DNA of 64,000 nucleotides from Pyrinomonadaceae bacterium (GCA_035281525.1 DATEDU010000396.1:2660-66659); one strand, 5' to 3'. Numbered from the stretch's first letter, positions 1 to 64,000 are shown. Notes: generated by a model from the sequence alone, not told the origin. A program made the numbers and translations.

Positions 1-158
1 ATAACGAACCGAGGTTTCCTTCCTTAAGAACTCCCGGAAGTACGACGTTGTTCTAATATTGCCTGCTTAAAAGAGTTCGATATAGCATAGCTGCCAGCCT
101 GCCGCGCGTTCGGCCCAGGGAGATATTCAGAATACGTAAGTTTCCCGCACAACTGGCG

Positions 159-1547
159 TTGGCATTGTTTACCGTTTTGCTTCCGCAGGTTGCCACTGTG
201 GTCTACGGATGTTCATGTCCTCCTATTCCTACACCATATGAGGCGTTTCAAAGAGCTGAAGCCGTGTTCGTGGGCAAGGTCATAAGCTCCAAAGACGTCA
301 CCTTCACCGAGCAGAATAGGCTGGGGAAGGACTATGACTACAAGGAGCGTCACTTTCGCTTTGTAGTAAACGAACTGTTGAAGGGCCCAAAAGACTCAGA
401 AATTGATATCAATGCAGGGAGAACTGACAGCAGTTGCTACGCTGGCTTCACCGTAGGTAAAACTTACCTGGTCTATGCAAGTGGTATTTGGCAGGCTCTC
501 TACACGGAAATGTGTAACAGATCGAGTTCAATTGCATCAGCGTATAGCGACTTGCATTTCCTTCGATCGCTTTTGAAAGGCACGCCTGAACCGCGTGTCT
601 ATGGTTCAGTGACTCGAACTGACCCCGACTTAACCAAGGAGAATTCTGGCCGGGTTACACCCATGGCAGGTGTGCGAGTCGTGATTGAAGGTGATAAACA
701 GAAATTCGAGACCGTCAGTGACAAAGGCGGTCTTTTCAGTTTTATCAACGTGCCGGATGGCAAATACACGATTCGGCCTGTGCTCCCTGATAACTACAGG
801 GCATATTACCCGGCCTCCGAAGAATTTGTGCTTACTTCGAACAAAAAAGAACGTCATCCGGCTATTCATTACGGCGCCAGCGCATATCTGGAGTTCAACA
901 TCGGCTGGAACAACGAGCTCAGCGGTAAGGTGCTTGATTCCGAGGGTAACCCTATTATTCGCGCTAAGGTAGCAATCATGGTTCGTCGCGGTGACTCTCC
1001 CATGCTTGTCCACGAGGAACGGTATGACCATCGTCCCCAAGGAAAATATTCCTTCTTGGGATTGACTCCCGGTAAGTATTTGCTGGCGGTGAAGATTAGA
1101 GCGCCATTTACCGATCCGAAGAAGTTATTTCAATTTTACTACCAGCAGGCCGAGGACTTGGGACAGGCAGACGAGATAACGATTGGTGAAAGTGAATCAC
1201 TTTTGGAGAGAGATATCAGGCTTCCGCCAGGATATGTTGTGCGTGAAATTGAAGGGACTGTTGTGTGGCCAAACGGCGTACCTGTACATCATGCATGGAT
1301 CTTTTTGGCTGCTGCACAGGACAGCGCCGACGATGATAAAAAATATGATTGGGAGAGCACAGACGAGCTCGGAAGGTTCTCGCTACAGGCATTCGTTGGA
1401 GCAACCTATTGGCTGCATGCAGCGGGCCCACTATCACTTGAGATACCACAAAAGCGCTCGACGGCGGAACCTATAAAAGTAACCGTGGGCCGAGTTAATG
1501 AGCCGTTGAAGATTGTGGTGCCTTTTCCAAAAACCCCTGAGCCATAA
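159..1547 (+). CDS. Secreted protein with N-terminal TIMP/NTR-like domain followed by carboxypeptidase-regulatory-like (CarboxypepD_reg) beta-sandwich repeats
   Basis: 462-aa ORF with a TTG start. A hydrophobic leader ending ...ATVVYG is followed by CSCPPIPTPYEAFQRAEAVFVGKV, which resembles the mature N-terminus of animal TIMPs. Further Cys residues lie at SSCYAGF and TEMCN. Later segments such as GVRVVIEGDKQKFETVSDKGGLFSFINVPDGKYTIRP are typical CarboxypepD_reg motifs. The leader lacks a basic n-region, so the start is uncertain. Confidence 0.7.
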   Translation: MALFTVLLPQVATVVYGCSCPPIPTPYEAFQRAEAVFVGKVISSKDVTFTEQNRLGKDYDYKERHFRFVVNELLKGPKDSEIDINAGRTDSSCYAGFTVGKTYLVYASGIWQALYTEMCNRSSSIASAYSDLHFLRSLLKGTPEPRVYGSVTRTDPDLTKENSGRVTPMAGVRVVIEGDKQKFETVSDKGGLFSFINVPDGKYTIRPVLPDNYRAYYPASEEFVLTSNKKERHPAIHYGASAYLEFNIGWNNELSGKVLDSEGNPIIRAKVAIMVRRGDSPMLVHEERYDHRPQGKYSFLGLTPGKYLLAVKIRAPFTDPKKLFQFYYQQAEDLGQADEITIGESESLLERDIRLPPGYVVREIEGTVVWPNGVPVHHAWIFLAAAQDSADDDKKYDWESTDELGRFSLQAFVGATYWLHAAGPLSLEIPQKRSTAEPIKVTVGRVNEPLKIVVPFPKTPEP

Positions 1548-1772
1548 TTTTCAGATCTGAGATTTGAGATTCATTCCCGCGTGCACCAGACGCGCTTATC
1601 TTTCAAACCTGTCTTTCAAACAAAAAATGTTAACGACAGTGCGGTCGCTCGTGTAAACTTATTGCCGCTCTGCCCAGAACTACCAGTGTCCAAACCAAAG
1701 CTATCGGCGACCCATTACGGGCTTCCTGAATCAAGACCGAAGCTATCGGACACTCCATTAGGAGGTTCCCAA

Positions 1773-2918
1773 GTGAGATACACGTTTGCCTTAGTCTCGG
1801 TTTTTGCATTAATCCTGCTCGTAGTTAGCCAGCCGTCCTCGGCGGAAAACACATTTACCCAACCGTCCGCAGCGGAAAACGCTTCAGCCAACCAGGACCA
1901 ACCCACAATCGCGAAAGACAGCGTGCAGGTGACCGCGTTCACGGTCAACGAATACAAGAAGAATTATGATTTTTGGAGCTGGCTCCCACGCACTGAGTTT
2001 CGCGTGAACGGTCCCATTCCCAGCGGCGGACAGCTCTTTGTTGAATTCTCAACGCCGACAGGTCTATGGGTGAGTTACGACTGCTCAACCCAAGAAACCC
2101 AACCGGGTTACTGGTGGAAAACTGAATGCGGTGGCCGGGACATCGGTGAGGAAAAAGCTTCCACATATACCGGACCGATCAACTTCGCAATAAAAATGAG
2201 AAATGAATTAGCCGGCACTAACATGACACTCTTCAATGGAAAGGCGAAAGTTGAGAAAGCCAAGGACAACGAATTCGGACCAAAGGCCGTGAACCATTGG
2301 GTTTACTTCATCAATCACGACTGGAACCTTCCGATCGGTTATGTCTGGCTCACTCCCTCTGATGTTTACGGCTGGAAGATGCCAAACTTCCATGTCGCTT
2401 TTTGGGTTCGCGGAGATGCTTACAAGATGGACCCGCATGTGTTCTATCAGGGTAAGGAGATTGGGCGGATTTCAATTGACGGCACCATCGCCGGAAGCGC
2501 AGGGTGCGGGACAGAAGTAGAGAACAATACGACACATTATGTCGAAGACAAATACCCGCAGAAAGCAAAGTGGGCCCGCGTCGTCTGTAACTTTCCGAAC
2601 ATCAAAGGCCACATCAAAGACGTCGAGAAACCTAGCACGTTCCCGGGTCAGGTTGGCGAGATTTTCTACCTTGCCGAGCATCCGGGCGAGTATGAGGTCA
2701 AAGTGCTGCGAAATAATAAGCTGGCGCGGTCGTTGAAATTCACTGTCGCTCCAGGCGGAAGTTTCGATAACGGGATCGCAAAGAACAGCAAACTTGGAAG
2801 CGATCGTGTGATTGTTCCAGTTCAGATAATTGGCGATCAGGATGGTGTTTGGGATCGGAACGCCTGGAAAGATTCTTTCTACGGCAATCCATTGACGGGC
2901 TTCACCGCATTGCCATAG
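1773..2918 (+). CDS. Hypothetical secreted protein
   Basis: Long ORF 1581..2918. I prefer the in-frame GTG at 1773, which is preceded by GGAGG (1761-1765) and followed by a signal-like VRYTFALVSVFALILLVVSQPSSA. No recognisable family. Confidence 0.6.
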   Translation: MRYTFALVSVFALILLVVSQPSSAENTFTQPSAAENASANQDQPTIAKDSVQVTAFTVNEYKKNYDFWSWLPRTEFRVNGPIPSGGQLFVEFSTPTGLWVSYDCSTQETQPGYWWKTECGGRDIGEEKASTYTGPINFAIKMRNELAGTNMTLFNGKAKVEKAKDNEFGPKAVNHWVYFINHDWNLPIGYVWLTPSDVYGWKMPNFHVAFWVRGDAYKMDPHVFYQGKEIGRISIDGTIAGSAGCGTEVENNTTHYVEDKYPQKAKWARVVCNFPNIKGHIKDVEKPSTFPGQVGEIFYLAEHPGEYEVKVLRNNKLARSLKFTVAPGGSFDNGIAKNSKLGSDRVIVPVQIIGDQDGVWDRNAWKDSFYGNPLTGFTALP

Positions 2919-2933
2919 AAGACAATAAAAGTC

Positions 2934-3037
2934 TGTAGGGGCGTATAAAGTCTGGAGTCGCGAGTCTGGAGTCTAGAGTCGCGGACTTCAGACTCCAGAC
3001 TCCAGACTCGCGACTCCAGACTCTATACGCCCCTACA
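2934..3037. repeat. Long inverted repeat (hairpin) built from GGAGTCT/GAGTCGC tandem units, between convergent genes
   Basis: Left arm tgtaggggcgtataaagtctggagtcgcgagtctggagtctagagtcgcgg pairs with right arm cagactccagactccagactcgcgactccagactctatacgcccctaca, with about one mismatch. It starts 16 nt after the stop at 2918 and ends 21 nt before the stop at 3058. Confidence 0.9.
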
Positions 3038-3057
3038 AATAACACGATAATTGCATC

Positions 3058-5274
3058 CTACTTCGACTTGTATTGGAAGGTCACTCTCGTCTCCTCTTCC
3101 ATCACAAGTGGCCGGACGAAGCGATACGACTTGCCCGCGCGCGGCACGTCCACTCTCACCGGGAGAACGCCTGCCACCTTTCGTTGAAGATTAAATACGT
3201 TCTGCGATGGCGCAGTCATTTGAGCCTCCCTGGCCTTACGCGCCTGCTGTTCGAACCTCCGCACCTCACGATCCGAAATACCACCGCCCGTGATTTGAAC
3301 CGTCTCAGTTACGCCGGCGACCTGAAGCGTCGTTCCCAAACGCGCCGGTTGCGAAGCCGACAGTTCCAGATCGTGCTGAGTGTTCATAAACCCCGGCGAT
3401 CCAATCGTGACTCTGACCGCGCCAGGCTGCATGCCTAAAACCGTCCATAGTCCTTCGCCATCAGTTCTCGCATTCAGCGTCACTCCAGTTTGAGTGTTGA
3501 TTACGCTAACCGTTGCGTTAGGCACTACCGCGCCATTCGGGTCAACTACGATTCCGCCGATTTGACCAGCTGCTAATTCACTGAGCTCAACGCCGTCAAG
3601 CGCCCAAACACTTGAATCAGTCCCGGCACCTTCAACGTCCAACGCAAGAACATTCTGTGCCGCTGCCGGAAAGAGCTCAGCCGCAAGCGCGTTCCCGCGG
3701 AACTGTTTGACCTCGAGCCGATCCGGCAAAGAGACTTCCCACGTTAACAAGTTGATCGGCACGTCCAACTTAGGAAGTCCCATTTCGTATGAGCCGCTCT
3801 TTGCAAAGCGAGTCCCGGCGCCCGTATACACGAACGACACTGTGTAGGCTCCGGAGGGAGTGAACCCAGTACGCATCAGTGGAACACGATTACCGTCTGG
3901 TCCAACAACCGGTTTGACTCTTTGACCTTCAACTTCAGCCGACACCAAAGTCGCACCCGGCGGTAACTCAACTTTGACAAACGGTTGCGCATGATTCCTT
4001 ACACGCAGTGTTACTTCGGTCAGAGACTTTCCTTCCACATTCATCAGAGTGGTGATAGTGGCGCGTTCGGCGAGGGCTGACAGCACCCGCGCATCGGGGA
4101 ATTGGGTCCACTCGAGTTGAAGTTTGGGCGAGTCGGTTGCACGGCGATTGTAACGAAACGCCGCCTGCAATGGATAACGAGCAAGGGAACGCGCGATCGC
4201 ACTTGCTTCACGTACGTCCATGCGTCGCAACCCTCCACTCTCAGTCGGAACCAACTCCATTGCACCAATGCCTTCAACCAAAAGCTCGCCGGTTTCGCGT
4301 TGTGTGCCGGTGAAGGAAAGCACTGGCGCGTCGACTTTGGACTCGCGATTGGAACGTTCGATCGCGACCAGGAATTGATGGTTGCGACGAGTTGGTTCAC
4401 GCACGTTGAGAATCAACACGCCTGCATCTGTTCGACTCGAATCGAGCGTGCTGCCGGTTACCTCAGTCAACTCAAAGCCGGCGGGTAGCGGCAACCTGAA
4501 TTCAACTGGCTCGCCTTGGACCACCGTCACGTCGCATAGAGCCGCAATGCGCTGTTGAGAATCGCCGACCGATACGACTGACTTGATGTCCGAAAGAAAA
4601 CGGACTTCGCGTTGAGCTACGGGCGCGGAAATCTCTCTCGTGGTCCACCAAACTTTCGCCGGTTTGCCAGGCTCGAGCGTCGCCTCGACAATCGTGCGCC
4701 CGTTTGCCGTATTCCGGCTTGTGATCAGTCCCGGTTCGACTCGCACATCGGCGTGATTGCCGGCGAGGTCGAGAACAAGCAGCGAACTGCCCGCTGCCGG
4801 GACAGGCACGACAAGAGAAGCACGTCCGGCTTCCACGGCTAAAGCTGCAGCTACGCTCAGCGACACCGAGAACCGCCCTGGGCCATTCAAGATCGCCGCA
4901 TGACTCAATCCTTCCTGCATTAGCGGCAGGGGACTCGTGGCTTGGCGTGCTTCAAGAAGTGTGAGTCCCGTTGTAAGTGGAACCTTGGTCGCTCTCTTAT
5001 CGAGAACCATGCCATCGATATCTACCGCGCCTGTGACGCGCTGGTCTTCAACGCGCAGTTTGAATGCGGCTTGCGACAACACGAATGGAACCGGCGGCGC
5101 ATCGGGTGTCTTTGGCTTGCGCGCCGCGAGCTCGATCAGGCGGTTATATTCGGAGAGTGACAATGTGACTGTTCCGGCCGCAGCGGAAGATGGGAGAGCC
5201 ACATCCGTTGGCGAATTTCGTTGGCCGTACGCAGCAGTTGCCAGCACCAATATCAGGATTATCGATATTCTCAT
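3058..5274 (-). CDS. Large secreted hypothetical protein with C-terminal carboxypeptidase-regulatory-like domain (paralog of 5271..7151)
   Basis: 738-aa ORF. Signal peptide MRISIILILVLATAAYGQ. CarboxypepD_reg-like segment GGIVVDPNGAVVPNATVSVINTQTGVTLNARTDGEGLWTVLGMQPGAVRVTI. Its ATG overlaps the stop of the upstream gene (ATGA at 5271-5274). Confidence 0.8.
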   Translation of the reverse strand: MRISIILILVLATAAYGQRNSPTDVALPSSAAAGTVTLSLSEYNRLIELAARKPKTPDAPPVPFVLSQAAFKLRVEDQRVTGAVDIDGMVLDKRATKVPLTTGLTLLEARQATSPLPLMQEGLSHAAILNGPGRFSVSLSVAAALAVEAGRASLVVPVPAAGSSLLVLDLAGNHADVRVEPGLITSRNTANGRTIVEATLEPGKPAKVWWTTREISAPVAQREVRFLSDIKSVVSVGDSQQRIAALCDVTVVQGEPVEFRLPLPAGFELTEVTGSTLDSSRTDAGVLILNVREPTRRNHQFLVAIERSNRESKVDAPVLSFTGTQRETGELLVEGIGAMELVPTESGGLRRMDVREASAIARSLARYPLQAAFRYNRRATDSPKLQLEWTQFPDARVLSALAERATITTLMNVEGKSLTEVTLRVRNHAQPFVKVELPPGATLVSAEVEGQRVKPVVGPDGNRVPLMRTGFTPSGAYTVSFVYTGAGTRFAKSGSYEMGLPKLDVPINLLTWEVSLPDRLEVKQFRGNALAAELFPAAAQNVLALDVEGAGTDSSVWALDGVELSELAAGQIGGIVVDPNGAVVPNATVSVINTQTGVTLNARTDGEGLWTVLGMQPGAVRVTIGSPGFMNTQHDLELSASQPARLGTTLQVAGVTETVQITGGGISDREVRRFEQQARKAREAQMTAPSQNVFNLQRKVAGVLPVRVDVPRAGKSYRFVRPLVMEEETRVTFQYKSK

Positions 5275-7151
5275 TTCGCACCTCGCTTTCGATCGCGTTG
5301 GAAGTCGAGCTCTACCACTGGTGTTTGGTTCTCACTCGTCAATTCCGAAACAAGAAAGACGGAAGGACCAAAATGCGGGAAGGCTACGCGGATTGGAAGA
5401 TTGCGCGCCGGTTTGGATGGCCGTTTTCCGTCGCCATGATGGGAAAGCAGTTGCTTAGCAGCATCCGCGACCGTCGGTTGGACTGCACTTTCAATCGTCG
5501 CTGAATTGCCGCCGCGCAGGACAGCCGATTCCGGCGAACGGAAAGGCTCAACACGGAAGTTTCCCGGAACCATGTTGATGCGAAAGAGAGGCGAGTGATG
5601 CAGCACTAGATTTGATTTGGAGATAGGAAGATCGACTGCGACTAACGAAACTCGAGCATGACCTTTGTCGACCCACGGCTGGCTGCGATCGAGGTATGCC
5701 ACTTCAACAACAAATGCAGCGGCATCTTCCCCCGATCTCGTTTTTTCCAATGGCAGCAACAACGAGCCATCCTGAGCACGTCCCGGTCTGATTGGGCGAC
5801 CGGTTACTGATGCACTCCACAACACGGCCGTCGCGGGAAGGTTGAGCTTGAGAAAGTTGCGCTGATTGTTGCGCACCGCGAACCGGCATTGGACCAGCAT
5901 CTTTCCGTCAGCAGCGATTAATGCGTTGTACTGCGCTTCTTCGATGTTTGCTGTCAGCACCGCTTGCGGCGTGTACCGCGCAATATCGACCGACAGCGTT
6001 CGTGACGATTTCCCTTCGGCTGGCGGAAGGCGATACGCGATCATCGAGGGCGAATGCCTGCTTGCGATCAGCCGGCCCAATTCTGAAGCTTCCGCTTCTT
6101 CAAGCCCGCTTGCCTGCCGATCCTTGATCTCACCTGCACCGAGAACCTCTACGGCTACGCCGCCAGTTTCGCGTTCAGCCCCGGGCAGACGGATCAGCGG
6201 CACGTCAAGTTTGCCCGCGCGTGGCAATCGCAACTCTCCACTCAAAGTGAATCGAGCTGTATCCAGCACCGGTTCGATGAAGACGACCTTCAGATCTCGT
6301 GCGGTCACTTCCCAATCAGCAACCGTTGCTCCGGAAACCTGATTCAAAGTGAACTGGTCGGGCAGCTCTACATGGATTTCCTGCGCCAGACCTTGAACCA
6401 CGTCGACTTGAACTTCGGCATTGATTTGAGTTGCGTCCTCACCCAACCCCACCAGCTCGGTGACGGTGCCTCTCAGCCTGAGCGGTTGCCGCGCTCGTTC
6501 ATCATCGACTTTGCGCCGCCAGGCGAATGTCAGCGGCTCGTTGCCGCGACCATTTGCGACCCAACGGCTGGCACCTGAATTTTCCGAATGCTCCAGCAGT
6601 AGCCCGCCGCTGACGTTGACTTCGATTCCTTGGCGCGATAACTCAACTGCTGCTCGCGAGACGGCTGAGTTGCTCACCGGTAACTTTAAAATGTCCGTTC
6701 CGGCAACAGTTTTGACGGGCGCCACGATCTTCAGAGTTATGACTGAGCGGCCCGTTCGCGAGAGAAGCAGCTCCCCACCGGCAGGACCCGTTTCTTTAGG
6801 GCGCGAGACCAGTGTCACTTCGCGACCATCGAGTTGCGCCTCGCGGACCATCAAGCCCTCGGGCATCGCTAACGTCACCCAACCATCCTTGATCACATCG
6901 ACTGTTAATCGAGCTTCACCCGAAGCGATGTCACCGTCGACTTTGAGGTCGTAGTCGATTCGGGTCAGAGTGGCTTCGACGGGAGGCGACTCAGGTGGTG
7001 AATCAGCAGGAACTGCAGCGCGCTTCAGGGCTATGTATTCGGAGACTGGAAGCACGACCCAGCCTGGTGTAGGTGACGTTGTGTTCTGGCCTAGAGCGTT
7101 AGTGCCGGCAAATAGAAAAGAGAGTGCCAGGCAGATGCGGAATAGTTTCAT
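5271..7151 (-). CDS. Large secreted hypothetical protein (paralog of 3058..5274)
   Basis: ORF 5271..7265. I prefer the internal ATG at 7151 (MKLFRICLALSFLFAGTNALGQ signal peptide), preceded by AGGAG. It shares N-terminal architecture with the downstream gene (VSEYIALKRAA vs LSEYNRLIELAA, and similar later blocks). Confidence 0.8.
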   Translation of the reverse strand: MKLFRICLALSFLFAGTNALGQNTTSPTPGWVVLPVSEYIALKRAAVPADSPPESPPVEATLTRIDYDLKVDGDIASGEARLTVDVIKDGWVTLAMPEGLMVREAQLDGREVTLVSRPKETGPAGGELLLSRTGRSVITLKIVAPVKTVAGTDILKLPVSNSAVSRAAVELSRQGIEVNVSGGLLLEHSENSGASRWVANGRGNEPLTFAWRRKVDDERARQPLRLRGTVTELVGLGEDATQINAEVQVDVVQGLAQEIHVELPDQFTLNQVSGATVADWEVTARDLKVVFIEPVLDTARFTLSGELRLPRAGKLDVPLIRLPGAERETGGVAVEVLGAGEIKDRQASGLEEAEASELGRLIASRHSPSMIAYRLPPAEGKSSRTLSVDIARYTPQAVLTANIEEAQYNALIAADGKMLVQCRFAVRNNQRNFLKLNLPATAVLWSASVTGRPIRPGRAQDGSLLLPLEKTRSGEDAAAFVVEVAYLDRSQPWVDKGHARVSLVAVDLPISKSNLVLHHSPLFRINMVPGNFRVEPFRSPESAVLRGGNSATIESAVQPTVADAAKQLLSHHGDGKRPSKPARNLPIRVAFPHFGPSVFLVSELTSENQTPVVELDFQRDRKRGAK

Positions 7152-7419
7152 TGTAGTTCTCCTGAATAGGTTCCTCGTGCCACTGGACGCGATACCCACC
7201 CGCAACTGCGGGTGGTTCTGACAGGGCACACTTCGAGGTTCACGGCAAACTTCAGGTTTTGCCATCGTGGGCTAAACGTAGTTTGGTTTTCGAATCGAGA
7301 CCGGCGTTGGTCTCAAGTTTTTTGTCTTATCTGACCATGCGGGGGAGACCGCGCGAGGTGTCTTGTCGGGCCTAAGATGCACGAAATCCGAAAAAAGGTA
7401 GCTTCGAGGCGCTGCTCAA

Positions 7420-8424
7420 TTGTTTCTCAGGCCTCTCGTCTTGCTTGATCACAAACTCCAAGCTAGCCTAGTCGCTATGCAAAATGCCTTTGCATTGCTC
7501 GTATTGCTCCAGGGAGAGACGCTGAGGAGCATCTGGTTCTATCTCAATCGCAAGCTCTCAATAGGGAACTTCCAGGTCTCAATAACGAGTCTGCTGGTGG
7601 GCCTGGCAGTCTTCGTCATCACCCTGCTGGTTGCACGCTCCGTTAGCGCAGTGCTCCAACGCCGGATCGATCGTCGCGAGAATCTCGATCCGGGAATACG
7701 CTACACGATTGTCAGGCTGACAAATTATCTCCTCATCACCATCGGCTTACTTATCGCGCTCAAGCAGGCTTTCAATATCGATTTGACTTCGATTGCGGTC
7801 GTCTTCACAGCTCTATCGGTTGGTATTGGCTTTGGCCTGCAGTACATCGCCGCTGACATCGCGTCCGGCTTCATTCTGCTGTTCGAACGTCCCATTCGCA
7901 TCGGGGATCGCGTCACGATCGATCAGGACGAAGGCGATGTGCAGAGCATCAGGCTACGGACCACGATCGTTTACACGAATGACCGCATTGCGATCATCGT
8001 TCCGAATTCCCGTCTGGTGAGTCAGCGAGTCATTAATTGGTCCTACGGCGGCTCACGCGCCAGAATTCCAATACCTGTTGCTGTCGCTCCGAATTCGGAC
8101 ATTGATTTGGTAACCCGGACGCTATTGGAAGCGGCTGATGGGATAGATCGCGTGGCGACGGATCATCCACCCAAGGTTCAGTTCCTCCGGTTCGGCGACT
8201 ACTCGCTCGATTTTCGGTTGTTGGTTTGGACGAGTGAGCCGAGCCGCCACCCGCAGATCCGCAGCGACATCAATTACCGCATTGCCCGACTGTTCCGCGA
8301 TCGTGGGATTGAGACTGCGCGACCGGTGCAGGAGCTTCGGATGGCGTCATTTCCCATGTCGAATGACAGTACGGCCAACTTAATGTCCGAGGAACGCTCA
8401 CCCACCAAGGAACAGCGCGATTAA
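7420..8424 (+). CDS. Mechanosensitive ion channel (MscS family)
   Basis: TM helices followed by IAADIASGFILLFERPIRIGDRVTIDQDEGDVQSIRLRTTIV, the MscS pore-helix/beta-domain signature. The start is uncertain; an alternative ATG lies at 7477. Confidence 0.85.
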   Translation: MFLRPLVLLDHKLQASLVAMQNAFALLVLLQGETLRSIWFYLNRKLSIGNFQVSITSLLVGLAVFVITLLVARSVSAVLQRRIDRRENLDPGIRYTIVRLTNYLLITIGLLIALKQAFNIDLTSIAVVFTALSVGIGFGLQYIAADIASGFILLFERPIRIGDRVTIDQDEGDVQSIRLRTTIVYTNDRIAIIVPNSRLVSQRVINWSYGGSRARIPIPVAVAPNSDIDLVTRTLLEAADGIDRVATDHPPKVQFLRFGDYSLDFRLLVWTSEPSRHPQIRSDINYRIARLFRDRGIETARPVQELRMASFPMSNDSTANLMSEERSPTKEQRD

Positions 8425-8469
8425 CTGAAAGTTTGCACAAAATTGCTGCTCAGTTTACGCTAGAAGCCC

Positions 8470-8491
8470 ACTGAGTGATTGTTCATTCAGT
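8470..8491. promoter_or_regulatory. Candidate TetR/FadR-type operator palindrome
   Basis: actgagtga-ttgt-tcattcagt is a near-perfect 9-bp inverted repeat, about 100 nt upstream of the TetR-acyl-CoA synthetase operon. TGAATGA-like half-sites. Confidence 0.35.
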
Positions 8492-8496
8492 CAGGT

Positions 8497-8588
8497 CATT
8501 GCCAATTGCCGATTGCTAAATGCCAATTGAAAAACAAGCATTTGGGATACGAATCTAATCGGCAATTGGCAATCGGCAATCGGCAAAT
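8497..8588. repeat. Inverted repeat of CAATTGCC/GATTGCC tandem units
   Basis: Left arm cattgccaattgccgattgctaaatgccaattg pairs with right arm aatcggcaattggcaatcggcaatcggcaaatg. It ends 7 nt before the ATG at 8595. Confidence 0.85.
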
Positions 8589-8594
8589 GACGTT

Positions 8595-9209
8595 ATGAGA
8601 TCAGCTCGAGCACTAAACTCCGTTCGGCCCGTCACTGGCGACAAGCGCGAAGCAATCCTACGCGCGGCCATCAGTGTGTTTGCTCATAACGGCTACTTCA
8701 ACTCTAAAGTCGCGGACATAGCGTCCGAAGCAGGCGTCGCCGACGGCACCGTGTATCTCTACTTCAAGAGTAAAGAAGAGATCCTTCATTCAATCTTTGA
8801 TCGCTCAGTCGAAGCAGCACTCGCGGAATTTCGTAGACAACTCAAGGACATCAGCGATCCCAGTGACAAGCTGCGGCGGATCGCGCTTTTGCATCTGGAA
8901 TGGCTGGGAGCAGATCGCGATTTGGCGGTCGTCTTTCAAGTGGAACTGCGAGGCTCGACCAAATTCATGGAAGAGTTCTCTGCTGCAGGTTTCGCTGAAT
9001 ACCTGGGATTGATTCGAGCCACGATCGAAGAAGGTCAGAGCGCGGGAGTATTCCGATCCGATCTGAATGCCAAGGTCGGCGCCAAGATCTTCTACGGTGC
9101 TCTCGACGAGATGGCGACCAACTGGATTCTCTCCAAACGCCGGTACAAATTGGCGCCGATGGCTGACCAAGTGCTCGATATTTTTCTGAATGGAGTTAGT
9201 ACGAAGTGA
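8595..9209 (+). CDS. TetR/AcrR family transcriptional regulator (FadR-like)
   Basis: N-terminal HTH ILRAAISVFAHNGYFNSKVADIASEAGVADGTVYLYFKSKEEIL. Its stop overlaps the start of the acyl-CoA synthetase gene (GTGA at 9206-9209). Confidence 0.9.
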   Translation: MRSARALNSVRPVTGDKREAILRAAISVFAHNGYFNSKVADIASEAGVADGTVYLYFKSKEEILHSIFDRSVEAALAEFRRQLKDISDPSDKLRRIALLHLEWLGADRDLAVVFQVELRGSTKFMEEFSAAGFAEYLGLIRATIEEGQSAGVFRSDLNAKVGAKIFYGALDEMATNWILSKRRYKLAPMADQVLDIFLNGVSTK

Positions 9210-11071
9210 ACTCCATTACTCAGATCAATTCCCAACCAACCTTTGCTCCCGCTGTGTCCCGAGCAATGAAGCCAGGCGAGCCGTCCACCCTCGTCGAAGC
9301 CTTTGAACAAATCGAGCGATTGCACAAGCGGCCGGATACGCTCAACTACAAGGAGGGCGGCCGCTGGAACCCAATCTCGTCCGATGAAATGCTGACACGA
9401 ATCCGTCGCATCGCCGCCGGCCTGTATTCGCTCGGCATTTATCCTGGTGACCGCGTCGCAATACTGTCTGAGAGTCGACCTGAGTGGACGCTGACTGATG
9501 GCGGTTGTCTGTTTGCCGGTGCGATTGACGTTCCGATTTATCCGACGCTGACGCCGCCGCAGGTCTGTTACATTTTGAAGGACTCGGGCGCTCGCGTTCT
9601 CGCACTCAATGATCACAACAAATTCCTGGAACTGAAGGAAATCCTGGCGGAGTGCCCAGCCGTTCAACATGTCATTTTCTTTAATTCCGAAGGGGTTAGC
9701 CCAGAGGACGGATTAACGCTTGCGGAACTCGAGGCGCGCGGAGAGCGGCAATTGAAATCGCAGCCTGACCTCGTAAACACGCTGGCGCGACGAATTTCAA
9801 AAGACGATCTCGCGACCTTTATTTACACGTCCGGAACTACGGGTGAGCCTAAAGGCGTGATGCTCACTCACGCCAATCTCGTGTCTAATTTGGTCGACGC
9901 AGCCAATCCTCTCTCGTTCGGAAAGAATGATGTCGTACTTTCGGTGTTGCCTCTATCGCATATCTTCGAGCGAGAGGCGATGTACATGTACTTGCATCAG
10001 GGAATGGCGGTGTATTTCGCGGAGTCGCTCGACACGATTGGGCCAAACCTGCGCGAAGTTCGGCCCACCATCATGGTGGGCGTCCCGCGGATCTTTGAAA
10101 AGATTTATGAGCGCATCAAGGAGCGCGTGGCAGAGAAGGGAAAGCTCAATGTCGCGATGCTGAATTGGGCTGTCTCTGTCGCGCGAGAATATGCGAGGTA
10201 CGTGCTCGATCGTAAAAGTGTACCGGCGGGACTGAAGCTGAAGCATTGGTTAGCCGATAAGTTGGTTTACTCCAAGTGGCATGCGGCGTTTGGTGGTCGC
10301 ATCAGGTTGCTGGTTTCCGGCGGCGCTGCCTTAGCCGAGGAACTGTCCTACATTTATTTGGGCGCCGGCATACCGATTATTCAGGGATATGGACTGACGG
10401 AGACATCACCGGTCATCACTGCAAGCAGTCTGGAAGACAATCGCGTCGGCACCGTCGGCAAGCCGATCCCGAACGTCGAGGTGCGTATCGCGGCTGACGG
10501 CGAAATCGAAACGCGCGGGCCGAACGTGATGAAAGGCTATTACAACAAACCCGAGGAGACGCGCGCCGTATTTACCGACGACGGCTGGTTCAAGACTGGT
10601 GACGTAGGAATGATCGACAGCGACGGTTACCTGCGCATCACTGACCGGAAAAAGGAACTGTTTAAGACGTCGGGCGGAAAATATATTGCTCCGCAGGTGC
10701 TTGAACAGAAGATCAAAGGCTCGCGTTTCGTCAGCCAGGTGGTGCTAATCGGCAATGAACGGAAGTTTCCTGCAGCTTTGATCGTCCCGAACTGGCAACT
10801 GATTGACTCATACGTTCAATTGAAGGGAATCGAACCAGCCTCTAGAGCAGAGCTCTGCTGCCATCCACGCATTATCGACTTGTTTGAGCGTCAAATTGCC
10901 GCCCTCACGCCGGATGTCGCGCAGTACGAACGCGTAAAGAAGATCGCATTATTGGAAAATGAAATGACGATTGAAGGCGGCGAGCTCACACCTACGCTCA
11001 AAGTCAAGCGTCGCGTGATTGAACAGAAGTACAAGCCGGTTATCGATCGACTCTACGCGGAAGAGAATTAG
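9206..11071 (+). CDS. fadD: Long-chain fatty acid-CoA ligase (AMP-dependent synthetase/ligase)
   Basis: AMP-binding motifs IYTSGTTGEPKGVMLTHANL, GYGLTETSP, TGDVG..D.DGYLRITDRKKELFKTSGGKYIAPQ. Confidence 0.9.
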   Translation: MNSITQINSQPTFAPAVSRAMKPGEPSTLVEAFEQIERLHKRPDTLNYKEGGRWNPISSDEMLTRIRRIAAGLYSLGIYPGDRVAILSESRPEWTLTDGGCLFAGAIDVPIYPTLTPPQVCYILKDSGARVLALNDHNKFLELKEILAECPAVQHVIFFNSEGVSPEDGLTLAELEARGERQLKSQPDLVNTLARRISKDDLATFIYTSGTTGEPKGVMLTHANLVSNLVDAANPLSFGKNDVVLSVLPLSHIFEREAMYMYLHQGMAVYFAESLDTIGPNLREVRPTIMVGVPRIFEKIYERIKERVAEKGKLNVAMLNWAVSVAREYARYVLDRKSVPAGLKLKHWLADKLVYSKWHAAFGGRIRLLVSGGAALAEELSYIYLGAGIPIIQGYGLTETSPVITASSLEDNRVGTVGKPIPNVEVRIAADGEIETRGPNVMKGYYNKPEETRAVFTDDGWFKTGDVGMIDSDGYLRITDRKKELFKTSGGKYIAPQVLEQKIKGSRFVSQVVLIGNERKFPAALIVPNWQLIDSYVQLKGIEPASRAELCCHPRIIDLFERQIAALTPDVAQYERVKKIALLENEMTIEGGELTPTLKVKRRVIEQKYKPVIDRLYAEEN

Positions 11072-11097
11072 TTCTATTCATTTCTTCCGCATCGGCA

Positions 11098-11228
11098 CTA
11101 TCCACAGATTACGCAGATTACACAGATAAGAACTGTAATGGGGTAGGTAAGTAGTTTGTCGGAGAGCTCGTTGAAAATTGCCTGCTATTTTTGTTTGAAT
11201 CTGCGTAATCTGTGTAATCTGCGGATAG
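11098..11228. repeat. Inverted repeat of CACAGATTA(C) units with ~70-nt loop (same family as 60258..60360)
   Basis: Left arm ctatccacagattacgcagattacacagat (11098-11127) pairs with right arm atctgcgtaatctgtgtaatctgcggatag (11199-11228). It lies between convergent stops at 11071 and 11229. Confidence 0.9.
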
Positions 11229-11900
11229 TTATCCGGGCACGCGCTCGGGTGGTAACTTAGCCATCAAAGAATCGAGGATTCGTTCGGCAGCGGCGCGGCC
11301 GGCTTGTTTAATGGCTTGCTCCATGTAGGGCCAGTTGTTCCGTCCCGGTATCCCGCCGGGGTTCAGGATAACGCCACCGCGACCGTATCCTGCGGGGTAC
11401 GTCCTGCCGCTGGCTGCGATTTTGGCGGTGGTCGGTGTGTAGACCACGTAGTCGAGGTAGAGCTCGTTAAGTTCTATCTGGTTGTCCATTCTCATTCTGT
11501 CCGACCCCAACTTTAACCAGACGACGTACGCTTCCTTTTCGGCCTTGGCAGTCTTGATGGCTTCGCCGCGACTTACGTCGCGATGAGTCACGGTTACATC
11601 GACATTAGGTCCCGCGTCCAGCCGGTCAACGCATCCCCTCACTGCGCTGCTCGTGAGGTATGACGGGATACCTGCGATGTATCCACTGTCGGCGCCTACA
11701 ATGAGTTTCAGTGCCGGCTTGGAGTTTTCCGCTGGTTTGGTGGAGGCTGGCTCAGGTGTCGGCGTAGGCGCGGGCGTAGCCGCAGCTTTTGGTAAACGCC
11801 TGCCAGATTGGGCAAGCGCGGTTGGCTCCGAGAGCGCAGTCAACAAACACGCAGCGATTAGAGCAAAACTAGAAACGGCGAGCGTTCGCGAATGCCTCAT
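11229..11900 (-). CDS. Hypothetical secreted protein
   Basis: 223-aa ORF. Signal peptide MRHSRTLAVSSFALIAACLLTALSEPTALAQ and a Pro/Thr/Ala-rich linker. No family recognised. Confidence 0.65.
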   Translation of the reverse strand: MRHSRTLAVSSFALIAACLLTALSEPTALAQSGRRLPKAAATPAPTPTPEPASTKPAENSKPALKLIVGADSGYIAGIPSYLTSSAVRGCVDRLDAGPNVDVTVTHRDVSRGEAIKTAKAEKEAYVVWLKLGSDRMRMDNQIELNELYLDYVVYTPTTAKIAASGRTYPAGYGRGGVILNPGGIPGRNNWPYMEQAIKQAGRAAAERILDSLMAKLPPERVPG

Positions 11901-11994
11901 ACGTGCGCAGTTTAGACCGTTACTGATAACAACTCAACAATTGGCCAGAGTTAGTGGTGGGGTAATTCTGTTCGGCTAACGGAATGCGTAAATG

Positions 11995-12107
11995 AACCGC
12001 CAAGACGCCAAGCACGCCAAGAATGCAAAAGAGCTGTTATCGAATGGCGAGATACCTCGGTGTTCGACTAGCCTTCGTTCTTAACGCAGCTTGGCGTCTT
12101 GGCGGTT
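11995..12107. repeat. Inverted repeat of GCCAAGAC/GCCAAGCA units
   Basis: Left arm aaccgccaagacgccaagcacgccaag pairs with right arm cttggcgtcttggcggtt. It is flanked by a weaker outer inverted repeat (ggggtaatt at ~11959 / aattacccc at ~12132). Confidence 0.8.
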
Positions 12108-12181
12108 CGATTTTCCGAGTTGGCCACACCCAATTACCCCAATACCCCAGAGTTCAATACCTGTGATGGTAAACTGAATTT

Positions 12182-12877
12182 GTGCTTCCATTAATTATCA
12201 CTGACATTCACGAGCAAGCTCGCGCGACACGGTCGTTTGACCTGATGCCCGAGCGCAACTCACATACGAACGTCACTCACGGCGTTTCCTTCGTGCCGGG
12301 CCAGGTGGCGGTGCTACAGATCCCGGGCGAGCCGCCGACTTATTTTGCCTTCGCCAGCGCTCCGGAAGATCCCGAACTTGAAGTTCTCGTAAAACAAAAA
12401 CCCGGCGCTGGCACATTTATCTTTGATATGCAGAAGGGTGACCGGATTCAACTGGTCGAGGTCGCGGGACACGGCTTTGCGCTTGACGAACAGAAGAATA
12501 AGGATCTTGTGTTTATCGCGATGGGAACAGGAGTGGCACCGCTGCGGTCGGCGTTGCGGCATGTTCTACGCCGCAGGGAGGACTATGGTCAACTCGTGGT
12601 GCTCTACGGCGCCCGCACCCCTGACGATTTTTGCTACCGGGATGAAACGGAAACTTGGAAAGACGAGGGAGTCGAACTTCGTCAGGTGATCTCGAGGCCT
12701 GACGGGCACGATTGGTCGGGACCGACGGGTTATGTTCAGTCGCTGTTGGACCACGTGTTGCCGTCACTCAAGTCACCCATAGCGTTGATTTGCGGCTCGC
12801 CTGAGATGATCGAGCAAACATGCGACCGCCTGCAACAGATGGGCTTTGCTCCGGAGGAGATTTTGACGAATTACTGA
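12182..12877 (+). CDS. FAD/NAD(P)-binding oxidoreductase (ferredoxin-NADP reductase-like fold)
   Basis: FNR-family motifs LVFIAMGTGVAPLRSALRHVL and LICGSPEMIE. GTG start. Confidence 0.75.
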   Translation: MLPLIITDIHEQARATRSFDLMPERNSHTNVTHGVSFVPGQVAVLQIPGEPPTYFAFASAPEDPELEVLVKQKPGAGTFIFDMQKGDRIQLVEVAGHGFALDEQKNKDLVFIAMGTGVAPLRSALRHVLRRREDYGQLVVLYGARTPDDFCYRDETETWKDEGVELRQVISRPDGHDWSGPTGYVQSLLDHVLPSLKSPIALICGSPEMIEQTCDRLQQMGFAPEEILTNY

Positions 12878-12878
12878 T

Positions 12879-13006
12879 GGTCTTAGGACTTTGGTCTTAG
12901 AGGTCTTTGGTCTTTGGTCTTTGTTTCGAGACGACGCTCAAGTCCAAAGTACAAAGTACAAAGTCCAAAGTCCAAAGCCCTAAGACCAAAGACCAAAGAC
13001 CAAAGA
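12879..13006. repeat. Inverted repeat of GGTCTTT / AAAGACC (and AAGTCCA/AAGTACA) units
   Basis: Left arm ggtcttaggactttggtcttagaggtctttggtctttggtctttg pairs with right arm caaagccctaagaccaaagaccaaagaccaaagac. It starts 2 nt after the stop at 12877 and ends 14 nt before the ATG at 13020. Confidence 0.9.
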
Positions 13007-13019
13007 CAGAGGGATCTCC

Positions 13020-14261
13020 ATGCACCGATTGTTCACCGGCTTTCTGTTGACTGCGTTTCTTATCACCGCCGCGTTCGCCCAAACGCAACAGCCCGTTCCG
13101 TTTCTGAACGAGGTCAAGTCGCTCCAGAACGACGCGCGCGTGAAAGCGGCCAACGACTACATCGATAAAAACCGCGAGGAGATTCTGCGCGAGTGGATTG
13201 CCATTACTGAAATCAACGCGCCCTCGGGAGAAGAGCAGGAACGCGCGCGATACGTCGAGAGCCTCTTGCGCAAATACCGGTTACAAGACATGCGTTACGA
13301 CTCAGCCGGCAATCTCATCGCGGTGCGCAAAGGAACTGGCGGTGGTCCAGTCGTCGTCTTTGACGCTCATCTGGACACGGTTTTCCAACCGGGCTTGAAA
13401 ATCAAGGCCGAAGTGCGCGACGGCCGAGTTTATGCACCGGGAGTCGGCGATGACACTCGGAACATCGAAGCGCTGCTCGCAACAATTCGAGCACTCGACG
13501 AAGCCAACATTTCGACTAAAGGCGATCTCATCTTTGTCTTCACGACAGAAGAAGAGACAAACATGAACGGCGCCGAGCAGTTCGTTAAAGATAACAAGGG
13601 CAAAATCGATTATTACATCGCGCTCGACGGAGGTTACGAGGGATTCACTTACGCAGGCATCGGTATCACTTGGTATCGCCATCACTTCATTGGCCCCGGT
13701 GGCCACACCCGATCACGGACGCCGCCCTATTCAGCTAGTCTCCCTCTGGCACGTGCTATTTCGAGGATTTACCGGTTGAATGTTCCAACTAATCCGCCGT
13801 CTCACGTGAACATCGGCATGTTGGGCGGGTCAGAAGTGGTCAACGCCAAAGCAGCGGATGCGTGGTTCACCGTTGACTTGCGCTCGACGAGTAAACAGGT
13901 GATCGACGACCTCGACAAGAAGATCGCGACCATACTGGAACAGGAAGCTAGGCGCGTTGGAATGAAGGTCAAGACCGATGTTATCTCATCAGCGCCGCCC
14001 GCGGTGATTCCCGGCAATGAAAACTCGCATCTGGTGAAGGTCGCCGAAGCCGTGCATCGGGCGATGGGTTTTGATCCGCCGATCACACCGACTGGCTCGA
14101 ATAACTCAAGCGCAGCTCTACTGGGAGGAGTGTCTTCGATCTCCACGGGTGCTGGTCCGTGTCGAGACGCACACGCTCTGACTGAGAACTGTGAGATCGA
14201 ACCGCTCTATACAGGGATAAAGAAGATTCTACTGCTCGCGCTAGCCTTGGCTAAAGTCTAA
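13020..14261 (+). CDS. M20/M25/M40 family metallopeptidase (secreted)
   Basis: Signal peptide. Metal-binding motifs VVVFDAHLDTVF, GVGDDTRN, FVFTTEEE. Confidence 0.85.
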   Translation: MHRLFTGFLLTAFLITAAFAQTQQPVPFLNEVKSLQNDARVKAANDYIDKNREEILREWIAITEINAPSGEEQERARYVESLLRKYRLQDMRYDSAGNLIAVRKGTGGGPVVVFDAHLDTVFQPGLKIKAEVRDGRVYAPGVGDDTRNIEALLATIRALDEANISTKGDLIFVFTTEEETNMNGAEQFVKDNKGKIDYYIALDGGYEGFTYAGIGITWYRHHFIGPGGHTRSRTPPYSASLPLARAISRIYRLNVPTNPPSHVNIGMLGGSEVVNAKAADAWFTVDLRSTSKQVIDDLDKKIATILEQEARRVGMKVKTDVISSAPPAVIPGNENSHLVKVAEAVHRAMGFDPPITPTGSNNSSAALLGGVSSISTGAGPCRDAHALTENCEIEPLYTGIKKILLLALALAKV

Positions 14262-14262
14262 C

Positions 14263-14378
14263 CATTGCCGATTGCCAATTGCCAATTGCCAATTGCCAAT
14301 TGCCGATTCGCGTCTCATCAGAGACAATCCGCAATCCGCAATCCGCAATCCGCAATTGGAAATTGGCAATCGGCAATA
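14263..14378. repeat. Inverted repeat of CAATTGCC/GATTGCC plus AATCCGC units
   Basis: Left arm cattgccgattgccaattgccaattgccaattgccaattgccgatt pairs with right arm aatccgcaatccgcaatccgcaatccgcaattggaaattggcaatcggcaatag. It starts 2 nt after the stop at 14261. Confidence 0.85.
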
Positions 14379-14594
14379 GCTTTACACTCACCTTACGAAT
14401 CTGCTACTTTGTGCCTTCCCCTCCTCCCAAGTTAGCCCAGTCGCAGTAAGTGAGCCCAGCGGCATTAACTGTTAGGCATATCTCACCAACATAAATCACT
14501 TGGTGGTGACACATCCTTGTCTGCGGCTCTTCTCCACCTAGTGCAGCTATCGGCGGTGCGGGCTGCCTTACCTCAACAACTGAATGGAGGGACA

Positions 14595-17336
14595 ATGATA
14601 CGTAGAATTTTGCTCGTACTATTTCCGGGTTTGGCTTTAGCGGCAGCTTCAATGTTTCCGATCTCGAAATCTGATGCTTCGCTTCAGCCAAATAGTGGGG
14701 GCCAGGATCCAATCGTAGCGGAAAGCCGAGCGCTTCCCAATTTCGACATTCGACTCGCCGGCCGGACCGGGTTTGAAGATCTCGACCTAAACTCAAGCGC
14801 AGGCAGAGAGATCGCTGGGCGCAAATTTGCAAGTGCTAAATCTGCAGCGCTCGAAGAATTTCGATCGAGTTTCGGCGAGGCTGCGCAAAATGTGCGTGCC
14901 GTCGCTAACGAAACCGGCGCGATCAAAAACTTCTTCGTCGACGGCGGAACCCTATCCGAACCGCAATCCGATACGCCAGACAACATTGCCCGCAAGTTTT
15001 TGAACCGGCATGCCGCGGTTTTTTCTCTCGATGCCGCCGGCATTTCCAATTTGAAACTAATGAATGAAGACAACGATCAGGGAACAGTCTTTCTCGACTA
15101 TGCTCAGACGATTGGTGGAATCAAGGTTTTCGAAGGCCAGGTTCAGGTAGTCGTAAACAAGAATGGAGAGGTCCTGTCGGTCCGCGAAGGCTTCCTCATC
15201 GACGGCCAACAGCCGAGGCTCAAACCTTTCCTAAACGAATCGCGTGGGATTGCCAAAGCGTTCGAGTACGCAGGAAGAACCGTTGCTCCAACCTTTGTCG
15301 AAACCCACACCCGCGCCTCGAAGAGCGAGATGTCAAGTTTCGCGAACCCATTGGACGTGAGGCTTGAAGACGTTTTGTCCGAGCTCAACATTGTGCGGGT
15401 CGGCGACTCGACGCGACTGGCGTGGCACGTGTACGCCGAAGTTGGACCAGAAGAATGGTATGAACTGCTGGTAGACGCGCGCAACGGCGAGTTGCTGCTT
15501 CGGCATAACCTGTACGTGTTTGAAGCGCAGGGCACGGTTTTCATTGAAGCGCCGGACAAAGGTGCTCGTGTGTTGGTCTCGTTCGTAGGCGATACGACAA
15601 TCAACACGGCGGCCGGATGGATGGGCACGTCGACAGTGACTACCGGCAACAACGTCGAATCCTATCTCGATACGAATGCCGACAACGTGCCTGATGCGAA
15701 TAACGGCACTGGCTTGTCTAACGGTCATGCCTTTGCTTCAAATCAGAATTTCACGTTTCCATTCTCGACCACAGTCGATCCCCGAACACAACAGGCTGCT
15801 GTGGTAACGAATCTCTTTTATTTCAACAACATCATGCACGACTTCTCGTACAACCTCGGGTTTACTGAGACATCGCGCAATTTCCAGGTGAACAACTTTG
15901 GCCGCGGCGGCATCGGAAACGACTCCGTGCGAGCTGAGGCTCAAGACGGTTCGGGCACTAACAATGCGAACTTTGCTACACCGCCGGACGGTTCGCGTCC
16001 TCGCATGCAGCAGTTCCTATTCACAGCGCCCTCACCGGATCGCGACAGCTCAGTGGATGGCGATGTGGTATTTCACGAGTATGGTCACGGTATCTCGAAT
16101 CGCCTAATCGGCAACGGCAGTACTGCGCTGAGCGGCACTCAGTCGGGTGCCATGGGTGAAGGTTGGTCAGACTACTGGGCTATCACGATTAATAACGATG
16201 GCGCGGTGGGCGAGTACGTAACCAACAATCCCAACGGCATTCGCCGAGCGGCCTACAGCGTCCCGGCTAATCCCGTTCATGACTCCTATGCTGACGTGGG
16301 CGCTGGCGGTTTCCAAGTGCATAGAGACGGTGAAGTCTGGGCAGCAACGCTCTGGGATTTGCGCACTCAACTCGGCGCGGCGACCAGCGACCGGCTGGTT
16401 CTTAACGGCATGAAGTTCACGCCGACTCGGCCTTCGTTTCTGAATGCTCGTGACGGCATCCTGCAGGCCGATCAGAACTTGAACGGCGGCGCAAACCGCT
16501 GTGCGATTTGGACTGTCTTTGCTCGCCACGGCATGGGCGTTTCGGCAGTTGGTAACGATGGAACGACACACGTTGCGGCGACAGACTTGCCGTCTGAGTG
16601 CGGTGGAACGTGCACGTTCTCAATCAATCCGACGAGCGCCAGTTTCGCGGCAGCCGGTGGATCGGCTAGTGTCAGCGTTACGGCAGGCACCGGTTGCGCA
16701 TGGACTGCCGTGAGCAACGCAACGTTCATCACCATCACGTCCGGCAGCAGCGGCAGTGGTAATGGCACGGTTAACTATTCGGTCGCTAGCAACGGCAGCA
16801 CCAGCTCGCGCAACGGCACGATGACGATTGCCGGCTTGACGTTCACTGTGACGCAAGCAGGTACCGGCGGTGGCGGTACGCAGTTGATTGTTAACGGTGG
16901 GTACGAGTCGGGGACTACGCCATGGGTGCTTTCAGGCCAGGTCGTTCGCAGTACGGGGTCATTCCCGCACAGCGGTGTGGCCTACATGATACTGAATGGA
17001 GTTAACAGCACGAGTGGGACGCTGTATCAAACAGTCACGATCCCGAGCGGCTCTTCGCCGAACCTGACCTTCTGGTTGAACATCACCACCAATGAGGCAG
17101 CGGGCGCAGCAGTGTTCGATCGTCTGTTCATTGAAGTGCGAAACACGAGTGGGACTTTACTCGCAACGCTAGCGACGTTCAGTAACCAGAACAGCGGAAC
17201 TGCGGGAGCGTACGTTCTGAGAGGACCGTATAACCTAAGCAGCTTCGCGGGGCAGACTGTGCGAATTCAATTCCGCGGCACCAATGACTCTATTCTGTCC
17301 ACATCGTTCCGAGTGGACGATGTCTCAGTGCAGTAG
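14595..17336 (+). CDS. Extracellular zinc metalloprotease, M36 (fungalysin)-like, with C-terminal Ig-like and jelly-roll-like domains
   Basis: ORF 14517..17336. I prefer the ATG at 14595 ([21 protein letters not shown]), preceded by GGAGGG. Catalytic region [14 protein letters not shown] ... GEGWSDYWA matches the fungalysin HExxH plus EGWSD signature. The C-terminus contains [12 protein letters not shown]...[31 protein letters not shown]. Confidence 0.8.
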
Positions 17337-17338
17337 GT

Positions 17339-17450
17339 AGGAGTCTAGAGTCTGGAGTCTAGAGTCTGGAGTCAGGATCAGGAGACCAGAAGGCAGGGGC
17401 AGGAGCAGGAGCGGGTCTCGGTTATGCCTGCTCCTGCCACCTGCTCCTGC
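17339..17450. repeat. GAGTCT(A/G) tandem tract followed by GGCAGGAGC/GCTCCTGCC hairpin
   Basis: The tract gagtctagagtctggagtctagagtctggagtc has no local partner. It is followed by ggcaggggcaggagcaggagc-N13-gcctgctcctgccacctgctcctgc. Confidence 0.85.
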
Positions 17451-17507
17451 AACTGAAAAACCGCGAACGCCTAGGGGGTATTTGAAAACTTCACATCAGG
17501 CATTTAC

Positions 17508-17680
17508 GAACCGCGAAGCGGTTTCATCCTCCAGCCCAACGTTGCCGCGCTTTGGCGGCTACGTTGGGTTATGGGCAGCACAAAAACAGACGCAACCCCG
17601 ATGGGGTTGCCCATCGGGGTTGCGTTTTAAATGATCGGGGACAATGTCCCAGGGTAGCGGCGAAGCGCCGCAACCCTGGG
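17508..17680. repeat. Cluster of four distinct GC-rich hairpins (possible dispersed intergenic element or structured RNA)
   Basis: gaaccgcgaagcggtttc (17508-17525). cccaacgttgccgc/gcggctacgttggg (17535-17568). acgcaaccccgatgg/ccatcggggttgcgt (17590-17625, followed by TTT). cccagggtagcggcg/cgccgcaaccctggg (17648-17680). Confidence 0.75.
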
Positions 17681-17683
17681 CTT

Positions 17684-17833
17684 CATTCGCGAACGCCTTC
17701 AGCGTTCAAAACACATTGGCGAACGCCTTCGGCGTTCAAAACACATTCGCGAACGGCTTCGGCGTTCAAGACATATTCGCGAACGCCTTCGGTGTTCAAA
17801 ACACATTCGCGAACGGCTTCGGCGTTCAAGACA
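17684..17833. repeat. Tandem repeat, 5 x 30 nt, each unit containing a TTCGCGAA palindrome and a GAACGCC-TTC-GGCGTTC hairpin
   Basis: Units start at 17684, 17714, 17744, 17774 and 17804. Consensus is cattcgcgaacgccttcggcgttcaaaaca, with 1-3 substitutions per unit. Confidence 0.95.
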
Positions 17834-17858
17834 CATCAACGTGCGCGCTCTTAGCTAA

Positions 17859-17910
17859 CCTGCTCCTGCCTTCCTGCTCCTGATTCACTGCTCCTGCCGC
17901 CTGCTCCGGC
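17859..17910. repeat. CTGCTCCTGCC tandem tract (complementary to 17392-17412)
   Basis: cctgctcctgccttcctgctcctgattcactgctcctgccgcctgctccggc. It could pair long-range with ggcaggggcaggagcaggagc, enclosing the 17.45-17.86 kb island. Confidence 0.7.
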
Positions 17911-17926
17911 AACCCAGTGCTCGCTG

Positions 17927-18409
17927 CTATTTCCCCGCGTCGCGGCAGGCTTCGGCGAATTGCTCAGGTGTCAGATTCTTCGAATTGCGAAACGGATGGA
18001 CCTTCACCGGCCTGGCTGAGGAATTGCGGATGATGAAGAACGACGGATAGCCTCGCACGTTGTATTGTTTGGCCAACGCGCGCTCAGCCGGGCCTTCTTC
18101 GGGATAGATGCGCACCTTAACGACCTCGCGCAGGTATTCCTGCACCGGCTTTGTGGGTAAATATTTCGAGTCAAGCGCCTGGCAGTACGGACACCAACCC
18201 GCCCAAAAATATACGACTAGCGGAACGTTCAGCTCCTTTTGCAGTTGGACTGCGCGTTCATAACCGTCCGCGCCCTCAAGCCACTTGTCTTTGTTAGACG
18301 GAGGAAGTGACGTAGCCGAATTAGACGCAGATGTAGCCGATGTGGGCGCCGGTGAGAAGTAAACAAGTGATATTGCGATCAAAAGAGGGAACAATACGAG
18401 CTTCTTCAT
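17927..18409 (-). CDS. Thioredoxin-fold protein (secreted, CxxC)
   Basis: ORF 17927..18487. I prefer the ATG at 18409 (MKKLVLFPLLIAISLVYF), preceded by GAGG. Active site VVYFWAGWCPYCQ. Confidence 0.85.
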   Translation of the reverse strand: MKKLVLFPLLIAISLVYFSPAPTSATSASNSATSLPPSNKDKWLEGADGYERAVQLQKELNVPLVVYFWAGWCPYCQALDSKYLPTKPVQEYLREVVKVRIYPEEGPAERALAKQYNVRGYPSFFIIRNSSARPVKVHPFRNSKNLTPEQFAEACRDAGK

Positions 18410-18503
18410 GGTTACCTCGAGGAATTTAGTTTCTGCGTTATGTGAGGAGAGGGGCCAGAACCGCATTAGCAGAATAAACTTTTCCAACCGCTCACGGCAA
18501 GAA

Positions 18504-18614
18504 GAAAGTTTCGAGTTCCGAGTTTCGAGTTCCGAGTTTCGAGTTTCGGTTCAACTCAAAACTCTCGAACCGTAAACTCGAAACTCGAAACTCCGAACTC
18601 GAAACTCGAAACTT
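18504..18614. repeat. Inverted repeat of GAGTTTC/GAGTTCC units
   Basis: Left arm gaaagtttcgagttccgagtttcgagttccgagtttcgagtttcgg pairs with right arm cgtaaactcgaaactcgaaactccgaactcgaaactcgaaacttcc. Confidence 0.9.
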
Positions 18615-18616
18615 CC

Positions 18617-18838
18617 TCACTCCACCATGCGGAAGAACATGCGCCACACGATATCCTGCTCCATCAAAACATCGAGACGATAGATTCCTGGCGATAGGGC
18701 AGCAAAGTCCAGGTCCCATGTTGAATACAACAACTTACTGGGCGTAACTGTAATTTTCTTCTTGTTCACTTCTTCAGTGATTAGCCGATTGTCCGAATCA
18801 TAGAGCCGGAAAGCCGGCCTGCCCTTACGCTTCTCCAC
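18617..18838 (-). CDS. Small hypothetical protein (possibly a gene remnant)
   Basis: 73-aa ORF with a GTG start and no clear SD. It is bracketed by hairpins at 18504-18614 and 18884-18997. No family recognised. Confidence 0.3.
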   Translation of the reverse strand: MEKRKGRPAFRLYDSDNRLITEEVNKKKITVTPSKLLYSTWDLDFAALSPGIYRLDVLMEQDIVWRMFFRMVE

Positions 18839-18883
18839 CGGCAGCCATGTCAGAAAAAGAATACTTTATCATCCTTCCGAAGA

Positions 18884-18997
18884 ACAGCACTCAATCACGG
18901 AACCGCTTGCGGTAGCCAGCGCTCATAACACTCAATTCTCGCTCATATTGAGTACTTAGAACGCAGGTTACCGCAAGCGGTTCTGTGATCGAGCGCT
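18884..18997. repeat. 30-bp-arm inverted repeat (non-tandem type)
   Basis: Left arm cagcactcaatcacggaaccgcttgcggta (18884-18913) pairs with right arm taccgcaagcggttctgtgatcgagcgctg (18968-18997), with 3 mismatches. The loop has a second small palindrome, cactcaat..attgagt. Confidence 0.85.
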
Positions 18998-19001
18998 GCT
19001 T

Positions 19002-20108
19002 TCAAAATTTTATCATCGCAATATTGCCGCGGGCGCCGGCGGCCCAGCCGACCGCCGCAGCTCGAACACGACGCCGAGCAAAACTCAATGTGTCGAACCC
19101 TTGAGGAATTTCGGTTTTCCCGGGAATTTCGGATTTCGAATTTCGGATTGCGGATTGGTTAGGCGACCCGCCCGCTACCGCAGGGCGGTACTGACTACCG
19201 ATATCCGATTGTTGCCATGTGCGGCCGTCGTCAGTTGAATAGTCCACTCCTGATGGACCAATCGCCACCAGCGATCTCGTTCCAGGAACGTAAGCTACCA
19301 CGGATCGATAACCTGACAATCCTTTAACCAGTGACCAGGTGCCGCCACCATCCGTAGTCACAGCAAGGTTGTCGACAGCTTCGGTCTCCTTCGTGTAGTC
19401 CCCACCCACAATGACCCCGTCCGTAGCGCTACGAAAAGCGATCGAGAAAATTCCAGCAGAAGAACCGGCCTGAAAAGGAGTCTCGGCAATGGTCCACGTG
19501 CGGCCTCGATCAGTTGTGCGCAATACACGTCCTTTACGAGCGCCGCCCGTCGCGATCCATGCGTGAGACTTTCCAAAGATTGCAATGTTGGTACCGCTCG
19601 CGGCAAATGCTCCTTCGTTTTCCAAAGCCCGCGGCAGCACATTGTCCGGCACTCGGTTCCAGTTCCGCCCGCCATTCTCGGTCGTCATAATGCAGAACTT
19701 GCCGTCAATTGAGTCTCCAATAACGATGCCGTGATTGCGATCCCAGAACGACATCGCGTCATAAAACGCTTTTGGATCGTCGTTCTTGAATTGCAAGGTC
19801 CAGGTGGCGCCTCCATCGGTCGTTTTATAAATGCGTGAAGCAGGGCCGTTGCCGATGCTAAGGAGATAGGCCGTGCGGGCATCGAAGGCGTCGATGTCGC
19901 GGAAGTCGAGCTTGTCGTTGGTGACTGTGAGTCTTCTCCAAGTCGCCCCGCCGTCAAGGGTGCGCAGGACAGTGCTGTCTGAGCCGCTGGCCCAGGCGAT
20001 GCGATCGGTTACGGCGCTAATGCCGCGCAGCCGCGAATTAGTGCCGCTCGTCTGTATGGTCCACTGCGGCGCTGCAATGAATAACGTAAAGGCGAGTATA
20101 AGCGTCAT
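19002..20108 (-). CDS. BNR/Asp-box repeat beta-propeller protein (Ycf48/sortilin-like), secreted
   Basis: Six Asp-box motifs: TLDGGATW, TTDGGATW, TENGGRNW, TTDRGRTW, TTDGGGTW, STDDGRTW. It carries a repeat-derived in-frame segment near the C-terminus (see findings). Confidence 0.85.
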   Translation of the reverse strand: MTLILAFTLFIAAPQWTIQTSGTNSRLRGISAVTDRIAWASGSDSTVLRTLDGGATWRRLTVTNDKLDFRDIDAFDARTAYLLSIGNGPASRIYKTTDGGATWTLQFKNDDPKAFYDAMSFWDRNHGIVIGDSIDGKFCIMTTENGGRNWNRVPDNVLPRALENEGAFAASGTNIAIFGKSHAWIATGGARKGRVLRTTDRGRTWTIAETPFQAGSSAGIFSIAFRSATDGVIVGGDYTKETEAVDNLAVTTDGGGTWSLVKGLSGYRSVVAYVPGTRSLVAIGPSGVDYSTDDGRTWQQSDIGSQYRPAVAGGSPNQSAIRNSKSEIPGKTEIPQGFDTLSFARRRVRAAAVGWAAGARGNIAMIKF

Positions 20109-20114
20109 GCTCGG

Positions 20115-20205
20115 AATGAGGTCAGTACCACCCGCGGTAGGGTCTGATCATTGCCAACTCCTAACGAAGCACCCACCCGCTACCGCGGGTGGTACTGACC
20201 TCATT
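20115..20205. repeat. Inverted repeat of the GTCAGTACC...GGTAGCGGG hairpin family
   Basis: Left arm aatgaggtcagtaccacccgcggtag (20115-20140) pairs perfectly with right arm ctaccgcgggtggtactgacctcatt (20180-20205). It lies between the start of the BNR gene and the stop of the sugar transferase gene. Confidence 0.9.
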
Positions 20206-20215
20206 GCGTATGGTC

Positions 20216-21772
20216 CTAGTATCCGTCGCCGCGGAGGACTACTAACACCGTGCGGAGGATGATCTTCAAATCCAACAACAATGACCAGTTTTCTATGTAG
20301 AACAGGTCTAACCTCACCATCTCATCAAAAGGCAATCGATTGCGACCTGATACTTGCCACAAACCAGTCAGGCCCGGCTTCATGTCCAGCCGCCTACGAT
20401 GCCCCGGCGCGTAAGCTTCAACTTCATAGGTGATCGGAGGGCGTGGTCCAACGACGCTCATATCTCCCATGAGCACATTGAAGAGTTGCGGCACTTCGTC
20501 GACACTCGAACGCCTGAGCCACCGCCCAACGCGCGTAATACGCGGATCTGACGATAACTTGTAGGCGGGTCGCCGTTCGTCGCCAAGATTTGCTTCTGCA
20601 TCTCCCGATATGAATTTGCGCTGGTACTCCTGGTGCACGCGATCGTCCGAGTTCAAATACATCGTGCGAAATTTGTAGACGAGGAAAACACGACCGTCCA
20701 TTCCCACTCGTTCCTGCCTGAAGAAAACGGGCCCGCGTGAATCCAACTTGATTAACAAGGCAACAATCAGCCAAACCGGTAGAAATAGCACCAATGCGAG
20801 GAGCGCGATGACGATATCCGAAGTCCTTTTTACCAGGCGAGCGGCGTTCGATAAGGGTTCGCGAAACAAACGGATCATCGGCAGCGCGCCAATTTGATCG
20901 ATCTCAGTCTTGCGCGGCAGGCAGTTGAAAAGACTCGGTGCGATGCGAAATTCGACTCCACGACGGCGGCCGCAGCGCATCATCACGTCAAACAATGCGT
21001 TGCCGTCGACATCCGGGTCGGCGATGATCACTTCGTTCGCGCCTGAGTCTCGAATGACTTCAGGAAGCTCGGCGAGATTGCCAATGATCGGAACGCCTTC
21101 ATACGTCGATGCGCTTGCCACATCTCGCGTATTGTTCTCAACAACGCCGATGACGCGATAACCGAGGGCAGGCCGCGCGCGCATTTCCTGGATGCATAAG
21201 GCAGCCTCTGGACCCCGGCCAACAACCAGAGTCGGGATCAGATTAATGTGACGTTGTCGCGCAAATGTTTGAGCGCTTCTCACGATCAGGCGCAGCGTAA
21301 GCAAGCCCGCAAAGGCGAAGATAAAATCCAAAACGAAAACGGATCGTGCGTACGAGAACGCGCGATACTGAAAGCCACCGCGATACAGAAAAGCGGCGGC
21401 AACGATCAAGAGCGACGCTATAGCCGTTGATTTGAACAGACGGACGAAGTCATCGAAAAAAGAAAACTCGCCGCGCAAACGGTAAAGATCGTAGTAGCGC
21501 AGAGTCACCAGGCGGATCAGAACAACGATCAACAGTAAGGCGCCATAGGGAGCAAACTGACGGCTCCACGAAAGAGTGCCATTAGTAGTGCGCACCAAAA
21601 TGGACCCACCATGACGCAGGTAAAAGGCGGCGACAAATGCGAATAATGCGATGAGGAAGTCGGCGATGACTAGGGCGACCTTTACGGAAGGTATCACCCA
21701 ATGTGGAGCGCGCGCCGGCACACGCACGGTGCTTGCAGCCACAGTCCGATTTTTGACTCGCTCTGCTCTCAT
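20216..21772 (-). CDS. Polyprenyl-phosphate sugar-phosphate transferase (initiating 'bacterial sugar transferase', WbaP/EpsB-like)
   Basis: N-terminal TM helices and a Rossmann-like segment LVVGRGPEAALCIQEM..YRVIGVV. C-terminal catalytic domain RGPVFFRQERVG..GRVFLVYKFRTM ... LFNVLMGDMSVVGPRPP ... KPGLTGLWQVSGR. Confidence 0.9.
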   Translation of the reverse strand: MRAERVKNRTVAASTVRVPARAPHWVIPSVKVALVIADFLIALFAFVAAFYLRHGGSILVRTTNGTLSWSRQFAPYGALLLIVVLIRLVTLRYYDLYRLRGEFSFFDDFVRLFKSTAIASLLIVAAAFLYRGGFQYRAFSYARSVFVLDFIFAFAGLLTLRLIVRSAQTFARQRHINLIPTLVVGRGPEAALCIQEMRARPALGYRVIGVVENNTRDVASASTYEGVPIIGNLAELPEVIRDSGANEVIIADPDVDGNALFDVMMRCGRRRGVEFRIAPSLFNCLPRKTEIDQIGALPMIRLFREPLSNAARLVKRTSDIVIALLALVLFLPVWLIVALLIKLDSRGPVFFRQERVGMDGRVFLVYKFRTMYLNSDDRVHQEYQRKFISGDAEANLGDERRPAYKLSSDPRITRVGRWLRRSSVDEVPQLFNVLMGDMSVVGPRPPITYEVEAYAPGHRRRLDMKPGLTGLWQVSGRNRLPFDEMVRLDLFYIENWSLLLDLKIILRTVLVVLRGDGY

Positions 21773-22839
21773 GCTTGCACTATCAAGTCGGCAACTTCAC
21801 GACGCACATGCATTGCTTGACGAGATGAGACGCTATCCTTTCTTTTAATCGGCAGCTTGTCGAGGTCTTCGCGGTTTTGAATGCGCATCAGCCTTCCTTC
21901 GCGTACCAATGCTTCGTCGATTGCTGCCCAACGTCCCGCGTAAATGGTAGCGGCGGGAATTCCGAGTGCAGCCGCTTCCCGATTCATAGTGCCTCCCGCG
22001 CTGATCACCAGGTCGCTCGCAGCGATGAGGTTGGGACCGTCGAGTGGCTCAGCCGGTACTATAAAGTTGTGACCGGAACCCGACGCTACCGCGTTACGGT
22101 ACTGACTGGAGCCCGACGTTACCACGTTACGGTACTGACCCGACGCGGTGCGCGGCAGCAGCACAACTTTCACTTCCGCCCGCCCCGACAAGCGCTTCAG
22201 CAGCTCATCGAACAACTCATTCTCAAACCGATGATACAAGGCGTCGCGCGCCGGCGGCCTGACCGTAACGAGCACATTTTCCTCCGACACGCCCAATTCC
22301 CTTAACTTATTAGCAAAGCTCGGGTCACGTGCAAAGCCGGCGAGATATACGTCTTCCTTGGTGCCATTGTAACGCCTCACTTTTTTGGCACGAGCGCCGT
22401 AACGGGTAAGCGCCTCTTCAGGAAAGACGCTCGGCACGATGATGCGCGATGCAAGGCGAAACGCCAAATGATTTGCAGGCTGATGTTCGTAGTCCATCAG
22501 CGTCACAGTTCGCAAGCCGAGCGACCATGCGGCAAAGATCTGTGTGTAAGAGTTGTGACTGACGGCGACGTCCAGTGAACGTCTCGCGGCCCAACGTCTG
22601 AGCGCCCATGACCGCTGAATGAGGTTGGCAGTTTTCCCGAACAGGCTTCGTCCGCCATGCTCGCCGATTACGTCGGCTGGCAAACCTGCAGCGCGCGCCA
22701 GCGCCACTGTTTCGGCGAAGTCACGCGCGGTGATCTCGACGTCGTGGCCTCGTTCAGCAAACTCTTTCGTCAGGGCACTAAAGAAGGGAACGTGCGGAGA
22801 GTTAGCCAGGTCGATCCAAATGCGCATCTTGTCCGACAA
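21769..22839 (-). CDS. DUF354 family protein (GT-B/epimerase-like fold) with in-frame tandem repeat insert
   Basis: N-terminus MRIWIDLANSPHVPFF is characteristic of DUF354. ATGA overlap with the downstream gene at 21769-21772. Confidence 0.75.
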   Translation of the reverse strand: MSDKMRIWIDLANSPHVPFFSALTKEFAERGHDVEITARDFAETVALARAAGLPADVIGEHGGRSLFGKTANLIQRSWALRRWAARRSLDVAVSHNSYTQIFAAWSLGLRTVTLMDYEHQPANHLAFRLASRIIVPSVFPEEALTRYGARAKKVRRYNGTKEDVYLAGFARDPSFANKLRELGVSEENVLVTVRPPARDALYHRFENELFDELLKRLSGRAEVKVVLLPRTASGQYRNVVTSGSSQYRNAVASGSGHNFIVPAEPLDGPNLIAASDLVISAGGTMNREAAALGIPAATIYAGRWAAIDEALVREGRLMRIQNREDLDKLPIKRKDSVSSRQAMHVRREVADLIVQA

Positions 22840-22858
22840 ACTTTAGTTTGTCGCAGCC

Positions 22859-23992
22859 CTATTCCTCGCCGACATACGACAAACTGAAGTTCGTCGGACA
22901 CGTAAACTGGCGAATCGAATCCGCGACCTTCGCCGGGGCCTCGTTTGGAAGCTCTGCGTACATCGGCAGCGAGAGCTGTTCGTTGCTAGCCTGCTCGGTA
23001 TGAGGCAAGTCACCGGCACTGTACCCCAGATCACGATAAGCCGGCTGTAAGTGAACAGGGATAGGATAGTGGATCCCACAACCGACACCGCTGGTTTTGA
23101 GGTGCTCCATCAGGTGTTGTCGTTCGGGCGTGAAAACAGAAAAGACGTGGTAGATAGAGTGTTGATGAGGCATCTCTTCTAGCAAACGGAGTCCTGAATC
23201 TGCAAGCGCATCACGATACTTTGCAGCATGCCGTCGACGTGCCTCATTCCAGCCATCAAGGTGTCTTAACTTGACGCCAAGGACAGCTCCCTGAATAGCC
23301 TCCATTCGATAGTTGTACCCGACATGGACGTGCCGGTACTTTTCGATTTGGCCCTGGTCGCGCAACTGCCTCATGAGCTCAGCGTATTTCGGATTGTTGG
23401 TGACGATTGCGCCCGCTTCTCCGTAAGCGCCCAGATTTTTCGTGGGATAGAAACTGAAGCAGGCGATATCTCCAAGACTTCCTGCTCGACGTCCTTTGTA
23501 TTCTGCTCCCTGAGCCTGCGCGGCGTCTTCAATCACAATCAATCCATGTCGCCGCGCGACGTCAAGAATCGGATCCATTTCTGCGCACGTCCCATAGAGG
23601 TGAACGGGCATGATCACTTTCGTGCGCGGAGTAATCGCTGCTTCGAGCAGAGAAGGATCCATGGTGCAAGTATGCGGATCGATGTCGACCAGGACTGGTT
23701 TCGCGCCAGTGTAACAAATGGCAGCTACGCTTGCGGCGAACGTGTAACTGACCGTAATCACTTCATCATCAGGTTTGACTCCAGCAGCCAACAGCGCGAG
23801 GTGGAGCGCACTCGTTCCTGAATTAACTCCGACGGCATATTTAGCCTGACAATAAGCGGCGAAGTTCGATTCGAATGCTTCGACGTGTGGGCCGAGGATG
23901 AACTGGCAGCTCTGTAAGACGTCGCCGATCGCCGCATCGACGTCTTCTTTGATACTGAGGTACTGTGACTTTAGATCTATTAAAGGAATCAT
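22859..23992 (-). CDS. DegT/DnrJ/EryC1/StrS family PLP-dependent sugar aminotransferase (WbpE-like)
   Basis: Motifs GVNSGTSALHLAL, FSFYPTKNLGAYGEAGAIVTN, YNYRMEAIQGAVL. Confidence 0.9.
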   Translation of the reverse strand: MIPLIDLKSQYLSIKEDVDAAIGDVLQSCQFILGPHVEAFESNFAAYCQAKYAVGVNSGTSALHLALLAAGVKPDDEVITVSYTFAASVAAICYTGAKPVLVDIDPHTCTMDPSLLEAAITPRTKVIMPVHLYGTCAEMDPILDVARRHGLIVIEDAAQAQGAEYKGRRAGSLGDIACFSFYPTKNLGAYGEAGAIVTNNPKYAELMRQLRDQGQIEKYRHVHVGYNYRMEAIQGAVLGVKLRHLDGWNEARRRHAAKYRDALADSGLRLLEEMPHQHSIYHVFSVFTPERQHLMEHLKTSGVGCGIHYPIPVHLQPAYRDLGYSAGDLPHTEQASNEQLSLPMYAELPNEAPAKVADSIRQFTCPTNFSLSYVGEE

Positions 23993-23998
23993 TTGTAT

Positions 23999-25009
23999 TT
24001 ATTCAATTTCCACCAGTTGGCCTCGGCCTCGCAGTGACTGTTCGGCAGCTTCTACCATCCGCACGAGCCTGAGCCCTGCCTGACCGTTCGTCTCCGGTTC
24101 TTTATTGTTCTCGATGCAGTCGATGAAATGCAATGCCTCAGTGTGCAGCGCTTCGGTCGTGTCGAGCCGCGGCGCCCACATGTCACCAGAACGATAACTC
24201 ACGAGCATCTCATAAACGGCCTCAGGACTCTGAGAGAGGGTAACACCTTTATCGTAGACTTTGACTTTCTCGCTCGGTTCCAAATCGTCGTACAAAATCA
24301 TCTTGTCGCTGCCGCCGATGAGCGTGTGGCGCACTTTAACGGGCGTCAGCCAGTTAACGTGAACGTGCGCAATTTGCGGATTGCCAAAAAAAAGAGTGAT
24401 GTAGGCGACGTTTTCGGGCTGACCGGGAATGTTGCTGATGCCGGTAGCTGAGACTGCGACTGCGCGTGACGGCAGCACGTAATCCATAATCGACAAATCG
24501 TGGATCGCCAGATCCCAGATGACGTTTACGTCGTGTTGAAATAATCCGAGGTTCACCCGCACAGCGTCGTAATAATAAATCTCTCCCAAGGCATTGCTCG
24601 CAATGAGCTCGCGGATCTTGCGCACTGCGCCGGTGTAGACAAAGGTGTGATCGACCATCAGAACGCGCCGACGGCGGCCGGCTTCTTCGATAAGACGCAG
24701 TGCCTGTTCGGAGTTTGCAGCCAAAGGTTTTTCGACGAGAACGTGTTTGCCTGCGCCCAGAGCAGCCATCGCCATGTCGAAGTGAGAAGAAACGGGAGTA
24801 GCGATTGCGATTGCGTCGATCGAGTTATCACTGAATAACTCATCACAACTGTTGAGCGTTCTGATCGATGGATAGCGACTGTTCAGCGTTGCCAGTCGTT
24901 CTGAACGCATGTCGCAGACGGCAGCGACAGTGGAGCCGGATGCCTCCATGAAGTTGCGCACCAGATTGGGGCCCCAGTAGCCGTAACCGATTACGCCGAC
25001 TCTTATCAT
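23999..25009 (-). CDS. Gfo/Idh/MocA family NAD-dependent sugar oxidoreductase (WbpB-like)
   Basis: N-terminal Rossmann motif MIRVGVIGYGYWGPNLVRNF and EKPLA motif HVLVEKPLAANSEQ. Confidence 0.85.
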   Translation of the reverse strand: MIRVGVIGYGYWGPNLVRNFMEASGSTVAAVCDMRSERLATLNSRYPSIRTLNSCDELFSDNSIDAIAIATPVSSHFDMAMAALGAGKHVLVEKPLAANSEQALRLIEEAGRRRRVLMVDHTFVYTGAVRKIRELIASNALGEIYYYDAVRVNLGLFQHDVNVIWDLAIHDLSIMDYVLPSRAVAVSATGISNIPGQPENVAYITLFFGNPQIAHVHVNWLTPVKVRHTLIGGSDKMILYDDLEPSEKVKVYDKGVTLSQSPEAVYEMLVSYRSGDMWAPRLDTTEALHTEALHFIDCIENNKEPETNGQAGLRLVRMVEAAEQSLRGRGQLVEIE

Positions 25010-25497
25010 GATTCCGCTTTTGAAACACTCCGCACATCGCCGACTACCCGGGCCGGCACTCCCACCACAATCGCATGATCGGCCACGTCATGCGTGACTA
25101 CTGCGCCGGCTCCGATTAAAGCTCCTTCGCCGATGGTGATACCTGAGATGATAGTTGCGTTGCTGCCGATTGAGGCTCTTCTCTTAACCAATGTTGCGTC
25201 CACTCGCCAATCGGCTTCAGTTTGCAACGAGCCGGCTTCATTTGTCGCTTGCGGATAGCGATCGTTAGTGAACATCACGCCGTGACCGACAAAGACTTCG
25301 TCCTCGATGGTGACTCCTTCACAGATGAATGAGTGCGACGAGATTTTGCAGCGAGCGCCGATCGTGGCGTTTTTTTGAATCTCGACGAATGCGCCGACCC
25401 TGGTATCCGGTCCAATCGTGCAACCGTAAAGGTTTACGAGGTCTGGCTGAAATATCTTTACGCCTTCTCCGAGAGATACGTCAGACGCGATGGGCAT
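25006..25497 (-). CDS. Left-handed beta-helix (hexapeptide repeat) sugar N-acetyltransferase (WbpD-like)
   Basis: Hexapeptide repeats (IGPDTRVGAFVEIQKNATIGARCKISSHSFI...). 4-nt overlap with the downstream oxidoreductase gene. Confidence 0.85.
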   Translation of the reverse strand: MPIASDVSLGEGVKIFQPDLVNLYGCTIGPDTRVGAFVEIQKNATIGARCKISSHSFICEGVTIEDEVFVGHGVMFTNDRYPQATNEAGSLQTEADWRVDATLVKRRASIGSNATIISGITIGEGALIGAGAVVTHDVADHAIVVGVPARVVGDVRSVSKAES

Positions 25498-26662
25498 CCT
25501 TTTCCTCTAATAACCTCGCAAGTGCATACAGCATCCAGGCCTGACTCCAGCGCATGAATGGTGTGCGTATGGTAAAAAAGCGACGGCGCTGGTAATAAAA
25601 GTAGCCGCTTGGGTCACGCAAGTTTTCGATAGACCAGTGGGCGATTCGGTCAGCTAGCGCGAGAGCGTCGTCATTCACCGCTTCTCGCAAATCAGCCAAG
25701 GCAACGATCGCCGTAGCCGCTGCGTGCGCATCAACCGGATAAAGCTCGTCATGGTAGTATTTCGGCGATCCATCCGCAAGAAAGAAGCTCCCGCTCCAAA
25801 AGTTGTAACCACGGCGTAATGCTTGCTGAAAGTCTTCGTTACGAGGCGTATGTCTGACGTTGCGCGTGAGTGATGAGAGGACAAACGCGGTATGGAAGTT
25901 GTCGATCCATGTTTGGCTTGCATCTTCGCCGTACGCCCACGCCCCGTCCTCGCGTTGCCGTCGGACAACATAGTACGTCGCCTTGAATGCCCAATTACAA
26001 AGTTCTGTTTCCCCGGTAAGGCTGCCGACGCTGGCGAGCACTTCCGCAGCCAGAAGGCTTGCGTTGTAGATTCGCGTATTAGCGTGCGGAGAATAGCTGA
26101 AACAAACTTCCATTTCGGTTTCAACGCTTCGACGCAGGTCTCGCAGGATGAAGTCACAAGTCGAGCGTGCAGTCGCGAGATGCACATCGTCATTAAAGGC
26201 CTTCGAGGCTTCGATGAGTGCTCGTGCTGCGAAAGCGGTTGGCACGATCATTGGCGTACCGCGTGGCGCAAAAAACATGCGCGATTGCCAGTCGAAGTTG
26301 TAGCCCCAGGCCGCTCCACTCCAGCCTTGAAGACGCATTGACAAAAGAATGTCGAGGAGTTGCCGCGCCTGCGTTTCAGCTTCTTTTGTTCTTTGCCGGC
26401 GATAATCAGCTAATGCAGCTAACGCCAAGAGGGCGATTGCCTTGGAGTTCTTTCCTGGCGCCACTAATGCGAAACGACGCAGGTTGATGGGCGATCGCTT
26501 GAAAAGCTGCGTCGCAGCGAGTCGCGCTAATTTGGAATGTTTAAGTGGAGTTGATTGGAAGAGCTTGCTGTTGAGGGCATCAAATGGATCGTGACCCGCA
26601 AAATCGCGGTCGCGGCACCAGGCCCACAAACGTTGGTGCGCAGCAGCAAGATCGATCGGCAT
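25481..26662 (-). CDS. Hypothetical protein embedded in the polysaccharide operon
   Basis: 393-aa ORF with no signal peptide. Contains WGYNFDWQSRMFFAPRGTPMIVPTAF and repeated aromatic-rich helical segments. It overlaps the downstream acetyltransferase start by 17 nt. Confidence 0.7.
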   Translation of the reverse strand: MPIDLAAAHQRLWAWCRDRDFAGHDPFDALNSKLFQSTPLKHSKLARLAATQLFKRSPINLRRFALVAPGKNSKAIALLALAALADYRRQRTKEAETQARQLLDILLSMRLQGWSGAAWGYNFDWQSRMFFAPRGTPMIVPTAFAARALIEASKAFNDDVHLATARSTCDFILRDLRRSVETEMEVCFSYSPHANTRIYNASLLAAEVLASVGSLTGETELCNWAFKATYYVVRRQREDGAWAYGEDASQTWIDNFHTAFVLSSLTRNVRHTPRNEDFQQALRRGYNFWSGSFFLADGSPKYYHDELYPVDAHAAATAIVALADLREAVNDDALALADRIAHWSIENLRDPSGYFYYQRRRFFTIRTPFMRWSQAWMLYALARLLEEKDAHRV

Positions 26663-26671
26663 TGGCTGGAT

Positions 26672-28606
26672 TTACTGCCTGCTGCTTACTGAGGCTTCGA
26701 TGCGACGGGCCGTCTCAATAAAGCTCTCATGCCAGAGCTCAAACATGAGCAGGGTCCAGAGTGTCTTGCGATGATTAGCAACGCCGCGTTCGTGTTCATC
26801 CTGTAGCCGCGTTATGTAGTCCGGATTAAAGAAGCCCGCTCTCTTTACTCGCGCCGGAGACAGTAAGTCGCGAGCCAACGGCCTCAGCTTCACTTTTAAC
26901 CACTCTGCTACCGGAACACCGAAACCCTTCTTGCCACGTCGCGGAACAAATCGTGGAACGAGATCGGATACCGCGCGTTTGAGGATGTACTTTGTCCGCC
27001 GGCCTCTTAGTTTGTAATCAACGGGCAGTGATGCAGCATATTCAGCGAGTCGATGATCGAGGAACGGCGCCCGCACTTCGAGAGACACCGCCATGCTGGC
27101 TCGGTCAACTTTCGTCAGTATGTCTTCCGCCAGGTAAAGTCGCGTGTCAAGGTTCTGCATTCTCTCGACGATGTCGTCGGCGTCGCATTCGTCCATCATG
27201 TTACGCGCTGCGGCGTAAATGTCCCCGTCGCTGTTTTGTAACACCTCGTTAGTTAACAACTCTCGTTGTTCTTCCGGTGTGAACGAGCCAAACCAAACAT
27301 GATGACGGGCGACTGGCTCGTACTTCGTCCCCGTGATGAACCGCAGAGCCTTGTAGTCAAACGAGAGATTCTTGGTTTTGACAGGCAGCAGACGGACCGA
27401 CGGTTCGATCACCATTGCTTTTAGAGCACGGGGAACTCGCGCGTATATCTGGGCAAGTTTATGACCCCAATACATCTCATATCCCGCAAACAGTTCATCA
27501 CCACCGTCGCCACCGAGGGCGACAGTTACGTGCTTGCGAGTAAACCGTGAAAGTAGATATGTGGGCACGAGCGAAGGATCGCTAAAAGGTTCGTCCATCC
27601 ATGAGCCAATCTCGCCCACGAGGTTGGCAGCAAGATTCGCGCTCAACCGTTCTTCGTGATGGTCTGTGCCGAGAAACTTCGCCACACCGCGCGCGTAAGA
27701 CGATTCGTCAAACGACGCTTCAGAAAATGAGATCGAGAACGTTTTGACTGCTTCAGACGATGCGCGCACGGCCAGAGCTGCGACCGACGACGAGTCAACA
27801 CCACCTGATAAAAGCACGCCGAGTGGCACGTCGGAGACGAGTCGCATCCGGACGGAGTCCGCCAACAGTTCGCGGACTCGTTCAGCGGCTTCTGCTTCAG
27901 TTGGAACGGGCTCTTTCGGCTTATAACTTAGTCGCCAATAACAGTCGGTCTTCACTTTGCCGTTTTCGAGAGTCAGCGTGTGTGCCGCAGGCAGCTTGTG
28001 AATGCCCTCATAGATCGACAGCGGTGCCGGCACATAATCAAACGACAAATACTGTCGCAGTGCCTGGACGTTGAGTGACGGTCGGACAGCGGGGTGCGCC
28101 AGCAACGCCTTCGGCTCAGAGGCGAAAAGAAGAATGTTGTCGAACACCCCCCAGTACAGCGGTTTTTCTCCAAAGCGATCGCGCGCGATAAACAACTTGC
28201 GCTGGTCTGAGTCCCAGAGGGCGAAGGCAAACATCCCATTCAGATGTTGGACCATCTCGATGCCGTGCTCTTCGTAAAGATGAGGCAAGATTTCGGTATC
28301 AGAGGCGCTACGGAACGTATGACCCTTCTTTTCAAGTGTCGCGCGCAGCTCGCGATAGTTATAGATCTCACCGTTGAGTACGACTGCGACACTTCCGTTT
28401 TCATTGAATATCGGCTGCTCGCCGGTGACGAGGTCGATGATTGCGAGCCGGCGCATTCCCAAACCGACGCCAGTTGAAACCAGCAGGCCTTCCGAATCGG
28501 GACCGCGATGCGTCAGTCGCTCGCACATTGAGCGCAGAAGTTCTTCGGCGCCGTCGGGAGGCGGCGTCCGCGCATTAAGATTGGCCCATCCGGTTATTCC
28601 ACACAT
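26672..28606 (-). CDS. asnB: Asparagine synthase (glutamine-hydrolysing) family amidotransferase
   Basis: N-terminal MCGITGW (Cys2 nucleophile of Ntn amidotransferases). PP-loop LLSGGVDSSSVAAL. Confidence 0.9.
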   Translation of the reverse strand: MCGITGWANLNARTPPPDGAEELLRSMCERLTHRGPDSEGLLVSTGVGLGMRRLAIIDLVTGEQPIFNENGSVAVVLNGEIYNYRELRATLEKKGHTFRSASDTEILPHLYEEHGIEMVQHLNGMFAFALWDSDQRKLFIARDRFGEKPLYWGVFDNILLFASEPKALLAHPAVRPSLNVQALRQYLSFDYVPAPLSIYEGIHKLPAAHTLTLENGKVKTDCYWRLSYKPKEPVPTEAEAAERVRELLADSVRMRLVSDVPLGVLLSGGVDSSSVAALAVRASSEAVKTFSISFSEASFDESSYARGVAKFLGTDHHEERLSANLAANLVGEIGSWMDEPFSDPSLVPTYLLSRFTRKHVTVALGGDGGDELFAGYEMYWGHKLAQIYARVPRALKAMVIEPSVRLLPVKTKNLSFDYKALRFITGTKYEPVARHHVWFGSFTPEEQRELLTNEVLQNSDGDIYAAARNMMDECDADDIVERMQNLDTRLYLAEDILTKVDRASMAVSLEVRAPFLDHRLAEYAASLPVDYKLRGRRTKYILKRAVSDLVPRFVPRRGKKGFGVPVAEWLKVKLRPLARDLLSPARVKRAGFFNPDYITRLQDEHERGVANHRKTLWTLLMFELWHESFIETARRIEASVSSRQ

Positions 28607-28628
28607 GACAATGGTGAATCAGGGGCTA

Positions 28629-28738
28629 CTCAATAGGACAAATAGGCCCTATAGGACCTATTGAATAGGACGATAGGACCAATATAGGACGAATAGGTCC
28701 TATTGGCCCTATTCCTATAGGTCATATAGGTCGTATGT
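28629..28738. repeat. Inverted/tandem repeat of ATAGGAC/ATAGGCC units
   Basis: caataggacaaataggccctataggacctattgaataggacgataggaccaatataggacgaataggtcctattggccctattcctataggtcatataggtcg. It fills the gap between 28606 and 28742. A short related copy (ccttataggtccgatacgtcctatt) lies near 35680-35705. Confidence 0.85.
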
Positions 28739-28741
28739 CTC

Positions 28742-29749
28742 CTATTGATCATCGAAACCCATTCTTTCCCGCACTGCATAAATCGATTTGGCCTGCGATT
28801 CGTGATACGTGCGCACCAACATCTCGGCCAGCAATCCCATCAGTAGAAACTGAATGCCCACCGCAAACATCACGATCGCCAGAATCGGAAGTGGTGTCTG
28901 TACAAAATCCGCTTTGTGAAACAGTTTCAGAAACACGGCATAGAGCCCTGCCAGCAGTGAAATCAGAAATGCCAGCATGCCAAAAGAGCCGAACACATAA
29001 ATCGGCTTCGTTTGATAAGAAGCCATGAACTTTATCGTCATGAGGTCAAAGACGACTTTGAGCGTGCGCGACAAGCCATACTTCGACTTACCCATTGTGC
29101 GCGCATGATGTTCAACCGGAATCTCTGAAACGCGAGCTCCGGCCCATGAAGCATAAATCGGAATAAACCGGTGCATCTCGCCATAGAGCCGCACGTCTTG
29201 CAGCGCTTCACGCCGGTAAGCCTTGAGCGAACACCCATAGTCGTGCAGCGGAACTCCACCGATCCAAGAGATCAACCGGTTGGCCATCATCGAAGGGATC
29301 TTGCGCGTGATGAGCTTGTCCTGCCTGTTTTTGCGCCAGCCTGAAACGACATCGTAGCCCTCGTCGAGCTTCTCCAGCAGCCTCACGATATCTGCCGGAT
29401 CATTTTGCAAATCTGCATCCATCGGGATCAGCACCTTGCCGCGAGCTGCGTCGATTCCCGCAGCCATTGCCGCAGTTTGCCCATAGTTGCGCCTGAGCGC
29501 CACTACCCGCACGCGGTCATCGCCGCGCGCGATGTCCTGGAGAATCTTAAGGCTACCGTCTGTCGATCCGTCATCAACGTAGATGACTTCCGCCGTACGA
29601 CCCAGGCGTTTTAAAGCATCGTCGAGCTTGCTGTGCAAAGGGAGAAGGTTCAGCTCTTCGTTGTAGACGGGGAGAAAAATCGAGACGTCCGGGACGTCGC
29701 GTTGTACCATCGCCGGCGATACCAACTTCTCCTCTTCGTAAACTTTCAT
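28742..29749 (-). CDS. Family 2 glycosyltransferase, polyprenyl-phosphate glycosyltransferase type (GtrB/ArnC/DPM1-like)
   Basis: ORF extends to 29776; I prefer the ATG at 29749 (MKVYEEE). Motifs SIFLPVYNEE, VIYVDDGSTDGS, IPMDADLQNDP. Two C-terminal TM helices. Confidence 0.85.
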   Translation of the reverse strand: MKVYEEEKLVSPAMVQRDVPDVSIFLPVYNEELNLLPLHSKLDDALKRLGRTAEVIYVDDGSTDGSLKILQDIARGDDRVRVVALRRNYGQTAAMAAGIDAARGKVLIPMDADLQNDPADIVRLLEKLDEGYDVVSGWRKNRQDKLITRKIPSMMANRLISWIGGVPLHDYGCSLKAYRREALQDVRLYGEMHRFIPIYASWAGARVSEIPVEHHARTMGKSKYGLSRTLKVVFDLMTIKFMASYQTKPIYVFGSFGMLAFLISLLAGLYAVFLKLFHKADFVQTPLPILAIVMFAVGIQFLLMGLLAEMLVRTYHESQAKSIYAVRERMGFDDQ

Positions 29750-29751
29750 AA

Positions 29752-30534
29752 CTAGTCTATTGGGCGAGCGACACACACAATCGAAACACCAAACGGAAAG
29801 TTTATATGTCGCAAGAGCAGTGCTTCAGCACCAAGAATTCTCCCGAGAATACCATTCATAAATCCTACTGTCAGATTGTTTTCCGACGCCGGTCGATACC
29901 CTGTCAAACGCATCAGCACTCGCCCCACGAGAATGGGGAGAAAGAACGTGATGTTCGCATACGTTGCGCGCTCGACTTCAAAACCCGCGCGGCTCAAAAC
30001 TTCTTTCAGACCGGCGAGCGTGTAACGGCGCCGGTGGTTGCTGATATCGTCCTGAACCCCCCAAAGGAACATGAAGGCCGGCACAAACAGCAGCGCTCGG
30101 CCGTTCGGCCGCAACACTCTTTTCATTTCTTTTAAACCACCGACATCGTCGTCAAGATGCTCGACTACGTCGAGTCCGGTCACGAGGTCGAAGGAGTCGT
30201 CTTCATAAGGAAGGTGTTCCGCTTCACCAAGACGAACATTCGTTAAGCCGCGCGTTTGGCAAAACTCGAGCGCCTCAGCGGACACGTCTACACCCTCGGC
30301 CGAACCAAACTGCGAGAGCATTTCAAGATTCGCGCCTGTGCCGCAACCGACATCGAGTATACGCGGATGCGTGTTGGGCAGAGCCTTAACGATGCGTTCG
30401 ACAAAACTGGAAAGGATTGTTCGTCTGCCGACAAACCACCAGTGATTCTCCTCGACTCGATACATGATCGAGTAGGTATGTTGTTGCATCTCCTGGGGTA
30501 GGGAGCGGTTGATAATGTTGGTCGACGTGGACAT
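29752..30534 (-). CDS. Class I SAM-dependent methyltransferase
   Basis: ORF extends to 30582; I prefer the ATG at 30534 (MSTSTNII), which forms a TAATG overlap with the upstream stop. Motif I ILDVGCGTGANLEML. Confidence 0.8.
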   Translation of the reverse strand: MSTSTNIINRSLPQEMQQHTYSIMYRVEENHWWFVGRRTILSSFVERIVKALPNTHPRILDVGCGTGANLEMLSQFGSAEGVDVSAEALEFCQTRGLTNVRLGEAEHLPYEDDSFDLVTGLDVVEHLDDDVGGLKEMKRVLRPNGRALLFVPAFMFLWGVQDDISNHRRRYTLAGLKEVLSRAGFEVERATYANITFFLPILVGRVLMRLTGYRPASENNLTVGFMNGILGRILGAEALLLRHINFPFGVSIVCVARPID

Positions 30535-31517
30535 TACAAAACGGCGCGACCGGGGTACCCGGGTCGTACCGTATTGTACCATTCGATGAACTTCCGGATG
30601 CCCTCTTCGATTTGAGTCTGAGGGTTGTAGCCCAGCAGCCGGCGCGCTTTTGCTATGTCCGCAAACGTCTGAGGTACATCCCCCGGCTGAAGAGGCTGCC
30701 GATCTATTTCCGCCTTGATGCCCAACTCCTTCTCGAGCAACGAAATCAGCTCCCGCAGCTCGACCGTTCGTGACTCGCCGAGGTTGATTATCTCGTAATT
30801 GCTCTGGCGGTAATTTATCGCGGCTCGAACTCCGGCAATGATGTCGTCGATGTAGGTGTAGTCGCGGCGAGTCGTGCCGTCACCAAACACGGGAATTGGT
30901 TTGCCCTGGCTAATCAAAGTCGCAAACTTATGAATTGCCAAATCAGGCCGCTGGCGCGCACCGTAGACAGTAAAGAACCGCAAGCAGATACACCGCAGGC
31001 CATAGAGATGAGAGTAGGTATGACACAGCAATTCTCCGGCAGCCTTTGTTGCCGCGTACGGCGAGATGGGATGAAAGATCGGATCGTCTTCACTGAAAGG
31101 GACCTTCTCATTAACGCCGTAGACTGAAGACGACGAGCCAAAAACAAAGTGGCCCACGTCATTAGTTCGCGCCAGCTCGAGCAGGTTCATGGTGCCGTTG
31201 ATGTTTGTCTCTGTGTAGAGTTGAGGTTGAGTAAGCGAGGGTCGCACGCCGGCGCGCGCTGCCAGATGCACTATCGTGTCAAAGCGGGTCTGCCAGAAGA
31301 CCTGTTCGAGCGCGCGCCGATCGCGAATATCAACTTCGTGCAACTCGTAATCAGGATGTTGTAGATGGGCTTGAACGTTTTGTCGCTTGATGTCGGGAGA
31401 ATAGAAGTCGTTGAAGTCATCAACGACAGTAATGCGCCCTTTACTTTCCGCCAGGAGACGATCTACGAGATGCGAACCAATAAAACCAGCTCCGCCTGTA
31501 ATTAGGATGTTGTTCAT
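30534..31517 (-). CDS. NAD-dependent nucleotide-sugar epimerase/dehydratase (extended SDR; UDP-glucuronate 4-epimerase-like)
   Basis: [14 protein letters not shown] and the catalytic YAATKAAGE (YxxxK). Confidence 0.85.
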
Positions 31518-31522
31518 GATGC

Positions 31523-31713
31523 AAGTCTGGAGTCGCGAGTCTGGAGTCAGGAGTCAGAAGTCAGAAGTCAGGAGTTCAGAAGGCAGAAGACAGCCGTAAG
31601 CTCCTGAAATCTGTAAGCAGAGAATTTTCATAGTAATGACTTGACTCCTGACTCCCGACTCGGGACTCCTGACTCCCGACTCGGGACTCCAGACTCCCGA
31701 CTCGGGACTCCAG
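31523..31713. repeat. Long inverted repeat of GGAGTC(T/A)G / GACTCC(C/T)GACTCGG units
   Basis: Left arm aagtctggagtcgcgagtctggagtcaggagtcagaagtcagaagtcaggag pairs with right arm ttgactcctgactcccgactcgggactcctgactcccgactcgggactccagactcccgactcgggactccagg. It abuts the stop codon at 31715 and sits between co-directional genes. Confidence 0.9.
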
Positions 31714-31714
31714 G

Positions 31715-32602
31715 CTACTTCTTCGCATAAATCCAAAGATGCCAACCCCACTGAGCTGCCAGGCGAGACTCCATCGATCTGGAAAGTAAACCTCCAACTA
31801 ACGGCAGCCATCGTTTATTCATAAAATACGTTCGCAGCTCAACTTCAGAAAAATCCTTAAACAACTTTTGCGCGTCGCTGCGAGAGTATACGCGCGCGAG
31901 TGGATTGGCCGCGCCGTCTGTGTTGCGGCTTAAGAATTCTTCACTTTTAAAATAGCCGTTCTTGTTGGTCCTCAACTGGCGTGCGTGTTCGTGAAGCGAG
32001 TCGAGTGGCTCGCCGGTCAGACGACGGACCAGCCCGATCCCAGGTTTCCACTTAAGCAGATGAGCGCCAGCGCGCCGCAGAACAGAAATGTTGATGCGAT
32101 AGTTATATGAATCTCGATGGTAAAGCATTACCTCAGCGCGTCCGCCCGGCCGCAACACTCGGTGGATCTGCCGAATCGCTGCGGCTATATCTGGCGTGTG
32201 ATGCAGGACTCCATGAGAGTAAACGAGATCGAACGAGTCATCGTCGAAATCCAGGTTTTCTGCGTCGCCCGTTCTGAAAGTTCCGGCTAGGCCGTGTACC
32301 TCAAAGTTCTTCTGGGCGAGTTCGACTGCGGCTTCAGTTAGATCGATTCCGGTGTAGTCGGCACCCGCCCTCGCAAATTGTACGCCGTCCGTCCCGAGCC
32401 CACACCCGATCTCCAAAACTCTTAAACCTTTGGTATTGTCGAACCCGGCAGCCAGCGGAATGTGCCATTCTTTTGTGTAGCGATGCTGCTCAATCAGTTC
32501 GTAGAAGCGGCGCGATCCTGGGCGTGCGTCGGCAAACTTGATCCCGCATGGATTAGCCTGCCAAAACGTGCGCACCTGTTCTTTTAAGTCATTGGCCATC
32601 AC
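31715..32602 (-). CDS. Class I SAM-dependent methyltransferase
   Basis: Motif I VLEIGCGLGTDGVQFA and motif post-I DYTGIDLT. Confidence 0.8.
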   Translation of the reverse strand: MMANDLKEQVRTFWQANPCGIKFADARPGSRRFYELIEQHRYTKEWHIPLAAGFDNTKGLRVLEIGCGLGTDGVQFARAGADYTGIDLTEAAVELAQKNFEVHGLAGTFRTGDAENLDFDDDSFDLVYSHGVLHHTPDIAAAIRQIHRVLRPGGRAEVMLYHRDSYNYRINISVLRRAGAHLLKWKPGIGLVRRLTGEPLDSLHEHARQLRTNKNGYFKSEEFLSRNTDGAANPLARVYSRSDAQKLFKDFSEVELRTYFMNKRWLPLVGGLLSRSMESRLAAQWGWHLWIYAKK

Positions 32603-33606
32603 TTCGCGACAGACAGGATCCTCTCAATCACTTTAGGATCATTCGGCAGCAAACCAGACTTCGGCAGACGCGGCGTCAGAGTGGCCCAATTAGGATCCAT
32701 CTTGAAAACACGACGAAACAGGGGCAAAGAATCCTCCACTCGGCCCATGTTCACCAATGCGACTGCATGCCAGTAGATCATCTCAGCGTTGTCGGGCACG
32801 AGTTTCTCAGCGGCGCCGTACTCTCGTAACGCTCCCTCGTTGTCTTTGTGCTCGACTGCCAGATCGCCCGCGTTCATGTGATTGTATGCGCGCTGTAACT
32901 TGACGAGCCGCCGGAGCTCGACCAACGGCTCACTACTATCGTCAACACGAAGATCAAAAATTCGATCTTTCCAGGACTGCCCCGTTGGCTTACCCGTAAC
33001 AACGATGAGAGCAGCGGACTGTTTGCCTCGAATATCGCCGCCTGCCGCCTGAGCCGCATCGAGCGCTGCCAGCATTCGATCAGCCAGATCTCCTTTCGCA
33101 CTCTCGAAAGCCGCTGACATCGCGGGCCAAACTTTGTCGTTGAGCATCAGGTTCGCTTGCACTGAGTAGTTCTTGCCGACAATGTGACCGGCTGCTTGAA
33201 TATCGTTCTTGCCGGTCCACGCATCAACACGACCCTGTGCGTCGATCATCGCGACCTGTCTGACTTCACGCCCTTCGTCACCTGCTAACAATGCACGCAG
33301 AGTGTCGGGCGCACTCTTCCCGGCACGCATCAGGTCCAGACCAAGTTTGCCGTAGCTGGGATCGACAAATGATTGAGTTGCGATTGCGCCTACGCCTGCT
33401 TCGGCCCAAGCAACGATGGGACCAACTGAGAACCAGTGAGATTGAACTGCCACGCCGAACTCGCCCGTGTCTGGATCGCGCGCGACTATGGAGTAGGTAT
33501 GAACTGGCCGCTTGGGAATCGAATGTTGCGCACGTGTATCTTCCTGAGCGCTTATAGTCGCCGGCCAGCACGCCGCGACAAGAATGCTTACGAGAAGAAT
33601 CCTCAT
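32599..33606 (-). CDS. DUF1028 (Ntn-hydrolase-like) domain protein with C-terminal TPR-like region, secreted
   Basis: Signal peptide followed by HTYSIVARDPDTGEFGVAVQSHWFSVG, the DUF1028 N-terminal signature. ATGA-type overlap with 31715..32602. Confidence 0.75.
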   Translation of the reverse strand: MRILLVSILVAACWPATISAQEDTRAQHSIPKRPVHTYSIVARDPDTGEFGVAVQSHWFSVGPIVAWAEAGVGAIATQSFVDPSYGKLGLDLMRAGKSAPDTLRALLAGDEGREVRQVAMIDAQGRVDAWTGKNDIQAAGHIVGKNYSVQANLMLNDKVWPAMSAAFESAKGDLADRMLAALDAAQAAGGDIRGKQSAALIVVTGKPTGQSWKDRIFDLRVDDSSEPLVELRRLVKLQRAYNHMNAGDLAVEHKDNEGALREYGAAEKLVPDNAEMIYWHAVALVNMGRVEDSLPLFRRVFKMDPNWATLTPRLPKSGLLPNDPKVIERILSVAK

Positions 33607-33632
33607 AGTTGTCTCCGACTAAATGATCTTTC

Positions 33633-34037
33633 CTACGACACGAAGGGATAAACAGGCGTATTGCGAAAGATCCAAAAGGACAGCACGATGCCGAAGATGG
33701 CCCAAATATACCTGGCCGGCAGACTATTTCGGTTAATCGGCTGTCCTCGCACTACGGCATTTGTATATCGCAAAAGAGCATAAAGCAGAAATGGGAGCGA
33801 AAGAATTAAGAGCGGGTTGAATTGGAAGGCCGCCGAGAAGTTGCCGTGAACTAATTGGTGCAAGGCGCGCGTGGTGCCGCAACCTGGGCAAGTGAAACCG
33901 GTCAGCGCGCGAAATAAACAGCCGGGAAGCAAAGGTGACTTCCCGGGCTCAAGGAAAAACAAAACGGCGCCGACTACACCCAACGCCGCCCACAGGGCTA
34001 GCACAAAGCTCCGTCGATTAGTGATCTGGTCAAACAT
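33633..34037 (-). CDS. DUF2752 domain membrane protein
   Basis: CLFRALTGFTCPGCGTTRALHQL matches the DUF2752 CPxCGxTRA motif. About 4 TM helices. Confidence 0.75.
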   Translation of the reverse strand: MFDQITNRRSFVLALWAALGVVGAVLFFLEPGKSPLLPGCLFRALTGFTCPGCGTTRALHQLVHGNFSAAFQFNPLLILSLPFLLYALLRYTNAVVRGQPINRNSLPARYIWAIFGIVLSFWIFRNTPVYPFVS

Positions 34038-34051
34038 GAGGCTCTCATTTA

Positions 34052-34195
34052 CACCGGGTTTCAGCCCGGTGAACGGTACGAGAAAAACGAAGAACCGTTT
34101 TAACGGTTTCGATGAGCTGCCAAAGAAGCCACAATCAAACCGTTAAAACGGTTGGTCGATCAGGACTGGTCCAAAACACCGGGCTTAAGCCCGGT
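34052..34195. repeat. Composite palindromic element (A-B-B'-A' arrangement of small hairpins)
   Basis: caccgggtttcagcccggtg (34052-34071). gaaccgttttaacggtttc (34092-34110). aaccgttaaaacggtt (34138-34153). caccgggcttaagcccggt (34177-34195). Confidence 0.85.
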
Positions 34196-34210
34196 ATGAC
34201 TGAAAGCTGA

Positions 34211-34594
34211 TCAGAACCAGCCTTTTTTGCCCTGGATGTAAGTCCGGACAAAATCTTCGTCGGATTTCGTGAGGTAAATTATTCCTTCGATGATACCTAT
34301 GATTCCTCCAGCCCCGCAGGTCACCAACGTGATTACGATCTGAATGATGCCTTCGGTAGTGTAGCCCAGGATGAATTTGTGCACGCCAAAGCCGCCGAGC
34401 AGAATCCCGCAGATTCCGGCAACGAGCTTCTTGTCAGCGCCTAACGTCTTCCAGTCGACCATTTGTTGTTGCTGGTTGACTGACTGCATTGGCTGGTAAC
34501 CACCGGTCGCCGGCGCAAGCGGGGCTTGGCAAGCAATGCAGTATTGAGCGGTCTCGTCATTCGTAGCGCCACACTTCGTACAATATCTAGTCAT
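34211..34594 (-). CDS. Zinc-ribbon plus TM2 domain membrane protein
   Basis: N-terminal RYCTKCGATNDETAQYCIACQ (CxxC...CxxC). C-terminal KKLVAGICGILLGGFGVHKFILGY...IIGIIEGIIYL matches the TM2 domain pattern. Confidence 0.8.
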   Translation of the reverse strand: MTRYCTKCGATNDETAQYCIACQAPLAPATGGYQPMQSVNQQQQMVDWKTLGADKKLVAGICGILLGGFGVHKFILGYTTEGIIQIVITLVTCGAGGIIGIIEGIIYLTKSDEDFVRTYIQGKKGWF

Positions 34595-34686
34595 TAGTTT
34601 TTCTTCTCCGCAGATACTTAATTACAGAGAGCCCACTCGCGCTGCGGTATGCGACGCAGGCTGCAGTTAAGCTCTTGATCTCGCAT

Positions 34687-34986
34687 TTAGGGCTGGCTGA
34701 TGGCACCAAGGCCAGCGCCAAGAACCATCAATATCAAGTAAATTAATCCGGCCGCCAAACCGAGCCCAATCGCGAGAAAGCTAAACAGCTTAGCTTTCTT
34801 GGAAGCATCCATCGCGCCTTGAATGTCTCCAGCGGCGACCTTCCCATTAACTTGAGCGGCAAATATTATCGCCACGATCGATAGCGGCCAGCAACAAAGC
34901 AATGAAAGAATGGCCGGAACCAAATAGTTCGGAACATTAGCCGGAGCGCTGGTTGGCGGCGGTGGCGGCGTCCACTGTTGCGACAT
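34687..34986 (-). CDS. CD225/dispanin family small membrane protein
   Basis: Pro-rich N-terminus followed by NYLVPAILSLLCCWPLSIVAIIFAAQVNGKVAAGDIQGA...KAKLFSFLAI. This is the CD225 two-helix pattern with a CCW motif. Confidence 0.75.
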   Translation of the reverse strand: MSQQWTPPPPPTSAPANVPNYLVPAILSLLCCWPLSIVAIIFAAQVNGKVAAGDIQGAMDASKKAKLFSFLAIGLGLAAGLIYLILMVLGAGLGAISQP

Positions 34987-35033
34987 TTAGGGGTTCTCCT
35001 GGTTCTGGGAATGTGATTACGATATTTGTTAGC

Positions 35034-35555
35034 TTAGATTCCGGTGCCAAAGCTTCCCGGTGGATTGTCAACGGGATTCGGCGGAGGTGGCGGCACATTT
35101 ATGTTCTCTTTACGCTTCTCGAAAAGCGGAACTCCTATCAAGCCGCCAACCGTCGCAAGCACGACGAAGATCACAAAGCCGACGATGCCCGAAATGACCA
35201 CAAGTACGACGCCAGTTAAAGGAAAATCTGGACTGATGGCCCGCATTTGTGCATCCAGGGCATCTACGCCGGTGATAAGTAATGAGATGGGTAGTCCGAT
35301 GATCAAGTAAATCGCCCCGCCAATTACTCCGGCGAGCGCGCCCACTATGGCTCCATCCAAAATCGTCGCAGGAAGCGGCGAGCCTTTGACGTAGAGCATC
35401 GTTGCTAGTAGGCCGCCGGCAATTGGCCAGAGGCAATTGCAACAACCCACCATTCTGACGACGGGAACGGGAACAGCCGAGATTAGGACCGTCAGGACAA
35501 GAAGCAGCCCTAATGCGCCGCCGCCGATAAGGGCGGGCTTAAGTTTGTTATTCAT
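35034..35555 (-). CDS. Hypothetical multi-pass membrane protein with Pro-rich C-terminal tail
   Basis: 173-aa ORF with 4-5 hydrophobic helices, a CCNC motif and the tail NVPPPPPNPVDNPPGSFG. Confidence 0.6.
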   Translation of the reverse strand: MNNKLKPALIGGGALGLLLVLTVLISAVPVPVVRMVGCCNCLWPIAGGLLATMLYVKGSPLPATILDGAIVGALAGVIGGAIYLIIGLPISLLITGVDALDAQMRAISPDFPLTGVVLVVISGIVGFVIFVVLATVGGLIGVPLFEKRKENINVPPPPPNPVDNPPGSFGTGI

Positions 35556-35713
35556 GCGGGCAGATCAACTTTAATTCCGGGAAAAACTGGGTCGAGCGTG
35601 ATGCATAACTAACAAAGAGGCGCGGGAATGTCAATAAAACGGCGGGAAAAACTGAGAAAAACAGTAAGAGGCCTTATAGGTCCGATACGTCCTATTTGAA
35701 AAATTAGTGGTCC

Positions 35714-37114
35714 CTAACGCACCACGTCGACTCGATCGCCGGGCTGCAATCGTGGATCTTGGACCTTGCCTCGTTTGATGTCTTTGAGTCGGAAGGTCAA
35801 GGTCGTCAGACGCGCATCCGCACCTTCGCGGGACAACTCGATAACCCGATCGCTGTCACCCATCAAGCCGCCAGCAGCGAGAATAGCCTGCACCAGCGTA
35901 ATCCCAGGTTGAAATACCTTTTGTCCCGGATAGTTGATGCGCCCGCCGATGTAGTAATACTCCTGAGGTCGCGCGGTGACGTTAATTACGTCGCCGGACT
36001 TCACGAGCACGTTCAGTGCGTTCTGATCGTCGAGACCGATTATGCGGTTGGCTGCACCGGTGCGCATGATTGTTATCCTGCTTGCGTCGTTTCGCACCTG
36101 CGCTTCAGCCATGACGACGTAAAGAGGAACGGCTTCTCGCCGCAGAAACTTGGCCCCGGGATGAGTAACCAGGCCAGTGACCATAACCGAGTGGCTGGCG
36201 TATTGCCGCACTCCGACTGAGACACGCGCCCCTTCTTCAACTGCACGACGCTTCAATTCTGCGCCAATGCGAGCTTGTATCTCATCGGTAGTCAACCCTG
36301 CGACCACGATTGGCCCACCGGCTACTGTCAGATCGATCAAGCCGCCATCCACAACTGTGTAAAGAGTCGACCTCGGCGTCGTGGAATTCAGGAGACGAAT
36401 GTCGAGTACGTCTCCGACACCGACTCGATAGATCATAGACAAGGACGTATCTTCGCTGACAGACGATGTGACAGCCTTGTTAGAGCTTGCTGAATTGTTG
36501 GACGGCTCCAGTATGCGTGTTGCGACACCTTTCGCAGGAGTCGGCCAATTGGAGGCGTCGAGACTTTGAACGGCGCCAGTTTGCGTGTTTTCTTGCTTGA
36601 TAATCTGATCAAGCCTTGCAGCCAACTGCGAGTCGAGTTTCAGGAGTTTGTTGTGGGCGTCCACCGATTGGCTCTTCCGTCCCAATACGTACGCAATGAC
36701 GCCGAGACGGTACTGTGCTTCAGGCCATTCTGCTTTCAGCCGAGTCGCGCGCTTGAACGCGTCGAAAGAGTCCTTATACGATCTCGATTTGGCATAGGTC
36801 ATACCTAGCATGTAGTGAATCTGAGGATCGTCAGGCGTGATTTTTCCCGCAGCTTTGAACGCTCCCACCGCGTCGTCAAGTTTGCCACCCTCGTAAGCAA
36901 GTACTCCTGAATCGTAAAACTTTCGAGCGGCAAGACTCTCATTCGACGATGTTCGATCTGAGCCGGGCTCGTCGAGGTCCGCACTTTTCTGCACGCTGGC
37001 ACTTGTCGATCTTGATTTGGCAAGTTCCTTCAGGTTTTGGGCGGTTCCGCCCTGCGCGAGAACGATGCTGAGGGACGAAAAGAAAACGAATGCGGCGGAA
37101 AAAAACGGTTTCAT
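35714..37114 (-). CDS. Polysaccharide export protein (Wza/Poly_export + SLBB domains) with N-terminal TPR region
   Basis: Signal peptide and TPR-like YMLGMTYAKSRSYKDSFDAFKRA. Poly_export motif YRVGVGDVLDIRLL. SLBB-like GDVINVTARPQEYYYIGGRINYPG. Confidence 0.8.
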   Translation of the reverse strand: MKPFFSAAFVFFSSLSIVLAQGGTAQNLKELAKSRSTSASVQKSADLDEPGSDRTSSNESLAARKFYDSGVLAYEGGKLDDAVGAFKAAGKITPDDPQIHYMLGMTYAKSRSYKDSFDAFKRATRLKAEWPEAQYRLGVIAYVLGRKSQSVDAHNKLLKLDSQLAARLDQIIKQENTQTGAVQSLDASNWPTPAKGVATRILEPSNNSASSNKAVTSSVSEDTSLSMIYRVGVGDVLDIRLLNSTTPRSTLYTVVDGGLIDLTVAGGPIVVAGLTTDEIQARIGAELKRRAVEEGARVSVGVRQYASHSVMVTGLVTHPGAKFLRREAVPLYVVMAEAQVRNDASRITIMRTGAANRIIGLDDQNALNVLVKSGDVINVTARPQEYYYIGGRINYPGQKVFQPGITLVQAILAAGGLMGDSDRVIELSREGADARLTTLTFRLKDIKRGKVQDPRLQPGDRVDVVR

Positions 37115-37140
37115 AGGGGTTGCCTGACTAACGACTCTTG

Positions 37141-37212
37141 CTCGGTTCAGGGATGCGTTGTTGCGGAAGCTCCTTACTCGGTCCAGGGATGCGTTGTTGC
37201 GGAAGCTTCTTG
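37141..37212. repeat. Tandem direct repeat, 2 x 36 nt (plus partial third unit)
   Basis: ctcggttcagggatgcgttgttgcggaagctcctta / ctcggtccagggatgcgttgttgcggaagcttcttg / ctcggg. It lies in the divergent region between 37114 (-) and 37354 (+). Confidence 0.9.
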
Positions 37213-37353
37213 CTCGGGCAAATTATACACAAGTTTTCTTAAACGTTAAGCTCTGTCAATGCTACCGGCGCCGTCGAGAATATGGGCGTAGTGCGCCAGT
37301 CTGAGTACTCAAATCATTAATGGACTACGTTTTCCGGGATCCCCTTTGTTATA

Positions 37354-38709
37354 GTGCCTTCGATGTACGAGTTCGCTGTTGCTCCCGCCGTCACCCAACT
37401 CCGGCGTCGGGGAGCAGAAATCACCGAAGTAGTCCCCGCCAGTATCGGCGCCGAACTGGAACTGGAACCCGGCGACCGGATCATTAAGGTAAACGGCGAG
37501 CTAGTCCGTGACTATCTCGACTTTCGCTTCAAGACGGCCGGTGAAACCTCTCTCATCGTTGAAGTTCGTCGCCGCAGTGGTGAAGATTGGGAACTACAGG
37601 TCGAGCGCGATGAGAGCGAAGACTTCGGTCTCAGCTTCGAGCAAATCGTACCGCGCCAATGTGCGAATGAATGCATCTTTTGCTTCTGCAAAGGCAATCC
37701 GGCCGATGCTCGGCCATCACTCTTCATACGCGACGAAGATATCCGGCTTTCTTTCCTTTACGGGAACTACACCACATTAACATCGATTACCGAGGACGAA
37801 ATAAATCGGATCATTGAGCAACGCCTGTCACCGCAATATGTCTCAGTTCACGCGACAGATCTGGACGTGCGTGCTTACCTGCTTGGAATAGAAAAAGAGC
37901 GGGCCAACATCCAACCTCAGTTGTCTCGTTTACTTGATGCAGGTATAGAGATTCACGCTCAAGTCGTGCTGTGCCCCGGCATTAATGATGCAGCTATTCT
38001 CGAACGAACGATCTTTGATCTGGCAGCTGACTTTCCCCGTATTAGCAGTGTCGCGATCGTTCCTCTCGGCCTGACTCGCTACAATAATGATCCGCGTTTG
38101 ACACCGGTGACACTTGAGTTTTGTCGCGAGACGATTCGCCATGTCAACGGATTACAAAAGAAATTACGGCACCGTCTAGGGACAACCTTTGCCTTCTTGG
38201 GAGACGAGATCTATCTGCGTGCAGGTCAATCAGTTCCTGGAAGGACGCATTATGGAACCTATCCGCAGATTGAAGATGGCATAGGGATGGTGCGATCGTT
38301 TCACACGAAGTTTAAAAACAAGTTAGATTCCTGTAGTAGGAATAAATCCGAACATGCTCAGCGAGTGAAGGGAACCGTTTTGACAGGAACTCTTTTTGCT
38401 CCAGTGCTCACTCTCTTGATTGACGAAGTAAATGCGCGGATAGGAACGCAGCTCTCCGTTGAAGCTGTTCCCAATAACTATTTTGGCGGTGATGTTTCTG
38501 TTGCAGGTTTGCTCACCGGTGGAGATTTGTTGTCAGTGCGACCGTCCGTTCGCGGAGACTTTGTTGTGATACCGAAGCAGACACTAAAGAGCGACGACGA
38601 TATCCTGCTCGACGGTATGCGGCTGGAAGAATTACGACACGAATTTGGTTTGCCGGTTTACCCAACTGACATTGACTCGCTATTCTCAATTCTCGCGGGA
38701 CACAATTAA
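37354..38709 (+). CDS. PDZ domain plus radical-SAM-like DUF512 family protein
   Basis: N-terminal PDZ-like AELELEPGDRIIKVNGELV. Cys cluster CANECIFCF (CxxxCxxC). GTG start at 37354, or ATG at 37363. Confidence 0.75.
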   Translation: MPSMYEFAVAPAVTQLRRRGAEITEVVPASIGAELELEPGDRIIKVNGELVRDYLDFRFKTAGETSLIVEVRRRSGEDWELQVERDESEDFGLSFEQIVPRQCANECIFCFCKGNPADARPSLFIRDEDIRLSFLYGNYTTLTSITEDEINRIIEQRLSPQYVSVHATDLDVRAYLLGIEKERANIQPQLSRLLDAGIEIHAQVVLCPGINDAAILERTIFDLAADFPRISSVAIVPLGLTRYNNDPRLTPVTLEFCRETIRHVNGLQKKLRHRLGTTFAFLGDEIYLRAGQSVPGRTHYGTYPQIEDGIGMVRSFHTKFKNKLDSCSRNKSEHAQRVKGTVLTGTLFAPVLTLLIDEVNARIGTQLSVEAVPNNYFGGDVSVAGLLTGGDLLSVRPSVRGDFVVIPKQTLKSDDDILLDGMRLEELRHEFGLPVYPTDIDSLFSILAGHN

Positions 38710-39266
38710 TGTCGAAAAAGATTCTCGACGTTGGTTGCGGTCAGAACAAATATCCGGGCGCAATCGGCATCGACTCAAATCCCAGAACACACGCTGATGT
38801 CATTCACGATCTCAGTCACGTCCCTTACCCTTTCCCGGAAAATGAGTTTGATGAAGTAATCTGCCGGCACGTGATCGAGCACGTTCCCGATGTGATGGGT
38901 TTCATCACCGAGCTTCATCGCATCACGAAACCGGGCGGCGTGATAAAGATCGTCACGCCGCATTACTCAAACCCGGATTGGGCTACTGACCCGACACATC
39001 GAAACCACTTCAATAGTTACTCCTTCAATTGCTTCATGCCCGACCGCACTCCATTTCCCTTCTACACAGACGTGGAACTAAAACCTTTGAGCAGCTACGT
39101 CACCCTCGCGAATCTTTGGCGCGCACTCGGCGTGCAGTTCGTCGTGAATCTCGACCAGCGATGGCCCGCATTTCGGTTTACGAGAAAGTTTTGGGAGTTT
39201 TATCTGAGCACGATTTTTCGCGGCAAGGAACTGCACTTTGAGTTCGAAGTAAGCAAGAATCTCTAG
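38709..39266 (+). CDS. Class I SAM-dependent methyltransferase
   Basis: ILDVGCGQNKYPGAIGID motif I. TAATG overlap with the upstream gene. Confidence 0.75.
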   Translation: MSKKILDVGCGQNKYPGAIGIDSNPRTHADVIHDLSHVPYPFPENEFDEVICRHVIEHVPDVMGFITELHRITKPGGVIKIVTPHYSNPDWATDPTHRNHFNSYSFNCFMPDRTPFPFYTDVELKPLSSYVTLANLWRALGVQFVVNLDQRWPAFRFTRKFWEFYLSTIFRGKELHFEFEVSKNL

Positions 39267-39419
39267 CACCGTTCTTACGATTTTTCGGTGTTCAAAACCT
39301 CGGATAGCATCCGAATTTTTGGTGCTCTTTACCGCATTAGCAACTCTTATCTTCTACTATTCCAACACTTAGTTACCTCCGCATACGGGGCATGAGTCTT
39401 GCTTCTTGGCGGAAGCGCT

Positions 39420-40442
39420 ATGGTGCGCGCCCACCCATACAAGGTCCTAATATCCATAATTCTGAGTTTCCTGGCGTCAGCTTCGCTGGCTCTGGGTCAG
39501 GACCTACCTGAGATTCGCTCGCCTGCTTCCCCCGACAAATCCGCATTGGGAAGTATCCGCGGAAGAGTGGTGACGCCTGAAGGTAACTACGTTGCGTCGA
39601 ACGTAAAAATCACGCTGAGCACTCTGCGAGGTCCCGTCGCGATCATCTATACAGACACTCAAGGTCAATTTGAGTTTCCGGAACTGGCGCCGGGAAGCTA
39701 CCAACTAGAGGTTGAGCCGACTGATAGAGATCAGTTTGATCCGAGTTCCGAAGCGGTGCAGGTTTACCGTGGCATGCCGTCTGTGGTGTCACACACCCTG
39801 AAGGCGAAGCAGGGCGCACCAAAAGCAAACACGCACGGAAAGACGGTATCAGTTAGTGAGCTTGATCCCACGATTCCCAAATCAGCTAGAAAAGAATTTG
39901 AGAAAGCGACTAACGCTTCTCAGAAGGGTGATGCGGACCAAGCGATTTCCCATCTCAGAAAAGCCATTGCGATTTATCCGAACTTCGTAATGGCCCGCAA
40001 CGATCTCGGCGTTCAACTTTTGAGCCAGGGAAAACTCGAGGAAGCTGCTCAAGAGTTGCGGACGGCAATTAGCCTTGATCCGAATTCATTCAATCCCGCA
40101 CTTAATCTCGGCATCGTTCTAGTGCAGCAGCACCAATTTGAAGACGCAGCAACCATTCTCAGAAAAGCATTAGCGCTGGAATCAGGTTCGCCGGCAGCTC
40201 TGCTGTACCTGGGCATCGCTTCAGTGGCTCTGGGAAGATTTGATGAGGCAGAAGGAAGCTTAAAAAAAGCGTACGAGCACGGTGGGCCACATTATGCCTT
40301 AGCAAACTTTCACTTGGGCCAGTTGTACATGAATCAAGGCCAACGCGAGTTGGCACTTAAGTCCTTTCAGCTTTACTTGGCTGACGTTCCCGATGCGGCC
40401 AATTCTGCGCAAGTGCGAAAGCTGATGGCAATCCTGCAGTAA
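39420..40442 (+). CDS. Secreted CarboxypepD_reg domain plus TPR repeat protein
   Basis: The ORF begins at 39399 (TTG); I prefer the ATG at 39420. GSIRGRVVTPEGNYVASNVKITLSTLRG...FEFPELAPGSYQLEV, followed by TPR repeats (AIAIYPNFVMARNDLGVQLLSQGKLEEA...). Confidence 0.8.
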   Translation: MVRAHPYKVLISIILSFLASASLALGQDLPEIRSPASPDKSALGSIRGRVVTPEGNYVASNVKITLSTLRGPVAIIYTDTQGQFEFPELAPGSYQLEVEPTDRDQFDPSSEAVQVYRGMPSVVSHTLKAKQGAPKANTHGKTVSVSELDPTIPKSARKEFEKATNASQKGDADQAISHLRKAIAIYPNFVMARNDLGVQLLSQGKLEEAAQELRTAISLDPNSFNPALNLGIVLVQQHQFEDAATILRKALALESGSPAALLYLGIASVALGRFDEAEGSLKKAYEHGGPHYALANFHLGQLYMNQGQRELALKSFQLYLADVPDAANSAQVRKLMAILQ

Positions 40443-40520
40443 ACGGGGCCCAGAGGTGAACGGATCCCCGTTCATCATGAAGCCCTCTTTTAAATAACAA
40501 CTAACTTTGGAGGCAAAACC

Positions 40521-43500
40521 ATGAGGAGTTCACCCTGGGCGAAGTCGTTTGCACTTTTTGCATATGCGCTATCGCTTATTACGATGACTTTCCTCTTTAG
40601 CGTGCCAGTGATGGCTCAAGCCACCACTGGCACAATAAAGGGTACCGTAGTCGACCCGAACGGCGCCGTAATTGCCGGTGCATCGGTTACGGTAAAAAAT
40701 GAAGCCACCGGAGTTGAAGAAGTGACCACTACCAGTGGGGAAGGAAACTTTACTGTTCCTAACCTGCTTCCGGGCAAATACACGGTAACGGTCGCACCTC
40801 CCTCCGGATTTAGCACGAAAGCTGTCACCGGAGTCGACGTACGCGTCGCCACGGACACGGATATCAAAATTGACTTAGCCGTCGGTTCACCTTCTGAAAC
40901 GGTTACGGTCACGGGTAACACCGAAGAGATCGTTCAAACCAACTCTCAGATCTCCGCCAGCTTCGAGACTCGCAAGGTTGAAGAACTGCCCTCGAATGCT
41001 GCGGGTGGCGGTATCGATACGCTGGCACTGCTGGCTCCCGGCGTCGTGCCCGGCTTTGGCAACGTTAACTCGAACGGTACGACCCTTTCGGTCAACGGAA
41101 ACCGAGCTCGTGCTAATAACTTTACGCTCGATGGGACGGACAACAACGACCTGTCGATTGGCGGACCTAACTTCTTTATTTCGAACCAGGATTCGGTACA
41201 GGAGTTCCAGGTCATCACTAACAATTACTCGGCCCAGTTCGGCCGCAACCAGGGTGCGGTGATCAACATCGTGACCAAGAGCGGTACCAACGAATTCCAC
41301 GGGTCGGTTTTCGAGTTCCATCGTAACTCGAGTGCCCTCGATGCGATGACCAACCAACAACGCGCCGATCCGGGCCGCGACCGCCGCGACAAGTTCGTGA
41401 GCAACGTATTTGGCGGCACGCTCGGTGGGCCGATCATTAGGAACAAGGTCTTTTTCTTCTTTGACACTCAGTTCATCCGGCAGCGGGAGCAGTTTGCGTT
41501 TGCTGCTGGTAACCGTCAAATCACACGCGAGGGTTTGGCAACTCTGGCGGCTAATTTCCCAGGAAACCCAGCCATCGCAGCGCTTGTCAACCAAGGTGTG
41601 GCTACTCTTCAGCCCACTGCGCGTCCGCAAGCAAATACGACGATTGCGTCACTTTGCTTTCCAAGAGATCCGCTGCTGCCTTGCACGGGCGCAAATGCAG
41701 TGGTTGTACCTACTGCCTTCCACGAATATGACTTACCTTTGCCCTTCAATCAAAAAGAGTTCGGCATCCGTGGAGACTTCAGCCCGACCAGCAGGGACAG
41801 CTTCAACGTCAAATACCGTTACCAGGAATCGCCTGAGACGGGTTTTCTAGGCCAATCAAACGGCTTTTTCGGTGACATTCCATTCAAGAGCCGCAACTTT
41901 AACGGCGCTTACACGCGTCAGCTCACACCGCACCTCGTCAATGAGTTCAAAGCGGCCTGGCAGAAGCTTTCAGTCATATTCGGCGGCTGTTCGGGCGAGA
42001 GCGATCCGCTTAAGGGCTGTATACCGCACGCGGACGAGATTGGTAATGCTTTCACCAACATCACTTTCACCGGCATTTCGTCAGCCGGAAACACCATGCA
42101 GTCTCTCGGCCCCGCCACGAATCTGCCGCAAGGCCGTGAAGTGCGCGTGGCACAGTTTGCCGATAGCCTCGCATGGACCACCGGCCAACACTCCATTGTG
42201 TTCGGCGCCGATATCCGTGACCTGGCCAACACCGTGCCATTCCTGCCGAATCTTAATGGTGCGTTCCGATTTGGCGCTCCACCAGTACGACCCTGCGCGC
42301 AAACCGATCCCCCGACTTGCTCACCATTTGCCAGCACGGCTCGCATCGTGGCTAACGCTCCCAGCTTTGTGACTTTGGGTGCCGGTGAGCCCGCTATTAG
42401 TTACAAGGAGCGGGATCAGTTCTACTTTGTCCAGGACGACTGGAAAGTGCGTGACAACCTGACCCTTAATCTTGGCGTACGCTACGAATATACGGGTCAG
42501 CCGATCAACACTCTGCACGAGCTTTCATTAGCCCGTGAGAATGATCCGGCACAGGCGCTCTGGCGACAGAGCTTGCCTATCGAGGCACGGACGTTCCCCA
42601 AGATACCTGCGGATAAGAACAACTGGGCGCCGCGCCTGGGCTTTGCCTGGTCGCCACGTTTGGGAGACGGCGGGTTCTCGCGATTCTTATTTGGCGAGAA
42701 TGACGCTACGGTCATCCGAGGCGGTTTCTCGATAGCTTATGAGCCGGCGTTCTACAACATCCTGCTGAACGTTTCGACTTCAGCTCCGTTAGTGTTTCTA
42801 AACACCATTAACAATAGTTGCACCACGTCTCCTTGCGGAGCCACCACGGACGCAGGTGCGATCAATTTATTGACTTCGCCAACCTTTGGTCTTCCGTCGA
42901 ACCCGACAGGCGACGTGGTGCGCAGCGCTTTGGGCTCGTTCCTACAGCGCGACACCTTCGATCCACGTTGGTTGACCCAGACGGATGTAGGTTCGGATTT
43001 CCACTCGCCTTATTCGAAGCAGTGGTCGTTCGGAATCCAGCGCCAGGTTAACCGAAACAACGTTGCCGAAATTCGGTATGTCGGAAACAGCGGTGTGGAT
43101 CTATTCCAAACCGTCAACGCCAATCCGGACATCCGCAACCTCGTTAACGGCTTTACTCTGTTCGGGGAAACCTTTCCGGGATTTCCGCAGTTGACGAACG
43201 GTGTGACACCGTTAGTCTGCGTGAACAACTCGGCGACACCCGACAATGAGGGTGCCTGCAATGGCCGCATCGTTCCCGGTCGCGGTCTAATCCGCCGCCG
43301 CCAAAACACGGGCAGCTCGAGCTACCATGCTCTACAAACTCGATACAATGGCCGGCTTTCCAACCAATTAACTCTGGGCGCTTCCTATACTTTCAGTAAG
43401 ACAATGGACAACGCCTCTGAGATCTTTGCGTTTGGCGAGAACGCCATCGCGTCCAACCCGTTCGATCTGACTGAGAACGAAAGAGGTCTGTCAGGAAATG

Positions 43501-44243
43501 ACCGCAGGCACGCGTTCTCGTTGAACTTCCTGGAAGACATTCCTTTCTACAAGGATCAGAAAGGATTCGTCGGTCACCTGCTTGGTGGTTGGCAAGTCAA
43601 CGGCACGTATGTGCTTGCCAGTGGCCGTCCATTTACGCCATCGCAGTTCTTCAATAGTCTGGGGCTCCCGACCTATCAAGACTTCCTGTTCGGGGCCACG
43701 TTCTTCGGGTTCGATAACGTTCGCCCGTTCACGGGCAACCCGAATGCGCCCAGAGACTCGGTGGGCATTTCCGATGTCGACGCGTTTATCTTCTTCTCGG
43801 AGTCGTTTGTGCCAAGCCCGACCGGCTTCTACAACCTAGCCGCGCTAAACAACTCGTGTCAGCCCGATGGGACTGGCTGCAATTTCGTGCCAGTCACGAC
43901 GAGTGACGTGCGGTTCATTCTGAACGCTCCTGGCGCCGCAAGGTTCTTCGGGAACCCATTTGGGAATGTGGCCCGAAACAGTGAGCGCGGCCCTGCTTTG
44001 AACCATCTCAACCTCGGCATCTTCAAGAACACTCGTGTCTCGGAGAGTGTCAGGATTCAGTTCAGACTCGAGATGTTCAATGCTCTTAACCATCCGAATC
44101 CAGGATACGGTGTAGCCGGCGAGGACACTCTGCCAGACACATTCGTCGAAGACGCCGGCATTATCGGCAGTAGATTCAACGACAAGAGGGACATGACTCT
44201 CAGCAGTCGTCGTATCCAGCTCGGAATCCGGATTATCTTCTAA
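40521..44243 (+). CDS. TonB-dependent-receptor-like outer-membrane beta-barrel with N-terminal carboxypeptidase-regulatory domain
   Basis: 1240 aa. Signal peptide. TGTIKGTVVDPNGAVIAGASVTVKNEATG...LLPGKYTVTV. Plug-like LSVNGNRARANNFTLDGTDNND. C-terminal barrel ending ...IQLGIRIIF. Confidence 0.85.
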   Translation: MRSSPWAKSFALFAYALSLITMTFLFSVPVMAQATTGTIKGTVVDPNGAVIAGASVTVKNEATGVEEVTTTSGEGNFTVPNLLPGKYTVTVAPPSGFSTKAVTGVDVRVATDTDIKIDLAVGSPSETVTVTGNTEEIVQTNSQISASFETRKVEELPSNAAGGGIDTLALLAPGVVPGFGNVNSNGTTLSVNGNRARANNFTLDGTDNNDLSIGGPNFFISNQDSVQEFQVITNNYSAQFGRNQGAVINIVTKSGTNEFHGSVFEFHRNSSALDAMTNQQRADPGRDRRDKFVSNVFGGTLGGPIIRNKVFFFFDTQFIRQREQFAFAAGNRQITREGLATLAANFPGNPAIAALVNQGVATLQPTARPQANTTIASLCFPRDPLLPCTGANAVVVPTAFHEYDLPLPFNQKEFGIRGDFSPTSRDSFNVKYRYQESPETGFLGQSNGFFGDIPFKSRNFNGAYTRQLTPHLVNEFKAAWQKLSVIFGGCSGESDPLKGCIPHADEIGNAFTNITFTGISSAGNTMQSLGPATNLPQGREVRVAQFADSLAWTTGQHSIVFGADIRDLANTVPFLPNLNGAFRFGAPPVRPCAQTDPPTCSPFASTARIVANAPSFVTLGAGEPAISYKERDQFYFVQDDWKVRDNLTLNLGVRYEYTGQPINTLHELSLARENDPAQALWRQSLPIEARTFPKIPADKNNWAPRLGFAWSPRLGDGGFSRFLFGENDATVIRGGFSIAYEPAFYNILLNVSTSAPLVFLNTINNSCTTSPCGATTDAGAINLLTSPTFGLPSNPTGDVVRSALGSFLQRDTFDPRWLTQTDVGSDFHSPYSKQWSFGIQRQVNRNNVAEIRYVGNSGVDLFQTVNANPDIRNLVNGFTLFGETFPGFPQLTNGVTPLVCVNNSATPDNEGACNGRIVPGRGLIRRRQNTGSSSYHALQTRYNGRLSNQLTLGASYTFSKTMDNASEIFAFGENAIASNPFDLTENERGLSGNDRRHAFSLNFLEDIPFYKDQKGFVGHLLGGWQVNGTYVLASGRPFTPSQFFNSLGLPTYQDFLFGATFFGFDNVRPFTGNPNAPRDSVGISDVDAFIFFSESFVPSPTGFYNLAALNNSCQPDGTGCNFVPVTTSDVRFILNAPGAARFFGNPFGNVARNSERGPALNHLNLGIFKNTRVSESVRIQFRLEMFNALNHPNPGYGVAGEDTLPDTFVEDAGIIGSRFNDKRDMTLSSRRIQLGIRIIF

Positions 44244-44273
44244 TTGAAGCTGCCAAAAGCAGTTTCTTTTCAC

Positions 44274-44305
44274 GGGGAGAGTTCACAAGACTCTCCCCGC
44301 TTTTT
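44274..44305 (+). terminator. Rho-independent terminator
   Basis: ggggagag-N9-ctctcccc followed by gcttttt, 31 nt after the stop at 44243. Confidence 0.75.
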
Positions 44306-44358
44306 GTCTTCACTTCGTTAGGAGTGAGATGTTTCTAGACGGGCAATCTTCCTCCAAT

Positions 44359-44433
44359 TACCGCCGTTCGGAGGAGCGGAATGAAACACGTCGGGTATCC
44401 CTGAAGTTGAATTCCGCTGCTCCGAACGGTGGC
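44359..44433. repeat. 23-bp-stem hairpin (dispersed-repeat-like)
   Basis: Left arm taccgccgttcggaggagcggaat pairs with right arm attccgctgctccgaacggtggc, with a 28-nt loop. Confidence 0.8.
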
Positions 44434-44472
44434 CAACAAATTGATGTTTCAGAGTCTATAAACATCCAACCC

Positions 44473-45531
44473 CTAACGGGTTTTCATAGCAGGATCCTTG
44501 TACAAGTAGCTGCGGCGGGAATGTGTTTTCAATCGAGGTCGGGCAACGTCCACTCTGATTTGTCTTAACGACTCGCCCTTCGTTGCGCGGGCTTTTGGGT
44601 AATACCCTAATGTGTATTGCTGTCGTAGTTCTGAAGCGATGCGTGCGAACAACTTACTTAGGTTCTTCACACTATCCGTATATTCGAATCTTCCGCCTGT
44701 TCGCTCTGCCAATAGTCTGAGGTAAAGAGTGGCTCGTCTGTAAGCCTCACTAGCTGGCTCACCATTCTTCGTCACGTGAGCCACAGCCCCAAATTCTCCC
44801 ATCACTGAGGTCTCCCGTGAGGGGTTGTCTCTGAAATCTGTGTACGTGTGATATTGAACCGGGTAAATCGCTGCATCCAGCTGATGTGCGTCGCGAACCG
44901 TGCCGAGGTAGGTTCCGCGCACGCTGCTCGTGTCGACCCCGTCAGTCAATAACACGATTGCTTTGCGACCACTAATACGACTCAAATGATCGTTGAGAGC
45001 GGTGTCGATCGCATCGTAAAGACTGGTCCCGCCCCCAGTGGTGGTCCGATCTATAGCGGCATGTAACCGTCTTCGATCATTGGTCGCTTCTGTTAACACG
45101 TTGACGCGTTTGTCAAAAGCGATTACGAGCATGCGATCAGTGGTGCCGAGTTGATTAATGAACGCGTTGGCTGCGGCTTGGATCTGCTGGAGCTTGAACT
45201 GGGTTGAATCGCTCACGTCGAGTAGGAGAGCGATCGTGAGAGACGACTCGGTTGATTCCGGTGCAGTTTTCGATGGGTCGGGAGCTTCGAAAAAGACGAT
45301 CGTTTGTTCCACACCGTCCTCAAACAAACGAAAGTCTTCGCGATGCAAGTCGGAAACGGATTTTCCGTGCCGATCTTTTACGGTAACGGGTACCGTAACC
45401 AGGTTGGTGATGACTCTGATGACATCGTCGGCCGGATCTTGCTGCTGATTTGCGGGACTTTCTTGAGCCTGCGTTTCAAGCGCTAAAACGCCGGCGAGCA
45501 GGAACCACGAAATCACACGAAACGAGAGCAC
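44473..45531 (-). CDS. VWA domain protein (VWFA-related acidobacterial type)
   Basis: Signal peptide. N-terminal IRVITNLVTVPVTVKDRHGKSVSDLHREDFRLFEDGVEQTIVFFE. VWA MIDAS-like LLLDVSDST. Confidence 0.85.
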   Translation of the reverse strand: MLSFRVISWFLLAGVLALETQAQESPANQQQDPADDVIRVITNLVTVPVTVKDRHGKSVSDLHREDFRLFEDGVEQTIVFFEAPDPSKTAPESTESSLTIALLLDVSDSTQFKLQQIQAAANAFINQLGTTDRMLVIAFDKRVNVLTEATNDRRRLHAAIDRTTTGGGTSLYDAIDTALNDHLSRISGRKAIVLLTDGVDTSSVRGTYLGTVRDAHQLDAAIYPVQYHTYTDFRDNPSRETSVMGEFGAVAHVTKNGEPASEAYRRATLYLRLLAERTGGRFEYTDSVKNLSKLFARIASELRQQYTLGYYPKARATKGESLRQIRVDVARPRLKTHSRRSYLYKDPAMKTR

Positions 45532-45571
45532 GAAATCACACTAAAAGAAATCACGCAGTCACGCTAACCAA

Positions 45572-47716
45572 TCAGTTAACGACGGTGAAGTCGACGCTGC
45601 GCGAAACGGTCTGCCGTTTCTTATCAGCCAGCGGATCGGTCGTGACCAGCGTCAATACATAACGACCTGGACTCACTTTGGACATCCCCAGTTGCCCGAC
45701 CCTGACTAACTCTCCAGAAGCACTGCCGGCCGTCGTAACAGGTTGCTCGGGTTCCTGGAAAAGCACTTTGCCGTTCTGACTGATGATCAATCGCGAACGG
45801 ACCTGAGGCTTGCCGCCCTCGGCTTTCGCGTTATAGATCACCGCGGCATATCGCAAGTCCTTATCGCGCGAAATGACTCGCGCCGCCGACAGTTGTACCG
45901 GAGTATCCCTGGTTCCGGGCGCGACCTCGTATAAAAGGATGCTGCTCATCAACAAACTCTTGCTAGACAAGTCGGGAACTTCGAAGTATCTCGAAACCGT
46001 TCCCAACTTGCCCGTTTCCGCTTCTCTTACAACCAACCTGACTTGATAGTAGCCCGGTGGTACTTGCGTACTGGCACTGTAGGTAATACCCGTGAGAAGA
46101 GCGCGTTGATAGTCTTGTTCCGTAAGATTCGCATTTACCGTTTCACTGAACCCGCCGCGCGAACGGCCTACCTGATCAAAAACGAAACCAACCACATCGA
46201 ACGACGCCTGGTACTTTCCATCTTCACTCTTCTTGAAGTTTAACTTTCGCGCGTTAAGGAATGTGTTGATATCCAGGTGTGCCTGGTTACTGGCAAACTT
46301 GTATTGAAGTTCTGCAGCGACATCCAGGGAGCGCTGAGCCAATGGCGATATTGCCGCATTGACGATCTGTTCTTCTTTGGTAGCGGCTGCCGCAGCTTTG
46401 TCCTCCCGGGCCACATAACCCTCCGACGAGAATATGCGTGCTCCAGGGCGACGAACCTTTACGTCGATGCTATGGTATTTGTTATCGAATTTCTCTGTCG
46501 GGCGGTAAGCGAGCCGGTAATAACCGCGACTACGTCCGAGTACCTTTTCGAGTCCTCCGGCAAAGTTATTGCTGTTCGTGACCGCGACACCACCAGTTCT
46601 TCCCGCTAGCTCACGTAGAGTAAGTAATTCGGTTGGCGGCTTGTCGCCGAGGCGGGCAGTGTCCATACCTCTACCAAAACCATCATTATTAATCCGGCCG
46701 CTGCTAATCTCGTCGGCGCTGGATAACAGTGCGCTCCGTCCGGGGGTGTCGTCGAACTTCGCCACTGCGCCCGCAACTTGAAGTGCTCGTATATCCATCG
46801 TGTTGATAACGACGCCCGAGCGAGTCGCATTGTCGGCAAATTTCTCAAAAATGTAACTCACGTCGCCGACTACGGAGCCGCCTCTGCTCAGATCGAACAA
46901 GGGCAGGCCGCCGGAGATCAAAACCAGATTCTTTCGGCCGGGAATCTGTCGCAAGGCATCAACGACTTGATTAGCGACTGATAAAGCAACGACTGCTCTG
47001 GGGACTTGATTGGTGCTTTCAGAGGGGCCTTCGAAATCCCCCATCGTGCTTACAGTTTCCGTTACAGTTGCGAGACCTGTTTCTCCCGAAGCGCTGGGTT
47101 GGGCGGAAATACGTCCTAAGTCCGAATTAGTGAAGGCGAGATGAGGTGGAATCGATCTCGGGCCCAGTTGAGCAATCGCGCGTTGCAGGATGGTTTTATC
47201 TGAGGTGAACTGCTCCAGTAAACCCATTCCGCCAATTGTACGAACGACCGCTACCAGGTCTCCATCCATCATCTTGGTATTAACGAAGTCAGAAAGCATA
47301 GCGCGCGCGCGCGCCATGTCATCATGAGGAATAGTGACATCGTCCACTACAAACGCGATGACGCGTTTGAGATCTTTTGCAGTTATGTCTCGAGAAACGG
47401 AAGTGTCAATGCCCGCCGCGGCCGCTATTTTAGCTGGGCCAGACCCTTCGGTACGTCCCGGTCCCTCCACACTGACAAACTCCATGAACTGCAGTTCCTG
47501 ACGTTTTCCGTTGTCGTAAACTTCAAAGTCTTCCAACTTCAGGTCGCTAATGATCTGTTCGTTCTTGTCCATCACCACTACGTCCGTCTGCACTAACTGG
47601 GTCGAGATACGGATGACGTCTTCAGGTGAGACTTGTTGTTGGTTTTGAGGTGTTTGTCCGGGTACCAAGCCCAAACAGAGACCCAGAATGAGACCGGCTG
47701 CCAATATCGTCCTCAT
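45572..47716 (-). CDS. VWA domain protein (VWFA-related acidobacterial type), long form
   Basis: Signal peptide. IRISTQLVQTDVVVMDKNEQIISDLKLEDFEVYDNGKRQELQFMEF. VWA core IAFVVDDVT. Confidence 0.85.
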   Translation of the reverse strand: MRTILAAGLILGLCLGLVPGQTPQNQQQVSPEDVIRISTQLVQTDVVVMDKNEQIISDLKLEDFEVYDNGKRQELQFMEFVSVEGPGRTEGSGPAKIAAAAGIDTSVSRDITAKDLKRVIAFVVDDVTIPHDDMARARAMLSDFVNTKMMDGDLVAVVRTIGGMGLLEQFTSDKTILQRAIAQLGPRSIPPHLAFTNSDLGRISAQPSASGETGLATVTETVSTMGDFEGPSESTNQVPRAVVALSVANQVVDALRQIPGRKNLVLISGGLPLFDLSRGGSVVGDVSYIFEKFADNATRSGVVINTMDIRALQVAGAVAKFDDTPGRSALLSSADEISSGRINNDGFGRGMDTARLGDKPPTELLTLRELAGRTGGVAVTNSNNFAGGLEKVLGRSRGYYRLAYRPTEKFDNKYHSIDVKVRRPGARIFSSEGYVAREDKAAAAATKEEQIVNAAISPLAQRSLDVAAELQYKFASNQAHLDINTFLNARKLNFKKSEDGKYQASFDVVGFVFDQVGRSRGGFSETVNANLTEQDYQRALLTGITYSASTQVPPGYYQVRLVVREAETGKLGTVSRYFEVPDLSSKSLLMSSILLYEVAPGTRDTPVQLSAARVISRDKDLRYAAVIYNAKAEGGKPQVRSRLIISQNGKVLFQEPEQPVTTAGSASGELVRVGQLGMSKVSPGRYVLTLVTTDPLADKKRQTVSRSVDFTVVN

Positions 47717-47812
47717 AGCGCAACTCCTCTCCAGTTGTGATGGATGGTAATCCGAAAAGATGGACGGGATTATAGTGCCAAACCTTCGTGAGTCCTAGTG
47801 GTAATAGTAAAA

Positions 47813-47902
47813 GCTAACAGCGAACAGCCAACAGCTAACAGCGGACAGCAAACAGCGGTTAGGCCGTTGGCTGTTGAGCTGGTAGCTGTTCGCGGGTTGC
47901 TG
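47813..47902. repeat. Inverted repeat of (A/G)ACAGC units
   Basis: Left arm gctaacagcgaacagccaacagctaacagcggacagcaaacagcgg pairs with right arm ccgttggctgttgagctggtagctgttcgcgggttgctg. Confidence 0.85.
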
Positions 47903-48130
47903 CCACCGACATACGAGAATCTGAATGATGGTACGAGATTTGGGTTCAACCTTAAAGTACGACTTGAGCACAGCCGTTAACAGCCCGCAAAAACGCCAAG
48001 AAATATCGCTTAAGCGCTCAGCGCCACGCTGGCTCGCAGTTGCAGGAAAGATTTTTTCTGGGCGGAGCTAATCATCTTTTTTGCATTGAGCATTCTCGCT
48101 GACCGGTTTCCTAAGATGACTGCCTTCCCC

Positions 48131-48169
48131 AAAGGAAAAGGCGAAGACAGCAAGAATGCCGTCTTCGCC
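48131..48169 (-). terminator. Rho-independent terminator for the 48202..51504 gene
   Basis: On the minus strand: ggcgaagac-N12-gtcttcgcc followed by ttttccttt. It lies 33 nt after the stop. Confidence 0.7.
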
Positions 48170-48201
48170 GAAGGAGACTGCAAACTTATCTGCCTGCTTG
48201 C

Positions 48202-51200
48202 CTAGAACGTAATTTTCAATCCCATCCTCATTGACCGCCCGCCTCCATTGGTAAGGTTGTAATTGAAATAGTTCCCAGCGAGGGTCGATGTCAGATTGTG
48301 ACCGGGAACGGCTGTGAACTGCGGATGGTTGAAGATGTTGAAGGCTTCAAGCCGATATTCGAGCTTGAGGTTCTCCCTGACTCGGAAGATCTTGAAGAAG
48401 CTCATGTCGAAGTTTTCAACAGGGTTCGTTCTCTCGGTATTGCGACCGAAGGTTGCGGCTCCTGGGAAACCAGTATTGGCCGCGACTTGAATCGCGTAAA
48501 CGTCATTGCGCGTAACACATTGACCTAATTCCGGGTTGCGCAGTCCGGTGGCACACGTCGCAATCGGAACTATTTGTGCGCGCGTATTGTGCGGAGCGTT
48601 GGGGTTACCCACGTCGGGTCGATCACTACCTGATAGGCCGTCACCATCACGATCCAATCCGTTAATTAGTGTGAACGGTGCTCCATCCTGGAAGCTCGTA
48701 ATGCCCGCTATCTGCCAGCCACCTAGCGCGTGGTTCAGGAAGCCATGGCGCGGCCCTGGGATCTCCCATACGTAACTAACGACGAAGCGGTGTTGCCGAT
48801 GATAGTCGGAAACTGCGCGATCCAATTGCAGGCCCCCCAGAAATCCGGGTACAGATGCCAGCGACGAGTTCGAGCTATCGGTCGCGAAAATCTCACTGAT
48901 CTGGTCGATCAGCTTCGACCACGTATACGACGCCGTCATCTGTAGTCCACGTGTCAACCGCTTATCAAGTCGCACCTGCATCGAGTGATAGTCAGAGTTG
49001 GCTCCACTTGTTCGGTAACGTCGGATGCCCAATGCGGGAAAGATTCGCTGTCCAGGGGTCGCCGGGTTTATGGGGTTTAGATCTTCAGTAACGAATAGCT
49101 TCCTCCCTGCCGATCCCACGTACGAAAGATCCATGAAGAAATTGGCTGGCAGGTCACGCTGCAAGCCAAAAGACCAGCGTTGCGTATACGGATTACGAAT
49201 GTTGGGGTTGAAAACCGACGTCTGTGTATCACGCGCAGTCGGAGCGCGAGGAGTGGAAGGAATCGCGCTCGGGAAAAAATTGGCTGATCCGCGACCCGAA
49301 GACGGCGCTGTCGTTGTGGTAGAAGTGTTATTTGGCGAGTCGGCGGCGATGTTCGAAAGCATGTTGTTAAAGAACGTGTCGTAACTGACCTGATAGCCGC
49401 CACGAATCACGCTCTTATTGTTTCCGAACAACCAACCGAAAGGCCCGCTTTCAAAGGTCGGCGTATAGGCAAAGCCGACTATAGGTCCGAAATTGTTGTT
49501 GTCCCGCTTGACGCTATTCGGCACGAGAAACTGAGCTGCGTCGAATCCAGCGAACGCTGGGAAACTAAAAGCGTTGTTAGCGGGCTGTCCAAAATTCTCG
49601 TAGCGAAGACCAAGCGTCAGTGTCAGATTCGGCGTTGTCTTCCAGGTGTCCTGAAAGAAGTAGCTCTGACGCAAGAGACTCGGATCATAGACTGGCTCGC
49701 CGAAGTTGATATTGGCGTTTCCGGTCTGACCGCTGAAGTTATCGACAAAGTTGGCAAGGCCTGACCAGGTTTCTATGACCTGGCCCTGCTGGTTGCGAAT
49801 AGTTGCCGCATTGAACGTGAACGATCCCCGCTCGTTGAAAGGTGGCCGCTGCTTGGCAGTTTGCTTTAAGAATTCCACACCAAAGCGGAACGTGTGCGCT
49901 CCGTGGACCTTTGACGTCGTGTTTTGCAACAAGAAGTTCTCTGCCTTACGGAATTGCGGGATGTTCGTGGCAATGCCGATTGCGGTAAGCCCGCTAATCG
50001 AAATGTTTGGCATCGTGAAAGCTAGCGGAGGCGCGTCCACTGAGATTGGGAAGTCAAAGTCGATCAATCCGTAAGGCGATACTCTAAACTCGTTGGTGAG
50101 ACTTGACGACATGACCCACGTGTGCGTTACCAGGAAGTTTCGGGACACACCCGCAAAGTCGCGAGTGAAACCTGGTGAGTTCATCGCCGTCGCCGGATTA
50201 ATAGTGTCATCGTCGGTATAACGGAAAGCGAGTTGATGGCTGTCGTTTACCTTGTGATCGACGCGAAACACCCACTGTCTGGTATCGGCAATTTGGGGCG
50301 CCGATACGCCGACACGTCCCACTTGGATTGAGCCGCGCACCACGGCGCTCGTCGGATCAAGTGATATGTTGCTGATATTTGTTAGACCCCTGGTGTTTCC
50401 GATAGCGTTCAAATAGAGATCAACGCGCGGATTGGCGCCGACGGGAAAGAGAGTGCGGAGCCGTTGCACGCCGAGCTCAGTCGGCACGGTGAAGGCACCG
50501 AAGCTTGTCGTCGACCGGAACCTATCCCACTGAAGTCCAAAGAAGAAGAACGTTCGATCGCGTCCTCGGTAGAACGAACGGCCGCCAATGCCGAATTTTG
50601 GTAATGGCAGTGGCCCGCCAATCGTGCCGCCGAAGACATTCTCGGTATAAACCGCGGGCTCGGTCAGTCCGTTGTTCCTATCACCGTTATCTAGAGCGTC
50701 AAAAACCTGCGAGAGGATCAGCCACTTCGCAGTGCCGTGAAAGTCATTCGTACCCGACTTGGTAATGATGTTGAAGACGCCACCACCAGCCCGGCCAAAT
50801 TCCGCGCTGAAGAGTCCAGTTTGCACCGAGACTTCCTGCACAGCATCTTCGTTATTAATTTGCATTGCTGGCCCAGTCACCGAGATGTCGTTGTTCTCGG
50901 TGCCGTCAATCAAGTAATTATTGCCGCGAGGTCGCTGACCATTGATTGAGAACTGCGAGGCATTTCCAAACTCAGCTCCACTGCCAGTAGCTGTAGCAAC
51001 TCCAGGTAACAGCCGAGCGAGGTTGTAGGGATTAAGAGTCCCGGAAGGCAGAGCCACTACTTCTCTCGTACCGAAATTCCCTCCTTTTACGGGCTCACTA
51101 GTTTGTAGGAGAAGTTCACCACCACTTGCGCTGACGTCGACCACGGTTTCCGTCTCGCCGATTTCAAGCTGCTGATCGACAGTGGCAGTGCGGTTAGCCT

Positions 51201-51504
51201 GGACTTCCAAGCCCGTGGTTTTCACGGTCTTGAATCCTTTAGCCTTAATCGTGAGCTCGTAAGTGCCGAGATCCACTGCGTCGAAGCGATAGATTCCCGA
51301 ATCGTTGGTAGTCACTGTTCTAACGTAATTGGTGGCCGAGTTCTTCAGTTCCACTTCAGCGCCTGCCACGACAGCTCCGTTCGGGTCGGTAACATTGCCG
51401 GAGACGGTTCCACGACTCGTTTGAGCCGAAATTGTGACTGCGGCAATCGACAGAAAAACGCCACAAAATAGCGAGGTCAGCAGTTGATTGAGTTTGGAAT
51501 TCAT
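48202..51504 (-). CDS. TonB-dependent-receptor-like outer-membrane beta-barrel with N-terminal carboxypeptidase-regulatory domain
   Basis: 1100 aa. Signal peptide. RGTVSGNVTDPNGAVVAGAEVELKNSATN...DLGTYELTI. FSINGQRPRGNNYLIDGTENND. Ends ...MRMGLKITF. Confidence 0.85.
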   Translation of the reverse strand: MNSKLNQLLTSLFCGVFLSIAAVTISAQTSRGTVSGNVTDPNGAVVAGAEVELKNSATNYVRTVTTNDSGIYRFDAVDLGTYELTIKAKGFKTVKTTGLEVQANRTATVDQQLEIGETETVVDVSASGGELLLQTSEPVKGGNFGTREVVALPSGTLNPYNLARLLPGVATATGSGAEFGNASQFSINGQRPRGNNYLIDGTENNDISVTGPAMQINNEDAVQEVSVQTGLFSAEFGRAGGGVFNIITKSGTNDFHGTAKWLILSQVFDALDNGDRNNGLTEPAVYTENVFGGTIGGPLPLPKFGIGGRSFYRGRDRTFFFFGLQWDRFRSTTSFGAFTVPTELGVQRLRTLFPVGANPRVDLYLNAIGNTRGLTNISNISLDPTSAVVRGSIQVGRVGVSAPQIADTRQWVFRVDHKVNDSHQLAFRYTDDDTINPATAMNSPGFTRDFAGVSRNFLVTHTWVMSSSLTNEFRVSPYGLIDFDFPISVDAPPLAFTMPNISISGLTAIGIATNIPQFRKAENFLLQNTTSKVHGAHTFRFGVEFLKQTAKQRPPFNERGSFTFNAATIRNQQGQVIETWSGLANFVDNFSGQTGNANINFGEPVYDPSLLRQSYFFQDTWKTTPNLTLTLGLRYENFGQPANNAFSFPAFAGFDAAQFLVPNSVKRDNNNFGPIVGFAYTPTFESGPFGWLFGNNKSVIRGGYQVSYDTFFNNMLSNIAADSPNNTSTTTTAPSSGRGSANFFPSAIPSTPRAPTARDTQTSVFNPNIRNPYTQRWSFGLQRDLPANFFMDLSYVGSAGRKLFVTEDLNPINPATPGQRIFPALGIRRYRTSGANSDYHSMQVRLDKRLTRGLQMTASYTWSKLIDQISEIFATDSSNSSLASVPGFLGGLQLDRAVSDYHRQHRFVVSYVWEIPGPRHGFLNHALGGWQIAGITSFQDGAPFTLINGLDRDGDGLSGSDRPDVGNPNAPHNTRAQIVPIATCATGLRNPELGQCVTRNDVYAIQVAANTGFPGAATFGRNTERTNPVENFDMSFFKIFRVRENLKLEYRLEAFNIFNHPQFTAVPGHNLTSTLAGNYFNYNLTNGGGRSMRMGLKITF

Positions 51505-51686
51505 CTTAATCCTCCACAGAAGGTGTCAGCCGGCTGGTTAAGCCGGTGAGCGTCGATTCGGTTATAAAGTTGACGTCGAAGGGGTGCATGCTCGTGTGAG
51601 CGCCGCCATTTCTATCATAAATTCGGATTGAAATCCAGAAAACCGAATGAGGACGGTGGGGATTTAAAAGAGAGTGCTAGAATCCG

Positions 51687-52769
51687 TTGCCTGACATGCC
51701 CGATATCCTGGCGTCCCAACTACAGGTGGCTCCGCTTGGCGCAGGCGATCTGATCGACCGCGCGGTCCGGCTGTATCGTCGCCATCTCTTCACGCTGATG
51801 CGCATCGGCGCTCCTCCAGTGGTAGTTTCGGCGGCGGGATCGGTACTCTTTTCCATTGCCTCCAAGAGAATCTTTACTGCGCCTGACAATGCAATGCTCG
51901 CCATGTATTTATTGTTGAGCGTTGCAGGAATGGTAACGGTCACTGCCGGATACATCTTCAGTCTCATTGTGATGGGTGGCGCAGCCCGCAATCTGGTCAC
52001 TCACTTGTTGTGGAACGAGCCCGTTTCGGTTCGCACAACTTACGCCGCGGTCAAGTCGCGCTTCTGGGCCCTGTTGGGCGCGAGTGTGATTATGCTGCTG
52101 TGGTTTTCGCTGTCGACTACGGTCGCATTTTTCGGCTGGTATACGGCATTCATTTTGGTGGCTGTAGGTGGAGTGGTGGTGACTCAGGTCGCGCCGATGT
52201 GGTTCTCGGTCCTCGTCTGGGTGATCGGATTCATTATGTCCGCAGTCGTTAGTTTGTGGCTGTTTTTCATTCTCATCGCACGCATTGCGTATGTACCGCA
52301 AGTCCTGCTTGTCGAAGGAAAGGGCGTGTTCGCTTCGGTGAGCAGAAGCTTTGCCCTGGCCAAGGGAAATGTGCGTCGCCTGATGGCCATGACGATTTTC
52401 ATTACGTTTGCATTTTATTCGGCGTTAATGATCCTGGTGGCGCCGCTGCTATGGTATGGTTACTTGAACGGCGTGGACCTGTCACCGTGGAGTGCATCTG
52501 AGTGGCCCACCTGGTACGCAGTCGCTAATGGCGTCCTTGGCCCCGTGAGCTCCATCTTACTCGCGCCTATCTGGATGCTTGGATTGTCGCTGTTATATGT
52601 TGACGAGCGAGTACGTCACGAGGGCTACGACATCGAGCTGATGGCCGCCCGGCAGTTGCCGAAAGTTCCAAACATGAATGTCGTGTCACCTTATGCTCCG
52701 GCGATTGTCATGGAAGCAGAACGTCTCATGCCTCCGCAGCGTTCACCAAACGTGCTTGGTCTGGGTTAG
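51687..52769 (+). CDS. Hypothetical polytopic membrane protein (first gene of the MoxR cluster)
   Basis: 360 aa with about 7 hydrophobic helices. No confident family assignment. Confidence 0.65.
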   Translation: MPDMPDILASQLQVAPLGAGDLIDRAVRLYRRHLFTLMRIGAPPVVVSAAGSVLFSIASKRIFTAPDNAMLAMYLLLSVAGMVTVTAGYIFSLIVMGGAARNLVTHLLWNEPVSVRTTYAAVKSRFWALLGASVIMLLWFSLSTTVAFFGWYTAFILVAVGGVVVTQVAPMWFSVLVWVIGFIMSAVVSLWLFFILIARIAYVPQVLLVEGKGVFASVSRSFALAKGNVRRLMAMTIFITFAFYSALMILVAPLLWYGYLNGVDLSPWSASEWPTWYAVANGVLGPVSSILLAPIWMLGLSLLYVDERVRHEGYDIELMAARQLPKVPNMNVVSPYAPAIVMEAERLMPPQRSPNVLGLG

Positions 52770-52798
52770 ATTCTACGAGTGAAAAACTCTCATTCTTC

Positions 52799-53830
52799 AT
52801 GCGCTTGTTAATCCGAATTGCTCTCACAGTTCTTCTCCTACAACTGCTTGCCACAGTGTGCCTGGGAACTCCCCTAAACGAATACCGCAAGCATCTGGAG
52901 AGCGCAGCTACCGCAATGGACACTCTTGGCCAAGTTGATGAGAGCGAGTCGGAAGCTGATCGTGCAGCACGTTTTAACGAAACGATCGCGGCAGTGCGCG
53001 CTGCTGTACCGGAAACCGAGGATGTGGAATGGCAGGGCGTCGCGTTTCGCGTTGATAACTCGTGGCTTCATCGCGAACTCCAAACGTTTGAGAAGGGCGA
53101 CCCAGCACTTCGAAGCCTCACCCTGAAACGAATTACGGAACGCCTTCAGGGAACCGCTCAACGAGTCGAAGAGATTGAAAAGTCTGAGCTGGTTTCAGCG
53201 GCCAGTAAAGCGGAAGCTCGGCAAAAACTGACGCAGATTCTCCAACGCCCTGAATACGCTCACAAGCCTCAGGAGGCGAGCGCATTGGCGCGTCTGTTGG
53301 AGAGATTCATCAAATGGTTGCAGAGTTTCTTTCCGGAAAGGCAACCGACCGGGGGCGGCGCCGATATTCTTAGTCTGATTGCGCAAATCGTGGTGGTATT
53401 GCTGGCGTTGGGCGTCATCGTGTATGCCGTCCGGTTGTTTGCGCCCAGGTTTTTCCGCCGGAGACGATCCAGAAAGAAGGAAAAATCAGGTCCAAGGATC
53501 GTTCTGGGAGAGAAGCTTCAACCCGATCAGACTGCGGTTGATTTGTTGGCGGAAGCCGAAGCTCTGGCCCAACGAGGCGAGCTGAGGGCAGCTATTCGCA
53601 AAGCCTACATCGCTTTGCTGGTTGAGTTGGGCGACCGGAAAGTAATTAGCCTCGCCCAACACAAAACAAATCGTGATTACCTCGCGGCCATCAGAGAACA
53701 CGTATCCCTCTACGGCTACGTCAAGCAGCTCACGGACAGTTTCGAGCGACATTGGTACGGGTTTGCTAAAGCGACTGATGCCGACTGGGTGACATTTCGT
53801 GCCGGTTATAAACAAGCATTAATTCAGTGA
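52799..53830 (+). CDS. DUF4129 domain membrane protein
   Basis: Signal/TM at the N-terminus, central TM ILSLIAQIVVVLLALGVIVYAV followed by an RRRRSRKKEK stop-transfer. C-terminal HKTNRDYLAAI...LTDSFERHWYGFAKATDADW matches the DUF4129 pattern. Confidence 0.7.
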   Translation: MRLLIRIALTVLLLQLLATVCLGTPLNEYRKHLESAATAMDTLGQVDESESEADRAARFNETIAAVRAAVPETEDVEWQGVAFRVDNSWLHRELQTFEKGDPALRSLTLKRITERLQGTAQRVEEIEKSELVSAASKAEARQKLTQILQRPEYAHKPQEASALARLLERFIKWLQSFFPERQPTGGGADILSLIAQIVVVLLALGVIVYAVRLFAPRFFRRRRSRKKEKSGPRIVLGEKLQPDQTAVDLLAEAEALAQRGELRAAIRKAYIALLVELGDRKVISLAQHKTNRDYLAAIREHVSLYGYVKQLTDSFERHWYGFAKATDADWVTFRAGYKQALIQ

Positions 53831-53846
53831 GGTCCTTTCTGCGTTC

Positions 53847-55298
53847 ATGCGACAGCGATTAGGTTTGCCCATTACCATCGTGGTTGTGATCGGAGTGTTG
53901 ATAGGTATCAGCGCGCTGTCGCAAGTTTCACAAGAGAAGCCGCAGGACAGTGAATTGGCGCCGAACAGATCGACGTACCACTCGGGCCCTACCGGGACGC
54001 GTGCCCTTTATGATTTTCTGAACGAATCGGGATACAAGGTGATGCGTTGGCGCGAGATTCCGCAGAAATTGTTGACTGCTAAGCAGACTGTCCAGACGTT
54101 CGTGATCGTTGGCCCAACGCCCTTAGACATGGAAGAGGAAGAGGCAACGAGCCTTATCTCATGGGTTGAGCGTGGCGGGAGGTTGGTGCTCGTCGATCGT
54201 GAGCCAGAGTCGATCCTGACGCCGGCGTCGGGAAACTGGAGCGTGAGCACGCAGTGGGGAAACTTACCGTCGCCTATTGTTGATCCCGGGAACACGGAAC
54301 AGATGATCGAGAACGTTAAGGCCCTACAACCCGTGCAACCCACTTTGCTGACTTGGAATGTCGAAAATGTGATGCCCTCGAGATTCGCTTCCCAAATAAA
54401 TGTCAGCCGAGTCCCGGAAAGCCCGCAAGCATCAGCAACTCCAGTTCAAAGTTTTCCTATTGCAGACGACGAAGAATCTGAGGCCAGTCCCTCGCCAGAA
54501 GAAACAGAGGCCAGCGCCTCGCCAGAAGCTGCAGCGGATGAGGCAGAATCGGAACCCACTCCGATGCCGGCACCACCCGTCCAACAGGCGAGTACGATGT
54601 CGCCGGCACCGGTTGTCCACTTAACGTATTCGAATGGAGCGTTGTTAGTGGACTATCCAGTTGGACGAGGTCGCATTATAGTGCTCAGCGATCCGTACAT
54701 CTTTTCAAACGGTGGCATTAGTTTAAGGGACAACTTGCAATTGGCTATCAACATGCTGTCGTCCGGCGGAGGCTTAATTGGTTTTGACGAGTATCATCAT
54801 GGCAAAGCAGTCAATCAAAACGCGTTCGTCAGTTATTTTGCTGGAACGCCCGTGATTCCGATTCTGGGCCAAGTGACGTTGCTGATCCTGGTGCTGCTGT
54901 GGACACGCGGACGGCGTTTTGGGCGTCCGCTGCCGCTGGCGCAAGTCGACCGGCGCTCGAGCCTCGAGTTTGTCGCCTCGATGGCCGAACTCCAACAACG
55001 CGCTCGCGCTTTCGATCTCGCGCTTGAAAATATCTACGCGCGGACGCGTCGAGTGCTGGCACGCTACGCAGGTACGGACTACAGCACGTCTCGCTCGCAG
55101 ATCGCTTCGCTGGTCGCTGCCCGTTCATCTGTTGATGCGCATGAGCTGGAAGTTTTGATGCGGCAGTGTGAAGACGCCATTAACGGCGAGCCGATAAGCG
55201 AGCGCCAGACATTGCTCTTGGCGAAGCGTCTGCGCGATATCGAGGGGCTATTGGGCATGCGAATGCGCTCTCGCGACATACGACAGGCAACACAATGA
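53847..55298 (+). CDS. DUF4350 domain membrane protein
   Basis: N-terminal TM followed by NRSTYHSGPTGTRALYDFLNESGYKV...FVIVGPT...LISWVERGGRLVLVD (DUF4350 pattern). Acidic Ser/Pro/Glu-rich linker and a second TM. Confidence 0.7.
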   Translation: MRQRLGLPITIVVVIGVLIGISALSQVSQEKPQDSELAPNRSTYHSGPTGTRALYDFLNESGYKVMRWREIPQKLLTAKQTVQTFVIVGPTPLDMEEEEATSLISWVERGGRLVLVDREPESILTPASGNWSVSTQWGNLPSPIVDPGNTEQMIENVKALQPVQPTLLTWNVENVMPSRFASQINVSRVPESPQASATPVQSFPIADDEESEASPSPEETEASASPEAAADEAESEPTPMPAPPVQQASTMSPAPVVHLTYSNGALLVDYPVGRGRIIVLSDPYIFSNGGISLRDNLQLAINMLSSGGGLIGFDEYHHGKAVNQNAFVSYFAGTPVIPILGQVTLLILVLLWTRGRRFGRPLPLAQVDRRSSLEFVASMAELQQRARAFDLALENIYARTRRVLARYAGTDYSTSRSQIASLVAARSSVDAHELEVLMRQCEDAINGEPISERQTLLLAKRLRDIEGLLGMRMRSRDIRQATQ

Positions 55299-55302
55299 GG
55301 AA

Positions 55303-55370
55303 GTGATAAGTGATGAGTGATAAGTGATAAGGACGGAAAACCTTATCACTCATTACTTATCACTTATCAC
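55303..55370. repeat. 30-bp-stem inverted repeat of GTGATAA units inside the MoxR cluster
   Basis: Left arm gtgataagtgatgagtgataagtgataagg pairs with right arm ccttatcactcattacttatcacttatcac across the 8-nt loop acggaaaa. It starts 5 nt after the stop at 55298 and ends 44 nt before the ATG at 55414. Confidence 0.9.
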
Positions 55371-55413
55371 TAACAAAAAGTTCTTCGAATCTTAGTTTTC
55401 TTCTGAACCTAAT

Positions 55414-56367
55414 ATGCTTGAATACGTCTCCTCCACTATTGAACACATCAAACGCGAACTGGGTAAGGTAATCGTCGGTCAGGATGCACCCATAGAGCAG
55501 ATGCTCGTGGCCCTCCTGGCAGAAGGTCACGCACTGATCGAAGGTGTCCCCGGCACAGCCAAGACACTTTGTGTCAAGACTCTGTCGCGCATCATCAATG
55601 CCGAGTTTGGCCGCATCCAATTCACGCCTGACTTGATGCCGTCTGACATTACCGGCACGAATATTTTCAATGTCGCGACTTCGACTTTCAGTCTGAGACA
55701 AGGACCAATCTTCACGGATATTCTGCTGGCTGATGAAATTAATCGTACTCCTCCAAAGACTCAGGCGGCGTTGCTCGAAGCAATGGAAGAACGTCAGGTG
55801 ACGATAGACGGTGAAGCCCATTCACTGTCGCCAATCTTCACAGTACTCGCGACGGAAAATCCGATCGAATATGAGGGCACATATCCTTTGCCCGAAGCGC
55901 AGCTCGATCGGTTTCTGCTAAAAATCCTGCTCGGCTATCCGGAAGAAGCTCAGGAGCAACAAGTGGTGGCAAACTGGGACGCCGGTTTCAACTCCAGAAG
56001 ATTGGACCAGGTTGACATCCGGCCTTTAACTGAGCCCGATGCTATTTCGCAGTGTCGACGCGAAGTGAATCAAGCAAAGATGGAGCCCGGCGTGCAGCGT
56101 TATGTCGTCGACATTGTTCGCCGCACCCGCACTCACCCTTTCGTTCACTACGGCGCAAGCCCGCGTGCGTCCGTCGCACTGCTTCTGTGCTCGAAGGCGC
56201 TGGCGGCGATCCGGTACCGCGAGTTTTCTACACCTGATGATGTTCGCGACATCGCTCGGCCCGTACTGAGGCATCGCTTGACGTTACGCGCGGAAGCCGA
56301 GCTGGATGGAGCAACACCTGATGCTGTGATTACGGATATTCTGCGGTCGGCTGAAGTTCCGCGTTGA
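55414..56367 (+). CDS. MoxR family AAA+ ATPase
   Basis: Walker [10 protein letters not shown], Walker [10 protein letters not shown], sensor region [24 protein letters not shown]. Confidence 0.9.
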
Positions 56368-56385
56368 GTTTATGAGAACCTAGCC

Positions 56386-57705
56386 ATGCGGTTCGTCTTC
56401 AGCAAACTCTTTTACCTTCTAATTGCACTGGGATTCATTCCGTTAGCATTTTCGTGGAACCGCCCATGGCTGCGGTGGCTGGTGCTGGCTTACGATTTAG
56501 TTCTCCTGGTCGTCGCAGTCATTGACGCAAAGCGTAGTCGCTTGCCAACAGGCGTCAGGATTACGCGAGAGTTTGCCAGCCGCTTTGCCGTTGGTGCGGA
56601 GACCGAAGTACAAATCAAAGTTCAAAACGATCGACCTCAGCCTGTTTCATTGATCATCAAGGATGAATACCCCCCGCAGATGAAACTAACGGGAGTACGT
56701 GAGGCTCAGGTGCGTTTGGACGCACAGAGTTCGGTGAGCCTCGTTTATGGTTTGACTCCGCCAAAGCGAGGTCGGTTCGAGTTTGGACGAACGGCGGTTA
56801 GATTCCTCTCGCGGTTTAAGCTCGCCTGGAGTGAAACAAAAATCGAGAATCCTACGGCAGTTAAGGTTTATCCCAACATGCGTCGAGCGCGTGAGGCGGA
56901 GTTGAAGGCGCTAGGAGCGCGCTCATTGGTTGCTACTCATCGAAAGACCTCCTGGCGTGGTGAAGGTCGGGAGTTCGAGTCGTTGCGCGATTACGTGCGG
57001 GGCGATGAGTTGAGACACGTCTCGTGGACTGCGACAGCGCGTCGCGGCAAGTTAACGACCCGCCAGTATCAGATCGAACGGGACCAGACGATTCTGATCG
57101 TTTTGGATGCCGGACGTTTAATGACCGCCCGCATAGAACACGAGACTAAGTTGGATTCGGCGGTTCATGCTGCCTTGGCTTTGATGTCGGCGGCTGCTCG
57201 AGGCGGTGACAATTCCGGGCTGATGGTGTTCGGCCGCAGAATTCACAGTTATTTACCGCCGGGACGCGGGCACGATCACATGGAAGCGGCTCTGGAAGCT
57301 TTGCACGCGGTGGAGCCGGAAATGATCGAGCCGTCCTACTCTCGCGCTTTGGAATTTGTAGCCGCGAATAGCAAGCGAAGGTCACTGGTCGTGCTCCTCA
57401 CGGATCTGGTCGATGAAGAAGGTTCGAAAGAATTACTTGCGTCGTTGCAGTTGTTGCGCCCGCGTCATCTGCCTCTGGTTGTTACGATTGCCGATCGCGA
57501 TCTGAAGGCGGTCGTGCGCGATGCGCCGGCTACGGCAAGAGAACTTTTCACTCAGTCGGTGGCGGAAGAGATTATGTATTTGCGGGAGGCTGCGTTGCGC
57601 CTGGTTGAGTCGCAGGGTGGTTTGGCTTTGGACGTGACGGCCGCAGCCCTCGCCCCAGCACTGCTGGAGAAGTATCTTCACGTCAAGGAAAGGGGATTGT
57701 TATAA
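56386..57705 (+). CDS. DUF58 domain protein (vWA-like partner of MoxR)
   Basis: Two N-terminal TM helices. GEGREFESLRDYVRGDELRHVSW is the DUF58 signature. It is followed by a vWA-like ILIVLDAGRLM. Confidence 0.85.
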   Translation: MRFVFSKLFYLLIALGFIPLAFSWNRPWLRWLVLAYDLVLLVVAVIDAKRSRLPTGVRITREFASRFAVGAETEVQIKVQNDRPQPVSLIIKDEYPPQMKLTGVREAQVRLDAQSSVSLVYGLTPPKRGRFEFGRTAVRFLSRFKLAWSETKIENPTAVKVYPNMRRAREAELKALGARSLVATHRKTSWRGEGREFESLRDYVRGDELRHVSWTATARRGKLTTRQYQIERDQTILIVLDAGRLMTARIEHETKLDSAVHAALALMSAAARGGDNSGLMVFGRRIHSYLPPGRGHDHMEAALEALHAVEPEMIEPSYSRALEFVAANSKRRSLVVLLTDLVDEEGSKELLASLQLLRPRHLPLVVTIADRDLKAVVRDAPATARELFTQSVAEEIMYLREAALRLVESQGGLALDVTAAALAPALLEKYLHVKERGLL

Positions 57706-57707
57706 TT

Positions 57708-57741
57708 GGGCAACAGGGAAAACAGGGAAATAGGGGAACGG
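57708..57741. repeat. CAGGGAA/AGGGGAA tandem tract (left arm of an imperfect inverted repeat flanking the four-helix-bundle gene)
   Basis: gggcaacagggaaaacagggaaataggggaacgg. The core aataggggaa (57729-57738) is perfectly complementary to ttcccctatt (58185-58194). Confidence 0.7.
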
Positions 57742-57772
57742 TGACATTTTAAACCTCACACCTCAGAAAAGG

Positions 57773-58174
57773 GTGAACCTCATGAATGAGAAAAAACAGA
57801 TTCGCAGTTTCGAAGACCTATTGGTATGGCAAATGGGTATTGAACTCGTAAAACGCATTTACGTCGGGACGGCTTCAGGCCCGTTCAATAGAGACTTCGG
57901 ACTGCGAGACCAAATCCGACGCGCGTCAGTATCAATTCCCACTAATATTGCCGAGGGGTTTGAGCGCTTCTCCCGGAAGGAGTATTTGCAATTCTTAAAT
58001 ATTGCAAAAGGTTCTGCCGGAGAATTACGCAGCCTCCTTCGAGTAGCGATCGAGATCAACTATATTGAGTCCGCTGCTTACGACGAACTACGAGACCGTG
58101 TCACAAAACTAAGTGCATTCCTCTTTCAATCAAATGAAGAAAATCAGGCAGTCTCACGCAAACGCGTAAACTAG
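57773..58174 (+). CDS. Four-helix-bundle protein (23S rRNA intervening-sequence protein / Avd-like family)
   Basis: FEDLLVWQMGIELVKRIY...SVSIPTNIAEGFERFSRKEYLQFLNIAKGSAGELRSLL is the family signature. GTG at 57773, or ATG at 57782. Confidence 0.9.
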   Translation: MNLMNEKKQIRSFEDLLVWQMGIELVKRIYVGTASGPFNRDFGLRDQIRRASVSIPTNIAEGFERFSRKEYLQFLNIAKGSAGELRSLLRVAIEINYIESAAYDELRDRVTKLSAFLFQSNEENQAVSRKRVN

Positions 58175-58175
58175 A

Positions 58176-59168
58176 TTAAGGCTTTTCCCCTATTAACCTG
58201 TTCCCCTCTTCCCCTGTCTCTCGCCCGGCCAACAACAAATAGGAATACAGCGAGATCCCAGTGATTGCCGCAATGCTGTACTTGATCCGCCGATCAATCG
58301 GAGCCGGAGAAATAAATGCTTCGATGGTCGCAGCAATGACCAGCAGCACCGCAACCCCCACCATTAACCGCACGGCAGACTTGCCCCGTGTCTTCAATGC
58401 GTCGGCACGTGAAAGATCACCTGGCATCAACAGAGCACTGCCGATCAAAAGCCCGGCGCCTCCAGCCATGAAGATACAGGAGAGCTCAACCACACCGTGG
58501 CCCACGACGAACGTCATGAGATCGTTGCCGAAGCCGGCTCGATAGGTGAGAGCCACTACGGACGCGAGATTTGCTCCGTTGTACGCTAGGAAGAATAAGG
58601 TGCCGACGCCAAACATCGCTCCAAACGCAAAAGTATAGATCGTGACCTGAATGTTGTTGGTGACGATGAAGCTTGCGCCCAGTTGGTTCGCCTCGTTTAA
58701 ATTCTCCCACCAATGCGTTTTCGTTTCGATATAGACCTCACGAAATCCCGCGGGAACTCCGACCAGTTCTGAGAACTCCGGATCCAGTTGCGTGCCAACA
58801 AAGCCGATGACGCTAAACAGGGCAAAGACTGCAAACGCCAAAGCGGTATAGCGCCAGGTTTCGCGAAATGTTCGCGGAAACTCGCGAGCGAAAAAGTTTC
58901 TGATGCGTCGCGTTCCCTGGGCATCGGCGCGATAAATGCGGCCATGGGCACGAATGACGAGACTGTTCAGGTAATTGATGAGTCGTGGGTCGCGCGACTC
59001 AGCGCGCGCAATCGCAAGATCCGATGCTGTGCGCCGATAGATTCTACCCAGCTCGCGGACTTCCTCACGATGCAGGCGCCTGATCGAAGTTGTGTCGAGC
59101 AACGTCATCAAATCTTCCAGACGCTGCCAGGCATTCTTGCGATTGTTGATGAATTGATCGTGAGACAT
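58176..59168 (-). CDS. Stage II sporulation protein M-like (SpoIIM/DUF95) membrane protein
   Basis: ORF extends to 59189 (TTG); I prefer the ATG at 59168 (MSHDQFINNRK). NNIQVTIYTFAFGAMFGVGTLFFLAYNGANL is typical of the SpoIIM family. Six TM helices. Confidence 0.75.
   Translation of the reverse strand: MSHDQFINNRKNAWQRLEDLMTLLDTTSIRRLHREEVRELGRIYRRTASDLAIARAESRDPRLINYLNSLVIRAHGRIYRADAQGTRRIRNFFAREFPRTFRETWRYTALAFAVFALFSVIGFVGTQLDPEFSELVGVPAGFREVYIETKTHWWENLNEANQLGASFIVTNNIQVTIYTFAFGAMFGVGTLFFLAYNGANLASVVALTYRAGFGNDLMTFVVGHGVVELSCIFMAGGAGLLIGSALLMPGDLSRADALKTRGKSAVRLMVGVAVLLVIAATIEAFISPAPIDRRIKYSIAAITGISLYSYLLLAGRETGEEGNRLIGEKP
58185..58220. repeat. TTCCCCT/TTCCCCTG tandem tract (right arm)
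   Basis: ttcccctattaacctgttcccctcttcccctgtctc. It overlaps the last ~15 codons of the minus-strand gene 58176..59168. Confidence 0.7.
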
Positions 59169-59172
59169 AACA

Positions 59173-59355
59173 TCATTGGCGATTGCCAATTAAAACATTG
59201 CCGATTGCCAATTGCCGATTGCCGATTTAGGATTTCCCGCTACTCGAAACTATTTCGTCAAAGTATTTGAACCTGCGGATTGTCTTCAATTGGCAATCGG
59301 CAATTGGCAATTGGCAATGGAAACAATTGGCAATCGGCAATCGGCAATCGGCAAT
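59173..59355. repeat. Inverted repeat of CAATTGCC/GATTGCC units with ~60-nt loop
   Basis: Left arm cattggcgattgccaattaaaacattgccgattgccaattgccgattgccgatt pairs with right arm caattggcaatcggcaattggcaattggcaatggaaacaattggcaatcggcaatcggcaatcggcaatg. Confidence 0.9.
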
Positions 59356-60255
59356 GCCCTTATTGAGTGTGTACCAAACTTTAGCGAGGGCCGCAAGATT
59401 GATACTGTTGAGCGGCTCGTCGCCGCCATAGGCGCAGTCGAAACCGCGTGTGTCCTCGACACGCATGTCGATCCCGATCACAACCGCTCCGTGATTACTT
59501 TTGTAGCCGCGCCGTCAATGGCCGTCGAGGCATCTTTCCGGGCTGTGGCGCTCGCGGCCGAACTCATCGACATGCGCCAACATACGGGCCAGCATCCCCG
59601 GCTTGGCGCTACCGATGTGCTGCCGTTTGTTCCTGTGCGCGACGTGACCCTCGACGATTGTGCGGGCCTCGCGCATCAGGCAGGCGAACGGATCGCGCGC
59701 GAACTATCGATTCCAGTTTATTTTTATGAACGTGCTGCCGTCAGGGCTGATCGAGTAAACCTTGAAGACGTGCGTCGTGGCGGTCTCGAACTCTTGCGAG
59801 GCCAGATAGCGACTGAGCCCGCGCGCGCACCTGACGCGGGGCCACTCGTGGTCCACCCAACCGCCGGCGCCATTGCGGTTGGCGCTCGTCCATTTCTCAT
59901 TGCTTTCAATATGAATCTGACTTCTCGAGACCTCTCGATAGCTCGGCAGATCGCTCGTTCAGTACGCGCCCGTCATGGTGGTTTGCCTTTTGTTAAGGCG
60001 CTGGGCTTTGATTTGAGCAGCCGCGGTCTAGTTCAAGTTTCAATGAACCTGGTTAGCTACGAGCAGACTGGAATGAAGCAGGCCTACGCAGCAGTTCGGC
60101 GCGAGGCTGACAAGCTGGGAGTCGAGATAGCGGCGACTGAGATCGTGGGGCTTGTGCCTGAGAATGCCCTGGACAGGAGTGCGGAGTATTTTCAAAAGCT
60201 GGAACACTTCTCAGAGGAGAAGGTATTGGAAACGCGCCTGCGGATTTGTGAGTAA
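59317..60255 (+). CDS. Glutamate formimidoyltransferase (FtcD N-terminal domain family)
   Basis: ALIECVPNFSEGRKIDTVERLV is the family N-terminal signature. The only in-frame ATG just upstream is 59317, inside the repeat. The ORF track start at 59212 is repeat read-through. Confidence 0.8.
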   Translation: METIGNRQSAIGNALIECVPNFSEGRKIDTVERLVAAIGAVETACVLDTHVDPDHNRSVITFVAAPSMAVEASFRAVALAAELIDMRQHTGQHPRLGATDVLPFVPVRDVTLDDCAGLAHQAGERIARELSIPVYFYERAAVRADRVNLEDVRRGGLELLRGQIATEPARAPDAGPLVVHPTAGAIAVGARPFLIAFNMNLTSRDLSIARQIARSVRARHGGLPFVKALGFDLSSRGLVQVSMNLVSYEQTGMKQAYAAVRREADKLGVEIAATEIVGLVPENALDRSAEYFQKLEHFSEEKVLETRLRICE

Positions 60256-60257
60256 GG

Positions 60258-60360
60258 ATCTATCCACAGATTACACAGATTACTTAGAACAGTTAAGAAA
60301 TGATAGCCGCATTCAGCCAGCTGTTTTTTGGACTCTGTTTAATCTGTGTAATCTGCGGAT
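60258..60360. repeat. Inverted repeat of CACAGATTA(C) units (second copy of the 11098..11228 family)
   Basis: Left arm atctatccacagattacacagattac pairs with right arm aatctgtgtaatctgcggat. It lies between convergent stops at 60255 and 60360. Confidence 0.9.
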
Positions 60361-62117
60361 TATGTTGAACCCAATCTGATCATTGCAGCACGCAATCTCC
60401 TGTGTCTCTGCATTAACTTCAAATATCTACTCTCATCAGCGCCAGCTTTGGTGCGGATGATTTCAGCCAACATCTTTTTTTCCGCAACAGACCATCGGCC
60501 CAATTCAGGAACTAAACTCATCGCGACGGCAAAGTCGTTTAGCGCTGGCAGCTGAGCTTCGCGCCACTCAGATACGTCTGTCCCAAGCAGCCGAGCGATC
60601 GCGCGTACAGAGTCACTTCTAAATCTCGACGCGTCCCCATTAAAATGCTCCGCCATGTGACGCTGGACCGCTAAGCCAATGTTTCTCATTTGAAATCGGT
60701 CCCATTCGCCAGTTTGCGATCGTTCCAGTTCGAAGATCATCGAGCCTGCAGCAAGTTTCCGAAGCACAGTCTTTGGTGTTCGATACGCCGATTTGGCAGC
60801 GATTCTTTTCTCTTCCGACGCGGTCATTTGTAACAATTCCCGTCGCGTTGGCCTGAAACCAAGCTTCCGGTAAAACCAGAACGCCCCGGACTCGATCCCT
60901 TCTTCGTTCTGATACCCGATTTGATAAGGGTCGAGCACGAAGACTGTAACGCCCAGAAGATGTCGAAACACATTCAGCGTGCGCGCGTAAAGCCACGCCG
61001 TTTCACCATCTCGGAACGTGTAATAGAGGTTGAAACCGCTCTCCATTCGCTCAAATAGCGAGAGTCCTTCGAAGTAACCGACCGGGATTCCATTCTTGAA
61101 GATCATCGCAGCGTGGTAGGCGCGCAAAGGCAAGCGACGAGATGCAGGTAACGACGTGACGTAGATCTCCACACCGCGACCCAAACTCGCCTTGAGCACG
61201 CGCGCAGGATCTCCATGGGTGAAGCCATAGAGTTCACGATACCGCAGTGTTGATGTAGCTCGCGCGAGCTCCAAAATGGCTGCGCCTTGTCGAACAGGCA
61301 GTCTTATGATCTTGGGCGGCGACGCCTCGAGCTCTGATTGGAGCGATACCTCGCGACGCTGAATGAGAGGCCGGCGATGAAAGAAGATCTGACGCGCCGG
61401 CAATCTCATTCCCGTGCGGCTGAGCCTGAATGAAGGTGTCCAGCTGACGGACAGTTGCAGCGAATTGTACAGCTCAGCCTTTTCTTTGACGGAAAGCGGC
61501 AGGGAATCGAATCTATTCACGAGCCAGGCGATGGCTCTAACTCGACCTCTCGCAGCATCGAGCCACTGCTGATAAGGAATATTTGCTTCAACCAGCGCAT
61601 CTTCTTCAAAGAGCGGCATGAATCGCGGCCATGTTTCCGCAAGACGGTTCTCGTTTTCGAACCAATCCCAGTCGATCGATATTTGAGTTGGATATCGTTG
61701 AGCCAGCCAACGGACGATGTAGTAGTTAAGAGTATCCGTTACTGGTCGACCGACAACGCCGGAAACTTCTGCTTCATCCAAAGCCTCCAACTTCGCGCCC
61801 GCCTTTGCCAGACTCTCAACTCTTCCTGCGAAATTCGAAAGTTCTTCATCAACTATTTCCACAATGCGTGAGCTTTGTGGGTACGTGCGGAGGAAGAGCA
61901 GGATTTCGTGATAACGGACGAGCGTTTCGGCATCTCGGAATTTGTGCCGCTTGAGCCGCGTCAGCAGTTTTACAATCGTCTGATGTTGTCCGGGAGAGAA
62001 GTTGCGCTTGGCGTCGTCGAGTTGGTCCAGCAGGCGTTTGGTTTGATTTGCTGGCAAGATGGGGAACTCTTCTCGAGAAATCACAAATGTTTCCGGTGGA
62101 AGGTCGCGATCTTCCAC
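60360..62117 (-). CDS. Hypothetical 585-aa protein with a central GNAT-like segment
   Basis: FKNGIPVGYFEGLSLFERMESGFNLYYTF...GIESGAFWFYRKLGFRP resembles a GNAT acyl-CoA N-acyltransferase core; the rest is unrecognised. The start is either ATG 62117 (37-nt overlap) or GTG 62084 (GTGA overlap with the upstream stop). Confidence 0.7.
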   Translation of the reverse strand: MEDRDLPPETFVISREEFPILPANQTKRLLDQLDDAKRNFSPGQHQTIVKLLTRLKRHKFRDAETLVRYHEILLFLRTYPQSSRIVEIVDEELSNFAGRVESLAKAGAKLEALDEAEVSGVVGRPVTDTLNYYIVRWLAQRYPTQISIDWDWFENENRLAETWPRFMPLFEEDALVEANIPYQQWLDAARGRVRAIAWLVNRFDSLPLSVKEKAELYNSLQLSVSWTPSFRLSRTGMRLPARQIFFHRRPLIQRREVSLQSELEASPPKIIRLPVRQGAAILELARATSTLRYRELYGFTHGDPARVLKASLGRGVEIYVTSLPASRRLPLRAYHAAMIFKNGIPVGYFEGLSLFERMESGFNLYYTFRDGETAWLYARTLNVFRHLLGVTVFVLDPYQIGYQNEEGIESGAFWFYRKLGFRPTRRELLQMTASEEKRIAAKSAYRTPKTVLRKLAAGSMIFELERSQTGEWDRFQMRNIGLAVQRHMAEHFNGDASRFRSDSVRAIARLLGTDVSEWREAQLPALNDFAVAMSLVPELGRWSVAEKKMLAEIIRTKAGADESRYLKLMQRHRRLRAAMIRLGST

Positions 62118-63127
62118 GCATCAATAGCTTTCCAGGGCAACTCGCCAGTCGTGTAATGTCCACAGGGAAGCCAAACGACGTCGAATGGAAGATCATGCCG
62201 TCTCACTTCAGCGATCACGTCGCGAGTCAGATTAACTGGAAACGTCAGATCGTATCTGGCTGAAATGAATCTCATCGGCCGCGAACCCATGTCGAGCAAC
62301 TTTGGAATAAAGTGAGACGGACTAATCGGAGCCCAATACTCGCGCAAGTCGTCCAGACTTATGTGGTCGGCTAAGCCTTCGCGTACGTGCCTCGTCGACA
62401 AACCATGCCACGTAACGTCCGCGACGTAGCCTGACACATGATTGAACGTTCCGGCTACGATATCGCGGTCGTGCGCAAACGCTAAGAACGCGATGCACGA
62501 GCCAATGCTGCTGCCGAGAATGCCGATGCGCTCATACCCCGCAAGTTTGAGCCACCGAACGGCAGCGCGGGTGTCCAAAACGCCTTGGCGGAACGATTCA
62601 ATTGTGCGACCGATGTTAGGGCTAACCAAATGATCAGCGCGTTGAAGGTCTGACGGACGACGCTCCTGATGATATGGCAGTGTCAAACGCAACGCTGAAA
62701 TACCGATAAGGTTGAAAATCCGGCAAGCCTCGACGTGACTATCAGGCTGTGCATTCCACTGAGGCAGAACGACCACGGCTCGACGCGGTTGTTTACCGTT
62801 CTTCGGTTTCGCAGGAAAGAAACGCGCCCGGGCAATGTTGTTTACATCAGAGATCGTCTTTATCGCGCTGGTCCAAGTAAGCCGATCACCCTCGAGAGAG
62901 TAGTCGTCTATCTGCGGCAACGCATAAAACGCATCGCTATTCTTTAACGTTCGGCTGGCATGCTCGCGAAAAACAGTAGAGGGATCGTCACCGTTAACAT
63001 GGTCCACAATAAACGAGAGTCCCCAATCAAAGGGACGCACCAACCGGTCAGTATCTCGCTCGTAATACGAACGCTCACGCCGGTGCATATACTCTTTCCA
63101 AATCACTAACTTGTATCTCCCAGGCAA
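62081..63127 (-). CDS. Alpha/beta hydrolase fold protein
   Basis: Nucleophile elbow GILGSSIGS (GxSxG). Overall length and pattern are consistent with an alpha/beta hydrolase, possibly ABHD18/DUF2048-like (unverified). Confidence 0.7.
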   Translation of the reverse strand: MPGRYKLVIWKEYMHRRERSYYERDTDRLVRPFDWGLSFIVDHVNGDDPSTVFREHASRTLKNSDAFYALPQIDDYSLEGDRLTWTSAIKTISDVNNIARARFFPAKPKNGKQPRRAVVVLPQWNAQPDSHVEACRIFNLIGISALRLTLPYHQERRPSDLQRADHLVSPNIGRTIESFRQGVLDTRAAVRWLKLAGYERIGILGSSIGSCIAFLAFAHDRDIVAGTFNHVSGYVADVTWHGLSTRHVREGLADHISLDDLREYWAPISPSHFIPKLLDMGSRPMRFISARYDLTFPVNLTRDVIAEVRRHDLPFDVVWLPCGHYTTGELPWKAIDAWKIATFHRKHL

Positions 63128-63144
63128 TAGCTCAGCAAAGCTCT

Positions 63145-63184
63145 AATAAAAACAAGGGGTGAACATCGTATGATATTCACCCCT
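63145..63184 (-). terminator. Rho-independent terminator for the 63210.. gene
   Basis: On the minus strand: aggggtgaa-N12-ttcacccct followed by tgtttttatt. Confidence 0.7.
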
Positions 63185-63209
63185 GGACATGCTACCAGAA
63201 GCGGAGACG

Positions 63210-64000
63210 CTACGGGCAGGTGCTTAGTTTGAATGAAAAGATGTGGGTAGCCCAGTTGAAATTGCCATCGACTGGTTGAAACTGTGATGTGAACACCATA
63301 GTGCAACCGTCGACCGGGTCTACGCTGATCGTGCTGTAGTCACCCCATCTAGAGAGATTCGGTGTTTGTACACCCGGACCTACCTTGATGGAGGTCTCAT
63401 TACCCAGTGTGCCTAATGGATCGGCCGGGGCTCGATATGCATATCGAATGCTGGGCTTGATGCTGCTGCTGTTGGAGATGTTATAGCCGATGGCGATACC
63501 ACCAGTGCTGTCCATCGCCGCACTCCCCATCCAGCGATAGTCCGAGCTGGGCGAAAAAGTGCCTTGTTGGCGGACCACCGGAGTAGCGCTATTGATCGTT
63601 TGTCCAGTCGCGTTCTGCAACTCATACCATCGAATCGCGCTCACTCCTCCAGTAGCGACTGAGTGATTAATTACCAATGCCTCGCGAGTTCCCAGGTTGC
63701 GATAAACGAGGCGGTACATAAGGCGATCTGCAAGCGAGTCCAGCACCTGACTCGTGCCGGGCTGAGGAATGCAGGCGCCGCCTCCACATGCTCTGCTGAA
63801 ACTTACCCCGGCGATAGCCGTGGGGCCAGTGAGCGTACCCGTGCCGGCACCCCAGTTCACCGCAAATCTCCAAAAGTTCATGCTAGAGCTGGTGATGCTG
63901 AGCAGGAAGTTACGAGAGCCCACGGGTGGCAATGTCGACCCCTCAAGATCGGCCGGTACCAAGCTGTGATGGCTGGTGCTGGTATTCGCGCAAGCTTGTC
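63210..64000 (-). CDS. Hypothetical protein, partial (5' end beyond the window)
   Basis: The reading frame stays open from 63210 to the window edge, with no stop upstream of the TTG at 63962. It contains RWGDYSTISVDPVDG and Gly/Ser/Thr-rich beta-strand-like segments. Possibly a beta-propeller. Confidence 0.6.
   Translation of the reverse strand, partial: QACANTSTSHHSLVPADLEGSTLPPVGSRNFLLSITSSSMNFWRFAVNWGAGTGTLTGPTAIAGVSFSRACGGGACIPQPGTSQVLDSLADRLMYRLVYRNLGTREALVINHSVATGGVSAIRWYELQNATGQTINSATPVVRQQGTFSPSSDYRWMGSAAMDSTGGIAIGYNISNSSSIKPSIRYAYRAPADPLGTLGNETSIKVGPGVQTPNLSRWGDYSTISVDPVDGCTMVFTSQFQPVDGNFNWATHIFSFKLSTCP

Follow-up and report, generated by a model that had tools for sequence, protein, structure and literature searches.

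The window, by which we mean the whole 64,000-nucleotide stretch analysed here, comes from a soil acidobacterium of the Pyrinomonadaceae and contains 13 ORF-less hairpins with arms built of tandemly repeated units of 6-9 nt, most often 7 nt, along with a cassette in which such arrays enclose a protein gene (Table 1). The 13 were confirmed with TRF, an inverted-repeat finder and RNAfold. Arms defined by the inverted-repeat finder are 29-57 nt long and 81-96% complementary, hairpin MFE ranges from -40 to -101 kcal/mol, and comparison of each hairpin with 100 dinucleotide shuffles gave z-scores of -4.5 to -18 on both strands. The real window holds 12 inverted array pairs compared with 0 in five mononucleotide shuffles. 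These results bear out the preliminary description of this DNA, which had reported intergenic hairpins with tandem-unit arms: they are real, far beyond chance and more stable than shuffled controls. Hairpins lie in 14 of the 27 gaps that are 40 nt or longer and take up about 2.3 of the 5.2 kb of intergenic DNA; period 7 accounts for 21 of the 44 window arrays, and more than 12 unrelated units stand side by side. As the independent assemblies L001, L002 and L163 contain hairpins too, they are not an assembly artefact.

Table 1. Repeat elements of the window. MFE in kcal/mol; z against dinucleotide shuffles; L numbers denote the loci compared.
Feature	Position	Strand	Context and fold	Same site or copies elsewhere
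GGAGTCT/AGACTCC hairpin within outer stem TGTAGGGGCGTATA...TATACGCCCCTACA	2934-3037		convergent genes either side; 47-nt arms, 96% complementary; MFE -90, z -14/-18	L163: GTAGGGGCG-type palindrome without heptamers
ATTGCC(A/G)-family hairpin	8497-8588		7 nt upstream of TetR start codon; z -6.3/-7.7	missing from L163, sharp edges
CACAGATTA-family hairpin, 9-nt unit	11097-11229		convergent gap; z -9	missing from L163 (36-nt gap); flanking genes overlap in L166 and L168; termini shared with the copy at 60258 and with copies in 11 further genomes
Composite nested hairpin, outer arms GGGGTAATT/CCCAATTAC, inner arms CGCCAAGA/TCTTGGCG	11948-12151		core 11995-12107; fold computed	all 204 nt missing from L163; direct repeat flanks insertion; gaps of 131-133 nt in L166/L168 (lengths only, unaligned)
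GGTCTTT/AAAGACC-family hairpin	12878-13006		fills gap between NAD-binding and M20 peptidase genes; z -9.8	L001: left arm 9 nt shorter; L163: same loop, fewer units in both arms
ATTGCC(A/G)-family hairpin, right arm with 4x CAATCCG	14263-14378		2 nt past M20 stop codon; z -10/-13	L163: same arms, GGTCTTT hairpin nested in loop; L164: CACAGATTA hairpin instead
Direct GGAGTCT array (17339-17373), then small GCAGGA/CCTGCT hairpin (17393-17450)	17339-17450		z -4.8; additional CCTGCT array at 17859-17907	L001: 26-nt insertion in CCTGCT array; L164: GGAGTCA and GCAGGA arrays in common
GAGTTTC/GAAACTC-family hairpin	18503-18617		upstream of thioredoxin gene start; 44-nt arms, 89% complementary; z -9.8/-10.5	L163: shorter form
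ATAGGACC-family hairpin	28630-28748		abuts glycosyltransferase stop codon; z -7.4	
Largest hairpin; left units drift GGAGTCT to GGAGTCA to GAAGTCA, right arm a 21-nt super-repeat	31524-31716		57-nt arms, 81% complementary; z -8.8	
Weaker hairpin, AACAGC(G/T) units	47812-47902		z -5.4/-6.0	
GTGATAA/TTATCAC-family hairpin, 8-nt loop	55302-55371		3 nt past stop codon; z -11	L171: orthologous hairpin, GTGATAA unit; L170: GGTCTTT hairpin instead
Cassette: CAGGGAA/GGGGAA-type array (57708-57740), PF05635 four-helix-bundle gene (57785-58174), TTCCCCT-type array (58185-58220)	57708-58220	+	Pfam E = 2e-35	missing from L170 and L171 (gaps 36 and 50 nt)
Long ATTGCC(A/G)-family hairpin	59173-59365		divergent SpoIIM-like/FTCD gap; z -11.7	present in L169, reduced in L171, missing in L170
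CACAGATTA-family hairpin	60258-60360		convergent gap; z -7.7	CACAGATTA family also in L170 and L171, the L171 copy with another hairpin nested inside; closest relative L169: unrelated hairpin

A scan of the window against Rfam returned 0 matches at the gathering threshold, those below it being eukaryotic miRNA precursors alone, and the window contains neither rRNA nor an enrichment of HIP1. The hairpins belong to no described Rfam family, and their earlier placement outside CRISPR and canonical REP/BIME is correct; for CRISPR, repeats of 23-50 nt with unique spacers contrast with contiguous 6-9-nt units paired with an inverted array. Two sites had been described too simply. The array at 17339-17373, listed as a hairpin, is a direct array when taken alone, although it adjoins a small hairpin, and the CAGGGAA pair 57708/58185 does consist of inverted arrays but is not an empty hairpin, since it encloses a gene for a 129-aa PF05635 protein ("23S rRNA intervening-sequence protein").

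This last design is widespread. At most of 66 loci homologous to the cassette, the gene is preceded by GGGGAAA-type arrays and followed by their complement, and 45 loci pass a strict TRF test; array pairs with loops of 300-600 nt contain a PF05635 ORF in 61 of 65 cases, and short-loop pairs in 0 of 84. Inverted 7-8-mer arrays also flank PF05635 genes in Nostoc (four times), Riemerella, Stanieria and Gemmatirosa, and in Azospirillum a 23S rRNA intervening sequence (IVS), confirmed by Rfam, carries a PF05635 gene framed by inverted heptamer arrays (GAGGACG/GATGACA), so that with this IVS the arrangement spans five phyla, including Acidobacteriota, Cyanobacteriota, Bacteroidota and Gemmatimonadota. 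Within 100 kb of a Nostoc plasmid, inverted array pairs enclose all three four-helix-bundle genes, and the remaining pairs are ORF-less or lie at those three loci. GGGGAAA arms accompany a PF05635 protein whose acidobacterial and Nostoc versions are 68% identical, and GGAGTCA/GAAGTCA units are common to the window and Nostoc, where they match the arms of a cassette. The architecture, which had been thought to lack precedent, thus has one in the inverted heptamer arrays around PF05635 genes, those of a 23S rRNA IVS included, and in the ORF-less pairs of Nostoc, the genus in which STRR heptamer repeats are classically found. PF05635 homologues number 7,501 proteins at E <= 1e-5.

Our data show that the hairpins are tolerated mainly at the 3' ends of genes. 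With gene calls from a longest-ORF heuristic, we counted 17 array pairs in 165 convergent gaps (10.3%), 28 in 506 co-directional gaps (5.5%) and 3 in 134 divergent gaps (2.2%; convergent versus divergent, Fisher p = 0.005); most pairs are intergenic, and the 11 of 58 that were called as overlapping an ORF include at least one miscall. In the window, a stop codon lies no more than 5 nt from the start of 9 of 14 hairpins. The clustering near gene ends noticed earlier therefore holds, but not as a rule about stop codons, as 59173 lies between divergent genes and 18503 stands beside a start codon.

This distribution would be expected of intrinsic terminators lacking a U-tract, or of 3'-end stabilisers, that evolved in place, the RNA stem being selected and the tandem units being merely its mode of growth. 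Two further observations point the same way: canonical terminator-like sites in the first 20 kb are not enriched (22 found, 23.9 expected), and some hairpins still stand at orthologous positions where nucleotide identity has fallen to about 75%. Rho-independent terminators of the usual type can be rejected, because a T-rich tail (at least 6 T in the 8 nt after the stem) follows only 1 of 14 hairpins, that at 2934 on the minus strand, as the preliminary description had indicated for most of them, and because stems of 25-60 bp exceed the usual 5-20 bp; a canonical U-tract terminator does exist in the window, at 44273-44306. Selection on the RNA stem, which had also been proposed, finds no support in the arms, where we observed no sense-strand excess of G-U-compatible mismatches (14 on the sense strand and 19 on the antisense strand, summed from per-hairpin counts), nor in the presence or absence of whole hairpins between close relatives and in outgroups with overlapping genes. 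Hairpins also occupy divergent or 5' gaps, and the same unit families and termini appear at unrelated loci in many species. REP and MITE elements, which are not terminators, favour gene 3' ends in the same way. We consider terminators or stabilisers evolved in place an unlikely explanation.

Comparison of orthologous gaps, mostly at about 90-95% nucleotide identity to L163 and L169, revealed both presence/absence and unit-number polymorphism. Relative to these two, three hairpins are missing with sharp edges, three sites carry a different family and one hairpin is nested in the loop of another. At least two hairpins (11097 and 11948) are gains, because the flanking genes overlap in outgroups or leave a gap of only 131-133 nt; for 11097-11229, the overlap in L166 and L168 places the gain in the window lineage. 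Present or absent between genomes that are about 94-95% identical, with outgroup genes overlapping at the site, the hairpins are therefore dispensable and recently gained. Gain, loss, replacement and nesting occur on a time scale of about 5% divergence. Unit numbers differ even at 99.6% identity and also at about 94-95%, and the arms grow and shrink by whole units, as replication slippage predicts. They do so independently in single hairpins: the right arm of 31524-31716 is enlarged as a 21-nt super-unit and that of 14263 has four copies of the variant CAATCCG, which mismatch the left arm, and this contradicts the strict co-evolution of arms suggested earlier. A duplication-like 8-bp direct repeat, CCAGAGTT, is found at one of the four junctions analysed (11948-12151) and none at the other three.

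Slippage of this kind raises the question of whether the hairpins are neutral by-products of mutation, formed where small palindromes slip and are corrected by intrastrand template switching (quasipalindrome correction), with no movement between loci. The unit-number polymorphism and the independent expansion of arms are consistent with such an origin, as are the arrays at 2934, which lie inside an older GTAGGGGCG palindrome that is array-free in L163. It cannot, however, account for the sharp gain of the 204-nt composite hairpin, for single sites at which one family has taken the place of another, or for the identical termini TCCACAGATTACGCAGATT...GTAATCTGTGGA that 13 elements in 11 genomes share at non-orthologous sites, and we regard it as distinctly improbable.

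These shared termini belong to a wider pattern. In a survey of the window plus 82 loci (1.3 Mb; 80 Pyrinomonadaceae-type MAG loci and 2 near-identical contigs) we found 64 inverted array pairs; ORF-less pairs over all loci number 78, with period 7 in 55, and the ATTGCCG, GGTCTTT, CACAGATTA, GGAGTCT and GAGTTTC families recur in dozens of related genomes. A restricted set of units conserved across genera and even phyla, as with the GGGGAAA arms and the GGAGTCA/GAAGTCA units of Nostoc, together with arms at 55302 that, judged by eye, seem to have diverged less than the neighbouring genes (about 77% nucleotide identity) and a heptamer-binding factor speculated for Nostoc and Beggiatoaceae (PMC4679880; bioRxiv 2022.06.06.494920), might suggest that the arrays are binding sites of a protein reading 7-nt repeats (cold-shock-type or PF05635) and the hairpins regulatory rather than selfish, but such a protein has not been identified, the many unrelated units coexist within 64 kb and close relatives dispense with the hairpins, which makes this very unlikely.

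On balance, we lean towards reading the window hairpins as foldback repeat elements, that is, inverted arrays of 6-9-nt units around a variable centre, which form multi-copy families across the Pyrinomonadaceae and would be selfish and non-autonomous. Their spread would presumably involve copying or recombination, with existing hairpins and their immediate surroundings as preferred targets, and their arms would lengthen by replication slippage. Several observations count against foldback elements: loops of same-family copies are unrelated save for the loop edges, unlike typical MITE families; some units occur in both arm polarities; a duplication-like direct repeat marks only one of the four junctions; and the scan of window ORFs turned up neither a transposase nor another mobilising enzyme. 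The complementarity of the arms is probably better explained without selection, by the two arms consisting of the same unit, which slippage homogenises within each array, and by the youth of the copies. Where transcribed, the hairpins would probably form RNA duplexes of 25-60 bp that RNase III cleaves or that stop 3' exonucleases, by analogy with IVS stems, and such duplexes may uncouple neighbouring genes rather than bring about canonical termination.

A broader proposal is that ORF-less hairpins, cyanobacterial STRR arrays and rRNA IVS form one pan-bacterial class of element, the complete form being a PF05635 (Avd-like four-helix-bundle) gene framed by inverted heptamer arrays that would serve as a signal for processing or spread acted on by the PF05635 protein, with ORF-less hairpins as cargo-less, MITE-like derivatives. 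It is supported by ORF-less hairpins that share the unit of a nearby cassette (L143/L145, N. punctiforme and Nostoc ATCC 53789) and by the GGAGTCA/GAAGTCA match to a Nostoc cassette, and we put it forward as a doubtful possibility.

Arrays of heptamer repeats became known around 1990, and papers of 2015-2022 (PMC4679880; bioRxiv 2022.06.06.494920) still treated their function as unsettled. The position is similar for IVS and for free-standing PF05635 genes. The window brings heptamer arrays, an IVS-type design and a PF05635 gene together in one genome, and the comparative data show that these three features behave as one dynamic class, subject to gain, loss, nesting and unit slippage. Separately, many homologue contigs measure only about 1-2.5 kb, and the L169 sequence stops within a hairpin of this type. 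The pattern is consistent with hairpins causing breaks in short-read assemblies of soil Acidobacteriota, in which case they would be under-represented in MAGs.

Among known systems, the window hairpins are best read as resembling IVS, cyanobacterial STRR and REPIN elements. A purely architectural likeness may be seen to the Foldback (FB) transposons of Drosophila, in which long inverted terminal repeats consist of tandem short units and the centre is variable or absent, sometimes with genes; FB elements are eukaryotic, their arms are much longer and their transposase genes have found no counterpart here. An ordinary MITE family would share IS-derived internal sequence, and same-family loops are unrelated. 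REPIN, REP/BIME and TIR repeats, mobilised by RAYT-type tyrosine transposases, are also intergenic hairpins of 60-200 nt, with several families per genome, a 3'-end bias and a spacer less conserved than the ends, and new copies insert into or beside existing ones (PMC3116915). They differ in being built on a single palindrome of 20-40 nt rather than on tandem-array arms; they carry an unpaired terminal GTAG (or CGTC) tag, and GTAG occurs here only in the outer stem at 2934 (TGTAGGGGCG) and not at the other 12 termini, and in the related genome L015, where REPs flank a RAYT gene, the REP CCCGGCGTTGAAACGCCGGG is a different, non-tandem sequence.

The STRR and heptamer arrays of Nostoc, Microcystis, Beggiatoaceae (TAACTGA) and some Bacteroidetes are, like those of the window, intergenic 7-nt tandem units, and Nostoc plasmids also have ORF-less inverted-array hairpins, some of them with GGGGAAA and GGAGTCA/GAAGTCA units, as in the acidobacteria. 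The named STRR1-3 units are CCCCAGT, TTGGTCA and CAACAGT; those of the window are not among them, and its host is not a heterocystous cyanobacterium. Such arrays comprise many units per genome in variable copy number (PMC4679880; bioRxiv 2022.06.06.494920). In the part of the heptamer literature covered here, arrays are direct and mostly upstream of start codons, only 1 of 170 'Maribeggiatoa' heptamer sets being inverted (PMC4679880), whereas paired inverted arrays near stop codons are the rule in the window, in a different phylum. With IVS, all 14 window elements share a long stem from complementary termini, a variable centre and an optional PF05635 ORF, as well as the tandem heptamers in the termini, seen in Azospirillum and Coxiella, and the sporadic distribution. 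The Coxiella IVS carries two to three copies of the heptamer GACAGAT, varying between strains, and its stem is cut by RNase III (PMC4990558). IVS are sited in helix 25 or 45 of the 23S rRNA and may hold an ORF, whereas in the window the elements are flanked by protein-coding genes and 13 of 14 lack an ORF; the fourteenth, at 57708-58220, has exactly the IVS design.

Paired arrays of 6-9-nt units were found with Tandem Repeats Finder (TRF) at every locus cited in the preliminary description, and an inverted-repeat finder returned arms of 29-57 nt, 81-96% complementary and 8-100 nt apart. RNAfold predicts single long stems with minimum free energies of -40 to -101 kcal/mol, and the folding z-scores against 100 dinucleotide-preserving shuffles range from -4.5 to -18 on both strands. 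The real window contains 12 inverted array pairs vs none in five whole-window shuffles. With these tools in agreement, the intergenic hairpins with tandem-unit arms are a real and striking feature of the window, a class of foldback repeat elements. They are not assembly artefacts, because independent short-read contigs carry identical sequence through them: L002 matches the window at 100% identity across 12079-14290, and L001, a 15-kb ENA contig, at 99.6% across 3011-18059. Some of the loci first listed have to be redrawn: 17339-17373 is alone a direct array, adjoining a small GCAGGA/CCTGCT hairpin; 11995-12107 is a hairpin, but only the inner part of a composite one 204 nt long; and the 57708/58185 pair does consist of inverted arrays, but is not empty, since it encloses a gene. 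The two arms do not mirror each other: at 31524-31716 the right one expanded as a 21-nt super-unit, and in hairpin 14263 (hairpins are named by start position) it holds four mismatching copies of a variant unit. Arm orientation relative to transcription was dropped as a test because an inverted repeat reads alike on either strand; polarity alone can be defined, and for some units both polarities, unit first or complement first, are found.

On a gene map of longest-ORF calls, a tandem-unit hairpin lies in 14 of the 27 intergenic gaps of at least 40 nt, and these hairpins account for ~2.3 of the 5.2 kb of intergenic DNA in the window. Most hairpin-bearing gaps contain little besides the hairpin, and nine hairpins start within 5 nt of a stop codon. 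With heuristic gene calls, array pairs occur in 17/165 convergent, 28/506 co-directional and 3/134 divergent gaps (convergent vs divergent, Fisher p = 0.005), so that pair frequency broadly scales with how many gene 3' ends a gap has. The elements are thus biased to gene 3' ends, and the placement near gene ends noticed at the outset holds. The choice of gene model at 11229-11979 determines whether the composite hairpin follows a stop codon or sits in a divergent gap (Table). The window's intergenic DNA is crowded with several hairpin classes, among them long hairpins whose arms lack units. Some of these belong to families also present in related genomes, ACCGCTTGCGGTAGCCAGCGCTCA being nested in a hairpin of L171 and CCGTTCGGAGCGGAA occurring in L166, both contigs of syntenic relatives. 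A GTAG-tagged palindrome family, CTGTAGGGGCGGCCCTCCGTGGCCGCCC, recurs 3' of genes in L045, L047, L062, L074, L027 and L163 (290-365), and the outer stem of window hairpin 2934 is the same as this family.

Table. Features of the window and of related contigs, with the occupants of the site 3' of the M20 stop codon
Contig	Positions	Feature	Remarks
Window	11229-11979	ambiguous gene model	223-aa minus-strand ORF (11229-11900), or 137-aa minus ORF + 100-aa plus ORF (11677-11979) as called on L001 and L163; neither ORF matches Pfam
Window	11948-12151	composite hairpin	flanked by direct repeat CCAGAGTT
Window	17590-17625	long intergenic hairpin, no tandem-unit arms
Window	17684-17836	five tandem copies of a 30-nt unit (CATTCGCGAACGCCTTCGGCGTTCAAAACA)	each copy with its own small hairpin, GAACGCC TTCG GGCGTTC; inside a complex 590-nt gap, M36 protease to thioredoxin genes
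Window	18885-18998	long intergenic hairpin, no tandem-unit arms
Window	20112-20208	long intergenic hairpin, no tandem-unit arms	includes CCGCGGTAG/CTACCGCGG, GTAG-like
Window	20216-37114	large minus-strand exopolysaccharide cluster	priming glycosyltransferase, XrtA/PEP-CTERM-type amidotransferase, glycosyltransferases, methyltransferase, polysaccharide export protein; hairpins 28630 and 31524 inside, between co-directional genes
Window	34038-34210	long intergenic hairpin, no tandem-unit arms
Window	44273-44306	textbook terminator	canonical, with U-tract
Window	44360-44440	long intergenic hairpin, no tandem-unit arms
Window	57708-58220	PF05635 cassette	between DUF58 and SpoIIM-like genes
Window	57785-58174	PF05635 gene	framed by GGGGAA-type array and its complement
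Window	58185-58220	downstream array of cassette	appears to provide last ~15 codons of SpoIIM-like ORF
L015	17231-17602	RAYT/IS200-like tyrosine transposase gene	REP CCCGGCGTTGAAACGCCGGG plus GGCGCTACGCGCC on both sides
L171	3789-4288	second PF05635 cassette type	TTTTGAT/ATCAAAA arms; between MoxR and DUF58 genes
L172 (Nostoc sp. ATCC 53789 plasmid pNsp_c)	598-975	four-helix-bundle protein gene	protein 68% identical to acidobacterial; GGGGAAA/TTTCCCC arms as acidobacterial
L174 (Pseudanabaena galeata plasmid)	440-1070	PF05635 gene between cas6 and cas4	arrays direct, not inverted: (AAAGCTA)x17 upstream, (AAAGCCA)x10 downstream
Window		site 3' of M20 stop codon	ATTGCC hairpin
L163		site 3' of M20 stop codon	same ATTGCC arms, GGTCTTT hairpin nested in loop
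L164		site 3' of M20 stop codon	CACAGATTA hairpin
L168		site 3' of M20 stop codon	half of a hairpin
More distant species		site 3' of M20 stop codon	CATTTGA, CAGTGGT or TCTCTGCG hairpins, GTAGGGGCG-type palindromes, or nothing

The M20 peptidase gene (13020-14261) has orthologues of 72-83% identity in 80 MAG loci, mostly labelled Pyrinomonadaceae (Acidobacteriota, Blastocatellia); a cyanobacterial origin of the window is rejected because HIP1 occurs about as often as expected by chance and the relatives belong to Pyrinomonadaceae. Applied to the window and 82 fetched loci (1.3 Mb in all; two near-identical contigs besides the 80 MAG loci), a TRF-based detector picked up 64 inverted array pairs, of which 40 have period 7; a larger set comprising all loci yielded 78 ORF-less pairs, 55 with period 7. 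Units of the window are found again in other species (AATCGGC/AATTGCC, AAAGACC, AAACTCG, AATCTGTGT, ACCTATAGG and AAGACGCC). By pattern search, the conserved termini TCCACAGATTACGCAGATT...GTAATCTGTGGA belong to 13 elements in 11 genomes, and ATTGCCGATTGCC...GGCAATCGGCAAT to elements at roughly two dozen loci, some on unrelated contigs of soil metagenomes. The hairpin families are therefore multi-copy and common to several species. Very many M20, FTCD and PF05635 homologues lie on contigs of ~1-2.5 kb, about one gene long, and L169, from the closest relative, begins within an ATTGCC hairpin, which fits short-read assemblies breaking at flanking hairpins.

Syntenic contigs were available at mostly ~90-95% (L163, L169), ~88% (L164) and, for the more distant L166, L168, L170 and L171, ~69-81% nucleotide identity to the window, and breaks in the alignment coincide exactly with hairpins. 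Hairpins 8497 and 11097 and the composite hairpin are all missing from L163. In two outgroups the genes at the 11097 site overlap and the gap is absent, so this hairpin was gained by the window lineage; at the 11948 site the gaps in L166 and L168 are only 131-133 nt, a comparison of lengths and not of aligned sequence. Hairpin 12878 has an identical loop in L163 with fewer units in both arms, and differs by one 9-nt unit in L001 at 99.6% identity. The CACAGATTA hairpin at 60258 is common to the window and to distant L170 and L171, with a further hairpin nested within it in L171, and the same site in L169 holds an unrelated hairpin. At the 55302 site the GTGATAA hairpin is kept in L171 and a GGTCTTT hairpin is found in L170; at the 2934 site L163 has a plain GTAGGGGCG palindrome, and the window the same outer stem with internal GGAGTCT arrays. 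Gain, loss, replacement, nesting and unit slippage thus all occur. This turnover is that of dispensable, multi-copy, mobile-like DNA and not of locus-specific regulatory structures.

The persistence of complementary arms had been read as selection on the stem or concerted evolution of both arms. A stem selected in mRNA should have mismatches that lean to G-U on the sense strand, and in the eight co-directional hairpins the per-hairpin counts sum to 14 sense vs 19 antisense G-U pairs, which lends RNA-level selection no support. More probably, both arms being arrays of one unit, any register pairs and slippage homogenises each array; many copies would also be young, so that the arms are still complementary. 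A described RNA family is rejected: Rfam at gathering thresholds gave zero matches for the hairpins, and a permissive search gave only eukaryotic miRNA precursors, which stand for generic long hairpins. Nor are most of them canonical terminators, a T-rich tail being present in just 1 of 14 window hairpins, in line with the U-tract originally reported as lacking; canonical terminator-like sites are no more frequent than expected over the first 20 kb (22 found vs 23.9 expected). Transcripts of the hairpins would probably form long duplexes processed by RNase III, by analogy with the stems of 23S rRNA intervening sequences (IVSs).

No transposase was found among the ORFs scanned in the window. 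A tblastn search with an IS608 TnpA sequence found one RAYT, in the Pyrinomonadaceae MAG L015, where the gene and its REPs make up a canonical REPtron. The flanking REP recurs 3' of the M20 gene of L015; the neighbours of the RAYT are ordinary REPs, not tandem-unit hairpins, and the two systems are separate. One target-site-duplication-like junction only was seen. The hairpins may spread as selfish non-autonomous elements, or via recombination between loci.

The gene enclosed by the 57708/58185 arrays encodes a '23S rRNA intervening sequence protein' (PF05635; Pfam E = 2e-35), a type of four-helix bundle related to Avd. The cassette is missing from L170 and L171 (gaps of 36 and 50 nt, respectively), and the gap matching the second cassette type of L171 is 18 nt in the window and 5 nt in L170. 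In most of 66 usable metagenome loci encoding close homologues, the gene is preceded by a GGGGAAA-type array and followed by a TTTCCCC-type one, and 45 of the 66 have flanking arrays by a strict TRF test. Across all inverted pairs loop lengths are bimodal: a PF05635 coding sequence lies in 61/65 loops of 300-600 nt vs 0/84 short loops, PF05635 gene remnants were found in none of the 84 ORF-less loops, and the 446-nt 'loop' at 17413-17858, considered as a decayed PF05635 ORF, has no Pfam match. Beyond Acidobacteriota, inverted 7-8-mer arrays also flank PF05635 genes in Riemerella, Stanieria, Gemmatirosa and N. punctiforme (two genes), and in Azospirillum, where the locus is 23S rRNA by Rfam and hence a true IVS; flanking arrays at two further PF05635 loci gave an unclear picture. 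Two plasmids of Nostoc sp. ATCC 53789 encode PF05635 proteins 64-68% identical to the acidobacterial one with GGGGAAA arms alike, and the likeness of protein and arms on pNsp_c suggests that whole cassettes may have been transferred between phyla. Over 100 kb of Nostoc plasmid sequence, inverted pairs enclose 3/3 four-helix-bundle genes, and the remaining pairs are ORF-less or at those three loci. ORF-less hairpins share their unit with a nearby cassette in L143/L145, N. punctiforme and Nostoc ATCC 53789, and one ORF-less Nostoc hairpin is built of GGAGTCA/GAAGTCA, units also present in hairpins 2934 and 31524 of the window.

Among known systems, eukaryotic Foldback transposons have arms made of tandem repeats. 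REPINs are mobile doublets that form hairpins and insert into or beside one another (PMC3116915); their arms are single palindromes carrying a GTAG tag (PMC3733652). Elsewhere, heptamer arrays are known from cyanobacteria, Beggiatoaceae and some Bacteroidetes as direct repeats, mostly 5' of start codons (PMC4679880; bioRxiv 2022.06.06.494920), with 1 of 170 heptamer sets inverted in 'Maribeggiatoa' (PMC4679880). None of these is a full match, several of their defining features having been tested and found lacking, and unlike MITEs, hairpins of one family have unrelated loops. In the accessible literature, a partial coverage with older cyanobacterial work outside it, neither hairpins of inverted heptamer arrays in Acidobacteriota nor inverted heptamer arrays as a general framework around PF05635 genes were found described. 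The Coxiella IVS forms a stem that RNase III cleaves, and its 5' end carries 2-3 GACAGAT heptamers depending on strain (PMC4990558). The architecture of the tandem-unit hairpins is common to PF05635 cassettes and rRNA IVSs across phyla, and the main value of the finding is a testable link joining heptamer arrays, intervening sequences and PF05635 genes.
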